Of a stretch of 64,000 bases of DNA, positions 1 to 64,000 are shown piece by piece. The position numbers and the translations under genes were made by a program. Source of the DNA: Alphaproteobacteria bacterium (GTDB lineage: Bacteria; Pseudomonadota; Alphaproteobacteria; Rs-D84; SZUA-605); assembly GCA_031549385.1 (NCBI GenBank), contig JAVBPW010000002.1, positions 34,271 to 98,270 of the forward strand. The letters are read 5' to 3'. Numbering within the stretch: the first letter of the stretch is position 1; every line of letters starts with the position of its first letter. The notes beneath the pieces are model-generated. The model was not told where the DNA came from and made no database searches. It was given only the letters and a program-made list of their open reading frames with translations.

Positions 1-193
1 AAACTTCAACTGTGTCATATTTCAATTGCTTTGCAGGATTTTTTGCACGTTCTAAATTTTCTGCAGCTTCTTTGTATTGATCAGCAACTTCTGTGTTTAC
101 TGACTCAGTTGCCTGAGGATCGCAAGAACACATAAAGAACACTGAAGAAATTACTAGTAAAGAAGTTACTAATTTATTTTTATTAATCTGCAT
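1..193 (-). CDS. 5' part of a lipoprotein running off the window edge; possibly a type IVb pilus secretin (PilN/BfpB/TcpC-like)
   Basis: Not in the ORF track. ATG at 193 overlaps the end of the TcpQ-like gene; reads MQINKNKLVTSLLVISSVFFMCSCDPQ... (signal peptide + lipobox-like Cys), open to the edge. Secretin call is from context only. Confidence 0.5.
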   Translation of the reverse strand, partial: MQINKNKLVTSLLVISSVFFMCSCDPQATESVNTEVADQYKEAAENLERAKNPAKQLKYDTVEV

Positions 194-854
194 TTTCATC
201 CTCCAATGTTTTTACAACTAATACTTTGTTTCCGAAGTAGAACTTTGCATATGGAGGAGGTGATGCTCTTCCAAATGATCTTACTAATGCTGATGCTACG
301 TCAGTAAATCTTCCTTTAAATATAGCAGACGCTTTTAAAGGATATTCTCTGTTTGTACTCCAAACAATTTCCCATCCTTCAAGAGTTGCCCATTCTTCGA
401 TAATTTCACGAACTGTTTTTCCATCTTTTGCAACCCATTCGCGAATCATGTCAGGACGATATTCTTTTTCGCCTTCCATTTGTGATACACCATATTCGTT
501 TATAGTATATACTTCTTGTTCGCTAATCATTGGTGCTACTGGAGCGTTAGATCCAGAAAGAGTTTGATATCCATTGTTTTCAATTAATTTAACATTAGAT
601 AATTTCATAACACTATCTTCTTCACCATTAATTAAAAAATTATCAGGAGGTGTAAGAGATGCTCCACCACTCCATCCATCAGTTGGTGCGTTATTCATAT
701 CTTGAGCAGCATGTCCACCAAAATTTAGTGTTTTGTTTTGTGAATAATAATCAGCTTCAGAGCCAATCAAAGGCCAAGCTGGTGGTGTGTCTGAATCTGC
801 AAATGCAGGGACACATAATAGTGCACAAATAGCAATAATAATTTTGAATTTCAT
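183..854 (-). CDS. Secreted TcpQ-domain protein (toxin-coregulated pilus biosynthesis protein Q-like)
   Basis: N-terminal signal peptide; C-terminal WVAKDGKTVREIIEEWATLEGWEIVW...FKGRF...NKVLVV matches the TcpQ pattern. Confidence 0.7.
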   Translation of the reverse strand: MKFKIIIAICALLCVPAFADSDTPPAWPLIGSEADYYSQNKTLNFGGHAAQDMNNAPTDGWSGGASLTPPDNFLINGEEDSVMKLSNVKLIENNGYQTLSGSNAPVAPMISEQEVYTINEYGVSQMEGEKEYRPDMIREWVAKDGKTVREIIEEWATLEGWEIVWSTNREYPLKASAIFKGRFTDVASALVRSFGRASPPPYAKFYFGNKVLVVKTLEDENAD

Positions 855-978
855 TTATTTCCTTCCCCTATAAGTCCTTAACTAGTTCCATTTATAAACA
901 TATATCTTTATAATTTCAAGAGAAAAATGTAATTCAGATTACTTTAAGTGATAAAGAAATAAAAAGTTTTATATAATA

Positions 979-3111
979 CTATTTTTTCATCAAAAATATT
1001 GGTAGTGGAGATGGTTGAGGAATCGCAGCTTTCTCTTTTAATTTGTCATCTTTAAACCATAATGGTGTTTCTGCTTCAATTGGATAATCCATTTCACCTT
1101 GAATTAATACATAATGTTTTCCAAATCCTATGTTTAGCATATCTTTTGCAGATATAATTCTGCTTTTAACCATATTCTTTTCTGTTTCAACTGTATTTCC
1201 TTTTTCAGTTTTTTCATTCCAGATTTCATCCCAACCTTTTTTGAATTTGTTTTCAATATCTGTCATGTGACCTACTAGTTTTTCGAATCTTTCAGCTGCT
1301 TCATTATTGTTTTGTCTAAATATGATTTTTGCTGCTGTATTTGATATCATTGTTTCTACTGCTTCTTTTCCATATCGTTCTTCAATTTGATTTAAATCTT
1401 GTCCAATTAAAAGATATGATACTTTTTGTCCACGACCAATTGCAGGTCCGTTTATAACTGCGTCTAATTTTGGCATTTGTGGAAATTCGTCAAGTACAAA
1501 TAATGTTGGGAATGGTCCCATTTTTCCATCACGTTCACTTGTTGAATCTGGTTTGTTTGTTATTAAATAACGTGACATTAATTCTATAAAGATAGCAGAG
1601 ATTTTTCCTAGTGCTACTGCGTCTGTTTGGTTTACACTTAAATAAACAGTTACAGGTTTCATTTTTCCATCACGAGGGTCTATCATTCCTCTTAAATATT
1701 TAAATTTAATATCATTGCGCATTGTTCTTTGACGAACAGCTTCGTTGTTGAAAATATTTATTTCTGTTAAGAATGTTGATATAACTGATGCTCTTTCTTT
1801 GTCACCTGCATTTGCTAGTTTTGTTAGTTCTTGAATTGCACGACGGGAGTAATTAAAACGTTGTCCTTCTTTTACTAAACTTTGTAAAATTTCTTTCATT
1901 GCGTCTGTTTGACCTGCACTATAATCACCCATTTCTTTTCTTTTATTTATTGCGTCTGCAGTTTTGATTTGAAGATTTGTTATTAAGTCTAACATCATTG
2001 GAAAACAAGCTTCTTTGCCTGTCCATTCTTGTGGAATATTATCCCATGTTCCAACTGGTACAAAATTTGATGCATTTAATTTTCCTTCACGAAGAAGTAC
2101 TAATGCACCTGATGCTAGGTTATCAACCATAGACATATAATATGAAGCTAATAATCTTGCATCTTCTGTATCAAATGTGTGGTCTTGCATTCTTTTTAAG
2201 AAGTAATCACTTGCTCTTGCTCTTTCACATTTTGATACTATTAAATGTACGAATCCTGTTAAGGCATTTCGGCCTGCTATTGACCAATATGTGTCACCTT
2301 TAGTATTTGATTGAATCATTACGTTTACCATTGATTCTACATACATATCTCTTTCTGGTCCAAGTGGTGGAATACTATCTGGGGCTAATGGATTCCATGA
2401 TGGGTAAAAAATTCCTTTTTGTGGGTCGTCTTGTTTTCCCCAATCTATTGTAAATGATACTCCTATTTTTCCACGGTATCCTGAAGTCATTTCAGAAAGT
2501 TCTGGCTTTGGGTCGTTTACTATCATACTTACGGTATCATTTTCAAATAATGTTGCTGCCACAATACCGGCTGATTTTCCAGTTCCTGGAGGAGCAAAAC
2601 AAAGTACAGAAAATGTTTCGTTTAATTTTATGTATGTCTTTTTTATTTTTCCAAGAACAAATATGAATCCATCTTTTACTATTTTCATGTTTTTAACATC
2701 ATCTTCAGTTGCTTTATGTCCATCGCCATATGCTTTTACATATTTTTTGTATGGATTTAATTTTCCTATAAAATATTTTGCTACTGGAGCTGTGAAAAGT
2801 GGAAGGAATATTATTCCATGAAACATATCTGGAGCTGTAAAAAATGATGGGAGCCATACATATAAATAATAACGGAAGATTTCTAATCCACCTGTTTTTA
2901 CAATTTCTTCCATATATCTTGAAAATAAAATAGGAAAGTTGTTATCAAAACCATTGCGAGCTAAATATTCTGCAGGGATTGCAAAAATACAAGCTATGTA
3001 AACTAAAACATAGTAAAGAGTCCAGGCTTTTATTCTCCAAATAATGCTCTGGGTCTTTTCTTTGCTTTTTTTATCAAATGATTTTTCAAATCTTTTTTCA
3101 ATTAGTGCCAT
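979..3111 (-). CDS. virD4: Type IV secretion coupling protein (VirD4/TraG family ATPase)
   Basis: N-terminal TM segments, Walker A APPGTGKS, VNDPKPEL, WNPL, Walker B FVLDEF, QDLNQIEERYG motif. Confidence 0.9.
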   Translation of the reverse strand: MALIEKRFEKSFDKKSKEKTQSIIWRIKAWTLYYVLVYIACIFAIPAEYLARNGFDNNFPILFSRYMEEIVKTGGLEIFRYYLYVWLPSFFTAPDMFHGIIFLPLFTAPVAKYFIGKLNPYKKYVKAYGDGHKATEDDVKNMKIVKDGFIFVLGKIKKTYIKLNETFSVLCFAPPGTGKSAGIVAATLFENDTVSMIVNDPKPELSEMTSGYRGKIGVSFTIDWGKQDDPQKGIFYPSWNPLAPDSIPPLGPERDMYVESMVNVMIQSNTKGDTYWSIAGRNALTGFVHLIVSKCERARASDYFLKRMQDHTFDTEDARLLASYYMSMVDNLASGALVLLREGKLNASNFVPVGTWDNIPQEWTGKEACFPMMLDLITNLQIKTADAINKRKEMGDYSAGQTDAMKEILQSLVKEGQRFNYSRRAIQELTKLANAGDKERASVISTFLTEINIFNNEAVRQRTMRNDIKFKYLRGMIDPRDGKMKPVTVYLSVNQTDAVALGKISAIFIELMSRYLITNKPDSTSERDGKMGPFPTLFVLDEFPQMPKLDAVINGPAIGRGQKVSYLLIGQDLNQIEERYGKEAVETMISNTAAKIIFRQNNNEAAERFEKLVGHMTDIENKFKKGWDEIWNEKTEKGNTVETEKNMVKSRIISAKDMLNIGFGKHYVLIQGEMDYPIEAETPLWFKDDKLKEKAAIPQPSPLPIFLMKK

Positions 3112-3243
3112 ACACCCCTCGTTATATGGATATTTATGTTTCTTTTGTATGATAACCTACTTTCCAAAAAAAAGAAAGAAAATATTTGCATAACGCATTT
3201 GTTTATGCTACAATTACTTATATTTAATAAAGGAGTTTTTGAA

Positions 3244-3582
3244 ATGAATAAAAGATTTTTGCCATTTTTCGCACTATTAGGAATATTTGGTTTATGTGCT
3301 GTGTTGCCAGCAGATGCTTTTGCACAAGCTGCAGTTTTGGCTAAACAAGCAGGTAATGTTTTTAAAAATATTAGAACATTAGTTTATATTGCAGCTGCTA
3401 TTGCTATTATATGGCAAGGTGCAGATATGATTATGAATGGTGGAACAGCTATTAATTGGGCGCCAATAAGAGGTATTGCTTATGGTCTTATTCTTGTTTA
3501 TGCAGCAAGCTGGATTGTACAAGGTTTAGTTGCTCTTACAGGTGGTGGCAATGAAGGCGGTATAATCGGAGCTAATTTCTAG
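3244..3582 (+). CDS. TrbC/VirB2-like pilin
   Basis: AGGAG RBS before ATG 3244; signal ending PADAFAQ, then two hydrophobic helices; divergent from virD4. Confidence 0.6.
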   Translation: MNKRFLPFFALLGIFGLCAVLPADAFAQAAVLAKQAGNVFKNIRTLVYIAAAIAIIWQGADMIMNGGTAINWAPIRGIAYGLILVYAASWIVQGLVALTGGGNEGGIIGANF

Positions 3583-3601
3583 AAATAGAATTTTAAAAAA
3601 T

Positions 3602-3631
3602 AAAATCCCCTGACAAAAAGGGGATTTTTTT
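3602..3631 (+). terminator. Rho-independent terminator
   Basis: AAAATCCCC...GGGGATTTT hairpin plus T-run. Confidence 0.75.
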
Positions 3632-3687
3632 GTTTGCATTTGCAAGTTTTTTTATTAACCTTATAACTTATAAAAAAGGAGACTTTT

Positions 3688-4842
3688 ATGACTACATTAA
3701 ATAATGAACAACGTTTTAATATTATCACTCGTAATTTAGAAGAAATTATTGGCGAGGATGATTTACGATATATGTTGGATAGTGGAGCTCCTATTAATCA
3801 CTATATAGGTTTTGAAATTTCTGGAAAGCCTCATATTGGACAGGCTTTGATTGTTATGCAAAAAGTTAAAGATTTAATGGACGCAGGGGTTAATGTTAAT
3901 TTCTTGCTTGCTGATTTGCATACATACTTAAATGGAAAGCTTAATGGTGATATGAAGTTAATTGCTGAAGTGAGAGATGGTTACTTTACTGAAATTATTA
4001 AAGCTTCAATTATGATGCTTGGAGGGGAACCTGAAAAATTAAACTTTATTAAAGGTGGGGAATATTATGCTGCCCATCCTGATTACTGGACCACATTTTT
4101 AGAAATTTCTAAAAACACTACACTTGCTCGAATTGAACGTTCTATTTCTATTATGGGAAGAACAGATGGTGAATCTCAAGACTTTGGAACATTGTGTTAT
4201 CCTCCTATGCAAGCAGCTGATATTTTTGCGATGAAAATTAATATTGTTCAAGGTGGAATTGATCAAAGAAAAATTCATGTGGTTATGAGAGATGTGGCTA
4301 AATATATTAAAACTAATGCGCCTGAATTTAATGGAAAATTTTTAAAGCCAGTTGCTATTCATACTCCACTTTTACCTGCGCTTGATGCCCCAGCTGTTTG
4401 GCCATTGCCTGAAGGTTGTGATATGAAGCAAATGCAAATAGATATGAAGATGAGTAAGTCTAAACCTGGTGGAGCTATTTATATCGACGATGAACCAGAA
4501 AAAATTAAGAAAACTATTATGAAAGGTTTTTGTGCTGAAAAAGAAATTGAATATAATCCTATTTTAGAATGGGTTAAAATGATTGTGTTCGATAGAGATG
4601 GGAAGGAAATTACTATTGTCAGACCAGAACAATATGGTGGAAATATTTCTTTTAAAGATTATGAAGATTTGAAAAAGAAATTTGCTGATGGTTTGGTGCA
4701 TCCTATTGATGTGAAAAACTTTTTGGCAGATTACTTAATAAATCTTTTTGCACCAGCGAGAGAACATTTTGCAAAATCTCCGTATAGGGAAATGAAAGCA
4801 AGGACAGAAGAAATTTTAGAATCAGTTAAAAAGAAGAGATAA
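3688..4842 (+). CDS. tyrS: Tyrosyl-tRNA synthetase, archaeal/eukaryotic type
   Basis: YIGFEISGKPHIGQ (HIGH), ADLHTYLN, YPPMQAADIF, GGIDQRKIH, KMSKS, C-terminal RPEQYGG...HPIDVK anticodon domain; no S4 domain. Confidence 0.92.
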   Translation: MTTLNNEQRFNIITRNLEEIIGEDDLRYMLDSGAPINHYIGFEISGKPHIGQALIVMQKVKDLMDAGVNVNFLLADLHTYLNGKLNGDMKLIAEVRDGYFTEIIKASIMMLGGEPEKLNFIKGGEYYAAHPDYWTTFLEISKNTTLARIERSISIMGRTDGESQDFGTLCYPPMQAADIFAMKINIVQGGIDQRKIHVVMRDVAKYIKTNAPEFNGKFLKPVAIHTPLLPALDAPAVWPLPEGCDMKQMQIDMKMSKSKPGGAIYIDDEPEKIKKTIMKGFCAEKEIEYNPILEWVKMIVFDRDGKEITIVRPEQYGGNISFKDYEDLKKKFADGLVHPIDVKNFLADYLINLFAPAREHFAKSPYREMKARTEEILESVKKKR

Positions 4843-4845
4843 TGG

Positions 4846-4966
4846 GACGCGTTGAAAATGGGCTGTAAACAAAAAGAAATGAAAATTACCAAACAATCAC
4901 GTATGTTTAATACGCTCATGCTTGGAAATTTTAATTTTTTTCGTTTTCGTTCCATTTTGAACGGTC
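4846..4966. repeat. Long palindromic intergenic element, copy 1 (RPE/MITE-like)
   Basis: Imperfect ~45-bp inverted arms around the 29-nt core ACAATCACGTATGTTTAATACGCTCATGC (4893-4921), identical to 8467-8495. Confidence 0.8.
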
Positions 4967-4986
4967 GTGGATAATAAGGATAAGAT

Positions 4987-6402
4987 ATGATAGGGAAAGT
5001 GAAAGTATTTAATACTATGACAAGAAAGGTAGAAGATTTTGAGCCAGTACATGCTGGAAAGGTTGGGTTTTATTCTTGTGGGCCTACTGTTTATTCTGAA
5101 CCTCATATTGGGAATACTAGAGCTGCTTTGTTTGCTGACTTGTTAAAGAAAATGTTAGTACTTGCAGGATATGATGTTAAACATGTTATGAATATTACTG
5201 ATGTAGGACATTTAGTTGGTGATAGTGATGATGGTGAAGATAAAATAGAAAAAGAAGCTTCTGCTAAAGGAATAACTGCAAAAGATATTGCTGAAAAATA
5301 TACTAAGATATTTTTTGATTATACTTCTGTTTTAAATATTAATATTCCTGATGTTGTTGCTAAAGTTACTGACCATATTCCAGAACAAATTGATTTTATT
5401 AAAGTATTGGAAGAAAAGGGTTTTACCTATCAAACATCTGATGGAATTTATTTTGATACTTCAAAATTAAACGATTATGGTAAATTGGCAAAACTTGATA
5501 TTGAAGGTTTGGAAGCTGGATCAAGAGTTGATGTAGGTGAAAAGAAAAATTTAACTGATTTTGCTTTGTGGAAGTTTTCTCCATCAGATGGAGCTAAGAG
5601 ACAACAAGAATGGAATAGCCCTTGGGGTGTTGGTTTTCCTGGTTGGCATCTTGAATGTTCAGCATTATCTTTAAAATATTTAGGATTTCCTTTTGATATT
5701 CATTCTGGTGGGTCTGATGCTATACCAGTTCATCATACTAATGAAATAGCTCAAAATGAAGCATACTGTGGATGTAATAGTGTTAAATATTGGATGCATG
5801 TAGGAATGCTTATTATGCCAGGGGGGGCTAAAATGTCTAAATCTCTTGGGCATAAGCAAACAGTTAAAACTGAACTGTTAGATAAGGGTATTGATCCGCT
5901 TGCTTATAGATATCTATGTTTGACTGCTCATTATAGGTCGCAAATGATATTTTCTGAGGAAGCTTTAAGAGATAGTGCAACTGCATTGAAAAGATTACAA
6001 GCTAAGGCTTTGAAGATTAAAGAAGAAGCTAAAGATAGTACTACAGTTGGAGAAATAAGTGAAGGGGTTCAAGGTTTTTGCAAAAGAATTTCAGATGCTT
6101 TATTTGATGATCTACAAACTCCTAATGCTTTAGTTGCTTTCCGTGAAGCTTTGGATAGTGATATTTCAAATGTAGAAAAGCTATATATTATTGAACGATT
6201 TGATTCTGTATTTTGTTTGGATCTTTTAAAAGAAAAAGCAGAATTGGAAATTCCTCAAGAAGTACAAGATTTGCTTGAAAAACGTCAAATTGCACGTGCT
6301 AATAAAGATTTTAAGGCTTCTGATGAGTTGAGAGATAAGATTGCAGCGCTGGGGTTTGTTGTTAAGGATGGAAAAGATGGGCAAACTGTAGAAAAGATTT
6401 AA
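4987..6402 (+). CDS. cysS: Cysteinyl-tRNA synthetase
   Basis: CGPTVY, HIGN, MNITDV, DFALWK, PGWHLECS, HHTNEIAQ, KMSKSLG. Confidence 0.97.
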   Translation: MIGKVKVFNTMTRKVEDFEPVHAGKVGFYSCGPTVYSEPHIGNTRAALFADLLKKMLVLAGYDVKHVMNITDVGHLVGDSDDGEDKIEKEASAKGITAKDIAEKYTKIFFDYTSVLNINIPDVVAKVTDHIPEQIDFIKVLEEKGFTYQTSDGIYFDTSKLNDYGKLAKLDIEGLEAGSRVDVGEKKNLTDFALWKFSPSDGAKRQQEWNSPWGVGFPGWHLECSALSLKYLGFPFDIHSGGSDAIPVHHTNEIAQNEAYCGCNSVKYWMHVGMLIMPGGAKMSKSLGHKQTVKTELLDKGIDPLAYRYLCLTAHYRSQMIFSEEALRDSATALKRLQAKALKIKEEAKDSTTVGEISEGVQGFCKRISDALFDDLQTPNALVAFREALDSDISNVEKLYIIERFDSVFCLDLLKEKAELEIPQEVQDLLEKRQIARANKDFKASDELRDKIAALGFVVKDGKDGQTVEKI

Positions 6403-6420
6403 GAAGTGATAATATATGTT

Positions 6421-6448
6421 AAAAATGGAGCTGAAAAAGCTCCTTTTT
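6421..6448 (+). terminator. Rho-independent terminator
   Basis: GGAGCT-GAAAA-AGCTCC plus TTTTT. Confidence 0.75.
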
Positions 6449-6545
6449 GATTGATAAATATAAATTATCAGATTTTAGTTGACAAATATATAAAAAGAGC
6501 TATATTTAGAGTATTCTTAGTAGAAATAAACTTAAAAATAAAAAT

Positions 6546-7025
6546 ATGAGACCAGATGAAATTTTTAATAATCTGAAGCAGGGTAAGGCTTCTGTAGAAG
6601 ATTTTTCCCAATATGTTAGAGAAAATCCTATGAAAGTAACATTTACTGGGGTTATTAACTCTATAAGGGGTTGGTTTGATCACGTTTTACAAATGCAAAT
6701 AATTAATGCCTTTATTGATATTCGGCCTATATCAGATGCTGGGTTTGAAGCGTTAATTACCGAGGCTTCTTTTCGAAAGGGTTTATACTTTTTGGAAATT
6801 GTTGTTGAGAAAACAAGGTTTTCAGAAAAAACAGAGGCTGCGTTTGTGTATCAATGTTTGGTGAAGGAATGGGATGATTTGTTGAATGATTATTATAAAA
6901 AATATAATTTTCATAATGCTACATTTGACTTCATGCTGCAAATTGAAAAGTTTAAACAGACGCTAAACAATGCGGTGAAACAAGGAAGGCCACTCAAGTG
7001 GCTCCAAAAAATATTGTGTTCATGA
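6546..7025 (+). CDS. Hypothetical protein
   Basis: 159-aa ORF filling the gap between terminators; no recognised motif. Confidence 0.55.
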   Translation: MRPDEIFNNLKQGKASVEDFSQYVRENPMKVTFTGVINSIRGWFDHVLQMQIINAFIDIRPISDAGFEALITEASFRKGLYFLEIVVEKTRFSEKTEAAFVYQCLVKEWDDLLNDYYKKYNFHNATFDFMLQIEKFKQTLNNAVKQGRPLKWLQKILCS

Positions 7026-7144
7026 GTTAAGTTTTATGTGTTAGTGAAGTGAGATTGGGGGCTAGTGATAGGCCTCCTTTCTTTTTTATTGAAAAGGTAT
7101 TAAAAAAGAGGGCAATTGCCCTCTTAATTTTTTGAAGTTAAATC

Positions 7145-7594
7145 TTATTTAACTACAGATACTCCGCGACGGTTCTTTGACCATGCTTCTTCTGTGTTAC
7201 CCAATACTTCTGGTCTTTCTTTTCCATAAGATATTGTTGTAATACGAGATGAATCAACGCCTTTTGATGCTAAATATTCTTTAACAGCATTAGCACGTCT
7301 TGCACCTAAAGCTTGGTTGTATTCTCTTGTTCCTCTTTCGTCACAATGTCCTTCAACTTTCAAAGCTTTGTCTTTGAATGTTTCTAGCCATAATGCTTGC
7401 ATATCAAGAGTTGATTGTGCGTCTGATCTGATATCTGATCTGTCAAAATCAAAGTACACTTTGTTTCCTGCACGAGCTACGAAGTCTTGTGCTGTTCCTG
7501 GTGTTATTCCATCAATTGGATCTGGCAATTGGCTTGTAGATCCGCAAGCTGATAATAATAGAGCAGTCATTGCAATGCTTAGAACTTTTTTCAT
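7145..7594 (-). CDS. pal: Peptidoglycan-associated lipoprotein Pal
   Basis: Lipobox LSAC; VYFDFD, EGHCDERGTREYNQALGARRA, ISYGKERP, NRR. Confidence 0.95.
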   Translation of the reverse strand: MKKVLSIAMTALLLSACGSTSQLPDPIDGITPGTAQDFVARAGNKVYFDFDRSDIRSDAQSTLDMQALWLETFKDKALKVEGHCDERGTREYNQALGARRANAVKEYLASKGVDSSRITTISYGKERPEVLGNTEEAWSKNRRGVSVVK

Positions 7595-7677
7595 AATTTT
7601 CTCCTTTACTTAAGTTACTTTTAAAAGTATGCTTGCATATTATATAAAAAATAATTGAAAATTGCAAGGGGTAATGT

Positions 7678-8418
7678 GTGGAAGATCCTATAATTTTGAA
7701 AAATTTGTTGGATTTTTTTATTCAAGCAGGTGTGGATGAAAACATCTCTGAAGAAAGCATTGACAATTATGAAATAAAGAAATCTAAAAATACTATTACT
7801 ATTAATAAACAAGAGAATTCTGCGTTTGTTAAAAATGTTTCTGTTTCAGAAAAGACTGAAAAATTCCTTGAAAATGTTGATACATTAGATGGCTTGAAAC
7901 AAGCGTTATTTGATTTTGATAATGAATTAAAAAATTATTGTATTAATACTATTTTTGGAAGGGGAGTTTATAATCCTATTGTTTTGGTTCTTGGGGAAAT
8001 GCCTAATGCTGATACCGATAAAAGTGGAAATGCTTTTTCTGGAAATAGTGGTGTTCTTCTTGAAAAAATGTTAGGTGCTATTGGTCTTTCTGATCAAAAT
8101 AATGCCTTTTTAAGTTATGTCTTTCCTTATAAAACACCAGGGAATAGAGTGCCTACTACTGATGAAATGTCTGTTATGATTCCGTTTGCAAAAAGATTGA
8201 TTAAACTTTTAAATCCTAAGATTGTTATAAGTTTGGGAGTTGTGCCTCTTAATGCTTTGACCGATAACAATTATACTATTTCAAAAAATCATGGAGATGT
8301 GGTTGATTATAATGGTGTTAAATTTGTTGCTATCCATGAACCTGATGTGCTTTTGATGGATCTATCTAAGAAGGTGGTGGCGTGGGAAGATCTTCAAAAT
8401 ATCCAAAAATTATTTTAA
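7678..8418 (+). CDS. Uracil-DNA glycosylase family 4-like protein (divergent)
   Basis: IFGRG...VLGEMP, FSGNSGVLLEKMLGAIGL, PGNRVPT, AWEDL pattern typical of alphaproteobacterial UDG4. Confidence 0.8.
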   Translation: MEDPIILKNLLDFFIQAGVDENISEESIDNYEIKKSKNTITINKQENSAFVKNVSVSEKTEKFLENVDTLDGLKQALFDFDNELKNYCINTIFGRGVYNPIVLVLGEMPNADTDKSGNAFSGNSGVLLEKMLGAIGLSDQNNAFLSYVFPYKTPGNRVPTTDEMSVMIPFAKRLIKLLNPKIVISLGVVPLNALTDNNYTISKNHGDVVDYNGVKFVAIHEPDVLLMDLSKKVVAWEDLQNIQKLF

Positions 8419-8549
8419 AAACTAATTCTGTTGACTGTGATTCAAAAAGAGTCGAAAGTTCACTTCACAATCACGTATGTTTAATACGCTCATGCGAAGA
8501 TGACTTTCAACTTTTTTGTTCTCGTCTAACATAATTAATTTTTTTAAAA
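8413..8549. repeat. Long palindromic intergenic element, copy 2
   Basis: Same 29-nt core (8467-8495) as copy 1, with different but self-complementary arms. Confidence 0.8.
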
Positions 8550-8636
8550 AAGTTTGCTCTTGTTTTAATTTTTTATTTGCTTGAAATTTTGGGAAAATTT
8601 TGGTAGCTTTTTTCTATATGTAAAAAGGAGTTTGTT

Positions 8637-9494
8637 TTGAAGAATCCTAAAGTTTCTGTGCTTATACCTGTATTTAATACTCAAGAAGAACATTTGAGAA
8701 TGGCTATTGATAGCGTTTTATCTCAAACTTATAAAGACTTTGAAGTTATTATAGTTAATAATTCACCTGAAAATGCAAATGTAAATAAGGTTTTGAAGAC
8801 TTATACTGATAAACGTATTAAGTTTTTTACTAATAAAAAAAATATGGGAATTTCAGATACTCGTAATCAAATGGTTGATCTTGCAACTGGCGAATACCTA
8901 GCTGTTATGGATCATGATGATATTTCTTTGCCTAATAGATTTGAAGAAGAAGTTAAATATTTAGATGCTCACCCAGAAGTAGGAGTTGTTTCTTGTTGGG
9001 TTAAAACCTATCCTGTTGGTAAATTATGGAAATATCCAGTGGAAAGTTCTGATATCAAAGTTGCTTTAATGGAAAAAAGTTTGATTGCTCATTCACCTGC
9101 TATGATCAGAAAGAAAGTTTTAACTGATAATAAAATTAAATATGAATCTGCTTTTTCACCAGCTGAAGATTATGCGTTGTGGTGCAGATTAATTAATCTT
9201 ACTGAATTCCATAATATTCCAGAAGTTTTATTCCATTATAGAATGCATGAAACAAATGCTCATAAGGTTTTTAGTGATAAAATGGAAAAGGCTACTTATG
9301 CTGTGAGAGATTTTGTGCAAAAACAAAATCCAGTTTTATATCAACAATATTTATCAAGAATTACCTATAAAACTGTTACTAATCTTTTTGGATTTATTCC
9401 TTTTTTACTTACTAAGAAAAAGGGGAATTGTATTAAGTATTATCTGTTTAGAGTAATTCCTGTGTTTACATCAAAAACAAAATCTATTATTTAA
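8637..9494 (+). CDS. Glycosyltransferase family 2
   Basis: VSVLIPVFN, SVLSQT, MDHDD (DxD), EDYALW. Confidence 0.92.
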   Translation: MKNPKVSVLIPVFNTQEEHLRMAIDSVLSQTYKDFEVIIVNNSPENANVNKVLKTYTDKRIKFFTNKKNMGISDTRNQMVDLATGEYLAVMDHDDISLPNRFEEEVKYLDAHPEVGVVSCWVKTYPVGKLWKYPVESSDIKVALMEKSLIAHSPAMIRKKVLTDNKIKYESAFSPAEDYALWCRLINLTEFHNIPEVLFHYRMHETNAHKVFSDKMEKATYAVRDFVQKQNPVLYQQYLSRITYKTVTNLFGFIPFLLTKKKGNCIKYYLFRVIPVFTSKTKSII

Positions 9495-9590
9495 AAGATT
9501 GTTGTAATTTTTAATAAATTGAATATTATTATAAATAAATAGGATTTAATTCCTATATATTTGTTGTAATTTGAATTTCAGGAGTTACCT

Positions 9591-10571
9591 ATGATAAAGA
9601 TTTTTAAAAAATTGAATAAAAAACATAATGACGAAGGTTTGTATAGAAATACGTATGAAAAACAATTTATGAAATCATATGTTGATTTTTTTGAATCTGA
9701 TAAGTTTGAAGACACTTATAAACGTTTTGTTAAAAATATGGATGAACAAAGCACTCTGGAAATTGCTCGTATAGTTAATAGAATTAAATTAGCTTATTAC
9801 TCTGATGAAAAAAGAATTGATATGTTTAATGAAATTGAAAAAAAGGAAATGAAGCTTTCAAAAGATATGCAAAAAGATGTTGTTAAGATGTCAGATAATA
9901 TGTTTTGCTATAAAGATTACTTTATGCCTTTTAATATGTTTGCTCCTGATATTTTTTATTCAGAATGTCACGTAAAAGGATTTGATTATCCACAAAGATT
10001 TGCTGATAAGGCTATTATGGATGTTGGAGCTATGATTGGTGATAGTGCTATTATTTTAGCTCGTCATACTAATGATAAGGTTTATTCTTTTGAACCTATT
10101 GATACTAATTATAAAGCTTTGCTTGCAACTATTAAAATGAACGAATTGGAAGGTAAAATTATTCCTGAGAATTTAGCTTTGTCATCAGAAAATGGAAGTA
10201 TTACTATTTCTTTATGTTCTGATGAAGTTAATGGTGGCGCTTCTTTTGATGCTCGAAATGGGGAAATGAGATCCGTTGTTGTGAAAACTCAAACTTTAGA
10301 TGAATATGTTGCTAAGAACAAAATTAAAGTTGGGCTTATTAAAGTTGATATTGAAGGTGCTGAACAAGAATTTTTAAAAGGGGCTATGAATGTTATTAAA
10401 ACTCAAAGACCTTCTTTGGCTTTGAGTATCTATCATAAAGTGGAAGATTTGTTTGCAATTAAAATTATTGTTGATAATTTAAATTTAGGGTATAAATTTA
10501 AAGTAAAACGAACCTATGATGGGTTAATTTATAATGAAACACTTTTACTTTGTGAGGTTGAAAAACAATGA
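9591..10571 (+). CDS. FkbM family methyltransferase
   Basis: DVGAMIGD, FEP, IKVDIEGAE, SIYH. Confidence 0.9.
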   Translation: MIKIFKKLNKKHNDEGLYRNTYEKQFMKSYVDFFESDKFEDTYKRFVKNMDEQSTLEIARIVNRIKLAYYSDEKRIDMFNEIEKKEMKLSKDMQKDVVKMSDNMFCYKDYFMPFNMFAPDIFYSECHVKGFDYPQRFADKAIMDVGAMIGDSAIILARHTNDKVYSFEPIDTNYKALLATIKMNELEGKIIPENLALSSENGSITISLCSDEVNGGASFDARNGEMRSVVVKTQTLDEYVAKNKIKVGLIKVDIEGAEQEFLKGAMNVIKTQRPSLALSIYHKVEDLFAIKIIVDNLNLGYKFKVKRTYDGLIYNETLLLCEVEKQ

Positions 10572-11476
10572 TTTATGATTGCTTTACTCTTTTTAATGAA
10601 TTTGATGTCTTAGAAATTCGTCTTAATGTTCTTAATGATGTTGTTGATAAATTTGTTATAGTTGAAGGTGATAAAACTCATTCTGGTTTAGATAAACCTT
10701 TGTATTTTAAACAAGTTCAGACAAGATTTGAAAAATTTAAAGATAAGATAATTTATATCGCTGTGGAAGATTTTCCACCTTATAACAATAATTCTTGGGA
10801 ATATGAAAATTATCAAAGAAATTGTATTGCTATTGGACTTACAAAAGCAAAGCCTGATGATATTATTTTAGTTTCTGATTTAGACGAAATACCAAGACCA
10901 GAAAAAATATTAGAATATAAAGATCAAGCTGGAATAGTAACTTTTGAACAAGATTTCTTTTACTATTTCTTGAATTGTAAGGGAATTCCTGGAAAAAGTA
11001 AGAAAGCTAAACGAAGAAGACAAGGCAAATTTTTGGGAACTCGTATGATGTCTTATAAAGATTTTTTACATGGTTTGGATAATGTTGATTTGCCTGAAAC
11101 AGAATATTATATCAAAAAATATTGTACTGGAACTACTGCTACTAAAATTAGACAATATGATAAGGGAGTTATTATAAAAGATGGTGGTTGGCATTTTTCA
11201 TACCTTGGTGGAGTTGAGGCTATTATTAAAAAAATTAAAGCATTTGGACATCAAGAATTTAATTCAGAGAAATTTACTGATGCTAATAAAATACGAAAAC
11301 TTATTGAAAGTGGAAGAGATATTTTTGGTAGAAAGCAAGTTATGTTTGAATTTGTAAAGATAGATGATAGTTATCCTAAATATATTATTGAAAATAAAGA
11401 AAAGTATGACTATTTGGTATTTAAGCCTTCAAAGTGGTACAAATTTAAGAGATTTTTTAAGAATTTATTTAGATAG
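10568..11476 (+). CDS. GT17-like glycosyltransferase (beta-1,4-N-acetylglucosaminyltransferase family)
   Basis: IYDCF..NEFDVLEIRL, FVIVE, WEYENYQRN, SDLDEIP, GGWHFSY. Confidence 0.85.
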   Translation: MIYDCFTLFNEFDVLEIRLNVLNDVVDKFVIVEGDKTHSGLDKPLYFKQVQTRFEKFKDKIIYIAVEDFPPYNNNSWEYENYQRNCIAIGLTKAKPDDIILVSDLDEIPRPEKILEYKDQAGIVTFEQDFFYYFLNCKGIPGKSKKAKRRRQGKFLGTRMMSYKDFLHGLDNVDLPETEYYIKKYCTGTTATKIRQYDKGVIIKDGGWHFSYLGGVEAIIKKIKAFGHQEFNSEKFTDANKIRKLIESGRDIFGRKQVMFEFVKIDDSYPKYIIENKEKYDYLVFKPSKWYKFKRFFKNLFR

Positions 11477-11524
11477 TTTGAAGATATCTTCCTATTTATT
11501 AATCTATAAAACAAAAGGATATAT

Positions 11525-12346
11525 ATGAATACAGACCGCTCAAAAATATACAATATCCGTCTTACGGATAATGATCCAAGAACTTATTCTATTAATTGGA
11601 TTGATAAGAAAAATGCTAAAGTTTTAGATGTTGGTTGTGCATGTGGCGATTTTGTTGAAAATCTTAAAAAGTTAAAAGAAGTTTCTGCTTGGGGTATGGA
11701 TTATAATCAAGGAAGCTTGGATATAGCTGAAAAAACAAAGGCGTTTGAGGAATTATTTCAAGTTGATTTAAATAATTTTGATGAAAATAAATATTCTAAG
11801 TTTAATTCCTTTTTTGATTATATAGTTTTTGGTGATGTGTTAGAACATATAATTAATCCTGAAAAAGTTTTAGAGGTATTTAAAAAGTTATTAAAAAAAG
11901 ATGGATGCTTTTTAATTTCATTACCTAATGTTGCTCATGCAAGTATTAAAGCTAATTTATTGATTGATAATTTTGATTATACAGAAAATGGTCTTCTTGA
12001 TAAAACTCATGTAAGATTTTTTACTTATAAAACAATTGCTAAATTCTATGCTGATTTGAATTTAGAAATCTTAGATTATAAATATACTAATTGGGCTGGG
12101 ATTAAAGGAACTCAATTAAATAATCCATATAAGAAACTTCCGTTTTTAGTAAAAAGATTTATTTTGAAAGATCCTCATTCTCATGTTTGTCAGTATGTTA
12201 CTAAGTTACAAATTTCTGATAAAAATATAGAAGAGTTGAATGAGAAAAATTTAAAAATTTTAAAAGATGGAACTAAGGGATTAAGAGCTAAACCTAGAGG
12301 TTTAAAAAAATTAATTTATAAAGCTTTTAAAAGACTTTTTTCCTAG
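11525..12346 (+). CDS. Class I SAM-dependent methyltransferase
   Basis: VLDVGCACG, FDYIVFGDVLEH, SLPNVAH, GLLDKTHVRFFT. Confidence 0.9.
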   Translation: MNTDRSKIYNIRLTDNDPRTYSINWIDKKNAKVLDVGCACGDFVENLKKLKEVSAWGMDYNQGSLDIAEKTKAFEELFQVDLNNFDENKYSKFNSFFDYIVFGDVLEHIINPEKVLEVFKKLLKKDGCFLISLPNVAHASIKANLLIDNFDYTENGLLDKTHVRFFTYKTIAKFYADLNLEILDYKYTNWAGIKGTQLNNPYKKLPFLVKRFILKDPHSHVCQYVTKLQISDKNIEELNEKNLKILKDGTKGLRAKPRGLKKLIYKAFKRLFS

Positions 12347-12425
12347 TTTGAAAATTTTAATATTTCTTGATTAAAGATTAGAATCTGATACACTTTAATA
12401 TGTATAGTTTTTATATCAAAAATGG

Positions 12426-14435
12426 ATGGGTAAAATGAAACTAGGTAGAAAAGTATTAATATCAACAATATCTCTTGTTGTTATTTGTGGATTGGCTTGT
12501 ACTGTTGCTAATTATTTTAAAAAGAAAAATTCAAATAATTCTCAAAAAGAAGCAACTGCAGTTACTGCAAAAATGAATGATGCTCTTTTGAGCTATTTAC
12601 CATTTGAAGATAAACAAGATTTTGAAGATGCTCAAAGAGGATTTATTGCTACTATTGCAGATTTAAACTTAAAAAGTGAACAAGGGCATACTATTTGGAG
12701 TATGACAGATTATGCTTTTTTGAATAATGAAAAAGCTCCAGCTACTGTTAATCCAAGTTTATGGAGACAGTCTAGAATTAATATGTTTAATGGACTTTTC
12801 AAAGTTACTGATAGAATTTATCAAGTACGTGGTTTTGATTTGTCTAATATGACTATATTGGAAGGAGATACTGGAATTATAGTTATAGATCCTCTTGCAT
12901 CTGCGGAAACTGCTAAAGTTGCTTTGGAGCTTTATTTTAAACATCGTCCAAAGAAGCCTATTGTTGCTGTTATTCATACTCATTCTCATATAGACCATTA
13001 TGGTGGTGTTAGAGGTATTATTTCTGAGGAAGATGTAAAATCTGGAAAAATTAAATTAATTGCACCTGATGGTTTTTTTAAGGCTGCTATTTCTGAAAAT
13101 GTTTATGCTGGAAATGCTATGGGGCGTCGTGCACTTTATCATACTGGAGCATTACTTAAAAAAAGTGAAAAAGGTCAAGTTGATGACGGTTTAGGTAAAA
13201 CAGCTTCAATTGGAACAAATACTATTATAGAGCCAACAACTATTATCAAAACGACTGGTGAAAAAATGACAGTTGATGGAATTGATATTGTGTTTTTAAT
13301 GGCTCCTGGTACAGAAGCGCCTGCAGAAATGTTGATGTATTATCCTCAATTTAAAGCTCTTAATGCCGCTGAAGATTGCACTCATAATTTGCATAACCTT
13401 TATACTCTTCGTGGAGCAGAAGTTCGTGATGCTAATCAATGGTGGAAAACTTTGAATAATGCTATTGAAATGTTTGGCTCAGATGTAGAAGTTATGTTTG
13501 CTCAACATCATTGGCCAATTTGGGATAATAATAGAGTAAATGAAATGCTTGCTTCTCAAAGAGATATGTATAAATATTTACATGATTATTCACTTAATTT
13601 AATTAATAAAGGTTATACTATGATTGAGATTGGTGAGTTAGTTAAATTGCCAGAAAATTTAGATAAAAAATTTTATAATAGAGGATATTATGGTTCTGTT
13701 AACCATGATGTTAAGGCTGTATATCAAAAATATATTGGTTTTTATAGTGGTAATCCTGCTGATCTTTATCAGTTGCCACCAGAAGATGCTGCAAAGAAAT
13801 ATGTAGAATATATGGGTGGTGCTGATCATGTTATTAGAAAAGCAAAACAAGATTACAAAGATGGAAACTATCGTTGGGTTGCTCAAGTTATGAACCAAGT
13901 TGTTTTTGCTTATCCTAATAATCAAGAAGCTAAAGATTTAGAAGCTGATGCATTAGAACAATTAGGTTATCAAGCAGAATCTGGAACTTGGAGAAATAAT
14001 TTCTTATTTGGTGCACAAGAGCTTAGAGGTGGAGTTATAAAACTTCCTACTGCAGGAATTGCTTCACCTGATACTATTAGAGGGATGACAACAGATATGG
14101 TGTTTGATTTAATGGGTATTCGTCTTGATGTTAAAAAAGCTGATGGAAAATTATTATCATTTAATGTAGAAAATAAAGAAAAAAGTGAAAAATATCTATT
14201 AAAATTAAGTAACTCAGCTTTAGTTTATACACAAAATAAATCAGATAATAAAGCTGATGCTACTATTGTTTTATATTCTTCTTCAGATTTAGCAGAAATT
14301 ATTGGTGGAATTGCTAAATTAGATGATAAAGTTAAAGCTGGTAAGATTAAAATAACAGGAGATAAATCTAAATTTGAAGATTTGTTAAATATGCAAGAAG
14401 TGTTTGATCAAAACTTTAATATTGTTACTCCATAA
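12426..14435 (+). CDS. Alkyl/aryl sulfatase, metallo-beta-lactamase fold (SdsA1/YjcS family) with dimerisation and SCP2-like domains
   Basis: VNPSLWRQ, YQVRGFDLSN, HTHSHIDHYGG, GTEAPAE, HHWP, ends FNIVTP. Confidence 0.92.
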   Translation: MGKMKLGRKVLISTISLVVICGLACTVANYFKKKNSNNSQKEATAVTAKMNDALLSYLPFEDKQDFEDAQRGFIATIADLNLKSEQGHTIWSMTDYAFLNNEKAPATVNPSLWRQSRINMFNGLFKVTDRIYQVRGFDLSNMTILEGDTGIIVIDPLASAETAKVALELYFKHRPKKPIVAVIHTHSHIDHYGGVRGIISEEDVKSGKIKLIAPDGFFKAAISENVYAGNAMGRRALYHTGALLKKSEKGQVDDGLGKTASIGTNTIIEPTTIIKTTGEKMTVDGIDIVFLMAPGTEAPAEMLMYYPQFKALNAAEDCTHNLHNLYTLRGAEVRDANQWWKTLNNAIEMFGSDVEVMFAQHHWPIWDNNRVNEMLASQRDMYKYLHDYSLNLINKGYTMIEIGELVKLPENLDKKFYNRGYYGSVNHDVKAVYQKYIGFYSGNPADLYQLPPEDAAKKYVEYMGGADHVIRKAKQDYKDGNYRWVAQVMNQVVFAYPNNQEAKDLEADALEQLGYQAESGTWRNNFLFGAQELRGGVIKLPTAGIASPDTIRGMTTDMVFDLMGIRLDVKKADGKLLSFNVENKEKSEKYLLKLSNSALVYTQNKSDNKADATIVLYSSSDLAEIIGGIAKLDDKVKAGKIKITGDKSKFEDLLNMQEVFDQNFNIVTP

Positions 14436-14440
14436 TAAAT

Positions 14441-14465
14441 AAAGCTCCTGAAAAGGAGCTTTTTT
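14441..14465 (+). terminator. Rho-independent terminator
   Basis: AAAGCTCC-TGAAAA-GGAGCTTTTT; same hairpin at 16523-16548. Confidence 0.75.
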
Positions 14466-14515
14466 AGACACAAAAATAAGGGGAATTTATCCCCTTTATT
14501 TTTTAAAAGGTTATA

Positions 14516-14851
14516 TTATTTATTACCTTTTTTTCCACCTTTTTGGCCTTTACCTTCGCCGTCTTTTTTCCATTCACCTTTATGTTCTTCTTTGAATGAT
14601 TTCATTTCTTCTTTTGTGATACATCCATCACCATCTTTGTCCATTTTATCAGCATCATTTGCCATTGGGCCTTTTAATTGTGTTTTATCTAAACATCCAT
14701 CAACAAACTTTTTTTCCCAATCTGGTTTTTCACCTTTCATACCTTTATGATCGCCTGATGGTTTCCCTTTTGGACCTTTTGTTGTTGTATCATTAGCCAT
14801 TACATTTGTTGAAATTAATGCAACTGTTAAAATAAATAATGCTTTTTTCAT
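14516..14851 (-). CDS. Small secreted protein with one EF-hand motif
   Basis: Signal peptide; DKDGDGCITKEE EF-hand loop; G/K-rich. Confidence 0.7.
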   Translation of the reverse strand: MKKALFILTVALISTNVMANDTTTKGPKGKPSGDHKGMKGEKPDWEKKFVDGCLDKTQLKGPMANDADKMDKDGDGCITKEEMKSFKEEHKGEWKKDGEGKGQKGGKKGNK

Positions 14852-14963
14852 TTTGTTTCTCCTTTTGTTAAAGTGTTAGAATTTTATCACAAATTTGTCT
14901 TGCCAGCAATGATTTAAATTACTATTTTTAGATATGTGCAATTATGCGACAAGTGAGGTTTTC

Positions 14964-15761
14964 ATGCTAGGGGCTGTTATTGGTGATATTGTAGGTTCTG
15001 TTTATGAGTTTAATAATATTAAAACTAAAGAGTTTAAATTCTTTTCTGAAAAAGGATATTTTACAGATGATACTATTTTAACTTGTGCATCTGCTGACTG
15101 GTTGCTTAATGGAGGAAATGCTAAAGATTTCTTAGTTAAATGGGGAAATAAATATATTAATAGAAATGTTCAAGCTCCACAAACTCCTTTTGGAAAAGGT
15201 TTTATGGATTGGCTGAAGGATAAAGAACACAAACCTTATATGGCTAATACTAATGGTTGTGTTATGAGAATTAGTCCTGTTGCTTATTTAATTAGAAATA
15301 CAAAAGAAGCTTTAAAAAAAGCAGAGCAATTTTCTAATGTTACTCATAATCATATTGAAAGTTTAAATGCTGTTAGAGCTTATATTGAAACTGTTCATAA
15401 ATGTTTTAATAAAGAAAATTCTAATAGTGTTAGAAAATATATTTCAGATAAATATGGATATGATTTAACTAAATCAGTTGATGAAATAAGACAAGATTAT
15501 AATAAATTTTATTGCACTTGTAAAAACTCTGTTCCTCAGGCTATTGTTTGTGCATTAGAAGCAAATTCATTTGAAGATGGAATCAGAAATGCTGTCTCAC
15601 TTGGTGGAGATAGTGATACTCTTGCTTGTATGTGTGGGGCTATTGTTGAGGCTCGATTTGGAATTCCTAATGATATTAAAGAAAAAGCTTTTCAATATTT
15701 AGATGATAATATAAAAAAAATTATTGCTCTAGAATATGATGAAAGAATCATTGATTTATAA
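14964..15761 (+). CDS. ADP-ribosylglycohydrolase family protein
   Basis: MLGAVIGDIVGSVYEF, FTDDT, NGCVMRISP, THNH, GGDSDT; start placed at ATG 14964 after GAGG. Confidence 0.92.
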   Translation: MLGAVIGDIVGSVYEFNNIKTKEFKFFSEKGYFTDDTILTCASADWLLNGGNAKDFLVKWGNKYINRNVQAPQTPFGKGFMDWLKDKEHKPYMANTNGCVMRISPVAYLIRNTKEALKKAEQFSNVTHNHIESLNAVRAYIETVHKCFNKENSNSVRKYISDKYGYDLTKSVDEIRQDYNKFYCTCKNSVPQAIVCALEANSFEDGIRNAVSLGGDSDTLACMCGAIVEARFGIPNDIKEKAFQYLDDNIKKIIALEYDERIIDL

Positions 15762-15811
15762 ATAAAAAGATTCTAAGCTGATAATTATCATATTAAAAAA
15801 GGAGAAGAGAT

Positions 15812-16510
15812 ATGAAAAAATACTTTGCTGAAGTTATTGGAACTATGGTTTTAGTTTTCTTTGGAGTAGGTTCTGCAGTTCTTGCAGGAGCTTATATTGG
15901 TAATGTTGGAGTTGGACTTTGTTTTGGGGTTGCTGTTATTGCTATGGCTTATGCTTTGGGTGCTATTTCAGGAGCTCATCTTAATCCAGCTGTTTCACTT
16001 GGGATGCTTGCAAGTGGCAGAATGAAAGCTACTGATTTTTTTGGTTATGTAGTTGCTCAATTTATTGGTGCTACACTTGGTGCATTACTTGTTTACTTTA
16101 TTGTTATCGGTATGCCTGGTTATACTATTGCTGCTGGTCTTGGACAAAATGGATGGGGAATGGGATATGCTAGCGAATTTAATTTAACATCTGCTATATT
16201 GTTTGAACTTATTGCTACATTTATGTTTGTTAGAATTATTTTGGAAGTTACAGAACAAGATAGTAAACATGCAGGATTAGTTATTGGTTTAACATTAGCT
16301 GTATTATTAATGATTGGAATGCAAATTACTGGTGGATCACTTAATCCTGCTCGTAGTTTTGCTCCTGCTGTTATTGTAGGTGGAACTGCATTACAACAAT
16401 TATGGTTGTTCTTAGTTGTTCCAGCTGCTGGTGGATTGTTAGCAGGACTTGTTCATCGTTTCTTTGGATTGAACAAAGTTTCAACAAAAAAGACAAATAA
16501 AAGAAAATAA
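15812..16510 (+). CDS. aqpZ: Aquaporin (MIP family)
   Basis: Two NPA motifs (HLNPAVS, SLNPARS); six TM helices. Confidence 0.9.
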   Translation: MKKYFAEVIGTMVLVFFGVGSAVLAGAYIGNVGVGLCFGVAVIAMAYALGAISGAHLNPAVSLGMLASGRMKATDFFGYVVAQFIGATLGALLVYFIVIGMPGYTIAAGLGQNGWGMGYASEFNLTSAILFELIATFMFVRIILEVTEQDSKHAGLVIGLTLAVLLMIGMQITGGSLNPARSFAPAVIVGGTALQQLWLFLVVPAAGGLLAGLVHRFFGLNKVSTKKTNKRK

Positions 16511-16522
16511 TTGTAAAAAAAT

Positions 16523-16548
16523 AAAAGCTCCTGAAAAGGAGCTTTTTT
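16523..16548. terminator. Bidirectional terminator between convergent genes
   Basis: AAAAGCTCC-TGAAAA-GGAGCTTTTTT. Confidence 0.75.
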
Positions 16549-16561
16549 ATTTATAGTTTTT

Positions 16562-17053
16562 TTAAAAACGTCCAGATTCCATTTTCATGTCTGGTAAAGT
16601 GATTTTATCATAAAATGTATTATCTTGAGTAAAGATTATTTCTTTTATGTCAGATTTATCAACTTGAAAGATTGTTACTGGTTGCATTTTATAAGTTAGT
16701 TTTTCACCTACCTTAACACTGTAGTTAACAGTTAAAGTTTTGTCTTTTTGCTTTATAGATTTTACTGTAACTTCAGTTTGTTTGTCTGTTGGTGTTAATG
16801 CAATTGCTATTGTTCTTTTTGCTGAGTCAATTGATGGTTGGTTGGACATTGTTCTTCCTACACCAAAGGAATATAAAAATTCATCTTGAGTATCTGCAAC
16901 AAAGTAATTTACTGGATATTGTAATTTAACAGTATTTTTTAGAAAGTATCCTGTTGATGGATAAAATTTTATTTCTGTTGTTTGAGCTTGAGCTTTACAA
17001 GCAGCAAGTGCTATAAATCCTACTGCTATTAATGCTATTGGTTTGATTTTCAT
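16562..17053 (-). CDS. Hypothetical lipoprotein
   Basis: AGGAG RBS before ATG 17053; lipobox LAAC. Confidence 0.65.
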   Translation of the reverse strand: MKIKPIALIAVGFIALAACKAQAQTTEIKFYPSTGYFLKNTVKLQYPVNYFVADTQDEFLYSFGVGRTMSNQPSIDSAKRTIAIALTPTDKQTEVTVKSIKQKDKTLTVNYSVKVGEKLTYKMQPVTIFQVDKSDIKEIIFTQDNTFYDKITLPDMKMESGRF

Positions 17054-17191
17054 TTTATGTTCTCCTTTTGGTTTTATAAGTTTATTTTTATTTAGGAAGT
17101 AAATCAATTATTTTCAACGGTTATATTTTTATTGATTAGAAAAAGTATTTAATTATTATTAGAAGTATAATAAAAATATTTGGAGGTTAAA

Positions 17192-17602
17192 ATGCAATAT
17201 AAAACTACTGGAAATGTTGATTTAAAAACTGCTGCTGTTATAGCATTTGTTGGGTTGATTTTTATGTGTGGGCTGTTTTATATAATGCCTAAATATAATG
17301 TTTATAGCAAAAGATTATCAGGAGAAGCTCAATTAGCTGAAGCTGAAAGTAATCGAAAGATTGCTGTTGCAGAAGCTGAGGCAAAAAAAGAAAGTGCTAA
17401 ATCTTTAGCAGATGCTGAAGTTATTAGAGCTGAAGGGGTTGCTAAGGCTAATAAGATTATTGGAGATAGTTTGAAACAAAATGAAAGTTATTTAAGATAT
17501 CTTTATATTCAAAGTCTTTCTGATTCAGAAACAAGAGGAAATAAAATTATTTATATTCCAACTGAAGCAGGGTTACCTATTCTTGAAGCAGGAAGAAGAT
17601 AA
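17192..17602 (+). CDS. Membrane-anchored coiled-coil protein (SPFH/band-7 C-terminal-like)
   Basis: GGAGG RBS; one TM helix, AEAE repeats, YLRYL, IIYIPTEAGLPILEAG. Confidence 0.7.
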   Translation: MQYKTTGNVDLKTAAVIAFVGLIFMCGLFYIMPKYNVYSKRLSGEAQLAEAESNRKIAVAEAEAKKESAKSLADAEVIRAEGVAKANKIIGDSLKQNESYLRYLYIQSLSDSETRGNKIIYIPTEAGLPILEAGRR

Positions 17603-17609
17603 TTAACCT

Positions 17610-18170
17610 ATGAAATTTATATTAGTTTTTTTAGGAATTTTTCTTACTTCTTTATCAAGTTGGGCTAATGATAATCCTTTCTTTGGAAAAGATATGAAAC
17701 AATCATATGGATTTAATACTGGATTTGGTGTGGACACTGGTTTTATTGTTCCACCTCCTGGACCATTTGTTCCTTTTACTATTATGAATTTTCAATATTC
17801 TATGCCAAATACTTTTTTTGAATTACCTGGACGTCAATCTATTAACTTTGCTCAGACTTTAGGGTGGGGTGAAGATAGAGGTTGGGATTGGGAAGATTTT
17901 TCTATTCCTATTATATATTTATCTGAAGATTTTGCATTTTTTTGGGGAAAAGATTGGTATGTTGGAAGTGGGTTAGGAATTGGATTTCAAGCTCATCAAA
18001 ATGATCGTATTGGATCTAAGTTGCTTTTCCAATTTAAACTTCTTGCTGGATATAGGTTTTCTGATAAATGGGCAGGGGAATTTATTATTCAACATTTTTC
18101 TAATGGATCTACTACTGATCAAAATAATTCTTATGCTTTTTATGGATTGGGATTTACTTATAGTTTTTAG
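17610..18170 (+). CDS. Outer-membrane acyloxyacyl hydrolase (PagL-like lipid A deacylase)
   Basis: Signal peptide, GSKLLFQF, QHFSNG catalytic motif, C-terminal YSF beta-signal. Confidence 0.75.
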   Translation: MKFILVFLGIFLTSLSSWANDNPFFGKDMKQSYGFNTGFGVDTGFIVPPPGPFVPFTIMNFQYSMPNTFFELPGRQSINFAQTLGWGEDRGWDWEDFSIPIIYLSEDFAFFWGKDWYVGSGLGIGFQAHQNDRIGSKLLFQFKLLAGYRFSDKWAGEFIIQHFSNGSTTDQNNSYAFYGLGFTYSF

Positions 18171-18464
18171 TTATTTGTTACAATAAACTGCATATGTTGT
18201 TGGAATGTATATTCCACCTGTCATGAAATCTATAAATCCGTTTAAAGTATTTCTTGTTGTTTCAATTGAGTTTAAACCTGTTTTTGGACAAGCTTTATCT
18301 GCTTGAATTGAACTGCTTCCCCAAAGTCCCCAAACATAATGACGATGAGTTTCAATAAAACTTGCTTGAGCCATTTTTTTGTCAGGATTATCTAATTGTA
18401 AATGAGCTGGCGCACAGCCAGCTAATATTGCAATTGAAAATAATGCAAAATAAAAGTTTTTCAT
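18171..18464 (-). CDS. Bor/Iss family lipoprotein
   Basis: Lipobox LAGC; HYVWGL...C...NGF..FMTGGIYIPTT..VYC. Confidence 0.8.
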   Translation of the reverse strand: MKNFYFALFSIAILAGCAPAHLQLDNPDKKMAQASFIETHRHYVWGLWGSSSIQADKACPKTGLNSIETTRNTLNGFIDFMTGGIYIPTTYAVYCNK

Positions 18465-18576
18465 AATTTATATTTATACCTTAAATCAAAAGTTTTTGCA
18501 ATATAATAAATGAAAAAAACTTGTATTATAGAATATCGTCTTTATAATAATTTTTATAATTATAAAAGGAATAAAA

Positions 18577-21500
18577 ATGATAAGAAAAATCCTCCCGCTT
18601 GTATCCTTAATTTTATTATCAACAAATGTTTTCGCTAAAGAATTAAAAGTAACTAGAATTACTCCAAATGGTGATGATGTTGAACCTATGTCTCAAATTG
18701 TTATTACTTTTAATCAAGATGTTGTTCCAATTGGTGAAATGTCACGTAAGAAAGAAGAAATTCCTGTTAAGATTACTCCTAATTTAGATTGTAAGTGGAG
18801 ATGGATTGATAATTCAAATCTTGCTTGTATGCTTGAAGATGGAGATATGAAGGCGGCTACTAAGTATTCTGTTGAAGTTGGAGCTGTAAAAACTTTAAAT
18901 GGAGAAGAGTTGCAAAAAACATATGAACATTCTTTTATTACTCGTCGTCCTTTAGTTAGTTATTCTTACTTCCATCAATGGCAAGGTGCAAATATGCCTA
19001 TATTTGTTGTGAATTTCGATCAACCTGTACAAATAGATAGCCTTGAAGATGCTTTTTATTTTCAAGATAGCGCTTCTTCAAAAAAATATGATGCTAAAGT
19101 TGAGGTAAGAAAAGAAGAGTCTAGTAGAGTGTTTTATGTTTATCCTGCTGTAGAACTTGCAGCTTATAGAACTTATTCTCTTTATACTACTGGAGAATTT
19201 TCTTCAAAGTTAGGAGATGAAAAAAGAAAAAATGAAAAGAAAGAATTACAAAAATTTGCTACTTTTCCTGCAACCCCAAAATTCTTAGGGTTCTCATGTT
19301 CAGATGGTGATAATAAGGATGTAAAAGATTATAATGTAGAGGATTGTGATCCGTCTAATTATTCAACTATGGTATTTAATGTGCCTGTTAAGGCTAATGC
19401 ATTGAAGTATGCTAAAGTTACTCCTTCTATTTCAATTGATGAAGAAGAGAATCAAAATCAAAAATATAGCAATGATAGTTATACTCCAATGATTTGGGAT
19501 AATAGCCATAGTGTGGGGAAAAAGTATTATGTTTATTTGCCTAGATTCTTGAAGTCTGGGGTTGAATATAAAATCAGTTTTGATAGTAAATTAAAAGATG
19601 TATTTGGAAGAGGTTTTGAAGATGGAGTTGGAACCATTTCATTTGGACCGAGAAGTCCTTATGTTAATGTGAAGTATTCTATGTCAGTTTTGGAAAAACA
19701 GGAACAAACTGAAATTCCTGTGTTTATTACTAATATTTCAAATTTAGACTTTGACTGTGTTAGTGTGACTGCTGATGGAGTTAAGAAAAAAAGTGAAACT
19801 AAAAAATATGATTATCCAAAAAATATAGCTGTTGGAACTTCACTTGGAGTTAGAAAGTTACTTTCAGATAAATCGGGTATTGTTGCTTGTAAATTAACTT
19901 CAAATGATTTGAAAAAGGATAAAAAAGAAGTTTTTGTTTCTATTGTTACCCCTTGGAACTTAAGTATTAAGGTTGGACATTATAATTCTTCTGTTTGGGT
20001 GACTGATATGAAAACTGGACTTCCTGTTGAAGGTGCTAAGGTTTCTTTTTATAAGAGTACTACAAAAAATATTGGTGACAGAGAAGATTTAGATTCAAAA
20101 AAGACTGATAAAAATGGTCTTGCAATTCTTGGTGGGGTTAAAGAAATGGATCCTAAACTTGAATTTATTAATTCTTGGGATAATGAAAAAGATAAACTTT
20201 TTGTTAGAGTAGAAAAAGGTGGTGAACTTGCTATTATGCCATTTACTTATGATTTTAAAGTTTGGATTGATGGTATTCCTACTTATTTAGAAAGGGAAAA
20301 TTCTCATATTAAAGTTTGGGGAATTACTCCACAAGTTGTTTATAAAAAAGGCCAAGTTGTTGATTTTAAACTTTTTGTTAGAGATGATTTGAATGAAACT
20401 TTAGGATTGGCACGTAAGAAGAAAAGATTCTTGTTTATACCTTATTATAAAACTCCTTCTTTAACTGTTACTGTTGTAGATCCCCTTGGAAAAGAAGTTT
20501 ATAAAAATTCTGGAGTTAAATTATCAAAACTTGGTACTTTTGTTGATGATTTCAAATTGAGCAAAACGGCTGTTTCTGGAACATATATGATGAAGGCATC
20601 TATTGATGATGCAAAGTATTCATCTTTGTATCCTTTAGAATTTGTGGTTTCTGATTTTAATGCTTCTAATTTTAAAGTGGAAACTTTATTGAGTGCTAAA
20701 TCTTATAAGTCTGGAGATACATTGAAAGTGTCTACTGAGGCTAGTTTGCTTTCTGGAGCTCCTTATACTGCAAAAGAAGCAAGAATTAATGTTGAAGTGC
20801 AACCTAGTCATTTTGATGTAAGTAATCCTTTGTTATATAAATATAATTTTCCATATCCTTCATATGATGAAAAGAATGTTACTGTATTAAGTGAAGATTT
20901 TGCATTGAGCACAAAAGGAAAGGCAGAGGCTTTGGTTAAACTGAAAGATTATGATATTCCTTATGCTAAAATTATTGTGGAAAGTTCTGTGAAAGACGAT
21001 AATGGTAAGGCTATTGCTTCATCTTCTGTTGCTGACTTTTTTGGAGTAGATAGATTTATTGGAATAAGAAATACTGATTTTGATTACAGAGCAGGAAAAG
21101 AATTCCAAATTGAATATGCTGTTGTTGATACTAAAGGTGAAATTGTTAGTGCAGCTTCTGTAAATGGAACTCTTGAAATTTCTGAAGTTTCTTTTTCTAA
21201 GATAAAAGGAAGTGGAAATGTTTATGAAGAAAAACGTGAACAAAAATGGAGTAAGGTTGCATCATGTAAAGGAACTTCTTCGATTTCTGAACAATTATGT
21301 AAACTTAAAGTTAATAAAAGTGGAGAATATAGAATAACTTTTGAAGGAAAAGATACTAAAGGAAAAAAAGTTAAAAATTCTTCAGAATTTTATGTTACAG
21401 GAAAAGACTATGTTCTTTGGGCTAAAGATAAAGGAGATGTTTCTTTTGTTGATCTTGTGCCAAATAAATCATCATATAAAATTGGAGATGTAGCTAAATT

Positions 21501-24261
21501 TATGGTGAAAAATCCATATCCTGGTGCTTATGCTTATGTTTCAATTGAGAGAAATGGAATTATAGAAACAACAGTTAAAAAACTTAATAATAGTATGGAA
21601 TTTATAGAAGTGCCTATAAAAGATAACTATATGCCAGGGTTTTATTTGTCAGTGACTATATTTTCACCCCGTGTTGATAAAGCTCCACAAGAAAGTGCTG
21701 ATGGAAAGGTTATATTAGATCTTGGAAAACCTTCTGTAAAAATGGGATATATAAGGGTACCTGTTATTGATAGTAATAAAAAAATTGTTATGGAAGTTTC
21801 TTCTGACAAAGCAAAATACAAACCAAGACAAAAAGCTAAAGTTACTGTTAAGTTGAGTGAAAAAGATCGCAAAGCTGATTTGACTGCTATTGTAATTGAT
21901 GAAGGGGTTTTGGAATTACAAAGAGGCAAATTAAATAATTATGACATTTATAGTGCTTTTTATAAATTAGGAGATCTTGATCTTGTAAACTATAATACTT
22001 TACTTAATCTTGTTGGTCGTCAAAAAGTTGAAACTAAAGGTCAATCACAAGGTGGTGATGGTGGTGGTGGAATTGAAATGAGAAATGATTTCAAATTCAT
22101 TGCTTATTATAATAATAATTTAAAAGCTAATGGAAGAGGAGAAGCTACCTTTGAAGTTAATCTTCCTGATAATTTGACAAGATGGAAAGTTATTGTTATT
22201 GCTGCTGGAACAGATAGATTTGGACATAATGTTGCAAATATTGATGTGGATAATGAAATAGAAGTTAGAAAAGTTGCTCCTAATCAAATTGGAGAAGGTG
22301 ACAAATCTTCCATTGGATTGTCTGTTACTAATCGTACAGATAAAAAACAAAAGGTAAAAGTTGAAATCAATGTGACTGGGGATATTACAAAACCAGTGCA
22401 AATTTCAAAAGATATAGAATTAAATCCTATGGAAAAGAAGTCTGTGCTTGCTGATGTTTTAGCCTCTAATCTGCCTATTGATGCTTCAAAGGGTAATGGT
22501 ATTATTAAGGTAGAGGCAAAAGCTTATAGTGCTGAGTTTAAAGATGGTATGGTTTATAGTGTTCCTGTTTTGAAACTTAGATCTTTTGATGTGGCTACAG
22601 AATATAGCTCTTTACCATCTGATCAAAAGGAATTGAAGATACCTATAAAAATTCCAAGTGGTATTTACGATGATGTTGGGGGAATGTCTGTTACATTTAG
22701 TCCTACATTAATGAGTGGATTGGAAGAGTCATTTATATATATGAGAGATTACCCATATCCATGTTGGGAACAAAGATTGTCTGTTGCTGTAATGGCTATG
22801 AATTATAAGAATATGAAGAAATATGTTCCTTCTGTTGAATGGAAGGGAGCTGATAGCAATGTGATAAAGAATGTTTTAAATACTGCATCTGATTATCAGG
22901 CGCCAAATGGTGGTATGACTTACTTTATTGCAGAAGATTCTTATGTTTCTCCATATTTGAGTGCCTATACTGCCCTTGCTTTTACTTGGTTGAAGGATAA
23001 TGGATATAAGGTTCCTAAAGATGTAGAAGAAAAATTACATAATTATTTAAAGAAGTATATGAAAACATCAGAAAAAGATCTTGTTAAGAATGCTACTATT
23101 AGGTCTATTATTTTGTACTCTTTAATAAAGGCTAATAATGCAACTGATTTAGATTTAAATAGATTGCAACCTGCTTTGAAAGATATGACATTACTTGGTA
23201 AAGCTTATTTTCTTAGCTCTGCAACTGAATTAAAGAATGAAGATCTTAAAAAACAAGCATTGGATGCTATTATGGCAAATGCTAATACTACTTCAGGTAA
23301 GTATATGTTCTCTGATGCTTATGATTATAAAAATAATACATTCCTTATTACACCTATGCGTGATAATTGCGTTATATTGTCTGCTTTGACAAAGTTGAAT
23401 GATGAAAGTATTAAAGAAGTTCCTATGAAATTAGTGCGTACAATTATACAACAACGTAAATCTGGACGCTGGGTTAATACTCAGGAAAATGTATTCTGTC
23501 TTAATGCTTTAAGTGATTATGCGACAAAATATGAAAGTGAAAAAACAAAGCTAAATGTTAAAGCTGTGCTTGGAAATACTGAATTTGGTTCTGCTAAATT
23601 TGATAGTGTTAAAGATAAACCTGTTATTATTTCTAAAAACTTTGTTTCTTCTGATATTGGTAAAAGTCAGGATTTAAAGTTTGAAAGAGATGGAAGTGGA
23701 ATTGTTTATACTGAAGCTAAGATGAAATATTCTTATAAAAAACCATTGGAAACTATTAATTCTGGAATTAGTGTAGAACGTGAATACTTGATTAAGAAAA
23801 ATGGGGTTTGGGTGAAGTTAACTAAAGGGGCTAAATTAAAAAGAGGAGATTTAGTTAAAGTTAATATTATGGTATCTGCACCTGCTGCAAGGTCATTTGT
23901 TGTTGTAAATGATCCAGTGCCTGGTGGGTTAGAACCTTTAAATATGGAACTTGGAAATGTTTCATCAGTGGATGCTGGATATAATTCAAGCAAAAATCCA
24001 TCTGATTCAATTTACTATAAGAAAAATAATCCTATTGATTTTGGATCATTTTATTCAGGGTTTTATTTCAAAGAATTAAATCATGATGTTGTTAGATTTT
24101 ATTCAGATTATTTGAATGCAGGAAATTACTATCTTTCTTATGTGGCTCAAGTTGTTGCTTCTGGAAAGTTTAATGCTTATCCTGTTTTTGCTCATGAAAT
24201 GTATGATGAGGATATTTATGGCAAAGGTACATTGGATACGTTTGAAATACTTGAAGATTAG
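18577..24261 (+). CDS. Bacterial alpha-2-macroglobulin
   Basis: Signal peptide, Ig-like/MG domains, FEVNLPDNLTRW, thioester CxEQ in YPYPCWEQ, WVNTQEN, DPVPGGLE; followed by PBP1C. Confidence 0.93.
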   Translation: MIRKILPLVSLILLSTNVFAKELKVTRITPNGDDVEPMSQIVITFNQDVVPIGEMSRKKEEIPVKITPNLDCKWRWIDNSNLACMLEDGDMKAATKYSVEVGAVKTLNGEELQKTYEHSFITRRPLVSYSYFHQWQGANMPIFVVNFDQPVQIDSLEDAFYFQDSASSKKYDAKVEVRKEESSRVFYVYPAVELAAYRTYSLYTTGEFSSKLGDEKRKNEKKELQKFATFPATPKFLGFSCSDGDNKDVKDYNVEDCDPSNYSTMVFNVPVKANALKYAKVTPSISIDEEENQNQKYSNDSYTPMIWDNSHSVGKKYYVYLPRFLKSGVEYKISFDSKLKDVFGRGFEDGVGTISFGPRSPYVNVKYSMSVLEKQEQTEIPVFITNISNLDFDCVSVTADGVKKKSETKKYDYPKNIAVGTSLGVRKLLSDKSGIVACKLTSNDLKKDKKEVFVSIVTPWNLSIKVGHYNSSVWVTDMKTGLPVEGAKVSFYKSTTKNIGDREDLDSKKTDKNGLAILGGVKEMDPKLEFINSWDNEKDKLFVRVEKGGELAIMPFTYDFKVWIDGIPTYLERENSHIKVWGITPQVVYKKGQVVDFKLFVRDDLNETLGLARKKKRFLFIPYYKTPSLTVTVVDPLGKEVYKNSGVKLSKLGTFVDDFKLSKTAVSGTYMMKASIDDAKYSSLYPLEFVVSDFNASNFKVETLLSAKSYKSGDTLKVSTEASLLSGAPYTAKEARINVEVQPSHFDVSNPLLYKYNFPYPSYDEKNVTVLSEDFALSTKGKAEALVKLKDYDIPYAKIIVESSVKDDNGKAIASSSVADFFGVDRFIGIRNTDFDYRAGKEFQIEYAVVDTKGEIVSAASVNGTLEISEVSFSKIKGSGNVYEEKREQKWSKVASCKGTSSISEQLCKLKVNKSGEYRITFEGKDTKGKKVKNSSEFYVTGKDYVLWAKDKGDVSFVDLVPNKSSYKIGDVAKFMVKNPYPGAYAYVSIERNGIIETTVKKLNNSMEFIEVPIKDNYMPGFYLSVTIFSPRVDKAPQESADGKVILDLGKPSVKMGYIRVPVIDSNKKIVMEVSSDKAKYKPRQKAKVTVKLSEKDRKADLTAIVIDEGVLELQRGKLNNYDIYSAFYKLGDLDLVNYNTLLNLVGRQKVETKGQSQGGDGGGGIEMRNDFKFIAYYNNNLKANGRGEATFEVNLPDNLTRWKVIVIAAGTDRFGHNVANIDVDNEIEVRKVAPNQIGEGDKSSIGLSVTNRTDKKQKVKVEINVTGDITKPVQISKDIELNPMEKKSVLADVLASNLPIDASKGNGIIKVEAKAYSAEFKDGMVYSVPVLKLRSFDVATEYSSLPSDQKELKIPIKIPSGIYDDVGGMSVTFSPTLMSGLEESFIYMRDYPYPCWEQRLSVAVMAMNYKNMKKYVPSVEWKGADSNVIKNVLNTASDYQAPNGGMTYFIAEDSYVSPYLSAYTALAFTWLKDNGYKVPKDVEEKLHNYLKKYMKTSEKDLVKNATIRSIILYSLIKANNATDLDLNRLQPALKDMTLLGKAYFLSSATELKNEDLKKQALDAIMANANTTSGKYMFSDAYDYKNNTFLITPMRDNCVILSALTKLNDESIKEVPMKLVRTIIQQRKSGRWVNTQENVFCLNALSDYATKYESEKTKLNVKAVLGNTEFGSAKFDSVKDKPVIISKNFVSSDIGKSQDLKFERDGSGIVYTEAKMKYSYKKPLETINSGISVEREYLIKKNGVWVKLTKGAKLKRGDLVKVNIMVSAPAARSFVVVNDPVPGGLEPLNMELGNVSSVDAGYNSSKNPSDSIYYKKNNPIDFGSFYSGFYFKELNHDVVRFYSDYLNAGNYYLSYVAQVVASGKFNAYPVFAHEMYDEDIYGKGTLDTFEILED

Positions 24262-26347
24262 TATTCTTGTTGTACTTGTCTTATTTGTATTTATTACAAT
24301 AATAAATCTTTCAAAACTTCCTTCAAATTTAAATGTGGGAAGTTTTGAGAGTTCTCGAATTCAACTTATTGATAGAAATGGGAAAGTTTTATCTACTGTC
24401 TATGATGAAAGTCTGAATTTGGAAGATAATTTAAAACTTTATGAAATACCTGAATTTTTTAAATCTGCTTTTATAATATCAGAAGATAAGCGTTTTTATT
24501 CACATTATGGGGTTGATGTTTTGGCTAAAATTAATTCTGTGTATAAGGCTGTGCGTGGAAGCGATGTTAGAGGGGCAAGTACTGTTACAGAACAAGTTGT
24601 TAGGATTTTAAAGCCTAGGAAACGAAATTTATTTTCCAAATGGTTGGAATTTATTGATGCTTTAAGATTGGATGCTAAATTTAGTAAAGATGAAATATTT
24701 GAGTTTTATTTAAATCAAGTGCCTTATGCTTCTAATAGACGTGGAGTTAAGCAGGCGGCTAATTACTATTTTGGAAGGTCAGTTGATAGTTTGTCAGAAG
24801 AAGAAATGATTGCACTTGTTGTATTAATTCGAGCACCATCAAAATATAATTTATATAAGGGATATCATAAGAGTTATTTGAAATCTATTAAGATTTTGGC
24901 TAATAAAATGGGAAAGGATATTGAAAAGGTTGATTTGCAAATTTATGAAAGAGAAGAAAGTGTTGATACATTTCATTTTAATGATTTTGTGAAGGCTAAT
25001 TTACAAACACTTGGAATTAATAATGGTAAGATTAAAACTACTATAGATATAAATATTCAAAAAGATGTGGGTGATTTACTTTATAATCATTTGCAAAATC
25101 TATCTAAATATGAGGTGAATAATGGAGCTGTTCTTGTAATAGACCGAGCAAGTGGTGAAATTTTAGCTTGGGTTAATGATAATTATCCAGAGACAGCTAG
25201 CTTTGATAAAGTGCTTGTAAAAAGGCAACCAGGTTCCTTACTTAAACCTTTTGCATATGCTAAAGCTTTTGAAAAAGGTTGGAATGGGGCTACTTTGATT
25301 GATGATGAGCCTATGATTACAAAAACTGCCAGTTCTGGGGTGCATAATTTTAAAAACTATAGTGAGAGATTTTATGGTATGGTTAGTGCGCGACAAGCTT
25401 TGGGAAATTCTTTAAATATTCCTGCTATTAAAACTGCTGAATTTGTTGGAATGGAAGAGTTTTTGAGTTTTCTTCATGAAGTAGGTTTGACATCATTAGA
25501 TCAAGATGCAGAATTTTATGGTGATGGACTTGTACTTGGTAATGGAGAAGTTTCTCTTTATGAAATTGTTAGAGCTTATATGGTTTTGGCTAATCATGGA
25601 AATTATAGTGATTTGAAATATTTAAAAGATTCTGTTGTTGATGGTAGAAAAGTAATTACTCCTGAAATTGCTGATATTATTAGCGATATATTATCTGATT
25701 CAAAGGCTAGAGAACTTGAATTTGGTGGAAGAGGGGCGTTAATGGATTTTCCAGTTCAGACGGCGATTAAAACGGGAACTTCTTCTGCTCATAGAAATGC
25801 TTGGTCAGTTGGATATAATAGCAAATATGTTGTTGGAATTTGGCTTGGAAATTTAGATTATTCTAAGACAACCAGTTTGACTGGAGCTAATTCGACTATA
25901 TCTTTGCTCAGGAATATATTTGCTAAATTAAATAAAGAAATTGATATAAAACCTCTCGAAGTGCATAAAAATGTTTCATCACAAAAGGTTTGCTCAGATA
26001 AAGAATGTTTAGGATTAAAAAAAGAATTATTTGTTGGTGGGCAAAATGTAAAACAAAGTGTAGTTTTAGTTGCGCAAAAAGAAATGAAGCTTATTATGCC
26101 TACTGAAGGTATGAATGTTGCTATTGATCCACGTGTTCCAAAGAACTTACAAAAAATTAAATTCTATATAGATGCTAAACCAGAGAATTATAAGGTTGAA
26201 TGGAAATTAAATGATAAAATTATTTATCAAGGAAATGATTCTGACTTCTTTTGGGCTATTGAAAAGGGAAGTTTTTTATTAGAAACTGTTATTTATGATG
26301 GAAGTAAAATAGTATTAAAGCAAAAGACTAATTTTTCGGTGAAATAA
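24218..26347 (+). CDS. pbpC: Penicillin-binding protein 1C
   Basis: Transglycosylase EDKRFYSHYGVD, GASTVTEQ; transpeptidase SLLK, SLN, KTGT; coupled to A2M. Start likely ATG 24218. Confidence 0.9.
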   Translation: MAKVHWIRLKYLKISILVVLVLFVFITIINLSKLPSNLNVGSFESSRIQLIDRNGKVLSTVYDESLNLEDNLKLYEIPEFFKSAFIISEDKRFYSHYGVDVLAKINSVYKAVRGSDVRGASTVTEQVVRILKPRKRNLFSKWLEFIDALRLDAKFSKDEIFEFYLNQVPYASNRRGVKQAANYYFGRSVDSLSEEEMIALVVLIRAPSKYNLYKGYHKSYLKSIKILANKMGKDIEKVDLQIYEREESVDTFHFNDFVKANLQTLGINNGKIKTTIDINIQKDVGDLLYNHLQNLSKYEVNNGAVLVIDRASGEILAWVNDNYPETASFDKVLVKRQPGSLLKPFAYAKAFEKGWNGATLIDDEPMITKTASSGVHNFKNYSERFYGMVSARQALGNSLNIPAIKTAEFVGMEEFLSFLHEVGLTSLDQDAEFYGDGLVLGNGEVSLYEIVRAYMVLANHGNYSDLKYLKDSVVDGRKVITPEIADIISDILSDSKARELEFGGRGALMDFPVQTAIKTGTSSAHRNAWSVGYNSKYVVGIWLGNLDYSKTTSLTGANSTISLLRNIFAKLNKEIDIKPLEVHKNVSSQKVCSDKECLGLKKELFVGGQNVKQSVVLVAQKEMKLIMPTEGMNVAIDPRVPKNLQKIKFYIDAKPENYKVEWKLNDKIIYQGNDSDFFWAIEKGSFLLETVIYDGSKIVLKQKTNFSVK

Positions 26348-26348
26348 G

Positions 26349-26639
26349 ATGAAGACATTTAATGAAAAAGTTTATGACATTGTTCGACATATTCCTAAAG
26401 GAAAAGTTATGTCATATGGGCAGATTGCTCAAATGGCAGAAAATCCAGTTGCATCACGTGCTGTAGGTTATGCATTGTGCAGAGTTAAAAGTCTTGATGA
26501 TATGCCATGTCAAAGAGTAGTTTTTAAAGACGGAGCTTTATCTTCAAAATGGGCAGATATGCAATATCAAATGTTGAAAAATGAGGGTGTTGTTTTTACT
26601 AAAGCAAAAAAAGTAGATATGAAAAAGTGTCAGGTATAG
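26349..26639 (+). CDS. MGMT family / alkyltransferase-like protein
   Basis: IPKGKVMSYGQIA, RAVGYAL, PCQRV, LKNEGV. Confidence 0.85.
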   Translation: MKTFNEKVYDIVRHIPKGKVMSYGQIAQMAENPVASRAVGYALCRVKSLDDMPCQRVVFKDGALSSKWADMQYQMLKNEGVVFTKAKKVDMKKCQV

Positions 26640-26642
26640 GTT

Positions 26643-27164
26643 TTAAAGGGCTGTACCTTTTTTAGGAATAGTAAAATTTGATACGTTTGTGCCTTCTTTT
26701 TCAAGTAATTTGATTTTGGTTTTTATTCCACCAGCAAATCCTGTTAAACTCCCATTTGAACCAACTACACGGTGGCATGGAATTATAATTGATATTGGAT
26801 TGTGCCCTACTGCCCCACCAACTGCTTGAGCAGATTTTATACCTATTTTTTTTGCAATATCACCATAAGTGATAACTTTACCATATGGGATTTGACATAA
26901 AATATTCCATACTTTTTGACGGAATTTTCCACCTGTTGGAGATAATGGTAATTCAGAAATTGATGGTTTTTTCCCTGCGAAATATTTATCTAACCATTCT
27001 TTGGTTTTTATAAATATAGGACAGTCGTTTTTTTCTGTCATTTTTTGAGGTATTGTATTTCCATGATATTTTTGACCTTCTATCCAAAGTCCAACTAATT
27101 TATCGTCCTTACAAGCTAGAGTAAGATTTCCTATCGGTGATTTATATAATGTTGAATAATACAT
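26643..27164 (-). CDS. ogt: Methylated-DNA--protein-cysteine methyltransferase
   Basis: IPYGKVITYGDIA, AVGGAVGHNP, active site PCHRV. Confidence 0.93.
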   Translation of the reverse strand: MYYSTLYKSPIGNLTLACKDDKLVGLWIEGQKYHGNTIPQKMTEKNDCPIFIKTKEWLDKYFAGKKPSISELPLSPTGGKFRQKVWNILCQIPYGKVITYGDIAKKIGIKSAQAVGGAVGHNPISIIIPCHRVVGSNGSLTGFAGGIKTKIKLLEKEGTNVSNFTIPKKGTAL

Positions 27165-27312
27165 TATTTCTCCTTTGTGAAGTATCTATTATTAATTAGA
27201 TTAACTATAAATTAAGAAAAATCAATAATAAGTTAGATTTAAAAAGATGTGAATTTAAAGTTCTTGATTTTTTATATTATAATATTATTCTCTTATAAGA
27301 GGAGAATATAAA

Positions 27313-28461
27313 ATGGCTTTTTCGAGAAATTTTCATATGACTATTAAACCTATTGGTGCAGCTTGTAATATGAATTGTAAATATTGTTATTTTTTGAGTA
27401 AAATAAATTTATTAAATAGTTTTTCAAGAATGTCCGATGAAACATTAGAAAATTTTATTAAATCATATATTCAAGCTCAAGATTCTGATGTGGTGTTTTT
27501 TACTTGGCATGGAGGAGAACCTACATTACTTGAAATAGATTTTTTTAGAAAAGTAATAGAGTTTCAAAAAAAATATTCCAATGGAAAATATATAGAAAAT
27601 GATTTACAAACAAATGGATTATTAATTGATGATACTTGGTGTAAATTCTTAAAAGAAAATAATTTTTTAATTGGTTTATCTGTTGATGGAGATGAAAATG
27701 GAAACTCTTATCGTCAAGATAATAATGGAAATTCAGTTTTAAAGAAAACTATAGAAGTTGCAAAATTACTGAAGAAATATAATATTCCTTTTAATACATT
27801 AACTGTTATAAATAATAAAAATTCTAAGCGACCTGTTGAAACTTATGAATTTTTAAAAAATATTATTGGATCTAATTATATGCAATTTATTCCAGCTGTT
27901 GAAATTAAAGATCATGAAAATACAGCTCCAGGATTTTGGAAGGAAAAAATTGAATTAGAAGAATATTCAGTGTCCCCTGAAGATTGGGGTAATTTTTTAA
28001 CAGAAGTTTTTAATAATTGGTACGAAAATGATAAAGGAAAAGTATTTATCTTTCTTTTTGAAAATTTTTTATCCTTATATTTAAATCGTGGACCTCAGAT
28101 GTGTTTTTTTGAAAAAGAATGTTCACATGCTATGGCAATTGATAGAGATGGTTCTGTTTATGCTTGTGATCACTTTGTTTATCCAGAGTACAATTATGGA
28201 AATATAAATGATTTAAATTTAAATGAAATAGCTTTATCTGAAAAAAGGAAAAATTTTGCCAAATTAAAATCAAATTTGCATGAACAATGTTTGAATTGTG
28301 AATGGTTAAATTTGTGTAATGGAGAATGTCCAAAGAAAAGATTCCTAAAAACTTCTGATAAAAATGTTGGATTAAATTATTTATGTGAAGGATATAAAAT
28401 TTTCTTTGCAAAAACAAAGAAAAGGATGTTGAATTTATCTAAATTATATGATAATGTTTAG
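27313..28461 (+). CDS. Anaerobic sulfatase maturase (radical SAM/SPASM)
   Basis: KPIGAACNMNCKYCY, WHGGEP, LQTNG, YACDHFV, SPASM CxxCx5CxxxC; directly upstream of a sulfatase. Confidence 0.92.
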   Translation: MAFSRNFHMTIKPIGAACNMNCKYCYFLSKINLLNSFSRMSDETLENFIKSYIQAQDSDVVFFTWHGGEPTLLEIDFFRKVIEFQKKYSNGKYIENDLQTNGLLIDDTWCKFLKENNFLIGLSVDGDENGNSYRQDNNGNSVLKKTIEVAKLLKKYNIPFNTLTVINNKNSKRPVETYEFLKNIIGSNYMQFIPAVEIKDHENTAPGFWKEKIELEEYSVSPEDWGNFLTEVFNNWYENDKGKVFIFLFENFLSLYLNRGPQMCFFEKECSHAMAIDRDGSVYACDHFVYPEYNYGNINDLNLNEIALSEKRKNFAKLKSNLHEQCLNCEWLNLCNGECPKKRFLKTSDKNVGLNYLCEGYKIFFAKTKKRMLNLSKLYDNV

Positions 28462-28488
28462 TATAAATTGTTTTCATAGGAGGGAGAC

Positions 28489-30846
28489 ATGAACAAAAAA
28501 TCTAGGTTTACTACAGCTATTGCTGTTGCTACAGGTATTTCATTTGCACCATTTAATGTTTTTGCTGATTCACAATTACCAAAACCAGATACTGGTTTTA
28601 AAGGTGAAATTAATACAACTATTTTAAATTCAAAACCATATTGGCCTAAAAGACCTACAGCTCCAAAAGGTGCTCCTAATGTTGTTATTATTATGACTGA
28701 TGATGTTGGTTTTAGTGCTGGATCAACTTGGGGAGGACCTATTAATACTCCTATACAAGATAAATTAGCAAATAGAGGTTTACGTTATAACCAATTTCAT
28801 ACAACTGCTGTTTCATCACCAACTCGTGCTGCTTTATTAACAGGAAGAAATCATCATACTGTTCATACTGCTGGAATTATGGAAGCATCTCTTGGTTATC
28901 CTGGTTGGGATACTTTGATGGGAAAAGATACTGCAACTATTGCTGAAATTTTACGTTTAAGTGGTTATAATACTGCATGGTTTGGAAAAAATCACAATGT
29001 TCCTGATTTTGAAAATAATCCTATTGTTGGTCCTCATGATAGATGGCCAACAAGTTTAGGTTTTGAAAAATTTTATGGATTTATAGGTGGAGAATCTGAT
29101 CAGTATTCACCATATTTATTGCATGATGGTACAGAAAATATTTCACCATATGTAAGTAATCCAAATTATAACTTAAATGAGGATTTATCATTTCAAGCAT
29201 CACATTGGATAAAACAACAAAAATCATTAGCTCCAGATAAGCCTTTCTTTGTTTACTATGTGCCTGGTGGTACTCATGCTCCACATCAAGTACCAGTAAA
29301 ATGGTCAAATAAATATAAAGGAAAATTTGATAAAGGTTGGGATGTGGTTCGTGAAGAAACTTTAGTTCGTCAAAAAAAATTAGGTATTGTTCCTGAAAAT
29401 ACAGCCTTAACTCCACGTCCAGAACAAATTCCAGCTTGGGATTCACTAAGTGCTGCTCAAAAAAAATTGTATGCTCGTCAAATGGAAGTTTATGCAGGAT
29501 ATCTTGAACAAACAGATTATGAAATCGGACAAATGTTAAAGACTATTGAAGACTTAGGGGAAATGGATAATACAGTAGTTATTTATATACAAGGTGACAA
29601 TGGTGCAAGTGGTGAAGGTGCTTTAACTGGATCAGAAAATGAAAATTATGTATTTAATGCTCAAGTTGAAAAATTAGAAGATATAGATCTTGAAAAACTT
29701 GGAACACCTGATGCATATAATCATTATTCTGCAGGATGGGCGCTTGCTATGGATACACCTTTTCAATGGATGAAACAGGTTGCATCTCATTTTGGAGGAT
29801 CAAGAAATGGAATGGTTATTCATTGGCCAAAAGGTATTAAAGCAAAAGGTGAAGTTAGATCACAATTTCATCATGTAATTGATATTGCTCCAACTATACT
29901 TGATATAATAGGAATTGAACAACCAGATAAGGTTAATAGTGTTGAACAAAAACCTATGGAAGGTGTTTCTATGAAATATTCTTTCAAAGATAAGAAAGCT
30001 GAATCAAATCATAAGATTCAATATTTTGAAATTATGGGATATAAAGGACTTTATAATGATGGGTGGATGTTGTCAGCAACTCCTCAATCTGCACCTTGGG
30101 AACAGGGTAAAAAAGATGGTCCTACATCTGATGGTTGGGAATTGTATAATATAAGAGAAGATTTTTCTCAAAGTTATAATTTGGCAACAAAATATCCAGA
30201 AAAAGTAAAAACTATGTCTGAATTATTTGAAGTTGAGGCTGGAAAACATAATGTTTATCCATTATGGGAAAATAGTAAAACTTTCATAGTTGTGGATTCA
30301 AAAAATAGGCCAAATCTTAATGAAGGAAGAACTGAATTTGTATATAGTGGAATAGTAGATCATATTTCAGAAGGAATGGCTCCAAATTTCAAAAACACTT
30401 CATTTAATATTGAAGCTGAAATTGATTTTGCAAAAAATGTTACACCTGAAGGAATGATATTGACTATGGGTGGACGATTTGGTGGATTTGGATTGTGGTT
30501 TGAAAAGGGTGTTATAAAATTTGGTTACAGGAATCCAAGATATAAAGATTATTATGAAATTAAATCAGATAAACCGATTAGTTCTGGAAATCATAAAGTA
30601 AAATTAGAATTTAAATCTGATTTTTCTAAGACTAAAAAACCAGGGGCTGGTGGAAGTGCAACGCTTTATATTGATGGTAAAAAAGTAGCAGAAGGAAGAG
30701 TTGAAAAAACAATACCATTCAGGTTTGGTCTTTCAGAAGGTATGGATGTTGGATGTGATTATGGAACAAGTATGACACCTTCATATAAAGCGCCATTTAA
30801 AATTAATGGAAATTTGAAAAAAGTTGAAGTTAAATTGAAAAAATAA
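28489..30846 (+). CDS. Secreted arylsulfatase, Ser-type
   Basis: PNVVIIMTDDVG, SSPTRAALLTG (SxPxR), GKNH, HAPH, GDNG; signal peptide. Confidence 0.93.
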   Translation: MNKKSRFTTAIAVATGISFAPFNVFADSQLPKPDTGFKGEINTTILNSKPYWPKRPTAPKGAPNVVIIMTDDVGFSAGSTWGGPINTPIQDKLANRGLRYNQFHTTAVSSPTRAALLTGRNHHTVHTAGIMEASLGYPGWDTLMGKDTATIAEILRLSGYNTAWFGKNHNVPDFENNPIVGPHDRWPTSLGFEKFYGFIGGESDQYSPYLLHDGTENISPYVSNPNYNLNEDLSFQASHWIKQQKSLAPDKPFFVYYVPGGTHAPHQVPVKWSNKYKGKFDKGWDVVREETLVRQKKLGIVPENTALTPRPEQIPAWDSLSAAQKKLYARQMEVYAGYLEQTDYEIGQMLKTIEDLGEMDNTVVIYIQGDNGASGEGALTGSENENYVFNAQVEKLEDIDLEKLGTPDAYNHYSAGWALAMDTPFQWMKQVASHFGGSRNGMVIHWPKGIKAKGEVRSQFHHVIDIAPTILDIIGIEQPDKVNSVEQKPMEGVSMKYSFKDKKAESNHKIQYFEIMGYKGLYNDGWMLSATPQSAPWEQGKKDGPTSDGWELYNIREDFSQSYNLATKYPEKVKTMSELFEVEAGKHNVYPLWENSKTFIVVDSKNRPNLNEGRTEFVYSGIVDHISEGMAPNFKNTSFNIEAEIDFAKNVTPEGMILTMGGRFGGFGLWFEKGVIKFGYRNPRYKDYYEIKSDKPISSGNHKVKLEFKSDFSKTKKPGAGGSATLYIDGKKVAEGRVEKTIPFRFGLSEGMDVGCDYGTSMTPSYKAPFKINGNLKKVEVKLKK

Positions 30847-30854
30847 ATAGAAAT

Positions 30855-30886
30855 AAAAAAAACCGTCATAATTGGCGGTTTTTTTT
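30855..30886 (+). terminator. Rho-independent terminator
   Basis: AAAACCGTCA-TAAT-TGGCGGTTTTTTTT. Confidence 0.75.
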
Positions 30887-30966
30887 AATATGTTTAAATT
30901 TTTTTCTTGAATTAGTTTCTGTGAAATAATATAATCTTTCTTATAAAGAAGGGGAATTAAGATAAA

Positions 30967-33900
30967 TTGTATTGTTGTAATTTAAAATTTTTAGGAATTT
31001 TATCTTTTATGCTTTGTGGTTTGTGTGCAAATTTGTATGCAGCAGATTGGCATGTTCCTACTAATTCATTGGAAGCGGCTATTACTTCTGCATCAAATAA
31101 TGATAATATTATAATTGATTCAAATATAATAAGTAATCTTACTTTAACTCCAACGCCTTATGTTATTGATAAGGTTCTTAATTATTCAAGTAATATCCCT
31201 GGTTTATATTCTGTTGGTATGTATGTTAGTACTGTTGCTAATAGTAACAGACATTTTAGTTTTACATCTGGCGCAAGTGGATCTACATTTACAAATCTTG
31301 CTTTAAATAATACTCAAAATGTAGCTGTTGCTAATTCTATATCAAAAGGTGGTGCAATTTATACTGAAGGAGCTGATTTAAGTTTTACAGGTGTAACATT
31401 TGGAGGAAATCAGGGTAATCGTGCATCTGCAGCTGGTGGAGCAATTTATAGTTTAGGTGGAAATTTAATTATTAATGATGCATCTGGCTTTACAAGCAGT
31501 ACTGCTCAAAGTACTACAAGTACTGGAGGAGCTGTTTATATAGAAGATGCTACTTTGGTAACTAATGATACTGTTATTTTTAATACTAACAAGGCTGCTT
31601 TTGGAGGAGGTATTTATTCCAAAAATTCATCTTTGACTTTAAGTAATACAACAAGTTTTACATCAAATCAGGCAACTGGTGGGGTAAATTATGGTGGAGC
31701 TATTTATCTTGATGGCGGAACATTAGTTTTGTCTGGTTCTAATTTTGCTTCAAATACAGCGACTGGTGGAGCTGGTGGAGCTATTTATAATAATTTAGGT
31801 GTTCTAACTGTTGGAGCTTCTGTTTTTAATTTAAATACATCATTGAATGGTGCAGCTATTTACAATACTGGTACTTTGAATAGTGTTGGTCTTGCAACAT
31901 TTACAACTAATACTGCTTCTGGAAGTGGTGGTGCTGTTTATAATACTGGGTCTAACTTGGTTTTTACAGGCACGATATTTACTGGAAATAAATCAACCGG
32001 AGCAAATTTGGGTGGTGGTGCTATTTATAATAGTGGGTGGGATTTAACTATTAATGATGGAACTAGTTTTACTTCAAATACTGCTTCTTCATCAGGTGGT
32101 AAAGGTGGGGCTGTTTATAGTGAAAATGGAAATGTAACTATTGGAGCAGCAGTATTCACATTGAATACTGCATCACAAGGAGCCGCACTTTATGTTTTGA
32201 ATGGAAATATTAATATTGCTGGAACGGTGTCTTTTATGTCAAACACAGCGTCTGCTGCAGGTGGAGCGATATTTATTCAAGGTGTTGATGTGTCTGCTAA
32301 TATTTCTGGGATAGATTCAAATAATGCAGCTTTATTTCAAAATAATATTAGTAGTGGTTCATTTGATGCAAATCGTAAAATTGGTGCAGGTGCAATATTT
32401 TTTGACGGAATAAACGCTGTTACAGATATATCTTTTGATGGAACTTTTAATCCTAATGATTGTTTGTTATGTATTAATTATGCTACATTTGATTCAAATA
32501 AAGCATCTTCAGGATTGGCAGGTGCAATATATATTAATAATACTGTTGCCACAATTTCAAATAGTGTTTTTTCTAATAATTCTACGATATCTTCTAACTC
32601 AATGGGTGGGGCTATTTATAATGGGCCTGGTGCAAAAACATATATCGAAAATACTTCATTTTTGAATAACTTTACAACAGCTGCGTCTGCTTATGGAGGA
32701 GCTATTGCTAATTCTGGTTATATGAAGATGGTTAATGTTACAATTTCTGGAAATTCTTCAAAAACATGGGGAGGGGCAGTTTTAAATTCAGGTAATTTTG
32801 TGCTTGGTGAAGCAGAATTTTATCCAGAAATGACTATTGTAGATAGTTATTTTTATCAAAATTCTTCAACTTCTGGTGGTGGTGGTTTATGTATTGGAGA
32901 TAATGCTATAAAAACAGATGTTATAAACACTAAATTTGTTGAAAATGTAGGTCTTCATGGTGGGGCTTTATATAATGAAACAGTTGCTACAATTATAGGT
33001 TCAGAATTTAAAGATAATATGACTTTAGTAGGTGGACAGGGTGGTGGTGCTATATGGAGTGGGGCTGATTGGGCTATTGGTGAAAAATTAGATATTAGCG
33101 TTGATGATACAGAATTTACTGGAAATAAATCAAATACTGCTGGTGGTGCTGTTTACTTAAATATTTCATCAAGTACAACTGTGGATTTAGATTACCCAAA
33201 TTGGGAATATCCTTCTGTTAATACATTTAAAGTAACAAATTCCACATTTACAAATAACCAGACAATAGTTTCTGGTCATGGCGGTGCTATTTATGGAAGT
33301 GTTACAAAAGGTGGAGATTTAATTCAGGATAGAAAATTGATATTGGATGTTGATAATGTTGTTTTTGATAGTAATTCTGCTGGTGGAAGTGGTGGCGCTG
33401 TTTATGTTACTGCTACTTATGTTGATACAGCTAATAGTAAGATTGGAAGTACAGAAGTAACGATTGAAAATTCAGATTTTGAAAATAATACTGCGGGAGT
33501 TAGTGGTGGAGCTATTTATAATTCTGTAACAGCTGCTGGAACTATAGCTAATATGACTTTGATGGATGTTGATTTTGATAATAACTCTGCAGGAACTAGT
33601 GGTGGTGGTTTATATTTATCTGGACAATCTGCTACAACAATGTTGAATGTTGTTTTATCAAATGTAAGCTTTACTGGAAATCAAGTTAAAAGAGTTGCTA
33701 CTACTGGAACATCTTATGCTTTAACAGGTGGGGCAATTAACAACAATCAATATGTAAATTTGGAATTTCAAAATAATCATAATTTTGACTCAAATGGGAT
33801 TGATGGGTCTTTGACAAATATTGGAACTGGGGCTGCTAATTTTGCTTTGACAATGAATTCTTATGGGGGTGCTTTATATACAGCTAGTAATAGTGTAATA

Positions 33901-36900
33901 AATTTAGGAACTTTTGTTTTTAACTTTACTGATAATTATACAAAAGTTATTGTTAATACAACTAACTCTGGAACTTTTAATTCTACAGCAACAGCAAATT
34001 CTGCTGGTGGTGCTTTTTATGATTCTACAATTGGTACAATAGAATTTAATGCAGGAACTGTATTTGATGGTAATAATGTTAGAGCTGAAGCAAATTCAAT
34101 AAATACTGGAACTGGTGCTGCAACTGCAACTGCAACTGCATATGGTGGAGCTATTTATAATTCTGGAAATGGTATTATTAATATTTATAATTCTTCTTTG
34201 TTTATTGATAATAGTGTTACTTCAGTGGCAACTGCTGTTGGTTTGGGAACAGAGACAATAACTATGAATGCATATGGTGGGGCTATTTATAACACTGGAA
34301 CAAATTCGGAAATAAATATTATTGGGTTGGAAAAAATTGGTGTTGATGAAACTCATGTTGTTTTTAGAGGAAATAGTGCAACTGGTGGAGATACTACAAC
34401 TTTTGGTGGTGCTATTTATAATGCTGGAAAATTAAATGTGAGTTATGCGTTGTTTGAAAATAATACATCTTCAGGTTCTGGTGGTGCTATTTATTCAACA
34501 AATGTATTCAACTTAAATTATGCTGAATTTAAGGGAAATAGTTCAAATATAATGGGTGGTGCTGTTTATATTAATGCTACAACAGGTATTTTTAATCTTT
34601 TGACTTCAATTTTATTTGATAATAATTCATCTTTGGATGGAGGGGCTCTTTATACGAAGACAACCACAAATATTTCAAATACGGTTTTATTTAAAAACAA
34701 TTCTGCTACTCAATATGGTGGAGCATGGTATGTTAGTTCTGGGACTACAACAATTGATGGGGCTGTTTTTGATAATAATTCTGCTGAAAATGGTGGAGCT
34801 GTTTATAATAATGGAACAATGAATATTAATGGTGGAACAAGTTTTATAAATAATTCTTCAACAAGTTTTGGTGGAGCTATTTATACTATGCAAAACTTGA
34901 CTCTTAATTCTACTAATAGTGATATAACTTTTAATAATAACAAAGTTAATGGAATTGGAAATGATATTTATATTGGAGGAACAATTGCACGTGCTATAAT
35001 AATTAATGGTACAGCCAATAATGTTATAATGAATGGAGGGTTTGCAACAAATGGTGCTTCTTCTTCTGGAAATTATACAATTACAAAATCTGGATTGGGA
35101 AGTTTATTAATTACAGCTGATAATTTTGGATTTACAGGAACTTCAACAATATCTGCAGGTCAAGTTATTGTAAATGGAAAATGGATTAATGGTTTAACAA
35201 CTGTTTCAGGAACATCTGCTAATAATACATTGCTTAGAGTAACTAGTGATTCTGTTCATGAAAAAGTTACTATATCAAATACTGGAACTTTTGAACATCT
35301 ATCAACATCTTTAATTTCTTCTGAAATTAACAATGCTAATTTTAAATTTACAGTAGTTACAGGTGGAACAATGAAGTTTATGGCAGATTCTTCATTGGTT
35401 GGACAACTAGCCAAATATAACTTGTTAAATAATTTAGCAAATACTGCTAATGGTTATAATACTGTTTTATTTAAGGATTCTGACGTTACATTTGGAACTA
35501 ATTCTTATCAGAAAATTAGTAATGGCTGGATAAATTATACTTTTCAAAATTCTGTAATTAATTTAAGTAATATGTTGAGTGAAACAACAACATTTACTCA
35601 GGTAACATTAGATAATGCTACATTGTCTTTTGATGCAGGTTTTAAAGCTGATGGAACATTAGAATCTGATAAATTAGCCATTACAACTTTATTGGGAGAT
35701 AATACTATAAAATTAGGATCTGTTTATATAAAAGATGGTCAAAATGATACAGGATTAAATAAAACATATACATCACAGGTCCTTATGCCAGCTGGATTGA
35801 ATTTTGATTCTTCTTTGACTACTACTGTAAAATCAGATATATATGAATATCAAGCGGTTGTAAGTGGAAAAAATATAACACTTACTGTAATTGGAGCTGC
35901 AAATGAAAATTCATTGTATTCTGCAAATGCTAAATTAGGAACACGTGCTTTTAATATGACTTATTTTGGTACCTCACCTTATACATATAATATTGGTCAA
36001 AGCTTGAGTACAACAAATACAGGTACTTTTAATGTTGTAGGAAATTCTGCAGCTACAAGTATTATTTCAGGAATATTAGTGGATTCAACAGGCGTAGTTA
36101 TTGGAAGTAGTGGTTCTTTCTTTGATATTTCTGGTGCTGTTAATTTTACATTGAGTAATGTTAGTGTTGTTGATGCCTATAAAAATGGAAATGGATCTGT
36201 GTTGTTTGTAACAGGAACAGGAGCTACAATTAATTTAAGCAATTTAATACTTGCAAGAAATGAAGTAGATACATATGGTGGAGCTGTTTATAATGAAAAA
36301 ACAATTTCTTTTACTGGTTCAAATCAATTAAATGAAAATTCTGCTGGAAGTGGTGGTGCTATTTACAATCTTAATGGTGGTGTAATTAATTTAACATCAA
36401 CATCTTTTGATCAAAATATTGCTACTTTTAATGGTGGAGCTATTTATAATGCTGGAACAATTTCATTTAGTTCATCATCTCAATTTACTTCAAATACTGC
36501 GTTAAATGGTGGAGCTGTTTATAATACTGGAAATATAACAATCTTAGGGGGTAGTTCATTTACAAATAATACTGTAACAAATAATGGTGGAGCTGTTTGG
36601 AATTCTGGAACTGTGGTATTAAACTCATCTCTTGGAAATATACAATTTTCTGGTAATACAGCAACAGGTAATGGAAATGATATTTATAATGATGGTGGAA
36701 ATATAAATATTAATGGAACAGCAAATGATGTTATTATAGGTGGGGGAATTTCAGGGTATGGAAATATAAATAAATCAGGAAATGGAAGATTATTAATAAA
36801 TGCAAATAGTTCTGGATATATAGGTGTGTTTACTCAAACTGCTGGAACCACTATATTTTCAAGCAACATGTTTAATGGAACAAATAATATTACAGCTGGA

Positions 36901-39900
36901 GTATTGGAACTTGCAAATGGTGGTGTTTTTTCTGCAAATACTGTAGTTGCTTTATCAAATACTGGAATTTTTAACATTACAACAAATTCAAACATTACTT
37001 TAAATAGTGGGAATTTAATTGGGTATAATGGGACTTATGGAGTAGCTAATAAATCAGGAACTGGTGATTTAACTGTTTCTGGTGATAATTCTTTATTTCA
37101 AGGAACTTTTAATCAAACTTCAGGAAGAACTTTTGTTGATGAAACAAGTTTAATGTTTAATGGAATTAATAATATTTCAAACAGTTTGTTGCAGATTACA
37201 TCTTCAAATGTATATGAAAAAGTTAATATTGGTAATAATGGACAATTAATTCATATTTCAAAAACAGAAACAGTTTCAAATATTAATAATACAAATATTA
37301 AATTTACTGGTACTGGCGGAAATATATTTTTTAACTCTGATGCTTCTTTATTAAATGGCACAAATTATAATTTAGTAAATAAAATAGAGAATGGTAATTT
37401 AAATACTATTACTTTTAATGATTCAAATGTATTTCTTGGAAGTAATGATTATACTGGTTCAACTGTTTATAAATTTGATAATTCTGTCATAGATTTAAAT
37501 TCAGGAACAATAACAAATGTAGTTTTTTCAAATACAAATTTAAATAATACAAAACTGTCATTTGATGTAAAGTTTGATATGTCTGGTTCAAATCCTATTT
37601 TATTATCAGATACTTTTAATGCTGGAAGTTTGCTTGGTGACACAGATATAGGTATTGGTATAATCAGAATTTTAAATGATGATGAAGATACTGGATTGTC
37701 TGGAATATATACTTCTCAAGTGTTAACAAATACATCCTCTTTAGTATTTAGTGGTTTATCTGATACTATGTTTTTATCTACTAATGCTTATGAATATGAA
37801 GTAACTACAAATAATAAAAATGTTGTATTATCTGTAATTGGAGCATCAGATATGAATTCGTTATACAGAATGAATGATACTGTAAATAAACGTGGTTTTA
37901 ATATATCTTATTTTTCTGGTTCTACTGTTTACTATAATATAGGACAAAGTTTAGGTACAACTAAAAATGGAGAATTTATAGTTCAAGGTTTTGATAGTGA
38001 TCCAGATCATGGTGTTATTTCTGGTAAAATTGTTGATGTAAATAATGACCCAACTGGTGAATATGGTTCTTTCTTTAAATTAACAGGGTCAACAATATTT
38101 ACATTGAAAAATTTAACTATAGAGGAAGCTTATTCTTTAAATAATGGATCTGTATTGTATATGACAAATGCATCATCAACTGCTTTGTTGGAAAAAATAA
38201 TTATACAAGATAATGAAGTTGTTGAAAATGGTGGTGCTGTTTATGTTAGTGCTGGTTTATTAAGTATAAATAATGCTAGTTTTGATTCAAATATTTCTGG
38301 AATGAATGGTGGTGCTGTTTGGAATTCTTCAAACAATTCAACAATAAATACAACAAAATTTGAAGATAATGAAGCTGTTGGAAATGGTGGTGCTGTTTAT
38401 AATTCTGGAACTATTACTTTTGTTAATCTGATAGAATTTATTTCTAATAAGGCAGTTAATGGGTCAGCTCTTTATAATAGTGGTAGTGTAGATTTTCAAG
38501 GTGAGGTTGATTTATATTCTAATATTGCTAGTGGTAATGGAGCGATATACAATTCAGGAACAGCTGTTTTTAGAGGTATTACAACAATTAGTGGAAATGA
38601 AGCAGTTTCAGGTGGTGCTGTTTATTTGAATACTGGTACGGTTACTTTTAATGGAGTGTCAGATATAACTTCAAATGAAGCTACTACTGGAAATGGTGGA
38701 GCTGTTTATGTTGCTAGTGGTACAACATTGAATATAAATAATAACATGACTGCTTCTTCTAATACCGCAAATTCTGGTTTTGGTGGGGCTATATATTTAG
38801 CAGGTAGTTTGAATTTAGGTGGAGCATCGTCTACAACTATCTCATTTAGTGGAAATTCTGATAGTTCTGGTGATAATGATATTTATATGGTAAATTCTGC
38901 TTTATCAATAAATGGACTAGGAACATATAGTTTTAATAGTGGTATTTCAGGAGATACTGGTTCAAGCATTTCTCTAAGTGGTTCAGGAGCAAGATTCAAT
39001 GCTGAAATGACAGGATTTAATGGAAGTTATACACAAAGTGGTATTTCATCTATTGCTCAGATATATGGAACTTTGAATGCAAATTATACTATTACAAATG
39101 GAACAACTAAGTTTAAAGAGAATGCTTTGTCTTCTGGTAAAACTATAACAGTTAACGGAAATGGTATAGCTCAGTATGAAGGGTTAAATTCTAATAACCT
39201 TGGAACAGTTATAGGAACTGGAACATTGGTTGTTTTAAATACTCTTACAAATACAGGAACTCTTGATGTAGCTACATTACAAATAAATTCAGATCTTGTT
39301 AATAATGGAGTTATTGATTCTGATAATACAACAATAAATGCTGATGTTACTAATAATGCAACTATATCTGGAATAGGAACAACAACTGTAACTTCTGGTG
39401 CAAGTTTGTTAAATCTTGGTACAATTTCACAAAATAAATTAATTATTAATTCCTCTGGTGTTGTGGAAACAGATGCTGATGATATTATAATTGTTAATAA
39501 TATTTCTAATAATGGAACACTGATATTTAACTCTGGAGATAATTCCAATATAATTTCTGGTACTGGTATTGTTTCAATTACTGGAATTGTTGGAAATACT
39601 GCTTTGATTTCAACAAACAATTTAGAAATAGTTTCTGGCGCTGAGTTTAGTTCTGATATATCAAAATTAGCAATTATTAACCCAATAGAAAATGAAGGTG
39701 TTTTAAATTTATCCGGTAATGGCAGTTGGACAAAATCTGTTGTTGGAAATGATGGAATAATAACATTTGCTTCTGGAACAATTAATAATACTGCAGTTAT
39801 TCAACAAAAAGGTTTTATTGTTAAGAGTGATGGACAGTTATCTACTGATGGAAGTTTAATACAAACAAATACAGATGGTGTTTTAGTAAATGGTATTTTA

Positions 39901-41964
39901 AATGTTGTAAAAGGAAATTTGACTACTCAAGATTTAAATCTTTCTAAATCTTTAGCTTCAGATGTTCCTGTATTTGATTTACGCAGTTCATCTTCAGTTG
40001 ATGGAGCTTCAATTGTTTCAGTTAACTCAATTAATGCAGACGCCGGAAGTAAAATTTTTATGGACATCTTTTCAGATGGAACAAGTGACGTTATAAATGT
40101 ATCAGGAAATGCATTAATGAATGGTGAATTACATGTTAGAGCTGGAGTTGGTACATATAGAAATCTTACATTTACAATTATGAATGCTAATAATTTATCT
40201 GGAGATTTAATTGATGATATTACAAGTGGTAATATTCCTACATTGGCTTTTATTGATGCTTCAAACATTACAGATGCTAGATATGATTATAAATATGATG
40301 CAGATTCTAATACTATAACTTTATTTTTCAATGGTATTAATATGAGTAATTTTGCTAATATCTCTGGATTAACATTCAATCAAACTGAAGTAGCAAAAGC
40401 TATGGATAAGGTATCAGAAACTACAGTTGGTGATATGGCAACTATTATTAATGAGATGATAGATATCAATGATGAACAAGTTGTAAAAGATGTTTTAAGT
40501 GAATTATCACCTTATTTTTTAGCTAATATATTACGCCCAACTCCAAATATTGCAAACAGAGCTCATTTGTATGGAAGAATGAAGGATTATTGTGATAATT
40601 GCTATGGTGGTGGTTTGTGGATTGATGGTGGTATTAATAATACCAATTTAAAAGGAGATGAGAATTCTATTGGTAAATTAAATTCAGTAAAGACTGGTGT
40701 TACATTTGGTTATGATTATTATTTAGCTGAAAAAAGAATTTTGCTTGGTGTTTTTGGTAATGTTACTCCTGAAACAATTGATCAAGGAAATCACAGTGCA
40801 GATGTTCAAAATATGGGTGCGGGTGTTTATTTTGGATTGTTGAAAGAAGATTGGGATGCTAAATCAGTTGTTAGCTTTGGTCTTAATAATTATTCAACTT
40901 CTAGAAAAATTTATAATCAGGCTTTGAATTTAAATAGAATGGCTGTTGCTGATTTTGGAGGATATAATGCTGATTTTGATTTAGAGTTTGGATATAAATT
41001 TAAAGTAGCTAAAACATTTAAGCTTCGTCCATATGCAGGTGCTGAAATTCAAATGCTATCATATGATGGTTTTGAAGAAACTGGTGCAGATTCTTTAAAT
41101 ATGAATGTTTCTTCAGGGTCAAATCTTGGAACATCAGCTCGTATTGGAGTAGGGTTAGAACAAAAACTATCAAAAACATCTTGGTATGTTTCTGGAGAAT
41201 ATAATACAATATTGACAGGAAAATATATTGATCTTGAAACAAAATTTGCTAATACAGATGTTAGGTTCTCATCTCGTGGTGCTGATATTGGAACTGGGGT
41301 TATGGCGTTTAATGCAGGAATTGATTATGATATAGATAAAAGATTTAATGTTTATGCTAGTGCTAATTATCAAATGGGTGGTGGATTTGATGTATATGGT
41401 ATTAAAGCTGGATTTAGGTTTAAGTTTTGCTCTGATAAAAGAGTATCTGCAACTCAGAAGTCTGCTTCAAACCAAAGAGATTCTAATCAAGACTTGTATT
41501 CAAACCAGGATATATATTTAGATAAAGAGGTATCTTTAAATCAAAGAACAGCATTAGAAGTATCTTCAGCTCAAAATGTACCAGAAACACCTACAGAATA
41601 TCGACGTGTTGGTGAAACTTATTATGAATTTGATAAATATACTTTAAATAAATCAACAAAGGAAAAAATTAAGATTATTGCTAATAATTATAAAGATACT
41701 GCTACAAAATTTGTTATAAAAGGACATACAGATTCTATAGGAACAGAAAAATATAATTTATCTTTATCTGAAAAACGTGCTAATGCAGTTGCTGAGTATA
41801 TGATAGAATCTGGAGTAAATTCTAAAAAAATAGAATATTTAGGGTTGGGGAGCTATGACCCTGAATATAGTAATTCTTCATATTATGGCCGTGCTAAAAA
41901 TCGTCGTGTTGATATAATGATGTTTAATAAAATGAAAAAAACAAAGTTAAAATTATATTTTTAA
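30967..41964 (+). CDS. Giant autotransporter adhesin: POMP-type (GGAI/FxxN) repeats, autotransporter beta-barrel, then a C-terminal OmpA-like domain
   Basis: Signal peptide; dozens of FxxN...GGA(I/V)Y repeats; KSGxGxL passenger strands; barrel from GLWIDGG to AGFRFKF; then YEFDKY...GHTDSIG..YNLSLSEKRA...NRRV. Confidence 0.9.
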   Translation: MYCCNLKFLGILSFMLCGLCANLYAADWHVPTNSLEAAITSASNNDNIIIDSNIISNLTLTPTPYVIDKVLNYSSNIPGLYSVGMYVSTVANSNRHFSFTSGASGSTFTNLALNNTQNVAVANSISKGGAIYTEGADLSFTGVTFGGNQGNRASAAGGAIYSLGGNLIINDASGFTSSTAQSTTSTGGAVYIEDATLVTNDTVIFNTNKAAFGGGIYSKNSSLTLSNTTSFTSNQATGGVNYGGAIYLDGGTLVLSGSNFASNTATGGAGGAIYNNLGVLTVGASVFNLNTSLNGAAIYNTGTLNSVGLATFTTNTASGSGGAVYNTGSNLVFTGTIFTGNKSTGANLGGGAIYNSGWDLTINDGTSFTSNTASSSGGKGGAVYSENGNVTIGAAVFTLNTASQGAALYVLNGNINIAGTVSFMSNTASAAGGAIFIQGVDVSANISGIDSNNAALFQNNISSGSFDANRKIGAGAIFFDGINAVTDISFDGTFNPNDCLLCINYATFDSNKASSGLAGAIYINNTVATISNSVFSNNSTISSNSMGGAIYNGPGAKTYIENTSFLNNFTTAASAYGGAIANSGYMKMVNVTISGNSSKTWGGAVLNSGNFVLGEAEFYPEMTIVDSYFYQNSSTSGGGGLCIGDNAIKTDVINTKFVENVGLHGGALYNETVATIIGSEFKDNMTLVGGQGGGAIWSGADWAIGEKLDISVDDTEFTGNKSNTAGGAVYLNISSSTTVDLDYPNWEYPSVNTFKVTNSTFTNNQTIVSGHGGAIYGSVTKGGDLIQDRKLILDVDNVVFDSNSAGGSGGAVYVTATYVDTANSKIGSTEVTIENSDFENNTAGVSGGAIYNSVTAAGTIANMTLMDVDFDNNSAGTSGGGLYLSGQSATTMLNVVLSNVSFTGNQVKRVATTGTSYALTGGAINNNQYVNLEFQNNHNFDSNGIDGSLTNIGTGAANFALTMNSYGGALYTASNSVINLGTFVFNFTDNYTKVIVNTTNSGTFNSTATANSAGGAFYDSTIGTIEFNAGTVFDGNNVRAEANSINTGTGAATATATAYGGAIYNSGNGIINIYNSSLFIDNSVTSVATAVGLGTETITMNAYGGAIYNTGTNSEINIIGLEKIGVDETHVVFRGNSATGGDTTTFGGAIYNAGKLNVSYALFENNTSSGSGGAIYSTNVFNLNYAEFKGNSSNIMGGAVYINATTGIFNLLTSILFDNNSSLDGGALYTKTTTNISNTVLFKNNSATQYGGAWYVSSGTTTIDGAVFDNNSAENGGAVYNNGTMNINGGTSFINNSSTSFGGAIYTMQNLTLNSTNSDITFNNNKVNGIGNDIYIGGTIARAIIINGTANNVIMNGGFATNGASSSGNYTITKSGLGSLLITADNFGFTGTSTISAGQVIVNGKWINGLTTVSGTSANNTLLRVTSDSVHEKVTISNTGTFEHLSTSLISSEINNANFKFTVVTGGTMKFMADSSLVGQLAKYNLLNNLANTANGYNTVLFKDSDVTFGTNSYQKISNGWINYTFQNSVINLSNMLSETTTFTQVTLDNATLSFDAGFKADGTLESDKLAITTLLGDNTIKLGSVYIKDGQNDTGLNKTYTSQVLMPAGLNFDSSLTTTVKSDIYEYQAVVSGKNITLTVIGAANENSLYSANAKLGTRAFNMTYFGTSPYTYNIGQSLSTTNTGTFNVVGNSAATSIISGILVDSTGVVIGSSGSFFDISGAVNFTLSNVSVVDAYKNGNGSVLFVTGTGATINLSNLILARNEVDTYGGAVYNEKTISFTGSNQLNENSAGSGGAIYNLNGGVINLTSTSFDQNIATFNGGAIYNAGTISFSSSSQFTSNTALNGGAVYNTGNITILGGSSFTNNTVTNNGGAVWNSGTVVLNSSLGNIQFSGNTATGNGNDIYNDGGNININGTANDVIIGGGISGYGNINKSGNGRLLINANSSGYIGVFTQTAGTTIFSSNMFNGTNNITAGVLELANGGVFSANTVVALSNTGIFNITTNSNITLNSGNLIGYNGTYGVANKSGTGDLTVSGDNSLFQGTFNQTSGRTFVDETSLMFNGINNISNSLLQITSSNVYEKVNIGNNGQLIHISKTETVSNINNTNIKFTGTGGNIFFNSDASLLNGTNYNLVNKIENGNLNTITFNDSNVFLGSNDYTGSTVYKFDNSVIDLNSGTITNVVFSNTNLNNTKLSFDVKFDMSGSNPILLSDTFNAGSLLGDTDIGIGIIRILNDDEDTGLSGIYTSQVLTNTSSLVFSGLSDTMFLSTNAYEYEVTTNNKNVVLSVIGASDMNSLYRMNDTVNKRGFNISYFSGSTVYYNIGQSLGTTKNGEFIVQGFDSDPDHGVISGKIVDVNNDPTGEYGSFFKLTGSTIFTLKNLTIEEAYSLNNGSVLYMTNASSTALLEKIIIQDNEVVENGGAVYVSAGLLSINNASFDSNISGMNGGAVWNSSNNSTINTTKFEDNEAVGNGGAVYNSGTITFVNLIEFISNKAVNGSALYNSGSVDFQGEVDLYSNIASGNGAIYNSGTAVFRGITTISGNEAVSGGAVYLNTGTVTFNGVSDITSNEATTGNGGAVYVASGTTLNINNNMTASSNTANSGFGGAIYLAGSLNLGGASSTTISFSGNSDSSGDNDIYMVNSALSINGLGTYSFNSGISGDTGSSISLSGSGARFNAEMTGFNGSYTQSGISSIAQIYGTLNANYTITNGTTKFKENALSSGKTITVNGNGIAQYEGLNSNNLGTVIGTGTLVVLNTLTNTGTLDVATLQINSDLVNNGVIDSDNTTINADVTNNATISGIGTTTVTSGASLLNLGTISQNKLIINSSGVVETDADDIIIVNNISNNGTLIFNSGDNSNIISGTGIVSITGIVGNTALISTNNLEIVSGAEFSSDISKLAIINPIENEGVLNLSGNGSWTKSVVGNDGIITFASGTINNTAVIQQKGFIVKSDGQLSTDGSLIQTNTDGVLVNGILNVVKGNLTTQDLNLSKSLASDVPVFDLRSSSSVDGASIVSVNSINADAGSKIFMDIFSDGTSDVINVSGNALMNGELHVRAGVGTYRNLTFTIMNANNLSGDLIDDITSGNIPTLAFIDASNITDARYDYKYDADSNTITLFFNGINMSNFANISGLTFNQTEVAKAMDKVSETTVGDMATIINEMIDINDEQVVKDVLSELSPYFLANILRPTPNIANRAHLYGRMKDYCDNCYGGGLWIDGGINNTNLKGDENSIGKLNSVKTGVTFGYDYYLAEKRILLGVFGNVTPETIDQGNHSADVQNMGAGVYFGLLKEDWDAKSVVSFGLNNYSTSRKIYNQALNLNRMAVADFGGYNADFDLEFGYKFKVAKTFKLRPYAGAEIQMLSYDGFEETGADSLNMNVSSGSNLGTSARIGVGLEQKLSKTSWYVSGEYNTILTGKYIDLETKFANTDVRFSSRGADIGTGVMAFNAGIDYDIDKRFNVYASANYQMGGGFDVYGIKAGFRFKFCSDKRVSATQKSASNQRDSNQDLYSNQDIYLDKEVSLNQRTALEVSSAQNVPETPTEYRRVGETYYEFDKYTLNKSTKEKIKIIANNYKDTATKFVIKGHTDSIGTEKYNLSLSEKRANAVAEYMIESGVNSKKIEYLGLGSYDPEYSNSSYYGRAKNRRVDIMMFNKMKKTKLKLYF

Positions 41965-42075
41965 TATCTATAAATAAAAATCCATCTTAATACTATCTTA
42001 AATCCAAATTAATTTTAATCTTGAAATTGTGTCTGTTTGCATTATACTTCGTGGTTAAAGAATAAAGGAAACAAA

Positions 42076-43377
42076 ATGATAGATATAAAGAAATTAATTG
42101 AAAATCCTGAAATTTATAAGGATAGTATTGCAAAGAGAAATACAAAAAATGTAGACTTAGATTTGCTTATTTCTGTTTATAATGAAAAACGAATGACACA
42201 ACAAAAAGTTGAAGATTTAAATGCTCAAATCAATAAAATTTCAAAGTCTATTGGAAATGTTTCTGCTGATGAAAGAAAATCTGTTATTGAAGAAGGACAA
42301 AAGTTAAAAGAAACTCTGAAAGAAGTTGAGGCTAAATTCAAAGATTTAGAAGAAAAATATGTTGCTTTGGCTCTTTGTGTTCCAAATACATTGCCTGAAG
42401 ATACTCCTCTTGGTTTTGAGGATAATAGCAATATAGAAGTTAGAAAATTTGGAGAACCTACAAAGTTTGACTTTAAACCTTTAGACCATGTTGAGTTAGG
42501 CAAAAAGTTAGATTTATTAGATTTTGAAGCTGGTGCTAAAACTACTGGTGCAAAATTCTATTTTTTTAAAAATGAAGTAGTTATGTTGGAAAATGCTTTG
42601 AAAAAATTCGCTCTTGATATATTTAAAGAAAAGGGGCTTTATATGTTGAAAACTCCTGATCTTGCAAGACAAGATATTTTGATGGGTTCAGGTTTTAATC
42701 CTAGAGGTAGTGAAAGTAATGTGTATAATCTTGAAGGAATGGACTTGAGTTTAATTGCAACTGCTGAAATTACTATTGGTGGATATTTATCAAATTCTGT
42801 TTTTAAAGAAGAAGCTTTGCCTTTAATGTTTGCTGCTGAAAGTCAATGTTTTAGACGTGAAGCTGGTGGAGCAGGGCAGGAAAATAAAGGGTTATACAGA
42901 GTTCATCAATTTGATAAAATGGAAATGTATGCTGTTACAAAACCTGAAGATAGTAATGCTACATTAGAAAAAATAGTAGCAATTGAAGAAGAAATTTATC
43001 AAAAACTTGGACTTCCTTATAGAGTGGTTCGTGTTTGTGCTGGTGATCTTGGATCTCCTGCTTATAAAAAATTTGATATAGAAGCATGGATGCCTGGAAA
43101 AGGTGAAAATGGAGAATATGGTGAAGTTACTTCTGCGTCTAATTGTACAGACTTTCAATCAAGAAGATTAAATATAAAATATGCGACAAAAGATAAAAAA
43201 GAATTTGCTCATACTTTGAATGGAACAGCCATTGCATTAAGTCGAGTGATTTTGGCTATTTTAGAAAATTACCAACAAAAAGATGGAAGTGTAAAAATTC
43301 CAGAAGTGTTGATGAATTATGTAGGATTTGATGAAATAAAAGTCCCAGAAAAGTTATTTGAAGATTTTAAGGTTTAA
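42076..43377 (+). CDS. serS: Seryl-tRNA synthetase
   Basis: N-terminal coiled coil, LIATAEI, CFRREAG, RVHQFDK, SASNCTDFQSRR, HTLNGT; start ATG 42076 after AAGGA. Confidence 0.97.
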   Translation: MIDIKKLIENPEIYKDSIAKRNTKNVDLDLLISVYNEKRMTQQKVEDLNAQINKISKSIGNVSADERKSVIEEGQKLKETLKEVEAKFKDLEEKYVALALCVPNTLPEDTPLGFEDNSNIEVRKFGEPTKFDFKPLDHVELGKKLDLLDFEAGAKTTGAKFYFFKNEVVMLENALKKFALDIFKEKGLYMLKTPDLARQDILMGSGFNPRGSESNVYNLEGMDLSLIATAEITIGGYLSNSVFKEEALPLMFAAESQCFRREAGGAGQENKGLYRVHQFDKMEMYAVTKPEDSNATLEKIVAIEEEIYQKLGLPYRVVRVCAGDLGSPAYKKFDIEAWMPGKGENGEYGEVTSASNCTDFQSRRLNIKYATKDKKEFAHTLNGTAIALSRVILAILENYQQKDGSVKIPEVLMNYVGFDEIKVPEKLFEDFKV

Positions 43378-43381
43378 TAAC

Positions 43382-43409
43382 AAGGCGGAATGATTTTCCG
43401 CTTTTTTTT
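43382..43409 (+). terminator. serS terminator
   Basis: AAGGCGGAA-TGATT-TTCCGCTTTTTTTT. Confidence 0.8.
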
Positions 43410-43624
43410 ATTTGTGTAAATTACTTTATTAATAATCTGTTTTTCATCTAAATTATTTTTAATATATTGATATAATATTATAAGTGATTAATAATTCTTT
43501 TGTGTCAAAAAGAAATGAAAAGTACTAAAAAATATGACAGTTTTCAAAAACAGGAAAAATTTTTTTAATGATTTGACTTTATATATCTTATTTATTAATT
43601 TATTATAAATAATAGGAGAATATT

Positions 43625-44311
43625 ATGAATAAAAAAAATATATTAACCGTTTTAATGTTTATAACAATTTTGTTTTGTAGTATAATTTTGTATTTTACTC
43701 AAAACTCAACGAAAAAAACAAGCAATGATTTATATAATGCGGCTGAAATAGGGGATGTTGAAAATACAAAATTTTTAATAAAAGATAATTATGATGTGAA
43801 TTATTCATGTGAAAATAATTGTAAAGGCTGGACGCCACTAATGATTGCATCTGCTAATGGTCATAAAGAAATTGTTAGTATTTTGTTGGAAAATGGAGCT
43901 GATCCTAATATTCAAAATGAATTAGGAAGAACTGCTCTTCAATATGCTGTGCGCTATGAATTTATAGAAATAATTCAAATGTTATTGGATTATAAAGCAG
44001 ACCCAAATTTAAAGGATTATACTCCTGATAATAATGAAAATGTTAATTCTCCAATGGCTGATGCATTGACGCATAAACAAAATACTAAAATCTTAAAAAT
44101 GCTAATTTTATCTGGAGGTAATCCAAATTATTCTTATTGGGATTTTACTCCTCTTATTGTTGCAGCAAGCTTTAATGATGTTTTATTAGTTAAACTTCTT
44201 CTTGAAAAAGGAGCAAATCCTTTTGTATCAAAATCAGGAATAAGTGTTGAAAATATTTCTAATAATGAAGAAATTAAAAGTTTAATTAAAAAAGCTCAAA
44301 CAAATAAATAG
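43625..44311 (+). CDS. Membrane-anchored ankyrin repeat protein
   Basis: N-terminal TM helix; GWTPLMIAS..GH..IV..LL..GADPN, GRTALQYA, TPLIVAA repeats. Confidence 0.9.
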   Translation: MNKKNILTVLMFITILFCSIILYFTQNSTKKTSNDLYNAAEIGDVENTKFLIKDNYDVNYSCENNCKGWTPLMIASANGHKEIVSILLENGADPNIQNELGRTALQYAVRYEFIEIIQMLLDYKADPNLKDYTPDNNENVNSPMADALTHKQNTKILKMLILSGGNPNYSYWDFTPLIVAASFNDVLLVKLLLEKGANPFVSKSGISVENISNNEEIKSLIKKAQTNK

Positions 44312-44477
44312 TCACCCCTCTGTTTTTGGGCATTGTATGTAAATGAGCTGAAAATCGTAAAATTTGGATTTTAAAAAGGCTTACAGGGCGACTGTATGAG
44401 CCGGAAACCCTGCAGAAGTCCGGCGGATCTGGGCAATAAAAAAGCCTTGCATACACAAGGACAATTTAGTGGTCGGG
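44309..44477. repeat. Junction repeat J1 (folded module + type A arm + TGGTCGGG core)
   Basis: Closely similar to 52193-52360; core at 44470. Confidence 0.9.
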
Positions 44478-44540
44478 AAATAAATAAAACCAGTGCAAGC
44501 CATACAGGACATGGATTTGCTAGATATATATTATCAAATA

Positions 44541-44560
44541 ACAGGGAATTTACAGGGAAA
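44541..44560. repeat. Tandem ACAGGGAA direct repeat near the element end; probable protein-binding site
   Basis: ACAGGGAATTTACAGGGAAA; weaker copy ACAGGAAATT at 44638. Confidence 0.45.
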
Positions 44561-44707
44561 ATTGATGTTTTTTGAAGGCAGTAAACTCAAAATTTCCATA
44601 TTTTCCGCCAATTCTAGCATTTTTAGTCAAAAAATTAACAGGAAATTTTAAATTAGTTATCAGGTAATAATCTTGCAAAAACAGTTAAAATTTGTAATAA
44701 TGTCAAT

Positions 44708-45175
44708 ATGTATGAAAAATTGAAAAAATATAAAAAAATCTATATTATTGGGGCATGTGGTAGTGGAAAAACAACATTTGCTCAAAAGTTGGCTAAATAT
44801 TTAGATTATCCTAATTTTACACTAGATAATGTGTACAGATATAAAGAAACTCGTGCAATTTGTTCAGAAAAAGAACGTACAAAAATATTAAACAGCATAT
44901 TAAATCAAGAAACATGGATTATAGAAGGTGCACAATGCCATGATTGGATAGAGAGCATCTGGAAAAATTGCGATATTGTAATCTTATGCAATCCATCAGC
45001 ATTAACAAGAATCTTTTACATTTCAAAAAGATATATTTTGAATTTGATAAGGGGGAAACATACAGATTTCCTGGTAGATATTTTTGCTACTATTAAATTT
45101 AAGAGAAACTCTTTGCCTAAATTTCAAGAATATGTTAAGAAACATAGAAAGGAAATTATTAAATTATTTAAATAA
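44708..45175 (+). CDS. P-loop kinase (adenylate kinase-like / FlaR topology modulation family)
   Basis: KIYIIGACGSGKTT, LDNVY, WIIEG. Confidence 0.8.
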   Translation: MYEKLKKYKKIYIIGACGSGKTTFAQKLAKYLDYPNFTLDNVYRYKETRAICSEKERTKILNSILNQETWIIEGAQCHDWIESIWKNCDIVILCNPSALTRIFYISKRYILNLIRGKHTDFLVDIFATIKFKRNSLPKFQEYVKKHRKEIIKLFK

Positions 45176-45267
45176 CCAGGACTTTTATGGTTATTTTTTA
45201 AAATATGCTGCATTTTATTCATAACAGCCAAATTACTTTATATAAAAAGAGATTTTGAAATTTTAAA

Positions 45268-45297
45268 AAATAGAGAGATTTTACAACCTCTCTATTT
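45268..45297 (-). terminator. Terminator downstream of the peptide ORF
   Basis: AAATAGAGAG...CTCTCTATTT hairpin with A-run to its left. Confidence 0.7.
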
Positions 45298-45299
45298 GG

Positions 45300-45395
45300 T
45301 TAACATTTCATCCATTGAGAAACTTCTCCACGCCAAGTAGGATTTAGTTTTGTTTCAATCCTTTTTAACGCAAGAAGTAATAGTTTTTTTTCCAT
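45300..45395 (-). CDS. 31-aa peptide MEKKLLLLALKRIETKLNPTWRGEVSQWMKC; candidate RiPP precursor
   Basis: Not in the ORF track. AAGGAG RBS 6 nt before ATG; directly downstream of rSAM/SPASM gene; followed by a terminator. Confidence 0.7.
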   Translation of the reverse strand: MEKKLLLLALKRIETKLNPTWRGEVSQWMKC

Positions 45396-45440
45396 AATTA
45401 TCTCCTTTTATTTATGTTAACATATACACAATAAATATTT

Positions 45441-46497
45441 TTATAGAACAAGTTTTTTTATTTCTTTGTAAAGTTTTTTTCTTTGTTCACAATAAACAAA
45501 TATTCCATCGTGCGCCATTAGATTGTCTTTAACTCTCGTTGCAGGACAACCATTTCCACAAAACCTGTAAAATTCACATTTATGACATTTTTCAGGCATT
45601 TGTAAAAATACTTTTTTAAAATTTTTATATGCAATAGTTTTTTGTAAATTTTGTAAATCAGTATCTAATATATTTCCATAACTAGCTAGTGATCTTAAAT
45701 ACTCACAAGGATAAAGCTGCCCTTCAGGGTCAATAGAAACCCAATTTAAACAAGATTTATCACTGCTACAAAGATTTATAGTTTTATCTGATAACCATGC
45801 AATAACTTCATCTAATTCTCTAATCATAATTTCAGGATCATTTGATTTTAACCATAAATGTAATATATCTTTAAGATATAAAAACCACTCATCTGCATTT
45901 ATGCTAAAATTATCTTCAAAAGAATCAAAAACGGGACTAAATTTAATTTCTTTAAATCCATTATTTATAACAAATTCGAAAACTTCTTTTGGATATTTAA
46001 TAAATTCCTTTGTTACTGTTATTATAACAGGGGGATTTATTCCATTATCTCTTAGAATGTTAAACTCCTCTCATTACATTTTCAAAAGAACCTATTCCGT
46101 CTTTATAAATGCGATTTGTATTATGAATTTTTTGTGATCCGTCTAAACTAATACTAACTTTAAAATCATTTTCTTTAAAGAATTTTGCAAAATCGTCTGT
46201 TATTAGTGTAGCGTTAGTTTGAATTAAGTTTTGTATTTTATGTTCTTCAGTTTTATACTTATTAAGTATTTTAACAAATGTTTTATAGAATTCAATACCG
46301 GGGATTAAAGGTTCTCCGCCATGCCAAGAAAAGAAAATATTTTTTTGATATTGAAAGAATTTTTTTACTGTTGCCTCTAGTATATTTTCTGGCATTATTT
46401 GTATTTTTTCCTTAGAGAAAGGGGCTGCATAGCAATATTTGCATTTTAAATTACAGTTGCTTCCAACTGGTTTTACTTGTATTCCAAAATTTTTCAT
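45441..46497 (-). pseudogene. Radical SAM/SPASM maturase split by a 1-nt frameshift at ~46062
   Basis: N-half CNLKCKYC, WHGGEP, QTNAT. Deleting one base from GTT TAA C gives ...GVNILRDNGINPP... open without stops into the SPASM half (YPC, CHKCEFYRFCGNGC). Could be a sequencing error. Confidence 0.85.
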
Positions 46498-48125
46498 CAC
46501 ATTTTATTCTCCTTTTTTAGTTCCATATCCATATATTTCTTAATAATTTCTTTATCATAAAATCTTATTTTACAGCTTGGAAGCATTAACATTCTGCTTA
46601 TTTGTAAATCTTCTAAAAATGGTAAGTCGTGACTTACAATAACAAGTGTTCCTCCATAATTAGTTAAAGCTTTTGCCATTATTTTTTTTGTTGGAATATC
46701 TAAATGATTTGTAGGTTCATCGAGAAGAAGTAGATTATTTTGAGCAATACATAGTCTTGCAATTTCAAGTCTGCTTCTTTCACCAGGGGATAGTGTTTTA
46801 ACTTCTTGAAAAACTTTATCACCTTTGAAGTTAAAAGAACCTAGTATTGTTCTTATTTGGCTATCGTTATAGTTTACACTTGATACTGCGTCCAAAATAC
46901 TCAATTTTTCATCTATATTTGAATGTTCTTGTTCATAATATCCTATTTTTGTTTTATTTCCAACTTTTATGCTACCTTTATCTGACTTTAATAGGCCTGC
47001 CATTAACTTTAGCATAGTTGATTTTCCAGCGCCATTTGCCCCAATAATAATAAATCGTTCATTTGGTTCAATTTCAAATTCAGCATTTTTTATAACAGGT
47101 TTATCTTGAGTATAACCGAAATTTACACTATGAACTTCAATAGGATTTTGAGTTTCTTGTTTTTCTACCTTTAAATCTATTTTAATTTCTTTTTGTTTTT
47201 TAGGTGGTTCAAGCATATTTTCTTTCATTTTATCAAGTAATTTTTCTTTACTTTGTGCCTGACGCTTCATTTTTCCAGACTTGCCTTTTTGTGTATCTAT
47301 AAATTTTTGCAAATGTTCTATTTTTAAACTTTGATTTTTTAATTGTTTTTCTAAATGTAAATTATTTTCTTCAACTTGTGATAGAAACTTCTGGTAACTA
47401 CAATTATAAATATTTGTAGATTTAGTTTGATTATCAATGTATAAAATTTTATTTGCTAATTTATTTAAAAAATCTTCGTCATGAGAGACAAATAGAACAG
47501 AAATTTTTAAATTTTTAAGGTAATCAATAACCCAATCTTTCGTTTCTTTATCTAAATGATTTGTTGGTTCGTCTAATATCAAAAATGAAGGTGCGGAATA
47601 TAATGTTCTTAAAAATGAAAGTTTAGATTTTTGCCCACCTGATAATTCTATCATTTTTTTATTTAAAATATTTTTAGGAATTTTGAAATTAGCAATGAGC
47701 TTTTCTAAATCAATATCTGCTGTATATCCACCATAATACTCAAATTGATTTTGACTTTTTTCTAATTCTTCAATTAAATAATCTGAAGAGTCTTTGCTTA
47801 ATTTTAAATATAAATCATTGATTTTTGTAGCAAGTTCTTTAACAGGTCTTCCTGAATACAAAAAATCATAAACAGATATATCATCAGGGATTTCAAGTTC
47901 ATCAATTGTTTGTGGCATCCAACCAATATGTTGGTTTGATGGAATAAATTCAATATCACCGTCATTGTAATGTAGGTTGTTTGCTATAATTTTGATTAAA
48001 GTAGATTTTCCTGCTCCATTTAAACCAGTAACTGCAATTTTATCTCCATCGCTAACACTAAAATTTACATCTTTAAAAATAAGATGATCAGCATAAGACT
48101 TTGAAAGATTTTTTACAATAAGCAA
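46497..48125 (-). CDS. ABC-F family ATPase
   Basis: Two ABC domains (GLNGAGKST/LSGGQ/LDEPTNHLD; GANGAGKST/LSPGE/LDEPTNHLD) joined by a linker; no TM segments. Confidence 0.93.
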   Translation of the reverse strand: MLIVKNLSKSYADHLIFKDVNFSVSDGDKIAVTGLNGAGKSTLIKIIANNLHYNDGDIEFIPSNQHIGWMPQTIDELEIPDDISVYDFLYSGRPVKELATKINDLYLKLSKDSSDYLIEELEKSQNQFEYYGGYTADIDLEKLIANFKIPKNILNKKMIELSGGQKSKLSFLRTLYSAPSFLILDEPTNHLDKETKDWVIDYLKNLKISVLFVSHDEDFLNKLANKILYIDNQTKSTNIYNCSYQKFLSQVEENNLHLEKQLKNQSLKIEHLQKFIDTQKGKSGKMKRQAQSKEKLLDKMKENMLEPPKKQKEIKIDLKVEKQETQNPIEVHSVNFGYTQDKPVIKNAEFEIEPNERFIIIGANGAGKSTMLKLMAGLLKSDKGSIKVGNKTKIGYYEQEHSNIDEKLSILDAVSSVNYNDSQIRTILGSFNFKGDKVFQEVKTLSPGERSRLEIARLCIAQNNLLLLDEPTNHLDIPTKKIMAKALTNYGGTLVIVSHDLPFLEDLQISRMLMLPSCKIRFYDKEIIKKYMDMELKKENKM

Positions 48126-48189
48126 TAAACACCTCTCTGGTTATATATAGTTTATACATTTTTTGTTAATATTCAAGTATAAATAGAAG

Positions 48190-48789
48190 TTATTTATTAT
48201 TTTCTACAAACCAAGTTGCAAATATATTTAAACTTCCTTCTGATTTTCCACCAGAATAGTATTGATTAACTTCGTCTTCTGTCATTTCTGCCATTCTTTT
48301 TTGAAATCTTTCAATCCAAACAATCTTCCATAAAACAGACCAAGCCAAAGGTGAATCTACTTTACTAATTTCATTAGCAATTGATACTTCACCACCTTTT
48401 CTGTGGAATTGATGTTCCTGACCATTAACATCAATATATGTTGCAGTACTTACAAATTTAGCATTTCTATTTTCAACGCCATTCATCAATTTTATAATTC
48501 CTTCTGCCCCCAAAGTTTGATTTATATATTTAGTATAAACTCCAGGAAATCCTTTTAATGCTTCAATTGCAAAACCGCCATCTTCTACTAAAACAGGTTC
48601 TTTTAATTGTTCAAAGGCCTGTCTTGCTTTGAATAGTGATACTTCAGAAAAGTTATCAGCTTGAGGTTCAATCAAATTCAAATTCAAATTAGTAGGAACA
48701 ATTTCAATATCAGAACGACCCAAACTTACAAAAAAGTTTTGTAATGTTTTTGCTTTTCCTGCATTTGAAGTAATTAAGTGTATTTTCAT
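48190..48789 (-). CDS. Non-canonical purine NTP pyrophosphatase (Ham1/ITPase family)
   Basis: LITSNAGK, KARQAF, VEDGG..I.ALKGFPGVYTK; the C-terminal SHR motif is not conserved. Confidence 0.8.
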   Translation of the reverse strand: MKIHLITSNAGKAKTLQNFFVSLGRSDIEIVPTNLNLNLIEPQADNFSEVSLFKARQAFEQLKEPVLVEDGGFAIEALKGFPGVYTKYINQTLGAEGIIKLMNGVENRNAKFVSTATYIDVNGQEHQFHRKGGEVSIANEISKVDSPLAWSVLWKIVWIERFQKRMAEMTEDEVNQYYSGGKSEGSLNIFATWFVENNK

Positions 48790-49097
48790 TAATCTATCCT
48801 TTTGATTTGAACCGCAATTAGTCCATATTTATTTTGTTCTTTTTCAGAAAACCATTTATTTAAATGTCTTCTTAAATTTTCTTTATCCATATTTATTTTT
48901 GCAGCTTTAATATAGCTTGTAATTTTATTACTACTATTAATATTGTTTTTATTTAATAAATTATTTTTTAATAGATTATTTGTTGAATTTGATCTGCCAC
49001 CATGAGTTGAACAGCTTCGTTGGTAAGCAGATATCTTTTTACCATTTCTAGTATGGGAACTAACTGAAATAGTTCCACTACATTTATTTTTAGACAT
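48789..49097 (-). CDS. Small hypothetical protein (possibly a fragment)
   Basis: Stop overlaps the ITPase start (TAATG); first gene after the repeated promoter. Confidence 0.45.
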   Translation of the reverse strand: MSKNKCSGTISVSSHTRNGKKISAYQRSCSTHGGRSNSTNNLLKNNLLNKNNINSSNKITSYIKAAKINMDKENLRRHLNKWFSEKEQNKYGLIAVQIKRID

Positions 49098-49110
49098 AAT
49101 GTTTCTTTTG

Positions 49111-49235
49111 TTTAAAATTAGTTAATAAAAAAGACCACGGAAACCGTGGTCAAATTAGATATAAAAAATGGACGCAATTCGCCCATATAACTAAAAAATA
49201 TTATACAATATTTTTATTAAAAAGTCAAGGAAATT
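49111..49235 (-). promoter_or_regulatory. Repeated promoter + structured leader/terminator, copy 1
   Basis: Minus-strand TTGACT (49228-49223)-N17-TATAAT (49205-49200), then hairpins TGGGCGAATTGCGTCCA and GACCACGG-TTT-CCGTGGTC-TTTTTT; homologous to 62063-62187. Confidence 0.8.
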
Positions 49236-49350
49236 TTATAGACAAACCGCAATCAGCATTTATGTTGTTGCACTTCTCTGTCATCTCAGAAATTTGTGAA
49301 ACGCAGTTTTGAGCAAATATTCGAGGGATCTAATTCGCTGAAACCTAAAG

Positions 49351-49521
49351 TAGTGACACCGCCAAATTCGCCATTGTATGTAAGTTGAGCAATTTTAGCT
49401 AAAAAGCCATACCAAAAAGGCTTACAGTATCAATATTTGAAAAAATATCGGCTGTGAGTGGCTGTGTGTGCGGAGTGGTTGAAATAATAAAAATCTCGAT
49501 ATTCAAGAATTTAAATGGTAG
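49351..49521. repeat. Junction repeat J2 (folded module + type B arm + TGGTAG core)
   Basis: Closely similar to 62208-62380; core at 49516. Confidence 0.9.
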
Positions 49522-49658
49522 TTCGCTCAAGATTCGAATTTGCAACATCAAAGGTATCTTTGCCTTTACCAGCCTTGATTTGCGAGACTTTAGGCGATTT
49601 GTGGCTAGGTTATGAAATTTACCTCAATCTTGCCAAAGACCACAAAAACATCGCCTAG
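49516..49658. repeat. Right-arm repeat P', copy 1 (tRNA-3'-end mimic + hairpins)
   Basis: Homologous to 60838-60979; first 34 nt match the tRNA-Pro 3' end at 22/34 positions without gaps. Confidence 0.85.
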
Positions 49659-49860
49659 GAATTGAAATTTACGTATCATAAAAAATCTCTGTTTTGTATC
49701 AAAAAATGATTTGATTTAGTTATTATTGAAATACGTATAAAAATTCTTTCTTGTATTTAAATATAAGATAATAGATTTGTTTGTATTATAATGTTGATTA
49801 ATTGCTTTATTTGTATTATAATACATATAAATAATATTAAAAAATAATAAAGGGATTTAT

Positions 49861-50958
49861 ATGGGTAGCTTTGTATTAAAAAGATTTCCTAAGATTTTAG
49901 ATGATTTTCCTAAAAATCAAGATACTTTTGCTGCAGAAAATAAGCTATCCAGATATGACGGTATGGTGGAATTTGTATATTCTCCGGAAATATTAACCTC
50001 TATATTATTCTATCAAGAATCTGTTATGTCATCAAGGCTGGAAGGAACAGTTGCTACAATAACTGATATTTTAAATTACAAAGTTGGTAAAGACCTTTCT
50101 GAAAGAATAGAGGCAGATGCAACAGAGATAGAAAATTATAAAGATGCTTTGGGATATTGTATAAAAGAAGTAGAAGACAATAATTTTGTTATAACTGCTT
50201 CCCTTATTAAAAATATACAAGCTATTTTATTAAATCAATCAAGAGGGAAGGATAAATTAAAGGGAAAATTTAAGGAAAAACAAAACTATATAGGAAATAA
50301 ATTTGATGGAAAAATAACATATACTCCTGTTTCCCATTTACATACAGAAGAATATATGAATGAATTAATAAATTTTATAAATTCAAATACAAATATGAAT
50401 CCTATAGTAAAGATTGCTTTCATACATGCTTATTTTGAATTAATACATCCTTTTGAAGATGGAAATGGACGTGTTGGGAGAATATTAATTCCAATATTGT
50501 TAAAAAAGTATGGAGTTTTATCTACACCTTATTTTTATATAAGTTATTATCTGTCAAAACATAGAAATAATTATATTAATTCTCTTGAGGCAATTTCTAA
50601 GAATAATGATTGGGAAAAGTGGATAAACTTTTTTATAGAAGTAATAGAAAAGCAAACAGATATGCTTATAAAAATGCTTAGAAGATTAAAAGAAATTAGG
50701 AAAGAAACAGAAGATAAATTATCTTTATTAAAATCTCAATTTAATATTCAAGTCTTAAATTTCTTATTTAGAAGGATTAAATTTACTACAACAACATTTA
50801 TAAAAGAAACTGGACTAAATGGTAATACCGCTAGAGCTTTGTTAAAGTCTATGGAAGAAAATGGAATATTGGAAACTGAAGAAAGAGGTTTGGGACAAGC
50901 TCCGTCAATTTATAGATTTGTTGATTTATATAAAATGGTTGAGGAAATTTCAGAATAA
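49861..50958 (+). CDS. Fic family protein with C-terminal winged-helix domain
   Basis: SSRLEG inhibitory helix; canonical HPFEDGNGRVGR; palindrome TGTATTATAATACA (49812-49825) upstream may be an operator. Confidence 0.92.
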   Translation: MGSFVLKRFPKILDDFPKNQDTFAAENKLSRYDGMVEFVYSPEILTSILFYQESVMSSRLEGTVATITDILNYKVGKDLSERIEADATEIENYKDALGYCIKEVEDNNFVITASLIKNIQAILLNQSRGKDKLKGKFKEKQNYIGNKFDGKITYTPVSHLHTEEYMNELINFINSNTNMNPIVKIAFIHAYFELIHPFEDGNGRVGRILIPILLKKYGVLSTPYFYISYYLSKHRNNYINSLEAISKNNDWEKWINFFIEVIEKQTDMLIKMLRRLKEIRKETEDKLSLLKSQFNIQVLNFLFRRIKFTTTTFIKETGLNGNTARALLKSMEENGILETEERGLGQAPSIYRFVDLYKMVEEISE

Positions 50959-50996
50959 TATTTTCGAGGTTCTTTGTATTTGTAAAATCATTTTAA

Positions 50997-51026
50997 TTGA
51001 CTTTTGCAATAATTTAACCATATAAT
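50997..51026 (+). promoter_or_regulatory. Sigma70-type promoter of the trpS leader
   Basis: TTGACT-N18-TATAAT. Confidence 0.65.
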
Positions 51027-51049
51027 ACGTTTATAAATAAAGGAATAAA

Positions 51050-51091
51050 ATGATTTTTAAAAATTTATGGTGGCAAGAAGTAATTAAATAG
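51050..51091 (+). CDS. Trp leader peptide MIFKNLWWQEVIK
   Basis: AAGGA RBS; tandem TGG TGG codons; lies upstream of trpS. Confidence 0.8.
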   Translation: MIFKNLWWQEVIK

Positions 51092-51193
51092 GCGCTTATG
51101 GTTGTAAGCGCCAGTGGCTCTTGCAATCCTTTTAAAGATAAATACCCGTGGTGTTGCAATAGCATATCACGGGTTTAATTTTATCTAAAAGGA
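51091..51193 (+). promoter_or_regulatory. Attenuator hairpins of trpS
   Basis: GGCGCTTA/TAAGCGCC stem (51091-51112); long stem 51127-51193 in which TCCTTTTA pairs with TAAAAGGA covering the trpS RBS. Confidence 0.75.
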
Positions 51194-51201
51194 GTAAAAA
51201 G

Positions 51202-52191
51202 ATGAAACAAAAAGTAATGTTAACAGGCGTAAGACCTAGCGGAAATATAACGTTAGGGAATTATTTAGGAGCTATTAGAAACTTTGTAAACAAACAAGAT
51301 TTATATAAAAGCTACATATTTATAGCAGATTTGCACGCAATAACTTCATACAGAAATCCAGTTGAATTAAAAAATGCGATTTACGATTGTATAAAAATGT
51401 ATATGGCTTGTGGAGTTGATATAAATAATACAATAATCTTCAAACAAAGTGATGTTTTGGAGCATGGAGTATTGGGATTTATTATGACTTTTCAAACAAG
51501 ACTTGGAGAGTTATATAGAATGACACAATTCAAACTTCAATCTCAAAATATTGGAAAAGACGGAATAGATACGGGGCTTTTGATTTATCCTACTTTAATG
51601 GTGGCCGATATTTTACTATATGACACTGATATTGTTCCAGTTGGTTTAGACCAACAACAGCATGTGGAATTATCGCGAGATTTATCACAAAGGTTTAATA
51701 ATAAATATGGAAAAACTTTTAATGACCCTGATGTTTATATAACTCCAATTGGTAATAAGATTTTGAACTTGCGAAATCCAAATGAAAAAATGAATAAATC
51801 TGATAATGGGGATAATATGGGAACTATATTTCTTATGGATGATGTAAAATTGGCTAGAAAAAAGATAATGTCAGCAGTAACCGATAATGAAGGAATAGTT
51901 AAATTTGATTTGGAAAACAAACCTGGAATTTCTAATCTTATTAGTATTTTATCTTGCATAACAAATGAACCCATAGAAAGTATTGAACAAAAATTTGAAA
52001 GTAAAGGATATGCTATTTTCAAGGAAGAAGTGGCAAATATGGTATGTAATTTATTATCTCAAATACAGAAAAACTATAAAAAATATGACAATAATATGGT
52101 TGATGAAATTTTAGCAAATGGGGCAAATCAAGCAAGAATAAAGGCTGGCGAAACTTTGATTAAAGCTAAGGAAAAATTAGGGCTAAGTTAA
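51202..52191 (+). CDS. trpS: Tryptophanyl-tRNA synthetase, bacterial type (island-borne)
   Basis: TGVRPSG.ITLGNYLGA, ADLHAIT, YPTLMVADILLY, VPVGLDQQQH, KMNKS. Confidence 0.95.
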   Translation: MKQKVMLTGVRPSGNITLGNYLGAIRNFVNKQDLYKSYIFIADLHAITSYRNPVELKNAIYDCIKMYMACGVDINNTIIFKQSDVLEHGVLGFIMTFQTRLGELYRMTQFKLQSQNIGKDGIDTGLLIYPTLMVADILLYDTDIVPVGLDQQQHVELSRDLSQRFNNKYGKTFNDPDVYITPIGNKILNLRNPNEKMNKSDNGDNMGTIFLMDDVKLARKKIMSAVTDNEGIVKFDLENKPGISNLISILSCITNEPIESIEQKFESKGYAIFKEEVANMVCNLLSQIQKNYKKYDNNMVDEILANGANQARIKAGETLIKAKEKLGLS

Positions 52192-52192
52192 A

Positions 52193-52360
52193 GTAGTCAC
52201 CCCTCTGGTTTAGGGTATTGTATGTAAATGGTATAAAAATCACAAAATTTAGATTTTGGAAAGGCTTACAGGGCGACTACGTGAGCGGAAAGCCCGCAGA
52301 AGTCCGGCGGATTGGGGAAATAAAAAAGCCTTGCATACACAAGGACAATTTAGTGGTCGG
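52193..52360. repeat. Junction repeat J3 (folded module + type A arm + TGGTCGG core)
   Basis: Closely similar to J1; core at 52354. Confidence 0.9.
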
Positions 52361-52921
52361 CAACCAAATAAATCTGCGACATTTGAAAATACTTTAGAAA
52401 TGTCTAGATCAGGTGTTGGTCCATTATCTACATTAGCATGTCTTAAATATTTAGGTATTGAAGGATACCAAAAGAAACTTGGAAAACTTCTTGATACTTC
52501 AATTTATTTAAAGGAACAGTTAGGGCTTTTATCAGAAAATCAAAATTGGGTATCTGTATTTGTTTGCATTAAACCTGATTGGATGAAAGATATGAGTTTA
52601 AATAACTTACAATGTATGTCAGCGGAGCAATTAAGTATATTAAAGCAATTAAATACTGATTTTGCTAATTGGATAAAAGAAAATAATTTGAGAGGTAATT
52701 GTCCTTTTACATTTACTGCATCAAGTGTATGTAAAATTCCAAATACTAATATTGATATTGGAGCTCTTAAATTATATCCTATGTTTTCTGAATTTGATAA
52801 AGATTATGTTGATTTATTTTTACAACAATTATCGGATAAATTAAAAGAATATAAAAAAATTAATAGGATAATTAAAGAGGATAAAGATATTCATTTGGAC
52901 CCTGTTTATAGAAAAGTATAA
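52354..52921 (+). pseudogene. 3' fragment of a PLP-dependent (group II) decarboxylase, truncated at junction J3
   Basis: NTLEMSRSGVGPLSTLACLKYLGIEGYQ resembles the post-PLP-lysine segment of group II decarboxylases; the ORF-track start (52256) lies inside the repeat. Confidence 0.65.
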
Positions 52922-52945
52922 AAATCATTTTATTTAATTTTTATA

Positions 52946-52974
52946 TTGACTTGTTAGTAATAATATATTAAAAT
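52946..52974 (+). promoter_or_regulatory. Sigma70-type promoter of the tRNA-Tyr/rSAM operon
   Basis: TTGACT-N17-TAAAAT, 11 nt before the tRNA. Confidence 0.7.
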
Positions 52975-52985
52975 CCCTAACACCT

Positions 52986-53070
52986 GGAAAGGTGGCCGAG
53001 TGGTTAATGGCAGCAGACTGTAAATCTGCCCTCTCTGAGTTCGTAGGTTCGAATCCTGCCCTTTCCACCA
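52986..53070 (+). tRNA. tRNA-Tyr (GUA), bacterial type (G1:C72, long variable arm, encoded CCA)
   Basis: Acceptor GGAAAGG/CCTTTCC-A-CCA; anticodon arm GCAGA-CTGTAAA-TCTGC; variable stem CTC/GAG; T-loop TTCGAAT. Confidence 0.96.
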
Positions 53071-53090
53071 TTTTATAAGGGGTTTTCATT

Positions 53091-53963
53091 ATGCATATAA
53101 ATATTGCCGTTGGAAGATCTTGCTTTTGTAGATGTCTTGGTTGTTGTAATCACTTTTGTAGAGATGAGAAATTATTAGAAACTAAATATATAATATCTTT
53201 TTTGGAATATTTAAAAAATAACAATATTAAGTATATTACATTTTGTGGAGGAGATCCTTTATCTAGACCAGATATAATGGAATTGTTGATAGAAACTAAA
53301 AAACTTGATTTTATTGTTTCTGTTGATACTCTTGGAACTCCTTTGATAAAAGCAACAGAGACTATTTTTCATGGAAACTGCAAAGTGTCTAGATTAGATG
53401 TAGAAAAAATTTCTAAATTAATTGATTATATAGGAATTGCATTAGATGGAACTACATCTGAGACAATATCTTTTTTTAGAACAGGAAGAAAAAATATTTT
53501 TGAAGAACAAATTAAAATAATAAATTTGTTTGATAAATTGGATAGTAATATATGTATAAACACTGTAGTTCATAGGAAAAATATAAAAGATTTAGAAAAT
53601 ATGCCTTTTATAATTAATAGATTTAAAAATATAAAGCAATGGGAGTTGTTTCAATATATGCCTATTGGAGATTTAGGGTATAAAAATAAGGATTTATTTG
53701 AAATTACAGAAACAGAATTTAAAGATTTTTGTGAAAATTTATCGTTTAAATTGGAAAAAAGTTTTAAACCTGAGGTGCAATTTAAGAGTCGTTCAATTAG
53801 AAAAAATAAGTATATGTTAATTAATACTGATGGTTCTGCTTATTTTCCTAATATGACTAATACGCAGGATTGGAACGTCGTAGATACTTCTAATAATGTA
53901 GTTGTTATTGGAAATATAAAGAATAAAGATGATTTTCATAAAATCGTTGAGTTTATAAAATGA
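53091..53963 (+). CDS. Radical SAM protein (no SPASM domain; viperin-like size and layout)
   Basis: CFCRCLGC (CxxxCxxC), ITFCGGDPL, IGIALDG, INTVV, WELFQY. Confidence 0.85.
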   Translation: MHINIAVGRSCFCRCLGCCNHFCRDEKLLETKYIISFLEYLKNNNIKYITFCGGDPLSRPDIMELLIETKKLDFIVSVDTLGTPLIKATETIFHGNCKVSRLDVEKISKLIDYIGIALDGTTSETISFFRTGRKNIFEEQIKIINLFDKLDSNICINTVVHRKNIKDLENMPFIINRFKNIKQWELFQYMPIGDLGYKNKDLFEITETEFKDFCENLSFKLEKSFKPEVQFKSRSIRKNKYMLINTDGSAYFPNMTNTQDWNVVDTSNNVVVIGNIKNKDDFHKIVEFIK

Positions 53964-54589
53964 AAAAAATTAAATACATAGATATTTTTGATAAAAAAGA
54001 ACTTCCTGAATTAGTTGAAGGATATAGATATTTGGATTTTATTGGTGGAACAAAAAATTATAGATATTTTATAGTTCCCTTTAATACTCCTAGATGTGAA
54101 TTATTAAAAAATAATATTAATTTATTGGACGCATGTTTAATACCTATTTATGAAAAAGAAGGTGTAGTAATTAGACAAGACCCATCATATCCATTACCGG
54201 GGTTTTATATTTTAAGTTATGAAAAACAATATAGTGCATTTGATTTAATTGATTTAATGACGCATTTAAGAACTTCTTTTTTATTACATTATATAAGAAA
54301 AGGTATGAGGAAACACTTAAATATAAAATATATTCATTTATATTATGATGAACAGATTCAAAAATCATATAATGTTCATTATTGGTTATTGCCGGTTCAA
54401 GAAAAGAATTCAAAAAATGTAAAAAAAATATATGACTTAGAATTAAAAAAATATCTTGAAAAATTTGAATATCAAACAGAAAAAGATATCATATTAAAAT
54501 ATAACGATATTATGAGAAAATATATAAAAAATATAAAATTAGAAGAATTAGATTCTAATTTTATGAAATTACTTAAACAAGGAATATAA
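53960..54589 (+). CDS. HIT-like nucleotide-binding protein
   Basis: IRQDPSYPLPGFYIL and NVHYWLLP resemble HIT-family motifs, with a degenerate histidine triad. Confidence 0.6.
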   Translation: MKKIKYIDIFDKKELPELVEGYRYLDFIGGTKNYRYFIVPFNTPRCELLKNNINLLDACLIPIYEKEGVVIRQDPSYPLPGFYILSYEKQYSAFDLIDLMTHLRTSFLLHYIRKGMRKHLNIKYIHLYYDEQIQKSYNVHYWLLPVQEKNSKNVKKIYDLELKKYLEKFEYQTEKDIILKYNDIMRKYIKNIKLEELDSNFMKLLKQGI

Positions 54590-55227
54590 TGTTAATAGTT
54601 TTTGATGGGCTTGATGGAGTTGGTAAAACTACTTTAGCTAAAGAAATAGCTAAAAAATTTGAAGCGAAATACTTTAGATGTTTTCTTCCAAATGATGAAA
54701 TGAAATTAAAAACATTAATAAATAACAAAGAAAATTCAATAAATATTCATAAAAATAGTATTAAATATATAGAAAAAAGATGTTGTAAGATTTTATCTTT
54801 TTTAAAATCTAATAAAAATGTAGTTTTAGACAGATATATATATTCAAGTATTGCCTACTATTATGCTATAACAAAAATGGAAAAAAATATTGTGAAAATA
54901 ATAGATTACAATGATTTTAATTTATTAAAACCAAATGCAAGTTTCATAATCTTACTAGATGCTAAAAATATAAAATATCGTAGCAAAAATAAATTATTAG
55001 ATAATACAGATAAATTAAGTATTTATAATAAATTTTTTATAAAAAATGTAACAAATTGTTTCAATTTTTTTCAAGAAACAGAGGATATATTTTTTATAAA
55101 AAATAATAATAATTTAAATAAAACAATATCAAAAATATTAGATATACTAAATAATGTTAAAGATACTAAACCTAATTATTGGATTGGGGAAGAATCTATA
55201 AATAAAATTTTATTTAAGCTTAAATAA
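54589..55227 (+). CDS. Thymidylate kinase-like nucleoside monophosphate kinase
   Basis: IVFDGLDGVGKTT P-loop; VVLDRYIYSSIAY. Confidence 0.85.
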   Translation: MLIVFDGLDGVGKTTLAKEIAKKFEAKYFRCFLPNDEMKLKTLINNKENSINIHKNSIKYIEKRCCKILSFLKSNKNVVLDRYIYSSIAYYYAITKMEKNIVKIIDYNDFNLLKPNASFIILLDAKNIKYRSKNKLLDNTDKLSIYNKFFIKNVTNCFNFFQETEDIFFIKNNNNLNKTISKILDILNNVKDTKPNYWIGEESINKILFKLK

Positions 55228-55258
55228 AAAAAGACTAACATTCATGTTAGTCTTTTTT
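55225..55258. terminator. Bidirectional terminator shared by the kinase and tyrS2
   Basis: AAAAAAAGACTAACAT-TC-ATGTTAGTCTTTTTT. Confidence 0.85.
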
Positions 55259-55259
55259 A

Positions 55260-56459
55260 TCAGCTTTTTTTTAACAAGAAAAATCCCAATTTTCCAACTC
55301 TTAATCTTAGATCTGTTTCTGCATTGATTAATTCATTTTCATTGGTAATTTTTTCTTCATTGATACTTACTGCGTTTTGTTTCAGTAACCTTCTTATTTC
55401 TGAATTTGATAATTCAGGTTTAGCTTTTTTAATAGCTTGCAGTAAAGAGGTTCCTTCATCAATTAAAATAACAGGAGCGGTTTCAGGAAAAGATTTGTTT
55501 GAAAATGTCATCAGAAAAGCTTCTCTTGCAGAATCTGCAGCTTCTTTCCCATGAAAAATTCTAACAACTTCCCAAGCAGTAAATACTTTAGCATCTCTAG
55601 GATTATTCTTTATGTTTAATGCCTTAATTTCATCTAAAGGAACGCGAGTATCATTAATAAGTACTGGTTCTATCATTTGATCTGTAAGGGACATAATTTT
55701 TCCAAACATATCCTGAGCGGTCGAATTTAAGAAAACACCCGTGCCATTCGATTTTGACATAAGTTCCCCTGTGATAGGATCTTCCATTAAGTTAACAGCT
55801 ACAACGAACTTTTCCTTATTTTTAAGCTTTTTTATTAGGGTTCTTCCCATTAAAGCATTAAAAACTTGGTCTGTTCCGCAAAGCTCTACATCAACATCTA
55901 ATGCAACACTGTCATATCCTTGAAATATAGGATAGATAAATTCGCTAAGATGCACTGGCCTATTTTCAGACATTCTTTTTTGAAACATATCTCTTTCCAA
56001 CATTCTTTGAACTGTTGTAGTAGACAATAATTCAATTAATTCTGAAACGGACATCTTGTCGAACCATGTACTATTTAAAACCACTTTAGCAGGATTGATA
56101 GGATCATCAAAATTTATGATACCTTTTATTTGATTTACCCAGCTTTTGATATTTTCCCTAGCTTTTTCTCTAGTTAAAATAGTTCTAGCAGAAGTTCGAT
56201 CACTAGGATCTCCAATACAGGCAGTCAAATCACCGAATAACACAAAAACCTTATGTCCCATCAATCTAAATTCTTCAAGCAACATAAAATTCTTTGCATG
56301 GCTTAAATGAAGAGAGTCACCTGTAGGATCAGCCCCTATGTAAAACTTCATAGGTTTATCTGATAATAAGCGTTCCTTAAATTCACTTTCAGAGGGAATA
56401 ATTTCTTTTATTATTCCTCTTGATAAGATTTTTTCGATTTTTTCTAATTTATTTTCCAT
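55260..56459 (-). CDS. tyrS: Tyrosyl-tRNA synthetase, bacterial type (second copy)
   Basis: YIGADPTGDSLHLSH, IGDPSDR, YPIFQGYD, ELCGTDQVFN, LMSKS, C-terminal S4 domain (SNSEIRRLLKQNAV...RVGK). Confidence 0.95.
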   Translation of the reverse strand: MENKLEKIEKILSRGIIKEIIPSESEFKERLLSDKPMKFYIGADPTGDSLHLSHAKNFMLLEEFRLMGHKVFVLFGDLTACIGDPSDRTSARTILTREKARENIKSWVNQIKGIINFDDPINPAKVVLNSTWFDKMSVSELIELLSTTTVQRMLERDMFQKRMSENRPVHLSEFIYPIFQGYDSVALDVDVELCGTDQVFNALMGRTLIKKLKNKEKFVVAVNLMEDPITGELMSKSNGTGVFLNSTAQDMFGKIMSLTDQMIEPVLINDTRVPLDEIKALNIKNNPRDAKVFTAWEVVRIFHGKEAADSAREAFLMTFSNKSFPETAPVILIDEGTSLLQAIKKAKPELSNSEIRRLLKQNAVSINEEKITNENELINAETDLRLRVGKLGFFLLKKS

Positions 56460-56573
56460 GTTTATTTATATATAATTTTTAGCCTTAAAAGTCAAGACAA
56501 TATATTATTGAATAAATGTTAAAATATCAATAAAAAAGTCAATTATTCTCCACAAACCACGTTGCAAATATAT

Positions 56574-57614
56574 TTAAACTTCCTTACTTACAAATTTAGC
56601 ATTTCTATTTTCATAACCATTAACACCTGCATAATCCCATACATTTGTACGATAGCGACCATGTATACCCAGTTCTACATTATTTATATGTGAAGCCGCT
56701 CCATGCTTATAAACAAAAACTAATTCATGTTTTGAACGATAAAAAGAACCCATTCCACCAGATGTTTTATTCCAAACACAAAGATTTTTCATCTCTGTAT
56801 AAATTTGTTCACAGGCTGTTGTCATTTCCATAATATGTCTCCAGTCCATACAAATGTAATGAAGAGAACCATCAGTGGAATAATTGGTCAAATGACCGAA
56901 AACATTTTTCAAAAAATCTGTAAATTCATCTTGTGACATTTCACCACTTGCCATAGCAAATTCATCATGCTTTGTTTTTCCTAGCCCGCAAACATGACCA
57001 GTTATTTTAACATTATAAGGTGGGTCAGTAAAAATCATTTGAGCTTTATCTTTTCCCATTAAAATAGAAAAACTTTCATCTTTAAGACTATCTCCACAAT
57101 ATATTAAGTGATTTCCAAGTTGCCATAAGTCACCAAGTTTACTAACAGTATTCTCTTCAATTTCAATGACTTCATCCATAGGGTCTTTATCTTCACCATT
57201 AATATTTTGAATCATAAGGTCTATTTCTGGTAGCTCAAAACCAGTTACTTCCAAATCAAAATTTAGCTCTAAATCAGATAAGTCTTTAAGTTCTAAACTT
57301 AAAAGGTCTTCATCCCAACTTCCATTTAACGTAAGCTTATTATCTGTAATTCTGTAGGCTTTCTTTTGGGATTGTGTTAAATGGTCTAAAATAACACAAG
57401 GAACTTTTTCTAATTTTAGTTCTCTTGCAGCTAACCATCTCCCATGTCCTGCAAGTATTTCATTATTTTCATCAATTAAGATTGGGTTAGTAAAATCAAA
57501 AGTTTCAATAGAAGAAACTATTTGGCATACATGTTTATCATTATGAATACGAGCATTTTTTTCGTAAGGTTTTATATCTTTTACGGCGATATAGTTTATT
57601 TTTAATTCTGGCAT
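56574..57614 (-). pseudogene. ParB-N-domain DNA methyltransferase (N6/N4), C-terminally truncated
   Basis: PYEKNARIH, AGHGR, TDNKL (ParB/Srx); FTDPPYNV motif IV; ends soon after NVWDYAG with no HPT/FxGSG SAM-binding motif. Confidence 0.8.
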
Positions 57615-57824
57615 ATTTGCCTCCTCTTAAGTTTTTGTTATTATCATGGCAATCACCTCCTTTTTTAATACTATCTCGATTCTATAAAAATTTTTTACAA
57701 ATGTCAAATGGGTAACTTTTAAATATATTCGTATATCAAACACTTATACTATATTATAATATAGTATAAGGACTTGACTTTCTGTCTTTTCAAGCAGTTA
57801 TAGTTGTTAACAAAGGAGACTGAT

Positions 57825-57995
57825 GTGTACAAAAAACCACCTATAAACCATAGATTTCAGAAAGGAAAGTCCGGGAATCTGAATGGGAGGCCGAAAAGCA
57901 AAGAATTCTACCTTATTGACTTGACTTCCACCTTCTTCCAAGAGTTAATTGTGCGGTGTATGTTCGTAAATCGACAGAGAAAGGCTTGGAGTTAG
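57825..57995 (+). pseudogene. DUF5681-like fragment
   Basis: AAGGAG RBS + GTG; YKKPP..HRFQKGKSGN..GRPK motif, then runs out of frame into the recombinase. Confidence 0.6.
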
Positions 57996-59566
57996 AATTC
58001 AATTCGCTCCAAAATCAAGAGGAAGCTTGCAAAGCCTATATAATGTCACAGGCTTTTAATGAATGGCATCATTATAAAACCTATACTGACGGAGGGATTT
58101 CTGGTGGGACTATGGAAAGGCCTGCGTTGAAACAAATGCTAGATGATATTTCCAAAGGATTGGTGAAAACAGTACTTGTTTATAAGGTAGACAGACTTTC
58201 AAGGTCTATCATGGATTTCCACAATATGATGAAGGATTTAGAAAAATATAATTGCAACTTTGTGTCTATCACACAGGCTTTTGATACATCGACTTCTATG
58301 GGTAAATTGACTTTGAATATGTTATTATCCTTTGCTCAATTTGAAAGAGAGGTTTCGTCAGAGCGTGTAAGGGATAAAATTTATGCAAGTAAAATGAAGG
58401 GCTTTTGGATGGGTGGAACACCACGACTTGGTTATGATATTGTTGATAAAAAGTTAATAGTAAATGAAGTTGAAGCAAAATTAGTTAAGCATATTTTTGA
58501 AACATATTTAGAAATGAGTTCTATCAGAGAATTAACTTTATATTTGAGAAGACACAAAGTTGTTAACAAAAAATGGATTACTAAAGACGGAATTGAACGA
58601 GGCGGAACGGAGTTTTTAGGGTCATCAATCCACAGAGTTTTAAGGGATCATATTTATATTGGCGAAGTGGAAAGTCGAAGAACTAAAGAATTCTTTAAAG
58701 GGCAACATAAACCTATTATAGAACAAGAATTATTTGATAAGGTGCAGGAGAAATTGAGTACTCACAATTATCGAAATAGTTCGAGTTGTTCTGCTTCAAA
58801 TAACCTTTTGAGTGGGAAGCTGTTTGATGATAAGGGAGAGCAATTTATAAATCAAGCCACCAGTAAAAGTCAAAAAAATCATAGAAAATACTATGCTATC
58901 AAGGGGTTTTATTTGCATGCAACTCAAGTGGATAGATTTGCAAAAGATGTTGTCAACGAGGCTCTGAATATAGATATTAATAAAATAGGAACTATACTTA
59001 AACAAATAAATTTCAAAGAAATGAATTACTTCAATCAGAAGGATTTTATAAAGGCTTTTGTAAAAAAAGTTATTTATCAAGAGGACAAATTGACCTTCTT
59101 TTTTAACCTAAACGATGAAAATTTGAATGGATTTATTCAGGAAGATTATATAAATTCTTCCAATGAAACCAAGGAATATATTGTTGATAATGTTAATAAT
59201 CAAATAATTCTTGAGCGAGAATTCTACTTTCAAAAAAATATGAAAAGCACAAAATATAATGCAGGTAAGACGGGGTTGATGAGTGTAACAGATAATCAAC
59301 AATCCATAGTGAGAGCATTTTCCTATGCTTGGAAGTTTAAACAAATGTATGAAGAATGTGGCAATATAAAGCAAATTATGCAATCAGAGAAAGCAAATCT
59401 TAGAACTGTTTACAGATATTTAAATCTAGCTTATTTATCTCCAAATATAATAAATGGATTTATGAATGGAAAATTAAATTTTGATATCAGAGAACTATTT
59501 ATACTAGCATCAAAATATGATAATTTCAAAGAACAGGAACATTATTTGATTGAACATAATTTATAA
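57956..59566 (+). CDS. Large serine recombinase (resolvase + recombinase domains); native start apparently lost
   Basis: (VNCAV)YVRKS catalytic Ser, DGGISGG..ERPAL, VYKVDRLSRS, NMLLSFAQFERE, GYD, HKPII; in-frame TGA at 57917 and no RBS. Confidence 0.92.
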   Translation: MYVRKSTEKGLELEFNSLQNQEEACKAYIMSQAFNEWHHYKTYTDGGISGGTMERPALKQMLDDISKGLVKTVLVYKVDRLSRSIMDFHNMMKDLEKYNCNFVSITQAFDTSTSMGKLTLNMLLSFAQFEREVSSERVRDKIYASKMKGFWMGGTPRLGYDIVDKKLIVNEVEAKLVKHIFETYLEMSSIRELTLYLRRHKVVNKKWITKDGIERGGTEFLGSSIHRVLRDHIYIGEVESRRTKEFFKGQHKPIIEQELFDKVQEKLSTHNYRNSSSCSASNNLLSGKLFDDKGEQFINQATSKSQKNHRKYYAIKGFYLHATQVDRFAKDVVNEALNIDINKIGTILKQINFKEMNYFNQKDFIKAFVKKVIYQEDKLTFFFNLNDENLNGFIQEDYINSSNETKEYIVDNVNNQIILEREFYFQKNMKSTKYNAGKTGLMSVTDNQQSIVRAFSYAWKFKQMYEECGNIKQIMQSEKANLRTVYRYLNLAYLSPNIINGFMNGKLNFDIRELFILASKYDNFKEQEHYLIEHNL

Positions 59567-60676
59567 GTGTATAAAATAAAAATTATGAATAATATTAACT
59601 TAGATGATTTTTTTGAAGAAAGAGAATGCACCTATAAAGATGAAAGATACTCTGTTCGCGATAATGGAGCAGTAATAAAATATCCTCGTGAAGGCAAACG
59701 ACCCCGTCCAACTGACAATCAATGGACTTTTGGAGTTCCAAACCGCAGAACAGGCTATATGGAAATTGCTTCAGCCCGTATACATAGAATAGTCGCTACA
59801 GCTTTTCATGGTGAAGCCCCAACAAAAGAACATGTTGTTGACCATATTGATACAAATCGTAAAAATAACCGTCCAGAAAATTTACGATGGTTAACAAGAT
59901 TAGAAAATGCATTACAAAATCCTATAACAGTTAAACGTATTATATATGCTTGTGGTAGTATAGAAGCATTTTTAGAAAATCCTTCTATATTACAGGAAAA
60001 TGCTATTGAACAAGATTACCAATGGATGCGTACAGTTAGTATTGAAGAAGGACAAGCTAGTTTAAAACGATTACTTGAATGGGCTGCAAATGATATATCT
60101 TCATCTGAAGGAAAATCTTTAGGAGAATGGTTATTTAAACAATATACTCCTAAAGCTACAAAAAAAATAATTAATGAAGATGTGTTTTCTAAACCTACAA
60201 AAAATTTTGACTTTAGTGAAATTACTACAAAAGGACAATTGGTTGAAAAATCACAAGCAGAAAAGACGGAAGAAATTTCTGATTTAGTAGTATCAAAAAC
60301 GCCAAATGCTGTTCAAAGAGATTGGAATATTCCTAGTGAATTTCCATGTTGCCCTAAAGAAATTGGCAAAAATCCAATTCAAGATTATGCTGAAAATTTA
60401 AAACAAGATTTAATATTTTGTCGTAATGACATATACTTTTCTAAAGTCTATAAAAGTGGATTATCAATAGATAATAAATCTATATGTGTAATATCTGAAG
60501 CTTCAAATGAGGGAGCTGTAAAACCTTTTGCTCTTGCTAAAATTACTTACAAAGATGGTTTATTTGTACATACAAGTCTTGGCACATTTTTTTCAGAAGA
60601 AGGAGCTGACAAACAATTCACTATCGAAAGAGGATTGGAATGGACTGGTGGCGATAGTATTGATGATTATTGTTAG
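59567..60676 (+). CDS. HNH endonuclease domain protein (alternative start ATG 59585)
   Basis: IHRIVATAFHG...VVDHIDTNRKNNRPENLRWLT. Confidence 0.88.
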   Translation: MYKIKIMNNINLDDFFEERECTYKDERYSVRDNGAVIKYPREGKRPRPTDNQWTFGVPNRRTGYMEIASARIHRIVATAFHGEAPTKEHVVDHIDTNRKNNRPENLRWLTRLENALQNPITVKRIIYACGSIEAFLENPSILQENAIEQDYQWMRTVSIEEGQASLKRLLEWAANDISSSEGKSLGEWLFKQYTPKATKKIINEDVFSKPTKNFDFSEITTKGQLVEKSQAEKTEEISDLVVSKTPNAVQRDWNIPSEFPCCPKEIGKNPIQDYAENLKQDLIFCRNDIYFSKVYKSGLSIDNKSICVISEASNEGAVKPFALAKITYKDGLFVHTSLGTFFSEEGADKQFTIERGLEWTGGDSIDDYC

Positions 60677-60679
60677 AGT

Positions 60680-60843
60680 TTTGACACCGCCAAAATCGGC
60701 AAGGTATGTAAACCCTTCAGAAAAGGCAAAATCTGAGAATTAATGTGGCTTACAGTGTCAAAGATAACCTTGAAAGCCCGCAGAAGTCCGGCGGATTGGG
60801 GCAATAAAAAAGCCTTGCATACACAAGGACAATTTAATGGTCG
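60680..60843. repeat. Junction repeat J4 (folded module + type A arm + TGGTCG core)
   Basis: Arm near-identical to J1/J3; module ends (TGACAC/GTGTCA) like J2/J5; core at 60838. Confidence 0.9.
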
Positions 60844-60979
60844 TTCGCTCAGGATGCGAATTTGCAACATCAAAGGTATCTCTGCCTTTACCAGCCTTGA
60901 TTTGCGATACTTTCGGCTCTTTGTGGCGAGGTTAACAGAATTACCTCATATGTCGCCAAAGCCCATAAAACATCGCCTA
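60838..60979. repeat. Right-arm repeat P', copy 2
   Basis: Homologous to 49516-49658; 23/34 ungapped match to the tRNA-Pro 3' end. Confidence 0.85.
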
Positions 60980-61399
60980 CAAATGAATAATTTCAACATC
61001 TGGAAAATGAGATAGTAAATACTCAGCAACTAAACGACGATGGCACTGGTCAGGAAGTTTTTCAGTACACAAAAAACAAATTCCGTCTAACATTTCAGGA
61101 ATAAAGAATTTCTCAACTTTCCTTTCTTTTAAGATATTATTTAAAATTTGCTCATAACCAGTCCAATCAATCCCATTATTTTTATAGGTTTCTAGCAATT
61201 CTTTAGTTGGGGCAAGTTCAGGAAAATTCTTATATTTATTGCCTAACTTTTCCTGCAAATTTTTCCCGCTTGCCCAAGGAACAAAACGAGCTGTTCTCCA
61301 TAATCTAATATCTGCCAAAGTTTTCACTCCAGCAGATTCTAATATGTCAAAAAACATATCTTCTTTTTTCCCAGCAAAGCCAATAGTATAAATTTTCAT
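60977..61399 (-). CDS. DUF488 family protein
   Basis: MKIYTIGF, LADIR, ELAP, FLCTEK.P.QCHRRLVAEYL; start overlaps the upstream stop (TGATG). Confidence 0.88.
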   Translation of the reverse strand: MKIYTIGFAGKKEDMFFDILESAGVKTLADIRLWRTARFVPWASGKNLQEKLGNKYKNFPELAPTKELLETYKNNGIDWTGYEQILNNILKERKVEKFFIPEMLDGICFLCTEKLPDQCHRRLVAEYLLSHFPDVEIIHL

Positions 61400-62046
61400 C
61401 AATATAAAAATACTCCATTCAACATTAAATAACAATGATTATCTTGTATCAAAAATGGGCGAGCAAGTCCTATTCTTAGATGGACATATTTTGCATCGTT
61501 TAACATATTGTTTAATTTTTCTACATCTTTAGTTTTTTCAAAAATATCTCTTAAATATTTTGAACTAACTTTCAGATCATATTTTTTATCGGAAGAATCC
61601 ATAACCTTTGCTCTTAATTTTCCATTTTCAATGAAAAACTCCATTTTACTTGTAGGAATTACAATAGCTCCAAGTGACGCACATTTTGTTTTTTTATGAA
61701 TATATGAATTATATATAACATTATCATCAAAAATAGTTTGAATATCTTTTGATACGCTATCTTTTAACAATTGCGCCAATTTTCCATCTGGTTGATATAT
61801 TTCTAATACTTTAATAGAATCTAAATTTATATTAGTATCCTCTGTTTGATGAGGGTAATCTCTTAAAGTTGTTAATGGTTCATTTTCTACATTAATTACA
61901 GAATATGTAGGAATATCTTTTTCATCCCAATACATATTGTCTATTAGTAGTCTTTTCATTCTTTTTTCGCCAATATCCCAACCAGCAATACAGAATTTTT
62001 CTTTCATACAAGTAATGTCTGAAATAATTATATTTGATTTTTTCAT
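61399..62046 (-). CDS. Dual OB-fold domain protein
   Basis: N-terminal FCIAG..., PHQTED, SLG.I, LRIGLARPF...CY...NG; DUF488 neighbour. Confidence 0.7.
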   Translation of the reverse strand: MKKSNIIISDITCMKEKFCIAGWDIGEKRMKRLLIDNMYWDEKDIPTYSVINVENEPLTTLRDYPHQTEDTNINLDSIKVLEIYQPDGKLAQLLKDSVSKDIQTIFDDNVIYNSYIHKKTKCASLGAIVIPTSKMEFFIENGKLRAKVMDSSDKKYDLKVSSKYLRDIFEKTKDVEKLNNMLNDAKYVHLRIGLARPFLIQDNHCYLMLNGVFLY

Positions 62047-62062
62047 GAATAAATCCTTAGTT

Positions 62063-62187
62063 TTTAAAATTAGTTAATAAAAAAGACCACGGAAATCGTG
62101 GTCTAAATTGATATAAAAAATGGACGCAATTCGCCCATGTAACTGAGAAAGATTGTACAATATTTTTATCAAAAAGTCAAGGAAATT
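62063..62187 (-). promoter_or_regulatory. Repeated promoter + structured leader/terminator, copy 2
   Basis: TTGACT (62180-62175)-N17-TACAAT (62157-62152); same two hairpins as 49111-49235. Confidence 0.8.
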
Positions 62188-62207
62188 CGTGTTGCTGAAG
62201 CCCGAAG

Positions 62208-62380
62208 TAGTGACACCAGCAAATTCGCCATTGTATGTAAGTTGAGTAATTTCAGCTAAAAAGCCATACCAAAAAGGCTTACAGTGTCAATATTGAAAAA
62301 AATATTGGCTGTGAGTGGCTGTGTTCGCGGAGTGATTGGGGTAATAAGAAATCTTCGATATTCAAGGATTTAAATGGTCG
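62208..62380. repeat. Junction repeat J5 (folded module + type B arm abutting the tRNA-Pro CCA end)
   Basis: Closely similar to J2; core TGGTCG at 62375 is the tRNA 3' end. Confidence 0.9.
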
Positions 62381-62451
62381 GGGAAACAGGATTCGAACCT
62401 GCGACACCTAGTTCCCAAAACTAGTACTCTACCAGACTGAGCTATTCCCCG
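62375..62451 (-). tRNA. tRNA-Pro (UGG)
   Basis: CGGGGAATAGCTCAGTCTGGTAGAGTACTAGTTTTGGGAACTAGGTGTCGCAGGTTCGAATCCTGTTTCCCCGACCA; C1:G72, anticodon TGG. Confidence 0.97.
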
Positions 62452-62492
62452 TTAAAAATATCTAAGCATTCTATATTTATTTTAGGTCAATG

Positions 62493-63512
62493 TCAAGTAA
62501 CTCTTTTTAAAAAACAACAGTCCCCATATGAATAAAATCTATACTTATTATTTATAGCATATTCATAGGCTTTTTTCATATTGTCATATCCGGAAAAGGC
62601 GCAAACTAACATAAATAGTGTGGATTTTGGTGTATGAAAGTTTGTTAATAATTGATCTGCTGCTTTGAACTTATAGCCTGGTAGAATAAATATATCTGTT
62701 GAATTATTAAATTCATGAATGATACCTTTTTCGTCTGTAGCAGATTCAAGTAATCTTAATGCTGTTGTTCCTACTGCAGTTATTTTTCCACCTTTGTTTT
62801 TTATTTCGTTTAAAAGGTTAGCTGCTTCTTTTGTTATTATACCAACTTCGGAATGCATTTTGTGTTGAGATAAATCATCTTGTTTTACAGGTAAAAAAGT
62901 TCCAGCTCCTACATGTAACGTTACATAAATTATGTTTACCCCTTTTTCTTTTAGTTGTTCTAATATCTTTTTTGTGAAATGAAGAGAGGCTGTTGGGGCA
63001 GCTACTGATCCTTTTTTATTTGCAAATATTGTTTGGTATCTTGTTTTGTCTTCTTGTTCTTCTTGACGTTTAATATATGGGGGGAGGGGAATTTTTCCTA
63101 TTTGATCTAACATTTCAAAAATATCTTTTTGGTTTGTGTCGAATTTTAATAGTATCCCATCATCACTTTTTTCTGTTATTATTCCATTTAATAAATTTGA
63201 GAAATTTAGTGTATCACCTATTTTTAATCTTTTGGAGTTTTTTGTGAAGGCAAGCCACGAATCATTAGAAGCTTGCTTGTGTAAAGTTACTTCAAATTCT
63301 TTATCTTTAAAAATTCCTATTATGCGACTTGGTATTACTTTTGTATCATTTAATACTAATGCGTCACCTTTGTTTAATAGGTTGATTATATTCTTAAAGT
63401 AATCATCTTTTAATTCTGGAATTACCAACATCCTAGATGCATCACGGCTTTGGAGTGGATGTGTTGCTATTAATTCTTGTGGTAATGTAAAGTCAAAATC
63501 TTTTAATTTCAT
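62493..63512 (-). CDS. queA: S-adenosylmethionine:tRNA ribosyltransferase-isomerase
   Basis: DFDFTLPQELIA, PLPPYI, RYQT, AAPTASLHF, LHVGAGTF, TNFH, FYSYGD. Confidence 0.97.
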   Translation of the reverse strand: MKLKDFDFTLPQELIATHPLQSRDASRMLVIPELKDDYFKNIINLLNKGDALVLNDTKVIPSRIIGIFKDKEFEVTLHKQASNDSWLAFTKNSKRLKIGDTLNFSNLLNGIITEKSDDGILLKFDTNQKDIFEMLDQIGKIPLPPYIKRQEEQEDKTRYQTIFANKKGSVAAPTASLHFTKKILEQLKEKGVNIIYVTLHVGAGTFLPVKQDDLSQHKMHSEVGIITKEAANLLNEIKNKGGKITAVGTTALRLLESATDEKGIIHEFNNSTDIFILPGYKFKAADQLLTNFHTPKSTLFMLVCAFSGYDNMKKAYEYAINNKYRFYSYGDCCFLKRVT

Positions 63513-63632
63513 GGATGATATTGTATTTGTTAATTATTAATTTTCAATGAAAAATATTGGAAATATTTTATATTGAAACTATTTTTTTAATTATTAGTAT
63601 TGAACTTAGGGAAAGATTTTAGGAGAAAATTC

Positions 63633-64000
63633 ATGAAGAAATTTATTATTTTATTCTGTGGAATATTGTTTGTAACTTTCAACACATACAATGTATTTGC
63701 TGATGATATAGATTCTGATATGGCAGTTGTTAATTCTTCATATGATAATATGAATACCGGAACAGTAGATTTATTTACAACTGGTGGTGCAATTACTGGT
63801 ACTATGTTTGGTGGTATTATTACAACTATGGATGGTGGTAGTATTAATGAAATTAATGGTGGAACAATAGATATGATGGCTGGTGGAGAAATCACAACAA
63901 TGAATGATGGTATTGTTAATACAATGGGTGGAATTGTTGGTACAATGGTAAATGGAAGTCTTGGATTTGTTACAGGAACAGTAAATACATTGACCTTAGG
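63633..64000 (+). CDS. 5' part of a secreted Gly/Thr/Met-rich beta-helix repeat protein (possibly another adhesin), running off the window edge
   Basis: Not in the ORF track. AGGAG RBS; MKKFIILFCGILF...VFADD signal, then ~8-aa GGxIxxM repeats; open to the edge. Confidence 0.7.
   Translation, partial: MKKFIILFCGILFVTFNTYNVFADDIDSDMAVVNSSYDNMNTGTVDLFTTGGAITGTMFGGIITTMDGGSINEINGGTIDMMAGGEITTMNDGIVNTMGGIVGTMVNGSLGFVTGTVNTLTL

Follow-up and report, generated by a model that had tools for sequence, protein, structure and literature searches.

How did five related mobile-element units come to lie head to tail next to the 3' terminus of a single tRNA-Pro gene in a 64-kb stretch of DNA (the window) from an Alphaproteobacteria bacterium, a small gut bacterium represented by a 0.93-Mb metagenome bin in 8 contigs? 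The original prediction saw an integron-like cassette array driven by a large serine recombinase (LSR) and placed cores of the type TGGT(C/A)G at five junctions. All five were found where predicted, TGGTCG at 44470 (J1), 52354 (J3), 60838 (J4) and 62375 (J5) and TGGTAG at 49516 (J2), and their common motif is the reverse complement of the CCA end of tRNA-Pro(UGG) (Table 1). TGGTCG occurs five times in the window, and the copies within the region (4 of 4) are junction cores. The core coordinates give the predicted unit sizes (5046, 2838, 8484 and 1537 bp), and the recombinase gene is confined to the 8484-bp unit, with one Resolvase-family match in the whole genome. BLAST of every module against the 0.93-Mb genome returned copies at this locus only. 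GC content is even across the region; at 54000-54999 in unit 3 it is 0.207. An outer attL-type core was not found between serS (end 43377) and the ankyrin gene, TGGT[CA]G being absent from 43000-44470.

Table 1. Features of the array and its target tRNA gene, in window coordinates.
Feature	Coordinates	Strand	Remarks
Unit 0: ankyrin-repeat protein	43625-44311	+	N-terminal hydrophobic segment; Pfam Ank 1.1e-32
J1 A-type arm	44306-44469	+	~160 nt, terminator hairpin; start 44306/7; nhmmer E 3e-24
J1 core TGGTCG(G) and P'-type element left end	44470-44562	+	ACAGGGAATTTACAGGGA repeat at 44541-44557
Unit 1: cargo overall	44708-49097	mixed	
Unit 1: P-loop NTPase	44708-45175	+	
Unit 1: radical SAM/SPASM gene	45441-46500	-	split
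Unit 1: ABC-F ribosomal-protection-like ATPase	46497-48125	-	NF000355, 403 bits vs cutoff 380
Unit 1: Ham1-family NTP pyrophosphatase	48190-48789	-	
Unit 1: 102-aa ORF	48789-49097	-	
J2 B-type long arm	49111-49515	+	arm module ~49349-49515; E 2.2e-17
J2 core TGGTAG and P' copy 1	49516-49657	+	86.7% over 143 nt to copy 2
Unit 2: cargo overall	49861-52191	+	
Unit 2: SoFic-type Fic protein	49861-50958	+	SoFic 2.8e-90
Unit 2: TrpRS	51202-52191	+	second, divergent; 37% identical to other TrpRS (C7)
J3 A-type arm	52191-52353	+	E 2e-23
Unit 3: left end	52354-52921	+	J3 core TGGTCG(G), ~17 nt J1-like, PLP-decarboxylase-like C-terminal fragment
Unit 3: cargo overall	52986-56459	mixed	
Unit 3: tRNA-Tyr(GUA)	52986-53070	+	
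Unit 3: viperin-like radical SAM	53091-53963		pVip 6.9e-21
Unit 3: 209-aa ORF			between viperin-like gene and kinase
Unit 3: dTMP-kinase-like kinase	54589-55227		PDC-M51B/VakA
Unit 3: TyrRS	55260-56459	-	bacterial-type
Unit 3: ParB-N/DNA methylase	56542-57614	-	truncated; 346 aa vs 436 aa in G005
Unit 3: DUF5681 stub	57804-57995	+	profile positions 2-20 of 77 only; abuts recombinase
Unit 3: LSR	57956-59566	+	536-aa intact frame; Resolvase 3e-38, Recombinase 2.4e-15 (Pfam)
Unit 3: HNH_3 homing-endonuclease-like protein	59567-60676	+	ends at J4 arm module start (60674-60677)
J4 A-type arm	60674-60837	+	E 1.3e-26
J4 core TGGTCG and P' copy 2	60838-60979	+	
Unit 4: DUF488 (PDC-M45C) and DuOB gene pair	60977-62046	-	
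J5 B-type long arm	62063-62374	+	adjoins tRNA (attR-type junction); E 8e-17
tRNA-Pro(UGG)	62375-62451	-	66.4 bits; intact, CCA encoded; target site

The sorting of left arms into types A (J1, J3, J4) and B (J2, J5) was borne out by gapped comparison over the 100 nt preceding the core on the left, which gave identities of 0.89 (J1-J3), 0.81 (J1-J4), 0.84 (J3-J4) and 0.87 (J2-J5) within types as compared to 0.63-0.69 for A-versus-B pairs; random 100-mers from the window set the background at 0.59 ± 0.03 (maximum 0.68). Both types are diverged versions of one module, and a profile built from the arms recovers all five. On the right side, J2 and J4 share the P' arm (0.88 over 100 nt, 0.93 over the first 30 nt; the BLAST value for the two copies is in Table 1), remaining pairs are at background level over 100 nt, and the change of partner between left and right arms falls at the core, as predicted. 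The first 30 nt of P' copy 1 resemble the acceptor/T-arm of this tRNA-Pro (0.60 identity over 30 nt). Two other right arms needed to be redefined. That of J1 does differ from the P' of J2 and J4, but it is itself a conserved P'-type element end with a ACAGGGAA-N3-ACAGGGA repeat; this repeat is also present in relatives, where it is located 35-85 nt from the core in five internal or attL junctions. That of J3 does enter a gene, the truncated decarboxylase-like ORF, but only after ~17 nt in common with J1. No relative searched yielded the P' type seen at J2 and J4. Cargo genes abut the repeats as had been stated: the ank stop (44309-44311) lies inside the A module, the TrpRS end (52191) is the start of the J3 arm module, the HNH gene runs up to the J4 module, and the DUF488 stop (60977-60979) coincides with the last letters of the P' homology, which extends to 60979. 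Read on the minus strand, 49111-49235 contain a predicted promoter for the 102-aa ORF and its leader, in which two hairpins resemble terminators.

The recombinase of unit 3 is a bona fide LSR, as its sequence matches in the PDB include the TP901-1, SprA and A118 integrases and its best Foldseek matches are full-length serine integrases. It shares 45% identity with the AcaML1 recombinase over 313 aa (catalytic half) and 31-32% with the WO recombinases over the full length. No start codon occurs where homologues begin, and the first that could be used falls within the conserved first strand. Of 16 LSR loci fetched from relatives, 11 carry a tRNA gene (Pro, Ser, Gly/Tyr, Arg or Lys) in the opposite orientation, at most ~2.2 kb from the LSR 3' end. 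Among 80 loci from many phyla, a convergent tRNA lies ≤2.5 kb downstream of the LSR in 37, as compared to one with a same-strand downstream tRNA and one with any tRNA ≤2.5 kb upstream. In relatives, the LSR is regularly followed on its 3' side by a homologous arm of ~160 nt. These associations make the LSR family the best candidate enzyme for stacking at tRNA ends.

Searches with nhmmer detected the arm at all five window junctions and at 18 places in relatives, and a covariance model found it in 13 of 41 genomes, namely the window's own and 12 of the 15 of family f5. Of 19 arms, 13 measure 159-163 nt; in relatives, the arm finishes in a predicted bidirectional terminator ~10 nt short of the tRNA CCA or core. 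Complete elements, like that of G005, start with a P' left end, often with ACAGGGAA repeats, followed by ParB-methylase, DUF5681 (TerS-like), TerL-like terminase, mostly defence cargo, DUF2924, LSR and the arm. The predicted stacking at one tRNA is mirrored in arrays of relatives, which follow the same junction grammar: internal junctions consist of an arm, TGGCGG(T/G)G and a P' side with ACAGGGAA repeats, as at J1, and an attL-type junction (non-arm DNA, TGGCGGAG and P') marks the outer end of the G005 array. Within 29 kb, G017:C4 combines three arms with a complete LSR, a fragment of a further LSR and two DuOB-DUF488 pairs beside arms; G005:C3 comprises two units, the distal one with an LSR fragment; G023:C12 carries a 4.8-kb LSR-less unit at tRNA-Pro; and G009 has three arms and no LSR. 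The LSR fragments in distal units indicate decay. Comparison with relatives, named in the original prediction as a check for variable cassette order at tRNA-Pro, yielded arrays with the same grammar but no case of variable order. Neither queA nor serS adjoins tRNA-Pro in the loci from relatives (0 of 18), no second genome had the same flanks, and no empty site for the array was found among these loci. Downstream of tRNA-Pro and tRNA-Ser, genomes of one genus differ, with divergence beginning exactly at TGG.

Judged by its gene content, unit 3 is a deletion derivative of a complete element. TerL and DUF2924, found in relatives, are missing, and the methylase covers profile positions 2-116 of 221 as compared to 2-219 in G005, its 3' end being fused to two Ham1-like gene fragments (56542-56621). 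The left end of the unit is damaged as well, the decarboxylase-like fragment giving a weak MfnA match (residues 44-90). In relatives, no homologue of the HNH_3 gene was found downstream of the LSR. Unit 3 contains the only tRNA-Tyr found in the assembly, and part of this unit may thus be fixed or native DNA.

Taken together, the locus is probably a composite island that arose by repeated site-specific integration of one phage-derived element family at the CCA end of tRNA-Pro(UGG), followed by deletion decay. The link between LSR, tRNA and arm, combined with the arrays in relatives, argues for such serial integration of one LSR element family and subsequent decay. An incoming element would recombine within the 6-7 bp core TGGTCG(G), thereby leaving the tRNA intact, since this core covers the CCA, the discriminator base and the first acceptor pairs of the tRNA. 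Each arrival would yield an internal arm-core-P' junction and a proximal arm-core-tRNA junction, and older or redundant copies would later have lost parts by deletion. We infer that the LSR catalysed the joins and that the crossover fell within the core, and we infer likewise the order in which the units arrived. As the sole serine recombinase of the genome lacks a start, the array is probably frozen and no longer mobile in this genome today. A canonical serine integrase joins attP to attB and is not known to use attR or attL as the partner of attP, and stacking therefore needs an explanation; one possibility is that half-site similarity, by analogy with SCC, could allow it.

The original prediction went further in proposing a working cassette system, in which short LSR-less units composed of P', cargo and arm leave as circles and return to the tRNA through the action of an LSR in trans, much as integron cassettes or ccr-less SCC units do. 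The choice of the LSR was well made in view of the tRNA associations described above, but trans mobilisation, although possible, is opposed by the missing LSR start, the LSR fragments in distal units and the nature of unit 3 as a deletion derivative, and we regard a working system as unlikely. In its favour, units 1, 2 and 4 each retain both ends with no LSR remnant, cargo stops abut the arms, and arm-bounded LSR-less units recur in relatives, as in G023:C12, whose genome encodes an intact LSR elsewhere. Moreover, the DuOB-DUF488 pair lies beside arms in both G017 and the window, arm sequence and length are kept even far from an LSR, and SCC composites, according to the accessible text on them, demonstrate that LSR systems can hold recombinase-less units. 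However, the LSR-free arms of G009 fit relics equally well, an identical or near-identical unit was not seen at two different sites, neither a circle nor an alternative unit order was seen, and pattern scans (two metagenome, one viral) gave chance matches only. Another reading, that a few originally complete elements were reshuffled through their 65-310 bp arm repeats (by homologous recombination, gene conversion and deletion) and that the arm mosaic stems mainly from this and not from integration unit by unit, appears rather unlikely. Such events would account for the 98% identity between the J3 and J4 arms in their last 65 nt next to diverged 5' parts, for Ham1 fragments at the methylase end 8 kb from the Ham1 gene and for the DUF5681 stub abutting the LSR; the splitting of the radical SAM gene and the truncation of the decarboxylase likewise suggest frequent illegitimate events. 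Yet partners switch at the 6-bp core and not at variable points inside arms, the copies are 82-93% identical and thus not recent duplicates of one another, and the same arm-core-P' grammar occurs in unrelated arrays.

It is very improbable that a tyrosine integrase, lost or encoded elsewhere, inserted the islands and that the LSR, unrelated to the process, was only carried along. Tyrosine recombinases serve the majority of tRNA-targeting elements, as far as the accessible literature goes, and four such genes are present in the genome, all on other contigs. However, the locus contains no tyrosine recombinase gene or fragment, identity between element end and tRNA spans just 6-8 bp and no long tRNA segment, the arm adjoins an LSR or LSR fragment in relatives (G009 being an exception), and 37 of the 80 loci place this LSR family beside tRNA 3' ends. 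Misjoining of the contig at repeated modules is extremely improbable: the fragmented metagenome bin and the presence of the stretch in one public run only, which may be its source, would fit an artefact, but the repeats, short and with 82-98% identity, are not the identical copies that collapse in assembly, GC content is even, and several other assemblies independently show this architecture.

Compared with known systems, the composite island favoured here would find its closest analogues in SCC composite islands and tycheposons, not in integrons, and 'integron-like' holds as a loose analogy. Integrons also have cargo units side by side at one site, each with one structured recombination-proximal element, but they depend on the tyrosine recombinase IntI, attI with Pc and single-stranded attC hairpins, none of which is present in the window, and most of their cassettes consist of one gene that lacks a promoter, whereas the window units are multi-gene with their own promoters. 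In SCC, as described in the accessible text, LSRs integrate at the 3' end of one conserved gene, with tandem stacking, internal att sites, some att-bounded units devoid of a recombinase, and a short core with degenerate inverted half-sites (PMC13739063). The window shares the target at the 3' end of one gene, the tandem elements, internal att sites, recombinase-less units and short core. However, the SCC target is rlmH and not a tRNA CCA end, and its recombinase is Ccr, to which the window LSR does not belong (142 bits against NCBIfam CcrB, cutoff 900). Unlike SCC, the window family possesses a phage-like backbone (ParB-methylase, TerS/TerL-like, DUF2924) and a conserved structured ~160-nt arm next to the core, and it is hosted by Alphaproteobacteria-like gut bacteria with reduced genomes.

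Tycheposons of Prochlorococcus are described in the accessible part of their report as cargo elements at few tRNA genes, 27 of 937 with an LSR, in which later arrivals push earlier ones inward and degenerate remnants build the island (bioRxiv 10.1101/2020.12.28.424599). Stacking at a tRNA and retention of remnants are thus common to both, but tycheposons, on the same partial account, mostly employ tyrosine recombinases and partial-tRNA repeats, as compared to the 6-8 bp repeat of the window, and many carry primase/helicase replication modules, whereas the window family has a terminase-like module and the conserved arm; no replication module was found among the ORFs scanned. Over the catalytic half, the closest named and characterised phage relative of the LSR is the recombinase of AcaML1, an Acidithiobacillus caldus prophage whose reported integration site is the tRNA-like gene ssrA, with direct repeats of 10 bp (PMC3826726, Table 2); this is a full 59-kb prophage at tmRNA, and the accessible text reports neither an array nor LSR-less units (PMC3826726). 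Phage WO of Wolbachia resembles the window family in having a ParB-N methylase at one prophage end and DUF2924 directly upstream of the serine recombinase, but WO forms large tailed prophages, and tRNA-end targeting or short-unit arrays are not stated in the accessible sections (PMC10299305). The earlier claim of no prior description was therefore too strong, given tycheposons, AcaML1 and SCC composite islands. Stacking of elements is a known way in which genomic islands grow, and here it is encountered in an LSR family with an arm at tRNA-Pro.

The window, 64 kb long, makes up the end of contig C4 in an 8-contig assembly of a genome of 0.93 Mb with 30% GC, and the sole public run containing its DNA is labelled invertebrate gut metagenome. 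Between serS and tRNA-Pro(UGG), 19 kb of accessory genes are divided into units by five junctions (J1 to J5), all of which carry TGGT(C/A)G, the reverse complement of the tRNA CCA end plus the discriminator base and the first two acceptor bases (see table). The five junctions of the original prediction, with their coordinates and the resulting unit lengths, were each confirmed. Two left-arm types had also been proposed, with shared right arms (P') and a switch of partners at the core, and this grammar stands: over 100 nt, type A arms (J1, J3, J4) are 0.81–0.89 identical to each other, type B arms (J2, J5) 0.87 and the P' arms of J2 and J4 0.88, as compared to 0.59 ± 0.03 for random 100-mers of the window, and the partner changes at the core, J2 being B+P', J4 A+P' and J5 B+tRNA. 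Likewise, the cargo stop codons adjoin the modules as described, and the array has a single recombinase; the genome encodes one serine recombinase, and its four tyrosine recombinases all reside on other contigs.

Features of the array and of related arrays (window positions unless a contig is named; G000, genome of the window; G005, G017 and G023, genomes of relatives; C with number, contig)
Feature	Position	Strand	Content or remark
Archaeal/eukaryal-type TyrRS	3688-4842	+	
Radical SAM/SPASM paralogue	27325-28431		
3665-aa ORF	30967-41964	+	directly upstream of serS
serS	42037-43377		left flank of array
Unit 0			ankyrin protein
J1	44470		
Junction repeat	44541-44557		right of J1
Unit 1 (5046 bp)	J1 to J2		P-loop NTPase, split radical SAM/SPASM gene, ABC-F protein, Ham1 pyrophosphatase, small ORF
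Split radical SAM/SPASM gene	45441-46500	-	two ORFs
J2	49516		
Unit 2 (2838 bp)	J2 to J3		SoFic-type Fic protein (2.8e-90), second TrpRS
J3	52354		
Unit 3 (8484 bp), first part	from J3		decarboxylase fragment at start, then tRNA-Tyr, viperin-like radical SAM enzyme and kinase, bacterial-type TyrRS
tRNA-Tyr	52986-53070		
Bacterial-type TyrRS	55260-56459	-	
Unit 3, second part	to J4		truncated ParB-N/methylase, DUF5681 stub, large serine recombinase (LSR), HNH protein
LSR	57956-59566	+	
J4	60838		
Unit 4 (1537 bp)	J4 to J5		DUF488 (PDC-M45C) and DuOB pair
J5	62375		
tRNA-Pro(UGG)	62375-62451	-	right flank of array; queA next
Other TrpRS	G000:C7:62551-63546		
CTA-anticodon tRNA	G000:C2:66626-66796		ARAGORN label Pyl; neighbouring irregular tRNA
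Complete element, first half	G005		ParB-methylase (436 aa), DUF5681 (125 aa), TerL-like terminase, T5orf172
Complete element, second half	G005		two methylases and AlwI-type endonuclease, GmrSD_N and HEPN, DUF2924, LSR, 262-aa ORF, arm, tRNA-Ser
Array, outer part	G005:C3		attL-type junction (non-arm DNA, TGGCGGAG, P'), then 10.6-kb unit with LSR fragment only
Array, inner part	G005:C3		internal junction, 19.5-kb complete element, tRNA-Ser
Array	G017:C4		three arms in 29 kb; one full LSR, one LSR fragment, two DuOB-DUF488 pairs
Unit without LSR	G023:C12		4.8 kb, between two arms at tRNA-Pro

No copies of the array modules were found anywhere else in the genome, the search for an outer boundary on the serS side found none, and no convincing dyad symmetry was seen by eye at the junctions. 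The P' type of J2 and J4 was not found in the relatives' loci. Aligned in register with the tRNA acceptor/T-arm, P' shows 0.60 identity over 30 nt; its derivation from a decayed tRNA was rejected, as free local alignment against the genome's full set of 37 tRNAs performed no better than shuffles.

The LSR of unit 3 combines an N-terminal, resolvase-type catalytic domain that holds the nucleophilic serine (PF00239, 3e-38; TP901-1 integrase catalytic domain, 2.3e-30), with a Y-x-R-K-S-T block that is invariant in 11 aligned homologues, and a Recombinase domain (PF07508, 2.4e-15), behind which comes a C-terminal DNA-binding region of the A118/SprA/Bxb1 kind. Profile matches extend to the A118 integrase (residues 164–332) and SprA (61–378), and no zinc-ribbon Pfam match was obtained for the protein. 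The best Foldseek matches of a structural model (mean pLDDT 72) are full-length serine integrases (E 1e-13), the TM being low (0.25) because the domains are posed differently. Ten homologues begin with MPxIKCAVYVRKST, that is, 6–8 residues upstream of the first usable start of the window LSR, in whose open frame no ATG, GTG or TTG precedes the valine inside this block. The gene is thus not intact at full length, as its first usable start lies inside the conserved block. A DUF5681 stub is located directly upstream in another frame, and the methylase domain of the unit breaks off at position 116 of the 221-position profile and has Ham1-like gene fragments fused to it. Comparison with the gene order of the complete element in G005 identifies unit 3 as a deletion derivative, and the array is probably inactive today. 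In named records, the closest LSR homologues come from bins designated 'uncultured Alphaproteobacteria' and 'Candidatus Enterousia'. A faecal virome contig of 5365 bp ('Bacteriophage sp.', GenBank MT839917.1, our record L146) encodes an LSR 54% identical to that of the window together with a ParB-methylase and DUF5681, and relatives of these elements therefore occur in virus-particle preparations. No attP was found on this contig, which stops 120 nt past the LSR, before any arm.

Of the 41 genomes of the order, 22 encode homologues of the LSR, the window's own included. At 11 of the 16 loci fetched, the strand opposite the LSR carries a tRNA (Pro, Ser, Gly/Tyr, Arg or Lys) no more than ~2.2 kb from the LSR 3' end. 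In a wider survey of 80 loci from many phyla, collected with an LSR profile, a convergent tRNA was detected within 2.5 kb downstream of the LSR in 37 cases (Gln 12, Ser 11, Met 4, Ala 4 and six other amino acids once each), and the two controls, a same-strand tRNA downstream and any tRNA within 2.5 kb upstream, yielded one case each. Genomes of a single genus differ in the DNA that follows tRNA-Pro and tRNA-Ser(GGA), and the differences start exactly at the TGG of the CCA end. These positions indicate that the LSR clade is tied to tRNA 3' ends. Target choice is not mappable to a protein lineage, since the Pro-targeting LSRs do not form one identity group, being 44–53% identical among themselves and equally so to the Ser-targeting ones. 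As queA or serS adjoined tRNA-Pro at none of the 18 loci inspected in relatives, the closest queA being only 58% identical, neither an empty site nor another cassette order was found for the array. Comparison of the tRNA-Pro element of the relative G021 with G009 revealed no attL: both carry different inserts, and the left break lacks the core. Pattern scans of metagenome contigs with the A arm and P', and of viral contigs with the A arm, returned zero or short chance matches.

Multi-unit arrays are also seen in relatives (see table). The arm is a conserved module of ~160 nt that spans the stretch from the LSR, or from the final gene of the cargo, to the core. In relatives, three arms continue into TGGCGG(T/G)G and unrelated DNA instead of a tRNA; these sites are internal junctions of tRNA-Ser-targeting elements. 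Their right sides carry a ACAGGGAA-N3-ACAGGGA repeat, 35–85 nt from the core. The same repeat is present to the right of J1, whose otherwise unassigned right arm is therefore a bona fide left end of an element. When the left flank of the G005 attL was compared with the tRNA-Ser downstream regions of two other relatives, G019 and G031, as candidate empty sites, no homology past ~10 nt was seen. In G009, arms abut tRNA-Pro, tRNA-Ser(GGA) and tRNA-Ser(UGA) (loci L027, L122 and L149), and the genome has no LSR homologue; here, the arms would either outlive their recombinase or stay for some other reason.

A profile built from 19 arms recovers every one of the five junctions in the window together with 18 sites in relatives, and a covariance model detects the arm in 13 of 41 genomes, namely the window's own and 12 of the 15 genomes of family f5, with 1–4 copies per genome. 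Its length is 159–163 nt in 13 of the 19 arms, and it has conserved blocks, (T/G)TGAC-N18-GTATGT and, ~45 nt further on, ACATAC; next come a hairpin rich in GC and, ~10 nt short of the core, a terminator hairpin. The hairpin of the A arm scores as a minus-strand terminator and would thus terminate the tRNA transcript. GTATGT and ACATAC may form an inner 6-bp helix, for which covariation provides modest support (87.5% paired; 7 cells altered in both partners, a count attained by 1 of 500 shuffles); its G-U pairs fall on the LSR-sense strand, and by eye GC-rich relatives have an analogous CAGAGA...TCTCTG pair. A second, long-range outer helix, noticed by eye in some arms, is not a general feature, with 2–12 of 16 sequences paired per column. 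RNAalifold gave no consensus structure on the raw MAFFT alignment of the arms, an attC-like overall symmetry was not found in the arm, no arm matched an Rfam family at E values up to 1, and inspection of the printed sequences by eye revealed no complementarity of arms to their tRNA targets that would fit a guide RNA.

Both arm types, A and B, are forms of this one module that have diverged from each other. For the adjoining cargo genes, the minus strand of the B arms supplies a promoter plus a leader containing two terminator-like hairpins: both copies hold 125 extra nt with a strong sigma-70-like promoter and the hairpins (49133–49228 and 62084–62180), which lie in the leader of a 102-aa ORF and of DuOB, respectively, and this leader may be of the attenuator type. 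The arm may function as an RNA, through a DNA fold or by binding protein. Should this conserved arm with its constant spacing prove necessary for recombination, that would be a novelty among serine integrases and of interest to integrase engineering. We consider it rather improbable that the arm, beyond its roles as terminator and spacer, belongs to the recombination site as a cis-acting fold of RNA or single-stranded DNA which, together with the 6–7 bp core and P', enables one LSR clade to move cargo units that lack a recombinase into and out of tRNA ends in trans and to reshuffle them there. If true, this system would be a serine-recombinase counterpart of the integron, through which reduced-genome bacteria obtain defence genes, additional aminoacyl-tRNA synthetases and even a tRNA.

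Each unit holds 1–10 genes, on both strands and with promoter-like sites of their own. The ABC-F protein of unit 1 passes the NCBI cutoff for 'ribosomal protection-like ABC-F' (403 versus 380 bits), and the viperin-like enzyme of unit 3 matches the PADLOC pVip model 'associated with kinases' (6.9e-21). GC content drops to 0.207 at window positions 54000–54999, within the genes of a 209-aa ORF and the kinase, as compared to ~0.30 elsewhere, consistent with the viperin operon being of foreign origin. In unit 1, the radical SAM/SPASM gene is split into two ORFs; it has a paralogue in the window with 30–37% identity. The tRNA-Tyr beside the viperin-like operon and TyrRS is the sole one that ARAGORN calls in the 8 contigs (assembly 97% complete), so that loss of unit 3 would be costly, or part of unit 3 is native DNA. 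The genome has two TyrRS genes, which are only 23% identical over 75 residues. The archaeal/eukaryal-type enzyme (NF006330, 383 bits) was found by a Pfam scan of the genome and missed by tblastn; the array TyrRS (TIGR00234, 318 bits) shares only 29–34% identity with the TyrRS of relatives, in comparison to 49–58% for queA. The two TrpRS enzymes, one encoded in the array and one on contig C7, are 37% identical. On contig C2, the tRNA with anticodon CTA could represent an amber suppressor or else an erroneous call.

In the textbook picture, serine integrases insert inside genes, and tRNA ends belong to tyrosine integrases. The identity common to P' ends and tRNA is 6–8 bp in every case, a length in keeping with a serine recombinase but not with tyrosine integrases, which leave behind long duplications of the tRNA (described in bioRxiv 10.1101/2020.12.28.424599). 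The short common core also separates the array from tycheposons with their partial-tRNA repeats of ~40 nt. Tycheposons are the closest ecological analogue, as both show site-specific tRNA integration and stacking, and 27 of 937 are reported to carry an LSR (bioRxiv 10.1101/2020.12.28.424599); a tycheposon-type replication module (primase/helicase/polymerase) was not detected among 38 ORFs scanned with Pfam.

Mechanistically, the closest analogue of an LSR-built array is the SCC composite island, which is LSR-driven, uses the 3' end of one gene and consists of tandem units with internal att sites, some of them without recombinase. The window shows the same organization, with five junctions, four units plus the ankyrin unit and one recombinase, and stacking in SCC is explained by similar half-sites (as stated in PMC13739063). 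In contrast to SCC, the recombinase is not of the Ccr family (CcrB model 142 bits, cutoff 900), and the target is tRNA-Pro rather than attB in rlmH. The closest named relatives of the LSR are that of prophage AcaML1, reported at ssrA with 10-bp repeats (PMC3826726), and that of phage WO, which has ParB-methylase and DUF2924-recombinase modules in common with the elements described here (PMC10299305). The original prediction of recombinase-driven, integron-like cassettes stacked at one tRNA holds for the stacking at the tRNA end, to which the LSR family association adds, but the likeness to integrons does not extend to their parts: an IntI-type tyrosine recombinase is missing (PF00589 matches none on the window contig, four on C2 and C7), as are attI and Pc, and unlike integron cassettes, which are one promoter-less ORF with an attC hairpin, the units are multi-gene and the arm has one covarying helix. 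A search of openly accessible main texts found no description of the arm or of LSR arrays at tRNAs; tRNA-located elements with serine recombinases that bear on novelty may be tabulated in supplementary files of the tycheposon preprint and the ProBord paper.

Taken together, the original observation stands and its interpretation is supported in part; the island is probably an LSR-built composite located at the CCA end of a tRNA, with a structured arm that is conserved. Junction grammar, association with the LSR family and decay are direct observations. In the mechanism that we infer as regards catalysis by the LSR, crossover position and order of arrival, elements of the family would circularize with an arm-core-P' site, and the circle would recombine within the core with the tRNA CCA end, leaving the tRNA intact and providing it with a new terminator. 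A later element would recombine with the tRNA-proximal junction, yielding arm-core-P' inside the array and arm-core-tRNA at its end, and deletion would strip genes from older copies. Stacking requires that the enzyme accepts the arm-core-tRNA site as a target.

The locus and its relatives reveal a widespread LSR clade that is tied to the CCA end of many different tRNAs. It uses a core of just 6–8 bp, does not disrupt the tRNA and, in gut bacteria whose genomes measure ~0.9 Mb, assembles islands of several units. The cargo covers functions in which genomes of this size have little flexibility. It includes defence functions, that is viperin with its kinase, SoFic and DUF488-DuOB, with restriction-modification and GmrSD/HEPN in relatives, as well as an ABC-F ribosomal-protection-like protein, a second TrpRS and TyrRS and the only tRNA-Tyr found in the assembly.

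Follow-up and report, generated by a model that had tools for sequence, protein, structure and literature searches.

A conserved peptide, radical SAM and ABC-F gene set in tiny-genome bacteria: a candidate RiPP family with a broken local enzyme

Peptides modified by radical SAM enzymes have yielded much new cross-link chemistry as well as antibiotics, darobactin among them. Several described systems can be set beside the locus considered here. The sulfatase maturases (anSMEs; AtsB and anSMEcpe, TIGR03942, structures 4K36-4K39) are enzymes of about 350 residues that have no N-terminal peptide-recognition domain, that carry a CxxxCxxC cluster and a SPASM domain with two auxiliary clusters as well as an acid after the Y-P-C cysteine, and whose substrate motif is Cys/Ser-x-Pro/Ala-x-Arg. 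In the mycofactocin and PQQ pathways (MftA/MftC, PqqA/PqqE), a SPASM enzyme modifies residues at the C-terminus of a small peptide, without need for an exporter. The known daropeptides, made by DarE and DynA, target BamA of Gram-negative bacteria. Darobactin itself holds a Trp-Lys carbon-carbon link on W-x-K together with a second Trp link (PMC9055067). The known daropeptide systems have ABC exporters and are not known to carry an ABC-F. The triceptide synthases (XyeB, YhhB, GrrM/OscB, FxsB, AmcB and HtkB) are radical SAM/SPASM enzymes with short aromatic-X-X precursors, and HtkB joins His to the beta-carbon of Lys on H-T-K (PMC11499958). On the side of ribosome protection, the PoxtA/OptrA-type and producer-type ABC-Fs (TlrC, CarA, OleB and SrmB) are proteins of about 540 residues whose two ABC domains are joined by a short linker. 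Producer-type ABC-Fs reside in antibiotic gene clusters as self-protection, and resistance-type ABC-Fs are known beside small-molecule antibiotic pathways. No peptide natural-product cluster is known to us to carry a conserved ABC-F, and a literature search turned up neither such a cluster nor an ABC-F linked to a pathway for a ribosomal peptide. PoxtA binds to the E site and moves the P-site tRNA's CCA end (PMC8987054).

The locus described here lies in a 64,000-nucleotide stretch of DNA (the window) from an alphaproteobacterial genome of 931 kb, and it combines a radical SAM/SPASM gene (rSAM) with an ABC-F gene and a short peptide ORF (Table 1). Its outline had been proposed from the letters alone (the sequence-only reading), and the signals named there were recovered as described. 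The TGA of the ABC-F gene (46499-46497) and the ATG of the rSAM gene (product MKNFG...) have one base in common in TGATG; the ORF listing gives an alternative rSAM start, GTG at 46500. The peptide ORF, identical to the one quoted, begins exactly 45 nt past the rSAM stop behind a strong ribosome-binding site, and it is followed by a terminator of its own whose hairpin (45297-45268) folds at -15.1 kcal/mol (z = -4.92), none of 200 shuffled sequences being equally stable. A consensus terminator scan missed this hairpin. At the other listed loci (n = 9), GGAGG or AGGAG likewise precedes the peptide ORF, the SR1 locus L006 excepted. A sigma-70 scan hit 35 sites where 35.3 were expected, so that no promoter can be called, and an Rfam scan in and around the locus returned nothing beyond two chance-level sRNA matches, the peptide region matching no known RNA. 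Domain searches of the neighbours within 44708-50958 identified a P-loop NTPase, Ham1 and Fic, besides a 102-aa ORF that fits no family; as had been noted, this interval encodes no sulfatase, protease or exporter. The maturase at 27313 is indeed of another kind, being a true anSME (TIGR03942 at 448.6 bits, cut-off 349.45) that is followed by a sulfatase-like protein.

Table 1. Features of the three-gene locus, in window coordinates
Feature	Position	Strand	Remarks
ABC-F ATPase, 542 aa	48125..46497	minus	TTG start, intact, two ABC domains and inter-domain linker
Radical SAM/SPASM gene, anSME-like separate clade	45441..46497	minus	one +1 frame break; ATG 46497-46495
rSAM frame-break site	46060..46066	minus	in-frame TAA 46060-46062 within GGAGTTTAAC
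Precursor peptide gene, 31 aa, MEKKLLLLALKRIETKLNPTWRGEVSQWMKC	45300..45395	minus	helix-like N-terminal leader, C-terminal core W-R-G-x4-W-M-K-C
Shine-Dalgarno AAGGAG	45402..45407	minus	6 nt 5' of peptide ATG
Intrinsic terminator closing the operon	45262..45297	minus	13-bp stem, 4-nt loop, U run

The peptide is what ties this locus to others. The sequence-only reading had asked whether homologous rSAM genes are accompanied by a conserved short ORF, and a W-x-K-C peptide is present at 12 of the 14 other loci of the enzyme's clade, which come from the window's own alphaproteobacterial order, from SR1, Saccharibacteria and other Patescibacteria and from Clostridia, and at none of 75 loci with more distant rSAM enzymes. 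The co-occurrence of peptide and enzyme thus spans at least five lineages and four different gene orders. A profile built from 11 peptides and run against 1.84 billion representatives returned 47 matches, 43 of which are short (28-53 aa), and all 43 end in W-x-K-C, most commonly as N-W-R-G-x-L-S-N-W-I-K-C. The W-R-G and W-M-K-C stretches, singled out beforehand as the putative core, are conserved positions in these peptides: counted from the carboxyl terminus, W(-4), K(-2) and C(-1) are found in 43/43, W(-11) in 42/43, and the R and G that follow it in 40/43 and 38/43. The consensus is a 12-residue core at the carboxyl terminus, [N/D]-W-R-G-x-L-[S/T]-[N/S]-W-[I/T/M/V]-K-C, behind a helical-looking N-terminal leader with KK-x-F/L-L-x-x-V/I-L. 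The triplet W-[I/T/M/V/R]-K, which none of the 43 database peptides and none of the 12 peptides from the loci lacks, has the aromatic-X-X form of triceptide precursors, and, as in a RiPP precursor-maturase pair, the short ORF keeps its place next to the enzyme in different taxa, its leader varying while its core is conserved. In six frames of the 931-kb genome, 21 frames end in W-x-[KR]-C-stop, and the local peptide alone resembles the family. The peptide is not covered by any model of NCBIfam or Pfam.

The enzyme is a radical SAM/SPASM protein (PF04055 57.3, PF13186 29.1 and TIGR04085 49.2 bits) with CxxxCxxC, the SPASM cysteines and eleven invariant Cys in the read-through described below. 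Its closest family and structure matches are anSMEs (4K36-4K39 at 266 bits). However, its TIGR03942 scores stay below the cut-off of 349.45, at 149.1 and 110.2 bits for the two pieces in the window and 272.5, 263.0 and 267.4 for intact homologues, and a quick tree search placed it in a monophyletic clade of 17 rows (SH-aLRT 98), apart from the 25-row clade of bona fide anSMEs (99) into which the window's own sulfatase maturase falls. Also unlike an anSME, it has no sulfatase partner, neither in 44708-50958 nor in seven homologous loci with long flanks save L008, and its partner is instead a peptide of 28-53 aa without the sulfatase motif. At L008, a protein with an FGE-sulfatase-like domain lies 2.8 kb off. 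DynA is the second-best family, at 213-219 bits against 450, and DarE scores 132-138 against 650. For intact homologues, GrrM/OscB reaches 163-172 against 310, AmcB 137-158 against 425, YhhB 126-143 against 445, FxsB 85-118 against 370 and XyeB 84-97 against 450, and no curated 3-CyFE model is reached; the enzyme falls below every curated family cut-off. It derives from the anSME/DynA branch and lacks a leader-recognition domain of its own. Its homologues fall into roughly 110 clusters. Sister clades of the enzyme have short downstream ORFs as well, some with repeated P-W-D-K or W-A-N (aromatic-x-Lys/Asn triplets).

The ABC-F link, on which the proposal of self-protection or translational control had been built, proved to be conserved too. 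An ABC-F gene adjoins the cassette at 11 of the 14 clade loci, whereas at the 75 non-clade loci no protein matches a two-domain ABC-F; at L008 there is no ABC-F within 4 kb. The local protein (PF00005 169.9 bits in two stretches, PF12848 53.2 bits) has two ABC domains, an ABC_tran_Xtn linker and no membrane domain, and it scores 403.4 bits with the ribosomal protection-like ABC-F model NF000355 (cut-off 380). With the four others scanned (L007 413, L009 386, L095 398, L100 410), all five cassette ABC-Fs lie above this cut-off. Its closest solved relative is PoxtA (7P7Q, 388 bits), followed by Uup (228), and PoxtA ranks first for 4/4 cassette ABC-Fs compared. This likeness is not specific to the cassette, since the ABC-F of a cassette-free relative (G009) is even nearer to PoxtA, at 634 bits. 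Among the named resistance families scored (OptrA, Msr, Vga, Lsa, Sal, CplR and producer type, with no PoxtA-specific row among the NCBIfam results), none is reached, all scores being far below the cut-offs, for example for Sal (293 against 725), the producer type (265 against 800) and OptrA (253 against 1450). Cassette-free ABC-F loci of relatives (L089-L093) have no W-x-K-C peptide. Within genus g6, the cassette ABC-Fs of two genomes (G934 and G887) group with that of the window and not with those of four cassette-free g6 genomes, which indicates that in the window's order the three genes travel together. Between phyla, the identities of rSAM and ABC-F at six loci co-varied no more than weakly, with a Spearman coefficient of 0.24 (p 0.38) from 15 non-independent pairs. 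The ABC-F belongs to the unit and is not a chance neighbour.

Peptide, rSAM and ABC-F thus form a conserved three-gene set of several tiny-genome bacteria that is apparently undescribed. Carrier genomes measure 0.6-1.4 Mb, and their owners are probably host- or cell-associated. The enzyme is rare: it is absent from the 40 nearest relatives and from 400 genomes sampled from the window's phylum, occurs in two of 401 Patescibacteria, both already among the known loci, and was found in 4 of 328 genomes in a search of the whole order, which added three to the local one. Viral contigs hold no close member (one locus at 27%) and plasmids none either (six records, all anSMEs at about 30%). In the literature covered, the enzyme clade, the peptide motif and the pairing of rSAM with ABC-F are undescribed; the supplementary precursor lists of triceptide surveys and subscription journals lay outside this scope and could hold the family as an unstudied cluster.

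Given this gene set, we propose at a probability of roughly 0.6 that the locus represents an uncharacterised RiPP family whose product is probably Trp-Lys cross-linked and in which the ABC-F would act as a ribosome-protecting partner. The rSAM would bind the peptide, composed of a leader and the 12-residue core, and would abstract a hydrogen within the terminal W-x-K-C. The outcome that we prefer would be a carbon-carbon bridge from Trp to Lys of the three-residue cyclophane type, perhaps with a second link through the upstream Trp or the terminal Cys, a proposal to which we give slightly less than even odds. The candidate triplet W-[I/T/M/V]-K has the same form as the H-T-K of HtkB, and by analogy to the darobactin links, the core with two Trp and one Lys may yield a similar bicycle. 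Unlike in triceptides, there is a single triplet, which stands at the very C-terminus and has a Cys after it in every case, an invariant W-R-G stands seven residues upstream, and an ABC-F is conserved; the core sequence also differs from that of daropeptides. In the upstream W-R-G, the third position is Gly, a misfit to a triplet joined from Trp to C-beta. The nearest characterised relative of the enzyme acts on Cys, and a Trp-Lys bridge alone leaves the invariant Cys unexplained. As for the ABC-F, we tentatively suggest that this PoxtA-like protein would sit in the ribosomal E site and shield the producer's ribosomes from the mature peptide, in which case the product would be a translation inhibitor. 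A bolder version, speculative at present, is that W-x-K-C peptides make up a new class of ribosome-targeting RiPPs acting at or near the peptidyl-transferase centre, with immunity through a dedicated PoxtA-like ABC-F and a cassette that is mobile as a unit among reduced-genome symbionts. Its carriers would be Rickettsiales-like Alphaproteobacteria, SR1, Saccharibacteria and small Clostridia, and where the enzyme is lost time and again but the ABC-F kept, as seen locally, immune non-producers would result.

It is possible that the same pair performs Cys-centred chemistry, either a thioether of the sacti- or ranthipeptide kind, joining the Cys sulfur to a carbon upstream, or an anSME-like conversion of the Cys C-beta to an aldehyde or a C-terminal decarboxylation. 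Indeed, Cys(-1) is invariant in 43/43 peptides and always the last residue, anSME is the best match by family (TIGR03942 263-272 bits) and by structure, PapB-type ranthipeptide maturases score about 150 bits with the rSAM homologues, and the acid aligned with anSME Asp277, beside an auxiliary-cluster Cys, is an invariant Glu in Y-P-C-E-Y. However, the anSME substrate motif is absent from the peptides, no role would be left for the invariant Lys and the two invariant Trp, the aromatic cross-linker DynA scores nearly as well, and the peptides of the sister clades have no Cys and are rich in aromatic-x-Lys/Asn/Asp triplets, so we regard chemistry at Cys as rather unlikely. Perhaps the peptide is instead no secreted antibiotic, and a small molecule or cofactor for use inside the cell is excised from its C-terminal end, as happens for mycofactocin and PQQ. 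The conserved core at the extreme C-terminus and the tiny genomes of the carriers would suit such a product, as would the lack of a conserved exporter or leader protease: an MFS protein is found at L006 and L007, an ABC exporter at L008 and an S66 peptidase only at L010 and L095, the latter adjoining the cassette as a carboxypeptidase in 2/7 long-flank loci. Yet this would leave the ABC-F link unaccounted for, accessory redox or trimming enzymes are not conserved and a PqqD/MftB-type chaperone is absent, and the very sparse spread through the order and the Patescibacteria is typical of accessory conflict genes; we consider a cofactor quite improbable. The ABC-F, in turn, could equally be a general translation factor, as it is the sole ABC-F in four small genomes (G000, G440, G443 and G444; in the local one, G000, no second is found at E<=1e-10), and the peptide may lie beside it for co-expression, for ABC-F-aided translation or release of a peptide that is hard to translate, or to regulate it. 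That cassette ABC-Fs are only 28-46% identical across phyla, against 39-60% for the rSAMs, looks as if each lineage had used its own ABC-F. Against this, the different ABC-F clade in the g6 cassette genomes argues for co-transfer, the patchy occurrence of ABC-Fs among relatives from the order (21/40) indicates that the protein is non-essential there, and in most arrangements the peptide lies downstream of the ABC-F gene rather than ahead of it, so that it is not an attenuator leader. A role as a general factor thus appears less probable to us than not by a clear measure, and we retain ribosome protection as the preferred reading.

A different question is whether the local cassette works at all. 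The sequence-only reading, in speaking of a frame-repaired enzyme, implied a break, and there is a single +1 break: the first frame covers 146 codons up to the TAA, and the frame one base on a further 209, ending in the stop at 45441-45443. The candidate RiPP locus as such stood up, but that reading understated that its rSAM is broken and that, in consequence, the local copy may make nothing. When TAAC is read as N, the resulting product (P0001) aligns without a gap to intact homologues of 350 aa over 98-100% of its own length at 50-61% identity and retains all 42 invariant columns, 11 Cys included; at the break site (46060-46066) the homologues read G-V-x-x-L-R without a gap. An assembly or sequencing error in a fully functional cassette would explain why the frame is broken just once, within a short run of T and A, and why 352 codons are otherwise free of stops, gaps or lost invariant residues. 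The contigs of the probable source sequencing run match the stretch only with fragments of 20-37 bases from unrelated contigs, none of them across the break. However, enzyme damage recurs at differing sites in independent records, as an ATG changed to ACG in G934, as frameshifts (P0250, P0257, P0255, P0269 and P0271) and as a truncated enzyme fused to the peptide (P0312), which makes real decay plausible, and the host is a reduced genome; an error is therefore doubtful in our estimation. It is scarcely credible that a second sulfatase-maturase paralogue has decayed here with an ORF following it by chance, or that the gene undergoes a programmed +1 frameshift. The former would fit the best family match and the true anSME 18 kb away, and the latter a Shine-Dalgarno-like GGAG right before G-TTT-AAC with its in-frame stop, an arrangement superficially like the prfB frameshift site. 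But the enzyme forms a clade separate from the anSMEs and is only 24% identical to the window's own, the peptide is conserved across phyla, and the homologues are uninterrupted at the site while other copies break elsewhere, so there is no conserved recoding site; these observations contradict both readings. With a broken enzyme beside an intact ABC-F and an intact peptide, the organism probably makes no product but has kept the presumed protective gene, provided that the break did not arise in assembly.

For the window alone, the broken enzyme makes for a smaller, practical point: the annotation of the local genome should describe a cassette remnant, made up of a pseudogene, an intact precursor ORF and an intact ABC-F. 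In this family the 12-residue core is short and highly conserved, the enzyme is compact and lacks a separate recognition domain, and some pairs are naturally intact, such as those of G887, G1111 and L008, so that the chemistry is readily testable. The conserved ABC-F partner is its unusual part. Should the ribosome be the target of the peptide, the PoxtA-like branch, which includes the clinical resistance factor PoxtA, would gain a natural ligand, and this would bear on the natural reason for which protection factors exist. The carriers, tiny-genome bacteria that are probably host- or cell-associated, are organisms whose accessory conflict systems have been little studied.

On the evidence of sequence comparison, the locus that the sequence-only reading had put forward as a candidate RiPP locus, in which an ABC-F ATPase and an anSME-like radical SAM/SPASM enzyme (rSAM) accompany a short peptide, is a real finding, and the interpretation passes the test that it had set itself: a short ORF with a W-x-K-C end is present in 12 of the 14 other loci examined from the clade of the window's rSAM, versus none of the 75 control loci with more distant rSAMs (L011-L085). 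The 14 comprise five loci from the genome collection (L006-L010, from SR1, a 1.4-Mb Clostridia MAG, an unclassified 0.7-Mb bacterium, Saccharimonas and another Patescibacterium), six distinct metagenomic loci (L094-L098 and L100; L099 repeats the contig of L010) and three from the window's order (L113-L115); the ORF is missing from two contigs, 3.4 and 1.5 kb long. It lies directly 3' of the rSAM gene in the window, L008, L009, L010 (two copies), L095, L097, L098 and L113-L115, precedes it in L100, stands behind the ABC-F in L007 and is found 1.4 kb upstream, past an MFS gene, in L006. GGAGG or AGGAG occurs 5-10 nt ahead of the peptide start in all copies but that of SR1.

A profile of 11 peptides, searched against 1.84 billion representatives (E <= 0.001), returned 47 matches. 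One, a 1245-aa repeat protein, is a chance match, two have lost the stop codon, and P0312 (241 aa), in which 207 N-terminal residues of a clade rSAM are fused to a complete W-x-K-C peptide, looks like a deletion joining the enzyme and peptide genes. The remaining 43 are 28-53 aa long and all end in W-x-K-C, with W(-4), K(-2) and C(-1) each conserved in 43/43 and I, T, M, V or R at position -3; W(-11), R(-10) and G(-9) are kept in 42, 40 and 38 of them, and their N-terminal halves share a helix of looser conservation, K-K-x-F-L-x-x-V-L. No Pfam or NCBIfam model matches the peptides, which are annotated at source as 'hypothetical protein' only, and no second family-type W-x-K-C ORF occurs in the window's whole genome. 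As judged from this conservation, the peptide gene is real.

Features of the cassette and other genes of the window
Feature	Position	Strand	Remarks
ABC-F gene	48125-46497	minus	542 aa, TTG start preceded by GAGAGGTG
Radical SAM/SPASM gene	ATG 46497-46495, end 45441	minus	ATG shares one base with ABC-F TGA
Peptide ORF	45395-45300	minus	31 codons, MEKKLLLLALKRIETKLNPTWRGEVSQWMKC
13-bp hairpin and U run	three bases past peptide stop	minus	-15.1 kcal/mol, z -4.9
P-loop NTPase	44708-45175	plus	neighbour of cassette
Giant ORF	18577-24261		1894 aa
Giant ORF	30967-41964		3665 aa
Ankyrin-repeat protein	43625-44311
Fic protein	49861-50958

From 48125 to 45262 on the minus strand, four elements stand back to back, with no space for others. 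The peptide ORF starts 45 bases past the rSAM stop, with AAGGAG and a 6-nt spacer ahead of it. Further neighbours are the Fic protein, a Ham1-type NTP pyrophosphatase and a 102-aa ORF that fits no family; no sulfatase, protease or transporter is found among the cassette's neighbours in the window. Since the re-read gene order, spacings and neighbours agree with them, all sequence statements of the first reading are correct (the TGATG overlap, the 45-nt gap, the RBS, the terminator, and no sulfatase, protease or exporter). Directly upstream of the 102-aa ORF lie two tandem terminator-like hairpins on the minus strand (regions 49133-49186 and 44312-44700), and two stretches of 400-700 nt recorded with them, which have no ORF or Rfam match, may contain unrecognised RNAs. 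The giant ORFs, the ankyrin-repeat protein and the Fic protein form a repertoire typical of intracellular or host-associated bacteria.

The cassette is rare. Its enzyme was found in none of the 40 nearest relatives, in 4 of 328 genomes of the window's order, in 1 of 401 genomes sampled across the phylum (the window's own) and in 2 of 401 Patescibacteria, both already in the locus set; the cassette was not found in the viral and plasmid collections. The window's genome has 931 kb, 30.5% G+C and the standard code, and those of other carriers are 0.6-1.4 Mb. Proteins identical to or clustered with those of the window's order are named 'Alphaproteobacteria bacterium' and 'Rickettsiales bacterium'.

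The first 146 codons of the window's rSAM share one frame, closed by a TAA at 46060-46062, and another 209 codons follow one base further along; bridging the break by reference, in a single four-letter step, gives 352 residues. About 110 clusters of intact database proteins, 340-400 aa long, align with this read-through protein over 98-100% of its length at 42-61% identity. Since an alignment of 40 sequences has no gap at the break and the 42 invariant columns, including eleven cysteines, are all retained, the gene is, by this comparison, a working one plus one extra base, with no other decay. Among curated families, the anaerobic sulfatase maturase fits best, with intact homologues at 263-272 bits, below the cut-off of 349.45; DynA comes second (213-219 bits, cut-off 450), and cyclophane, ranthipeptide and darobactin maturase models score far under their cut-offs. 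The nearest solved structure is anSME of Clostridium perfringens (266 bits when searched with the family profile). In a quick maximum-likelihood tree of 56 rows, the window's enzyme belongs to one clade of 17 members (98 SH-aLRT), and true anSMEs form a separate clade of 25 rows that includes the window's own maturase at 27313, 24% identical to the cassette enzyme. That maturase (entry 27313-30846; 448.6 bits on TIGR03942) is a bona fide anaerobic sulfatase maturase in a 931-kb genome, and the 785-aa protein after it has only weak arylsulfatase similarity (70.8 bits).

The window's ABC-F has two ABC domains and an ABC_tran_Xtn linker and reaches 403.4 bits against NCBIfam NF000355, 'ribosomal protection-like ABC-F', whose cut-off of 380 all five cassette ABC-Fs scanned exceed. 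PoxtA is the top solved-structure match for the four searched (window 388 bits, next 228; L007 469; L009 260; L095 280). PoxtA is an E-site binder that, despite a short linker, draws the P-site tRNA CCA end off the peptidyl-transferase centre, and its action relieves phenicol and oxazolidinone stalling (PMC8987054). Of the 14 clade loci, 11 have an ABC-F adjoining the enzyme; in L008 none occurs within 4 kb, and L097 and L098, on contigs of 2 kb, stop too soon to show one. None of the 75 non-clade loci has a two-domain ABC-F match. The arrangement varies among loci: the ABC-F may stand upstream in the same direction, convergently downstream, or beyond a methyltransferase or S66 peptidase. This points to selection for keeping the genes close, and not to one frozen operon passed down. 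Within the window's order, all four enzyme carriers have the order ABC-F, enzyme, peptide, and the ABC-F tree groups the copies in the G934 and G887 cassettes, both of genus g6, with those of the window and G1111, apart from the ABC-Fs of four cassette-free g6 genomes; by gene order and tree, the three genes thus move together there. The ABC-F is best taken as part of the cassette unit. In L010 (1424-2281) and L095 (4811-5725), the gene immediately next to the cassette ABC-F encodes an S66 LD-carboxypeptidase, a member of the peptidase family that includes MccF, the immunity protein for microcin C. The ABC-F of the Patescibacterium locus L010 (2361-3976) is split into ORFs of 309 and 223 aa.

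It is possible that the ABC-F provides self-protection, as the first reading suggested. However, several observations weigh against immunity as its dedicated role: the window's genome, G440, G443 and G444 have no ABC-F besides that of the cassette; across phyla, identity is lower among the ABC-Fs (28-46%) than among the enzymes (39-60%), and these sets of values correlate poorly; ABC-Fs of cassette-free relatives are even closer to PoxtA; and the cassette-free genome G018 falls inside the ABC-F clade of the window's copy.

As to the modification, we infer by analogy that the peptide may carry a Trp-Lys bridge, since the form of the motif, the darobactin precedent and the peptides of sister clades all favour it. 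W-x-K has the same form as the aromatic-X-X motif of triceptide synthases, which make ring-to-C-beta links; HtkB forms such a link on H-T-K (PMC11499958) and darobactin has a Trp-Lys C-C link (PMC9055067). One sister rSAM clade, from Patescibacteria, precedes 46-55-aa peptides (L012, L015 and L018, ~5105-5265; L017, 3912-4079) with a conserved leader, P-K-V-L-L-Q-A-K-K-E-A, and terminal W-D-K / W-A-N repeats such as P-W-D-K-A-W-D-K-G-P-W-D-K-G-H-W-A-N-R-K; neither enzyme nor peptide at these loci matches a curated family. A second sister clade stands ahead of tails that are acidic and rich in aromatic residues. Since sister clades are themselves uncurated, putative maturases, their peptides are a lead toward such a bridge, not proof. 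A Cys-centred reaction may take place instead, as the terminal Cys is invariant and the enzyme is close to anSME; at the position of anSME Asp277 the clade enzymes have an invariant Glu. Other anSME-like rSAMs lie by peptides with acidic, Tyr/Trp/Phe-rich C-termini (L011 5125-5298, L019 2566-2721, L027 5097-5255, L031 1072-1290, L047 3799-3927), apparently another uncurated precursor family.

Damage to the enzyme recurs beyond the window, as in the half-enzyme fusion P0312. The clusters of the two closest homologues include frameshifted rSAM variants (P0250, P0257, P0255, P0269 and P0271), some on contigs of 0.6-0.9 Mb. In G934 the rSAM start is ACG (L116 3128-3130), as against ATG in its near-identical relative G887 (L117), with 99% identity otherwise over 161 bases; upstream, one has a cytosine-methyltransferase-like ORF and the other a membrane protein, and downstream both have the same short opposite-strand ORF. 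In the window, the ABC-F and peptide ORF are intact beside the broken enzyme, and this copy of the cassette is probably inactive. Such a pattern would be expected of immune non-producers, in which producer function is lost and the protective gene retained; simple relaxed selection would also produce it, as would, in part, sequencing errors.

Searches of the open literature found no description of the family. By its sequence relationships, the cassette represents an uncharacterised family within a known kind, the radical SAM/SPASM-modified peptides, and is unusual in its strictly C-terminal W-x-K-C core and its conserved PoxtA-like ABC-F partner.

What the first reader, a model, noticed from the sequence alone, without database searches (positions are those of the whole stretch)
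52946..56459. Mobile, likely orthogonal tRNA-Tyr/TyrRS pair enclosing radical SAM, HIT-like and nucleotide kinase genes
Seen: a promoter drives tRNA-Tyr (G1:C72, long variable arm), with rSAM 20 nt later and overlapping HIT-like and dTMP-kinase-like genes. These converge on a bacterial-type tyrS across a shared terminator, with a decarboxylase remnant upstream. Established: bacterial and archaeal Tyr systems do not cross-charge; duplicated aaRSs and HIT phosphoramidases are known immunity factors against aminoacyl-adenylate mimics such as microcin C-like compounds. Inference: because the host TyrRS (3688-4842) is archaeal-type, the cassette supplies a complete independent Tyr-decoding channel. 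Possible roles are (a) self-resistance for a Tyr-nucleotide inhibitor made by the cluster, (b) Tyr-tRNA supply for biosynthesis, or (c) rescue from tRNA-Tyr-targeting nucleases.
Basis: partly seen in the sequence, partly recalled or inferred. Interest (0 to 1): 0.8.

Follow-up and report, generated by a model that had tools for sequence, protein, structure and literature searches.

The report
Mobile spare tyrosine tRNA–synthetase cassette
A small mobile island gives this gut bacterium, whose own tyrosine-charging enzyme is of the archaeal kind, a complete second, bacterial-kind tyrosine tRNA and synthetase wrapped around a viperin-like nucleotide-modifying operon that elsewhere also travels with spare synthetase genes.

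Summary
tRNA-Tyr(GUA) has G1:C72, a long variable arm and an encoded CCA. It is followed by a radical SAM gene, a HIT-fold gene and a thymidylate-kinase-like gene, then a two-way terminator and a convergent bacterial-type tyrS.

The cassette lies in an ~8.5-kb segment flanked by 72-nt direct repeats, with a large serine recombinase. Its HIT-like gene was found in 0 of 40 relatives.

The host TyrRS is archaeal-type. The 4 relatives sharing it lack a bacterial TyrRS. Three of them, where I read the tRNAs, carry a C1:G72, short-arm tRNA-Tyr. So the island pair is very probably orthogonal to the host system.

No native-type tRNA-Tyr was found in this 97%-complete assembly, yet the host TyrRS looks intact.

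The radical SAM protein folds like viperin and its partner has a HIT fold. The two co-occur in 60 of 70 related loci. An aaRS gene lies within five genes in 19 of 35 dereplicated contexts: AsnRS, PheRS or TyrRS, often an extra copy.

The most likely role is a nucleotide-compound module with a dedicated or insensitive synthetase. The tRNA is added because this host offers none. This role is inferred, not shown.

The parts
52288..52359 (.). Left direct repeat (copy A2, 72-nt core) bounding the island
   Evidence: 97.2% identical over 72 nt to 60772-60843. It is one of a three-copy repeat family.
52400..52921 (+). C-terminal remnant of a PLP decarboxylase-like gene (weak call)
   Evidence: TIGR03812 E 7.5e-6, 25 bits. 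PDB MfnA E 0.33. No Pfam hit.
52946..52974 (+). Promoter-like site TTGACT-17-TAAAAT, 11 nt upstream of the tRNA
   Evidence: The number of such sites is not above the shuffled expectation.
52986..53070 (+). Bacterial-type tRNA-Tyr(GUA): G1:C72, A73, long variable arm, encoded CCA
   Evidence: It is the only tRNA-Tyr in the assembly.
53091..53963 (+). Viperin-like radical SAM enzyme (290 aa, CxxxCxxC at C11/C15/C18)
   Evidence: Pfam Radical_SAM. PADLOC pVip 72.9 bits. AF2 pLDDT 90.4. Nine of the first 10 Foldseek PDB rows are viperin or viperin-like, best E 5.5e-12.
53960..54589 (+). HIT-fold protein of a rare family, motif N-V-H-[YF]-W-L-x-P
   Evidence: No Pfam or NCBIfam hit. 10 homologues found. 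AF2 pLDDT 84. The leading Foldseek PDB rows are all HIT-superfamily proteins: Ap4A phosphorylase, Fhit, HINT.
54589..55227 (+). Thymidylate-kinase-like P-loop nucleotide kinase
   Evidence: Pfam Thymidylate_kin 53.6 bits. TIGR00041 62 bits, below its cut-off of 83.25. PADLOC PDC-M51B 53 bits and VakA 29 bits.
55226..55259 (.). Two-way intrinsic terminator: A-run, 9-bp hairpin at 55233-55252, T-run
   Evidence: Read from the sequence. Not listed by the scan.
55260..56459 (-). Bacterial-type TyrRS (399 aa) with weak S4-like C-terminal matches
   Evidence: TIGR00234 318.6 bits. Pfam tRNA-synt_1b, plus S4 and SYY_C-terminal below their cut-offs. 28-34% identical to relatives' TyrRS. Nearest homologues elsewhere are 73% identical.
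56574..57614 (-). ParB-N fused to an N6/N4 DNA methyltransferase (mobile-element type)
   Evidence: Pfam. phrog_498 322 bits. PADLOC MTase_II 209.6 bits.
57956..59566 (+). Large serine recombinase
   Evidence: Pfam Resolvase 131.6 bits and Recombinase 57.1 bits.
59567..60676 (+). HNH-domain protein
   Evidence: Pfam HNH_3 66.8 bits. PHROGs HNH endonuclease.
60772..60843 (.). Right direct repeat (copy A3), running into a degenerate tRNA-Pro-like 3' fragment at 60818-60869
3688..4842 (+). Host archaeal/eukaryal-type TyrRS (384 aa)
   Evidence: NF006330 383.2 bits. Orthologues 59-66% identical in 4 relatives. Keeps all 58 invariant columns of a 55-sequence alignment.
51202..52191 (+). Spare bacterial-type TrpRS in the neighbouring island segment, with no tRNA of its own
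   Evidence: TIGR00233 311.8 bits. A second TrpRS lies on C7, 36.6% identical. The host tRNA-Trp has the bacterial G73.
62375..62451 (-). tRNA-Pro(UGG), the probable anchor of the whole mosaic of inserted segments
   Evidence: Its 3' part is repeated at 49496-49547 and 60818-60869.

Best explanation
Window 52.3-60.8 kb is a horizontally acquired integrative island. It has a large serine recombinase and a ParB-methylase, and 72-nt direct repeats flank it. It sits in a mosaic of inserted DNA between an ankyrin-repeat gene and tRNA-Pro.

The host is a ~0.93-Mb bacterium. Its lineage replaced the bacterial Tyr system with an archaeal-type TyrRS and a C1:G72, short-arm tRNA-Tyr.

The island carries a complete bacterial-type pair, tRNA-Tyr(GUA) and TyrRS. 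By the known identity rules this pair should not cross-react with the host pair.

The pair brackets a three-gene operon: a viperin-like radical SAM enzyme, a HIT-fold nucleotidyl hydrolase or transferase, and a thymidylate-kinase-like kinase.

Most likely mechanism (inferred): the kinase supplies a nucleoside triphosphate. The radical SAM enzyme converts it to a modified nucleotide, as viperin does. The HIT-fold enzyme transfers or cleaves the nucleotidyl group, giving a compound that acts on or through a tyrosyl-adenylate site. The linked TyrRS is then the dedicated or insensitive synthetase of the module.

The tRNA-Tyr rides along because, in this host alone, a bacterial TyrRS would otherwise have no substrate.

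Shown: the anatomy, foreign origin, synthetase and tRNA types, protein folds and gene linkage. Inferred: orthogonality, chemistry and the immunity role. The confidence given is for the whole statement. For the mobile, orthogonal pair alone I would say about 0.8; for the functional tie between tyrS and the enzyme module about 0.55; for the immunity or dedicated-synthetase mechanism about 0.35.
For: Foreign and mobile:
- Direct repeats flank the segment and it carries a recombinase.
- The HIT-like gene was found in 0 of 40 relatives.
- The island TyrRS is 28-34% identical to relatives' TyrRS. A TyrRS of its type (E <= 1e-100) occurs in 1 of 300 other genomes of the class.

Host system:
- The archaeal-type TyrRS occurs in 4 of 40 relatives, and those 4 lack a bacterial TyrRS.
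- C1:G72 short-arm tRNA-Tyr genes are present in G001, G006 and G010.
- A pattern search gave a match in 34 of 40 relatives; nearly all were long-arm tRNA-Tyr genes. It gave none in those 4.

Internal control: the spare TrpRS next door has no tRNA of its own, and the host Trp system is bacterial, with G73.

Module:
- The radical SAM protein has a viperin fold and matches PADLOC pVip. Orthologues' top or second NCBIfam match is viperin_w_prok.
- The partner has a HIT fold.
- Radical SAM and HIT-like genes co-occur in 60 of 70 related loci.

Link to synthetases:
- An aaRS lies within +-5 genes in 19 of 35 dereplicated contexts.
- TyrRS lies beside the HIT-like gene in L145, L147, L148 and L168, and 8 kb away in L120. 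These contigs have 27-69% GC. That is 5 of 11 deep-branching rows of the HIT tree.
- L120 and L148 share a cluster of APH-like kinase, HIT-like gene, TPP enzyme, HAD hydrolase, radical SAM, aldo-keto reductase and TyrRS. L120 also has an MFS transporter.

Extra copies:
- >=2 full AsnRS genes in 5 of 5 genomes tested.
- 4 TyrRS genes in G046.
- The island-type TyrRS is a second copy in G117.

Established knowledge: duplicated aaRS genes can confer inhibitor resistance (passages of PMC9437257). HIT hydrolases give immunity to peptide-nucleotide antibiotics (abstract seen in the listing).
Against: - No product, exporter or amino-acid ligase is encoded in the window cassette.
- The kinase is not conserved in the other loci. 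It falls below the dTMP-kinase equivalog cut-off.
- The viperin assignment fails the curated sequence cut-off: 52-83 bits against 180. A family profile scores PqqE first against PDB sequences, though over the N-terminal part only.
- The HIT triad is reduced to one histidine.
- 16 of 35 contexts have no aaRS nearby. L118 and L140 have the HIT-like gene with neither a radical SAM gene nor an aaRS.
- The AsnRS and PheRS links sit in one tight Bacillota clade next to relA, dtd and his-type genes. They are few independent events and may be housekeeping synteny.
- PheS is single-copy in 3 of 5 genomes tested.
- In three loci of one 90% group (L155, L156, L158) a tRNA-Asn sits beside AsnRS genes; in L155 it lies between two AsnRS genes. 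There the host system is ordinary. So tRNA co-location does not need orthogonality.
- The island TyrRS resembles widespread TyrRS genes (60-73% identity). It shows no obvious resistance signature.
- Orthogonality is not tested biochemically.
Confidence: 0.45

Rival explanations
1. Defence-island reading. The radical SAM gene and kinase form a prokaryotic-viperin-type antiviral module that makes chain-terminating nucleotides. The tRNA-Tyr/TyrRS pair, like the neighbouring spare TrpRS, ABC-F protein and Ham1 pyrophosphatase, is separate cargo. It keeps translation running when phage or competitor toxins hit host tRNAs, synthetases or nucleotide pools.
For: - PADLOC: pVip 'associated with kinases' 72.9 bits, kinase VakA 29 bits and PDC-M51B 53 bits, SoFic 301 bits at 49861-50958, MTase_II.
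- The radical SAM protein has a viperin fold.
- The adjacent segment holds an ABC-F ATPase, a Ham1/ITPase and a spare TrpRS.
- DUF488 and DuOB genes lie at 60977-62046.
- The whole 44-62 kb stretch is inserted DNA bounded by repeats.
- That phage tRNAs rescue cells from tRNA-cutting defences is recalled knowledge, not from a call.
Against: - No relative of the radical SAM or HIT-like gene was found in viral contigs.
- In Bacillota the pair sits in housekeeping neighbourhoods (relA, dtd, aaRS genes), not in defence islands.
- In L120 and L148 it sits in a metabolic, cluster-like setting.
- This reading does not explain the repeated TyrRS adjacency in unrelated lineages.
- The radical SAM protein scores below the curated viperin cut-off.
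Confidence: 0.25
2. Hitch-hiking or replacement reading. The tyrS and tRNA-Tyr genes were simply captured from a donor chromosome where the radical SAM/HIT pair lay beside housekeeping translation genes. They have no functional tie to the enzymes. In this host the pair is either neutral, or it has taken over Tyr decoding after loss of the native tRNA-Tyr.
For: - The island tRNA-Tyr is the only tRNA-Tyr found in a 97%-complete assembly.
- The two syntenic spots hold no tRNA.
- Contig ends overlap one another by 95-175 nt, which suggests that little sequence is missing.
- The island TyrRS is an ordinary-looking member of a widespread TyrRS type.
- In Bacillota the module lies among housekeeping translation genes.
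Against: - The host archaeal-type TyrRS is intact. It keeps all 58 invariant columns and has no long branch. That is unexpected if its tRNA were long gone.
- TyrRS adjacency recurs across contigs of 27-69% GC with TyrRS genes only 27-36% identical to the island's. This means repeated or anciently kept linkage rather than one capture.
- The linked synthetases are extra copies where tested.
Confidence: 0.15
3. tRNA-modification reading. The radical SAM/HIT pair modifies a nucleotide of the co-located tRNA (Tyr here, Asn or Phe elsewhere; all have G34 anticodons). The linked synthetase is adapted to the modified tRNA.
For: - The tRNA gene lies 20 nt upstream in the same apparent transcription unit.
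- In L155 a tRNA-Asn lies between two AsnRS genes next to the module.
- The linked synthetases are Tyr, Asn and Phe.
Against: - There is no likeness to any known tRNA-modifying radical SAM family. Matches to QueE-type models are weak (E 4e-5 and 1.6e-4) and N-terminal only.
- No RNA-binding domain was detected.
- The fold is that of a free-nucleotide enzyme, viperin.
- Most loci have no tRNA nearby: 5 of 70 have any tRNA, and 3 of those are tRNA-Asn.
Confidence: 0.05

Closest known systems
Archaeal/eukaryal-type TyrRS with C1-G72 tRNA-Tyr in candidate phyla radiation bacteria (Mukai et al. 2017, PMC5370408; parts 1-2 of 4 read, through the Discussion)
   Same: A bacterial lineage whose TyrRS is archaeal-type and whose tRNA-Tyr carries C1:G72. 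That paper also describes two Trp pairs coexisting in one genome.
   Different: - That paper reports the Tyr system only in CPR phyla. Here the relatives' proteins carry NCBI names 'Alphaproteobacteria bacterium' or 'Rickettsiales bacterium'.
- The six bacterial sequences form their own clade.
- The paper reports no second, bacterial-type Tyr pair in the same genome and no mobile element.
- Its supplements were not seen.
Engineered orthogonal pair: Methanocaldococcus jannaschii TyrRS and tRNA-Tyr in E. coli (recalled; the identity rules are also stated in PMC5370408)
   Same: Two Tyr pairs of different domain type in one cell, kept apart by the 1:72 pair and the variable arm.
   Different: Here the arrangement is natural and reversed: an archaeal-type host with a bacterial-type guest. 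Both tRNAs read Tyr codons, and the guest pair is on a mobile island.
Viperin with its neighbouring kinase (animal RSAD2-CMPK2; prokaryotic pVip 'associated with kinases', PADLOC PDLC02904)
   Same: A ~290-aa radical SAM protein with the viperin fold next to a thymidylate-kinase-family kinase.
   Different: - It scores below the curated viperin cut-off.
- It has an obligate HIT-fold partner in 60 of 70 loci, which I found described in none of my searches.
- The kinase is not conserved.
- Synthetase genes are often adjacent.
Self-resistance synthetase copies and HIT immunity enzymes of aminoacyl-adenylate-mimic antibiotics. Indolmycin-resistant TrpRS is from PMC9437257 passages. MccH-type HIT hydrolases are from the abstract of 10.1101/2020.03.04.977132 in the listing. 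Albomycin, agrocin and mupirocin are recalled.
   Same: An extra synthetase copy and a HIT-superfamily enzyme lie beside nucleotide-handling enzymes.
   Different: No peptide precursor, MccB-type adenylyltransferase or exporter is present in the window. The chemistry would start from a viperin-type radical reaction. The synthetase type differs between clusters while the radical SAM/HIT pair stays the same.
B. subtilis TyrZ, a stress-specialised second TyrRS (PMC9437257 passages)
   Same: A second bacterial-type TyrRS alongside the main one.
   Different: TyrZ shares the host tRNA-Tyr. Here the second enzyme needs, and brings, its own tRNA.

Membership tests
Bacterial-type TyrRS (TIGR00234) | Score above the curated equivalog cut-off | tested here: met
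   318.6 bits against 113.8.
Bacterial-type TyrRS (TIGR00234) | Class I signature motifs and a C-terminal S4-like domain that reads the variable arm | tested here: inconclusive
   HLSH and MSKS are visible in the translation. S4 (E 0.0038) and SYY_C-terminal (E 2e-4) fall below their Pfam cut-offs.
Bacterial-type tRNA-Tyr | GUA anticodon, G1:C72, A73, long variable arm | tested here: met
   ARAGORN structure. Rfam 60.3 bits.
Archaeal/eukaryal-type Tyr system (host) | TyrRS above the NF006330 cut-off, with no S4 domain | tested here: met
   383.2 bits against 220. Pfam finds tRNA-synt_1b only.
Archaeal/eukaryal-type Tyr system (host) | [quoted passage not shown] | tested here: not met
   None found in G000. 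Present in relatives G001, G006 and G010. An assembly gap is not excluded.
Viperin / pVip | Score above the curated family cut-off (NF038283, 180 bits) | tested here: not met
   NF038283 is not among the 25 of 29 families listed for the window protein. Three orthologues score 52-83 bits. PADLOC pVip scores 72.9 bits, and that library gives no cut-off.
Viperin / pVip | Viperin fold over the whole length, with a CxxxCxxC cluster site | tested here: met
   Best Foldseek hit is 5vsm, E 5.5e-12, TM 0.67/0.75 over 267 columns. Nine of the first 10 rows are viperin or viperin-like. C11, C15 and C18 are invariant.
Viperin / pVip | Makes 3'-deoxy-3',4'-didehydro nucleoside triphosphates | not testable with these tools
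   Needs an enzyme assay.
HIT superfamily | HIT fold | tested here: met
   AF2 pLDDT 84. All 17 Foldseek PDB matches at E <= 0.001 shown are HIT-superfamily proteins. Best PDB profile hit is HIT-like protein 3lb5, E 0.16.
HIT superfamily | Histidine triad H-x-H-x-H-x-x | tested here: not met
   The family motif is N138-V-H140-[YF]-W142-L. Only the middle histidine is kept, together with invariant H126.
dTMP kinase (TIGR00041) | Score above the equivalog cut-off | tested here: not met
   62 bits against 83.25. The Pfam Thymidylate_kin domain scores 53.6 bits against 27.
Integrative island moved by a large serine recombinase | Recombinase gene, flanking repeats, absence from relatives | tested here: met
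Integrative island moved by a large serine recombinase | Observed excision, or an empty site in a relative | tested here: inconclusive
   In relatives the flanking genes (SerRS, QueA) lie on different contigs.
Antibiotic gene cluster with a self-resistance synthetase | An extra copy of the target synthetase inside the cluster | tested here: met
   Two TyrRS types in G000. 4 TyrRS in G046. >=2 AsnRS in 5 of 5 genomes.
Antibiotic gene cluster with a self-resistance synthetase | An exporter and a defined product | tested here: not met
   No transporter in window 52.3-60.8 kb. An MFS transporter is present only in L120. The product is unknown.

The most novel reading that the evidence does not exclude
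The viperin-like radical SAM/HIT-fold pair defines an undescribed class of synthetase-coupled nucleotide systems. A spare aaRS (Tyr, Asn or Phe), sometimes with its own tRNA, supplies the amino-acid specificity. The same aaRS also serves as the immune copy for an aminoacyl-nucleotide-type compound built on a viperin-made nucleotide.

In this genome the cassette has in addition installed a natural, mobile, orthogonal Tyr pair in a non-CPR bacterium. That pair may already have displaced the native tRNA-Tyr.
Probability: 0.25. Interest if true: 0.85.

Novelty: new variant of a known kind. Interest (0 to 1): 0.72.

Why it matters
- It would be a natural case of two domain-type Tyr pairs in one cell, delivered by a mobile element. 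That is the arrangement synthetic biologists build by hand for genetic-code expansion. It would show how a tRNA-identity barrier to synthetase transfer is overcome, by moving the tRNA together with the enzyme.
- It extends archaeal-type Tyr identity beyond the candidate phyla radiation.
- It points to a conserved viperin-like/HIT gene pair, repeatedly tied to spare synthetases, whose product could be a new nucleotide-based synthetase inhibitor or immune molecule.
- The gene pair also occurs in MAGs labelled by their records as uncultured Bacilli or Clostridia, several from gut or faecal assemblies. So experimental follow-up need not depend on this uncultured host.

Tried and rejected
- Island radical SAM and HIT-like genes in viral contigs: none found. 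A 35-nt stretch of the tRNA-Tyr in viral contigs gave no exact match.
- TyrRS against phage records: 47 records, best identity 39%. So there is no sign of a phage origin.
- The radical SAM gene of the neighbouring segment (45441-46500) is not a second viperin. It is a frameshifted SPASM-type gene. Its PADLOC pVip hit of 41 bits is generic.
- TAG reassignment was considered because of a tRNA(CUA). TAG ends 70 of 433 long frames, so I rejected it.
- Pilimelia locus L118: no radical SAM gene, no synthetase and no cluster-like set. It gives no help.
- An empty-site comparison failed. The flanking genes are on different contigs in relatives.
- Native tRNA-Tyr hunt in G000: ARAGORN, BLAST with the G006 tRNA, a regular-expression scan, Rfam RF00005 at E <= 1, and two syntenic intergenic regions. 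All were negative.
- Complex prediction of the island TyrRS with the HIT-like protein gave no verdict: score 0.00, mark 0.32. This is not evidence either way.
- The look-up of sequencing runs listed one DNA run holding 0.99 of the sampled words and one RNA run holding 0.19. Neither was laid, so I draw no claim about expression or habitat from them.
- Literature: searches found no paper on a viperin-like/HIT/synthetase association, and none on archaeal-type TyrRS in Alphaproteobacteria. The library lacks most subscription journals, and supplements were closed.
This is the same report with that field filled in.

Full report
**What is there.** The window is G000:C4:34271-98270 of a 931-kb, 8-contig, ~30% G+C assembly that is 97% complete.

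At the reported place I find these features:
- a promoter-like TTGACT-17-TAAAAT site at 52946-52974;
- tRNA-Tyr(GUA) at 52986-53070;
- a radical SAM ORF at 53091-53963, starting 20 nt after the tRNA;
- an ORF at 53960-54589 that overlaps it by 4 nt;
- a kinase-like ORF at 54589-55227 that overlaps by 1 nt;
- an A-run, 9-bp hairpin and T-run at 55226-55259;
- a convergent tyrS at 55260-56459 on the minus strand.

The tRNA has G1:C72, A73, a long variable arm and an encoded CCA. It scores 60.3 bits on Rfam tRNA. Promoter-like sites are not enriched over shuffles (29 found, 31.4 expected). The hairpin was read by eye, because the scan needs a loop of at least 3 nt.

**Families.**
- *tyrS.* It is a bacterial-type TyrRS, scoring 318.6 bits on TIGR00234.
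- *Kinase.* It matches Pfam Thymidylate_kin (53.6 bits) but not the dTMP-kinase equivalog (62 bits against a cut-off of 83.25).
- *Radical SAM protein, sequence evidence.* It matches PADLOC 'viperins associated with kinases' at 72.9 bits over nearly its whole length. As a single sequence its best PDB hits are viperins, at E ~7e-6. A 30-member family profile puts PqqE first (E 1.4e-8, N-terminal part only), with viperins next over positions 2-248. Three orthologues score 52-83 bits on NCBIfam viperin_w_prok. That model ranks first for two of them and second for one, always under the cut-off of 180.
- *Radical SAM protein, fold evidence.* An AlphaFold model (pLDDT 90.4) gives viperin or viperin-like structures in 9 of the first 10 Foldseek rows. 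The best is 5vsm: E 5.5e-12, TM 0.67/0.75. I call it viperin-like by fold, not a proven viperin.
- *Middle ORF.* It has no Pfam or NCBIfam hit and only 10 homologues in the large protein search. Its model (pLDDT 84) matches only HIT-superfamily structures among the leading rows: Ap4A phosphorylase Rv2613c, Fhit and HINT. The family motif is N-V-H-[YF]-W-L-x-P, so only the central histidine of the triad remains.
- *Upstream 'decarboxylase remnant'.* It rests on a 47-residue match to MfnA (E 7.5e-6; E 0.33 against PDB).

**Mobility.** A repeat (A) occurs three times: 44306-44488, 52191-52372 and 60772-60843. The last two share 72 nt at 97% identity and bound an 8.5-kb segment.

That segment holds the cassette, a ParB-methyltransferase, a large serine recombinase and an HNH protein.

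Further repeats tie 49111-49657 to 60831-60979 and to 62063-62406. These include 3' fragments of tRNA-Pro (62375-62451). So 44.3-62.4 kb is a mosaic of insertions next to tRNA-Pro.

The HIT-like gene was found in 0 of 40 relatives of the same order. The island TyrRS is 28-34% identical to their TyrRS. In a sample of 300 other genomes of the class, one (G117) has a TyrRS of this type, and there it is a second copy. The nearest homologues anywhere are 73% identical, and one at 69% is named 'Alphaproteobacteria bacterium'.

An empty-site comparison was not possible.

**Host Tyr system.** The ORF at 3688-4842 is an archaeal/eukaryal-type TyrRS, scoring 383.2 bits on NF006330.
- Among 40 relatives it has orthologues (59-66% identity) in exactly four: G001, G006, G010 and G014.
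- Those four, plus the 77%-complete G038, are the only five without a bacterial TyrRS match.
- A tRNA-Tyr pattern search hit 34 of the 40, nearly all as long-arm tRNA genes, and none of those four.
- I fetched all 31 tRNA hits of G006, all 18 of G001, 22 of the 30 of G010 and 4 of the 18 of G014. This gave one tRNA-Tyr each in G006, G001 and G010. All three have C1:G72, A73 and a 5-nt variable loop. None was among the four read from G014.
- The closest homologues of the host enzyme bear the NCBI names 'Rickettsiales bacterium' or 'Alphaproteobacteria bacterium'. The next tier (47-52% identity) is archaeal. The six bacterial sequences form one clade with SH-aLRT 100 in a quick tree.

Such systems were reported in CPR bacteria only (PMC5370408). 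My searches found no report for Alphaproteobacteria.

**Is the island tRNA the only tRNA-Tyr?** I found no native-type tRNA-Tyr in G000.
- ARAGORN finds 37 tRNAs. Rfam finds the same 37 plus three sub-threshold hits that are not Tyr.
- BLAST and a regular-expression scan were negative.
- The two positions syntenic with the G001 and G006/G010 tRNA-Tyr genes are tRNA-free.
- Contig ends overlap each other by 95-175 nt, which suggests that little sequence is missing.

Against a real loss, the host TyrRS keeps all 58 invariant columns of a 55-sequence alignment. Its branch (0.22) is shorter than its sister's (0.35). The question stays open.

**Internal control.** The neighbouring inserted segment carries a spare bacterial-type TrpRS (311.8 bits on TIGR00233; 36.6% identical to the copy on C7) with no tRNA of its own. 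The host tRNA-Trp has the bacterial G73. The spare synthetase that brings its own tRNA is the one whose host system is of the other domain type.

**The enzyme pair elsewhere.** A profile of the HIT-like family found 27 loci in species-representative genomes, 43 in metagenome contigs and none in viral contigs.
- The radical SAM gene is present in 60 of the 70 loci, nearly always adjacent. Six of the ten exceptions have little or no sequence on one side of the gene, two are 51-residue partial matches, and L118 and L140 lack it despite full flanks.
- Dereplicated at 90% identity there are 35 contexts, including the window. Nineteen have a synthetase within five genes: AsnRS in 11, PheRS alpha/beta in 5 (one shared with AsnRS) and TyrRS in 4. 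In addition, L148 has TyrRS adjacent and L120 has it 8 kb away.
- In three loci of one group a tRNA-Asn lies next to the AsnRS genes.

**Copy-number checks.**
- All 5 genomes tested with a module-linked AsnRS have at least two full AsnRS genes.
- G046 (locus L120) has 4 TyrRS.
- PheS is double in 2 of 5 genomes tested and single in 3.

**Context of the linked loci.**
- In a quick tree of the HIT-like proteins, the AsnRS and PheRS links fall in one tight Bacillota clade of 23 rows. That clade also neighbours relA, dtd, HisRS-like and LeuRS genes. So they are few independent events and may partly be housekeeping synteny.
- The TyrRS link is seen in 5 of the 11 deep, mutually distant rows, on contigs of 27-69% G+C. 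The tool flags the placement of such long branches as unsure, so the groupings among these rows are tentative.
- L120 and L148 share an APH-like kinase, the HIT-like gene, a TPP enzyme, a HAD hydrolase, the radical SAM gene, an aldo-keto reductase and TyrRS. L120 also has an MFS transporter. This looks like a small-molecule gene cluster.

**Reading.** The anatomy, the foreign origin and the two Tyr system types are shown. That the pairs do not cross-charge follows from the identity rules stated in PMC5370408, and is not tested here.

The best functional reading is that tyrS belongs to the viperin-like/HIT module as its dedicated or insensitive synthetase. The tRNA would be included because this host offers no bacterial-type tRNA-Tyr.

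The defence-island reading remains a serious rival. SoFic, a methylase, an ABC-F protein, Ham1 and DUF488-DuOB genes lie close by.

Noticed in passing
G000 contig C2:66626-66796 (outside the window): Two adjacent odd tRNA genes. One has a CUA (amber-reading) anticodon, G1:C72 and G73 (54.7 bits on Rfam). The other is a 72-nt tRNA-like gene with a 6-nt anticodon loop (44.5 bits). TAG is still a common stop, ending 70 of 433 long frames.
   Followed up: partly
window 44306-52372: A neighbouring inserted segment bounded by repeat copies A1 and A2. It holds a P-loop kinase-like gene, a frameshifted SPASM radical SAM gene, an ABC-F-type double ATPase, a Ham1/ITPase pyrophosphatase, SoFic and a spare bacterial TrpRS. 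The set has a translation and nucleotide-sanitation flavour.
   Followed up: partly
window 49111-49657 versus 62063-62406 and 60831-60979: One stretch joins copies of the sequence left of tRNA-Pro and the sequence right of a tRNA-Pro-like fragment. This is the junction a circularised small element (60.8-62.4 kb, with DUF488 and DuOB genes) would have, so it looks like an attP-type relic.
   Followed up: no
window 3688-4842; L070, L077, L098: An archaeal-type TyrRS with a C1:G72 short-arm tRNA-Tyr occurs in a bacterial lineage whose proteins NCBI names Alphaproteobacteria or Rickettsiales. This lies outside the candidate phyla radiation, where the trait was first described.
   Followed up: yes
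L155:11490-14693 (also L156, L158): Two full AsnRS genes with a tRNA-Asn(GUU) between them lie directly after the HAD, HIT-like and radical SAM genes. This parallels the Tyr arrangement in the window.
   Followed up: partly
window 56542-56621 versus 48196-48483: Two short stretches (44 nt and 37 nt, 92-93% identical) overlap the 3' end of the ParB-methylase gene at 56574-57614 and the spacer downstream of it. They match parts of the Ham1-like gene of the neighbouring segment. This suggests that the two segments derive from related elements.
   Followed up: no
window 42037-43377: The only SerRS of the genome is just 35-39% identical to the SerRS of relatives. QueA is 55-58% identical and the archaeal-type TyrRS 59-66%. 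In two relatives the SerRS match contains one in-frame stop.
   Followed up: partly
window 18577-24261 and 30967-41964: Very long ORFs of 1894 and 3665 aa lie upstream of the islands. I did not examine them.
   Followed up: no
G000 contig C8 (2825 nt) and the whole genome: C8 has a 175-nt identical overlap between its two ends, so it may be a small circle or a tandem repeat. ARAGORN found no tmRNA gene in the assembly.
   Followed up: no
window 62493-63512: QueA (queuosine synthesis) lies right beside tRNA-Pro. So the host presumably modifies G34 of its GUN-anticodon tRNAs, tRNA-Tyr included.
   Followed up: no
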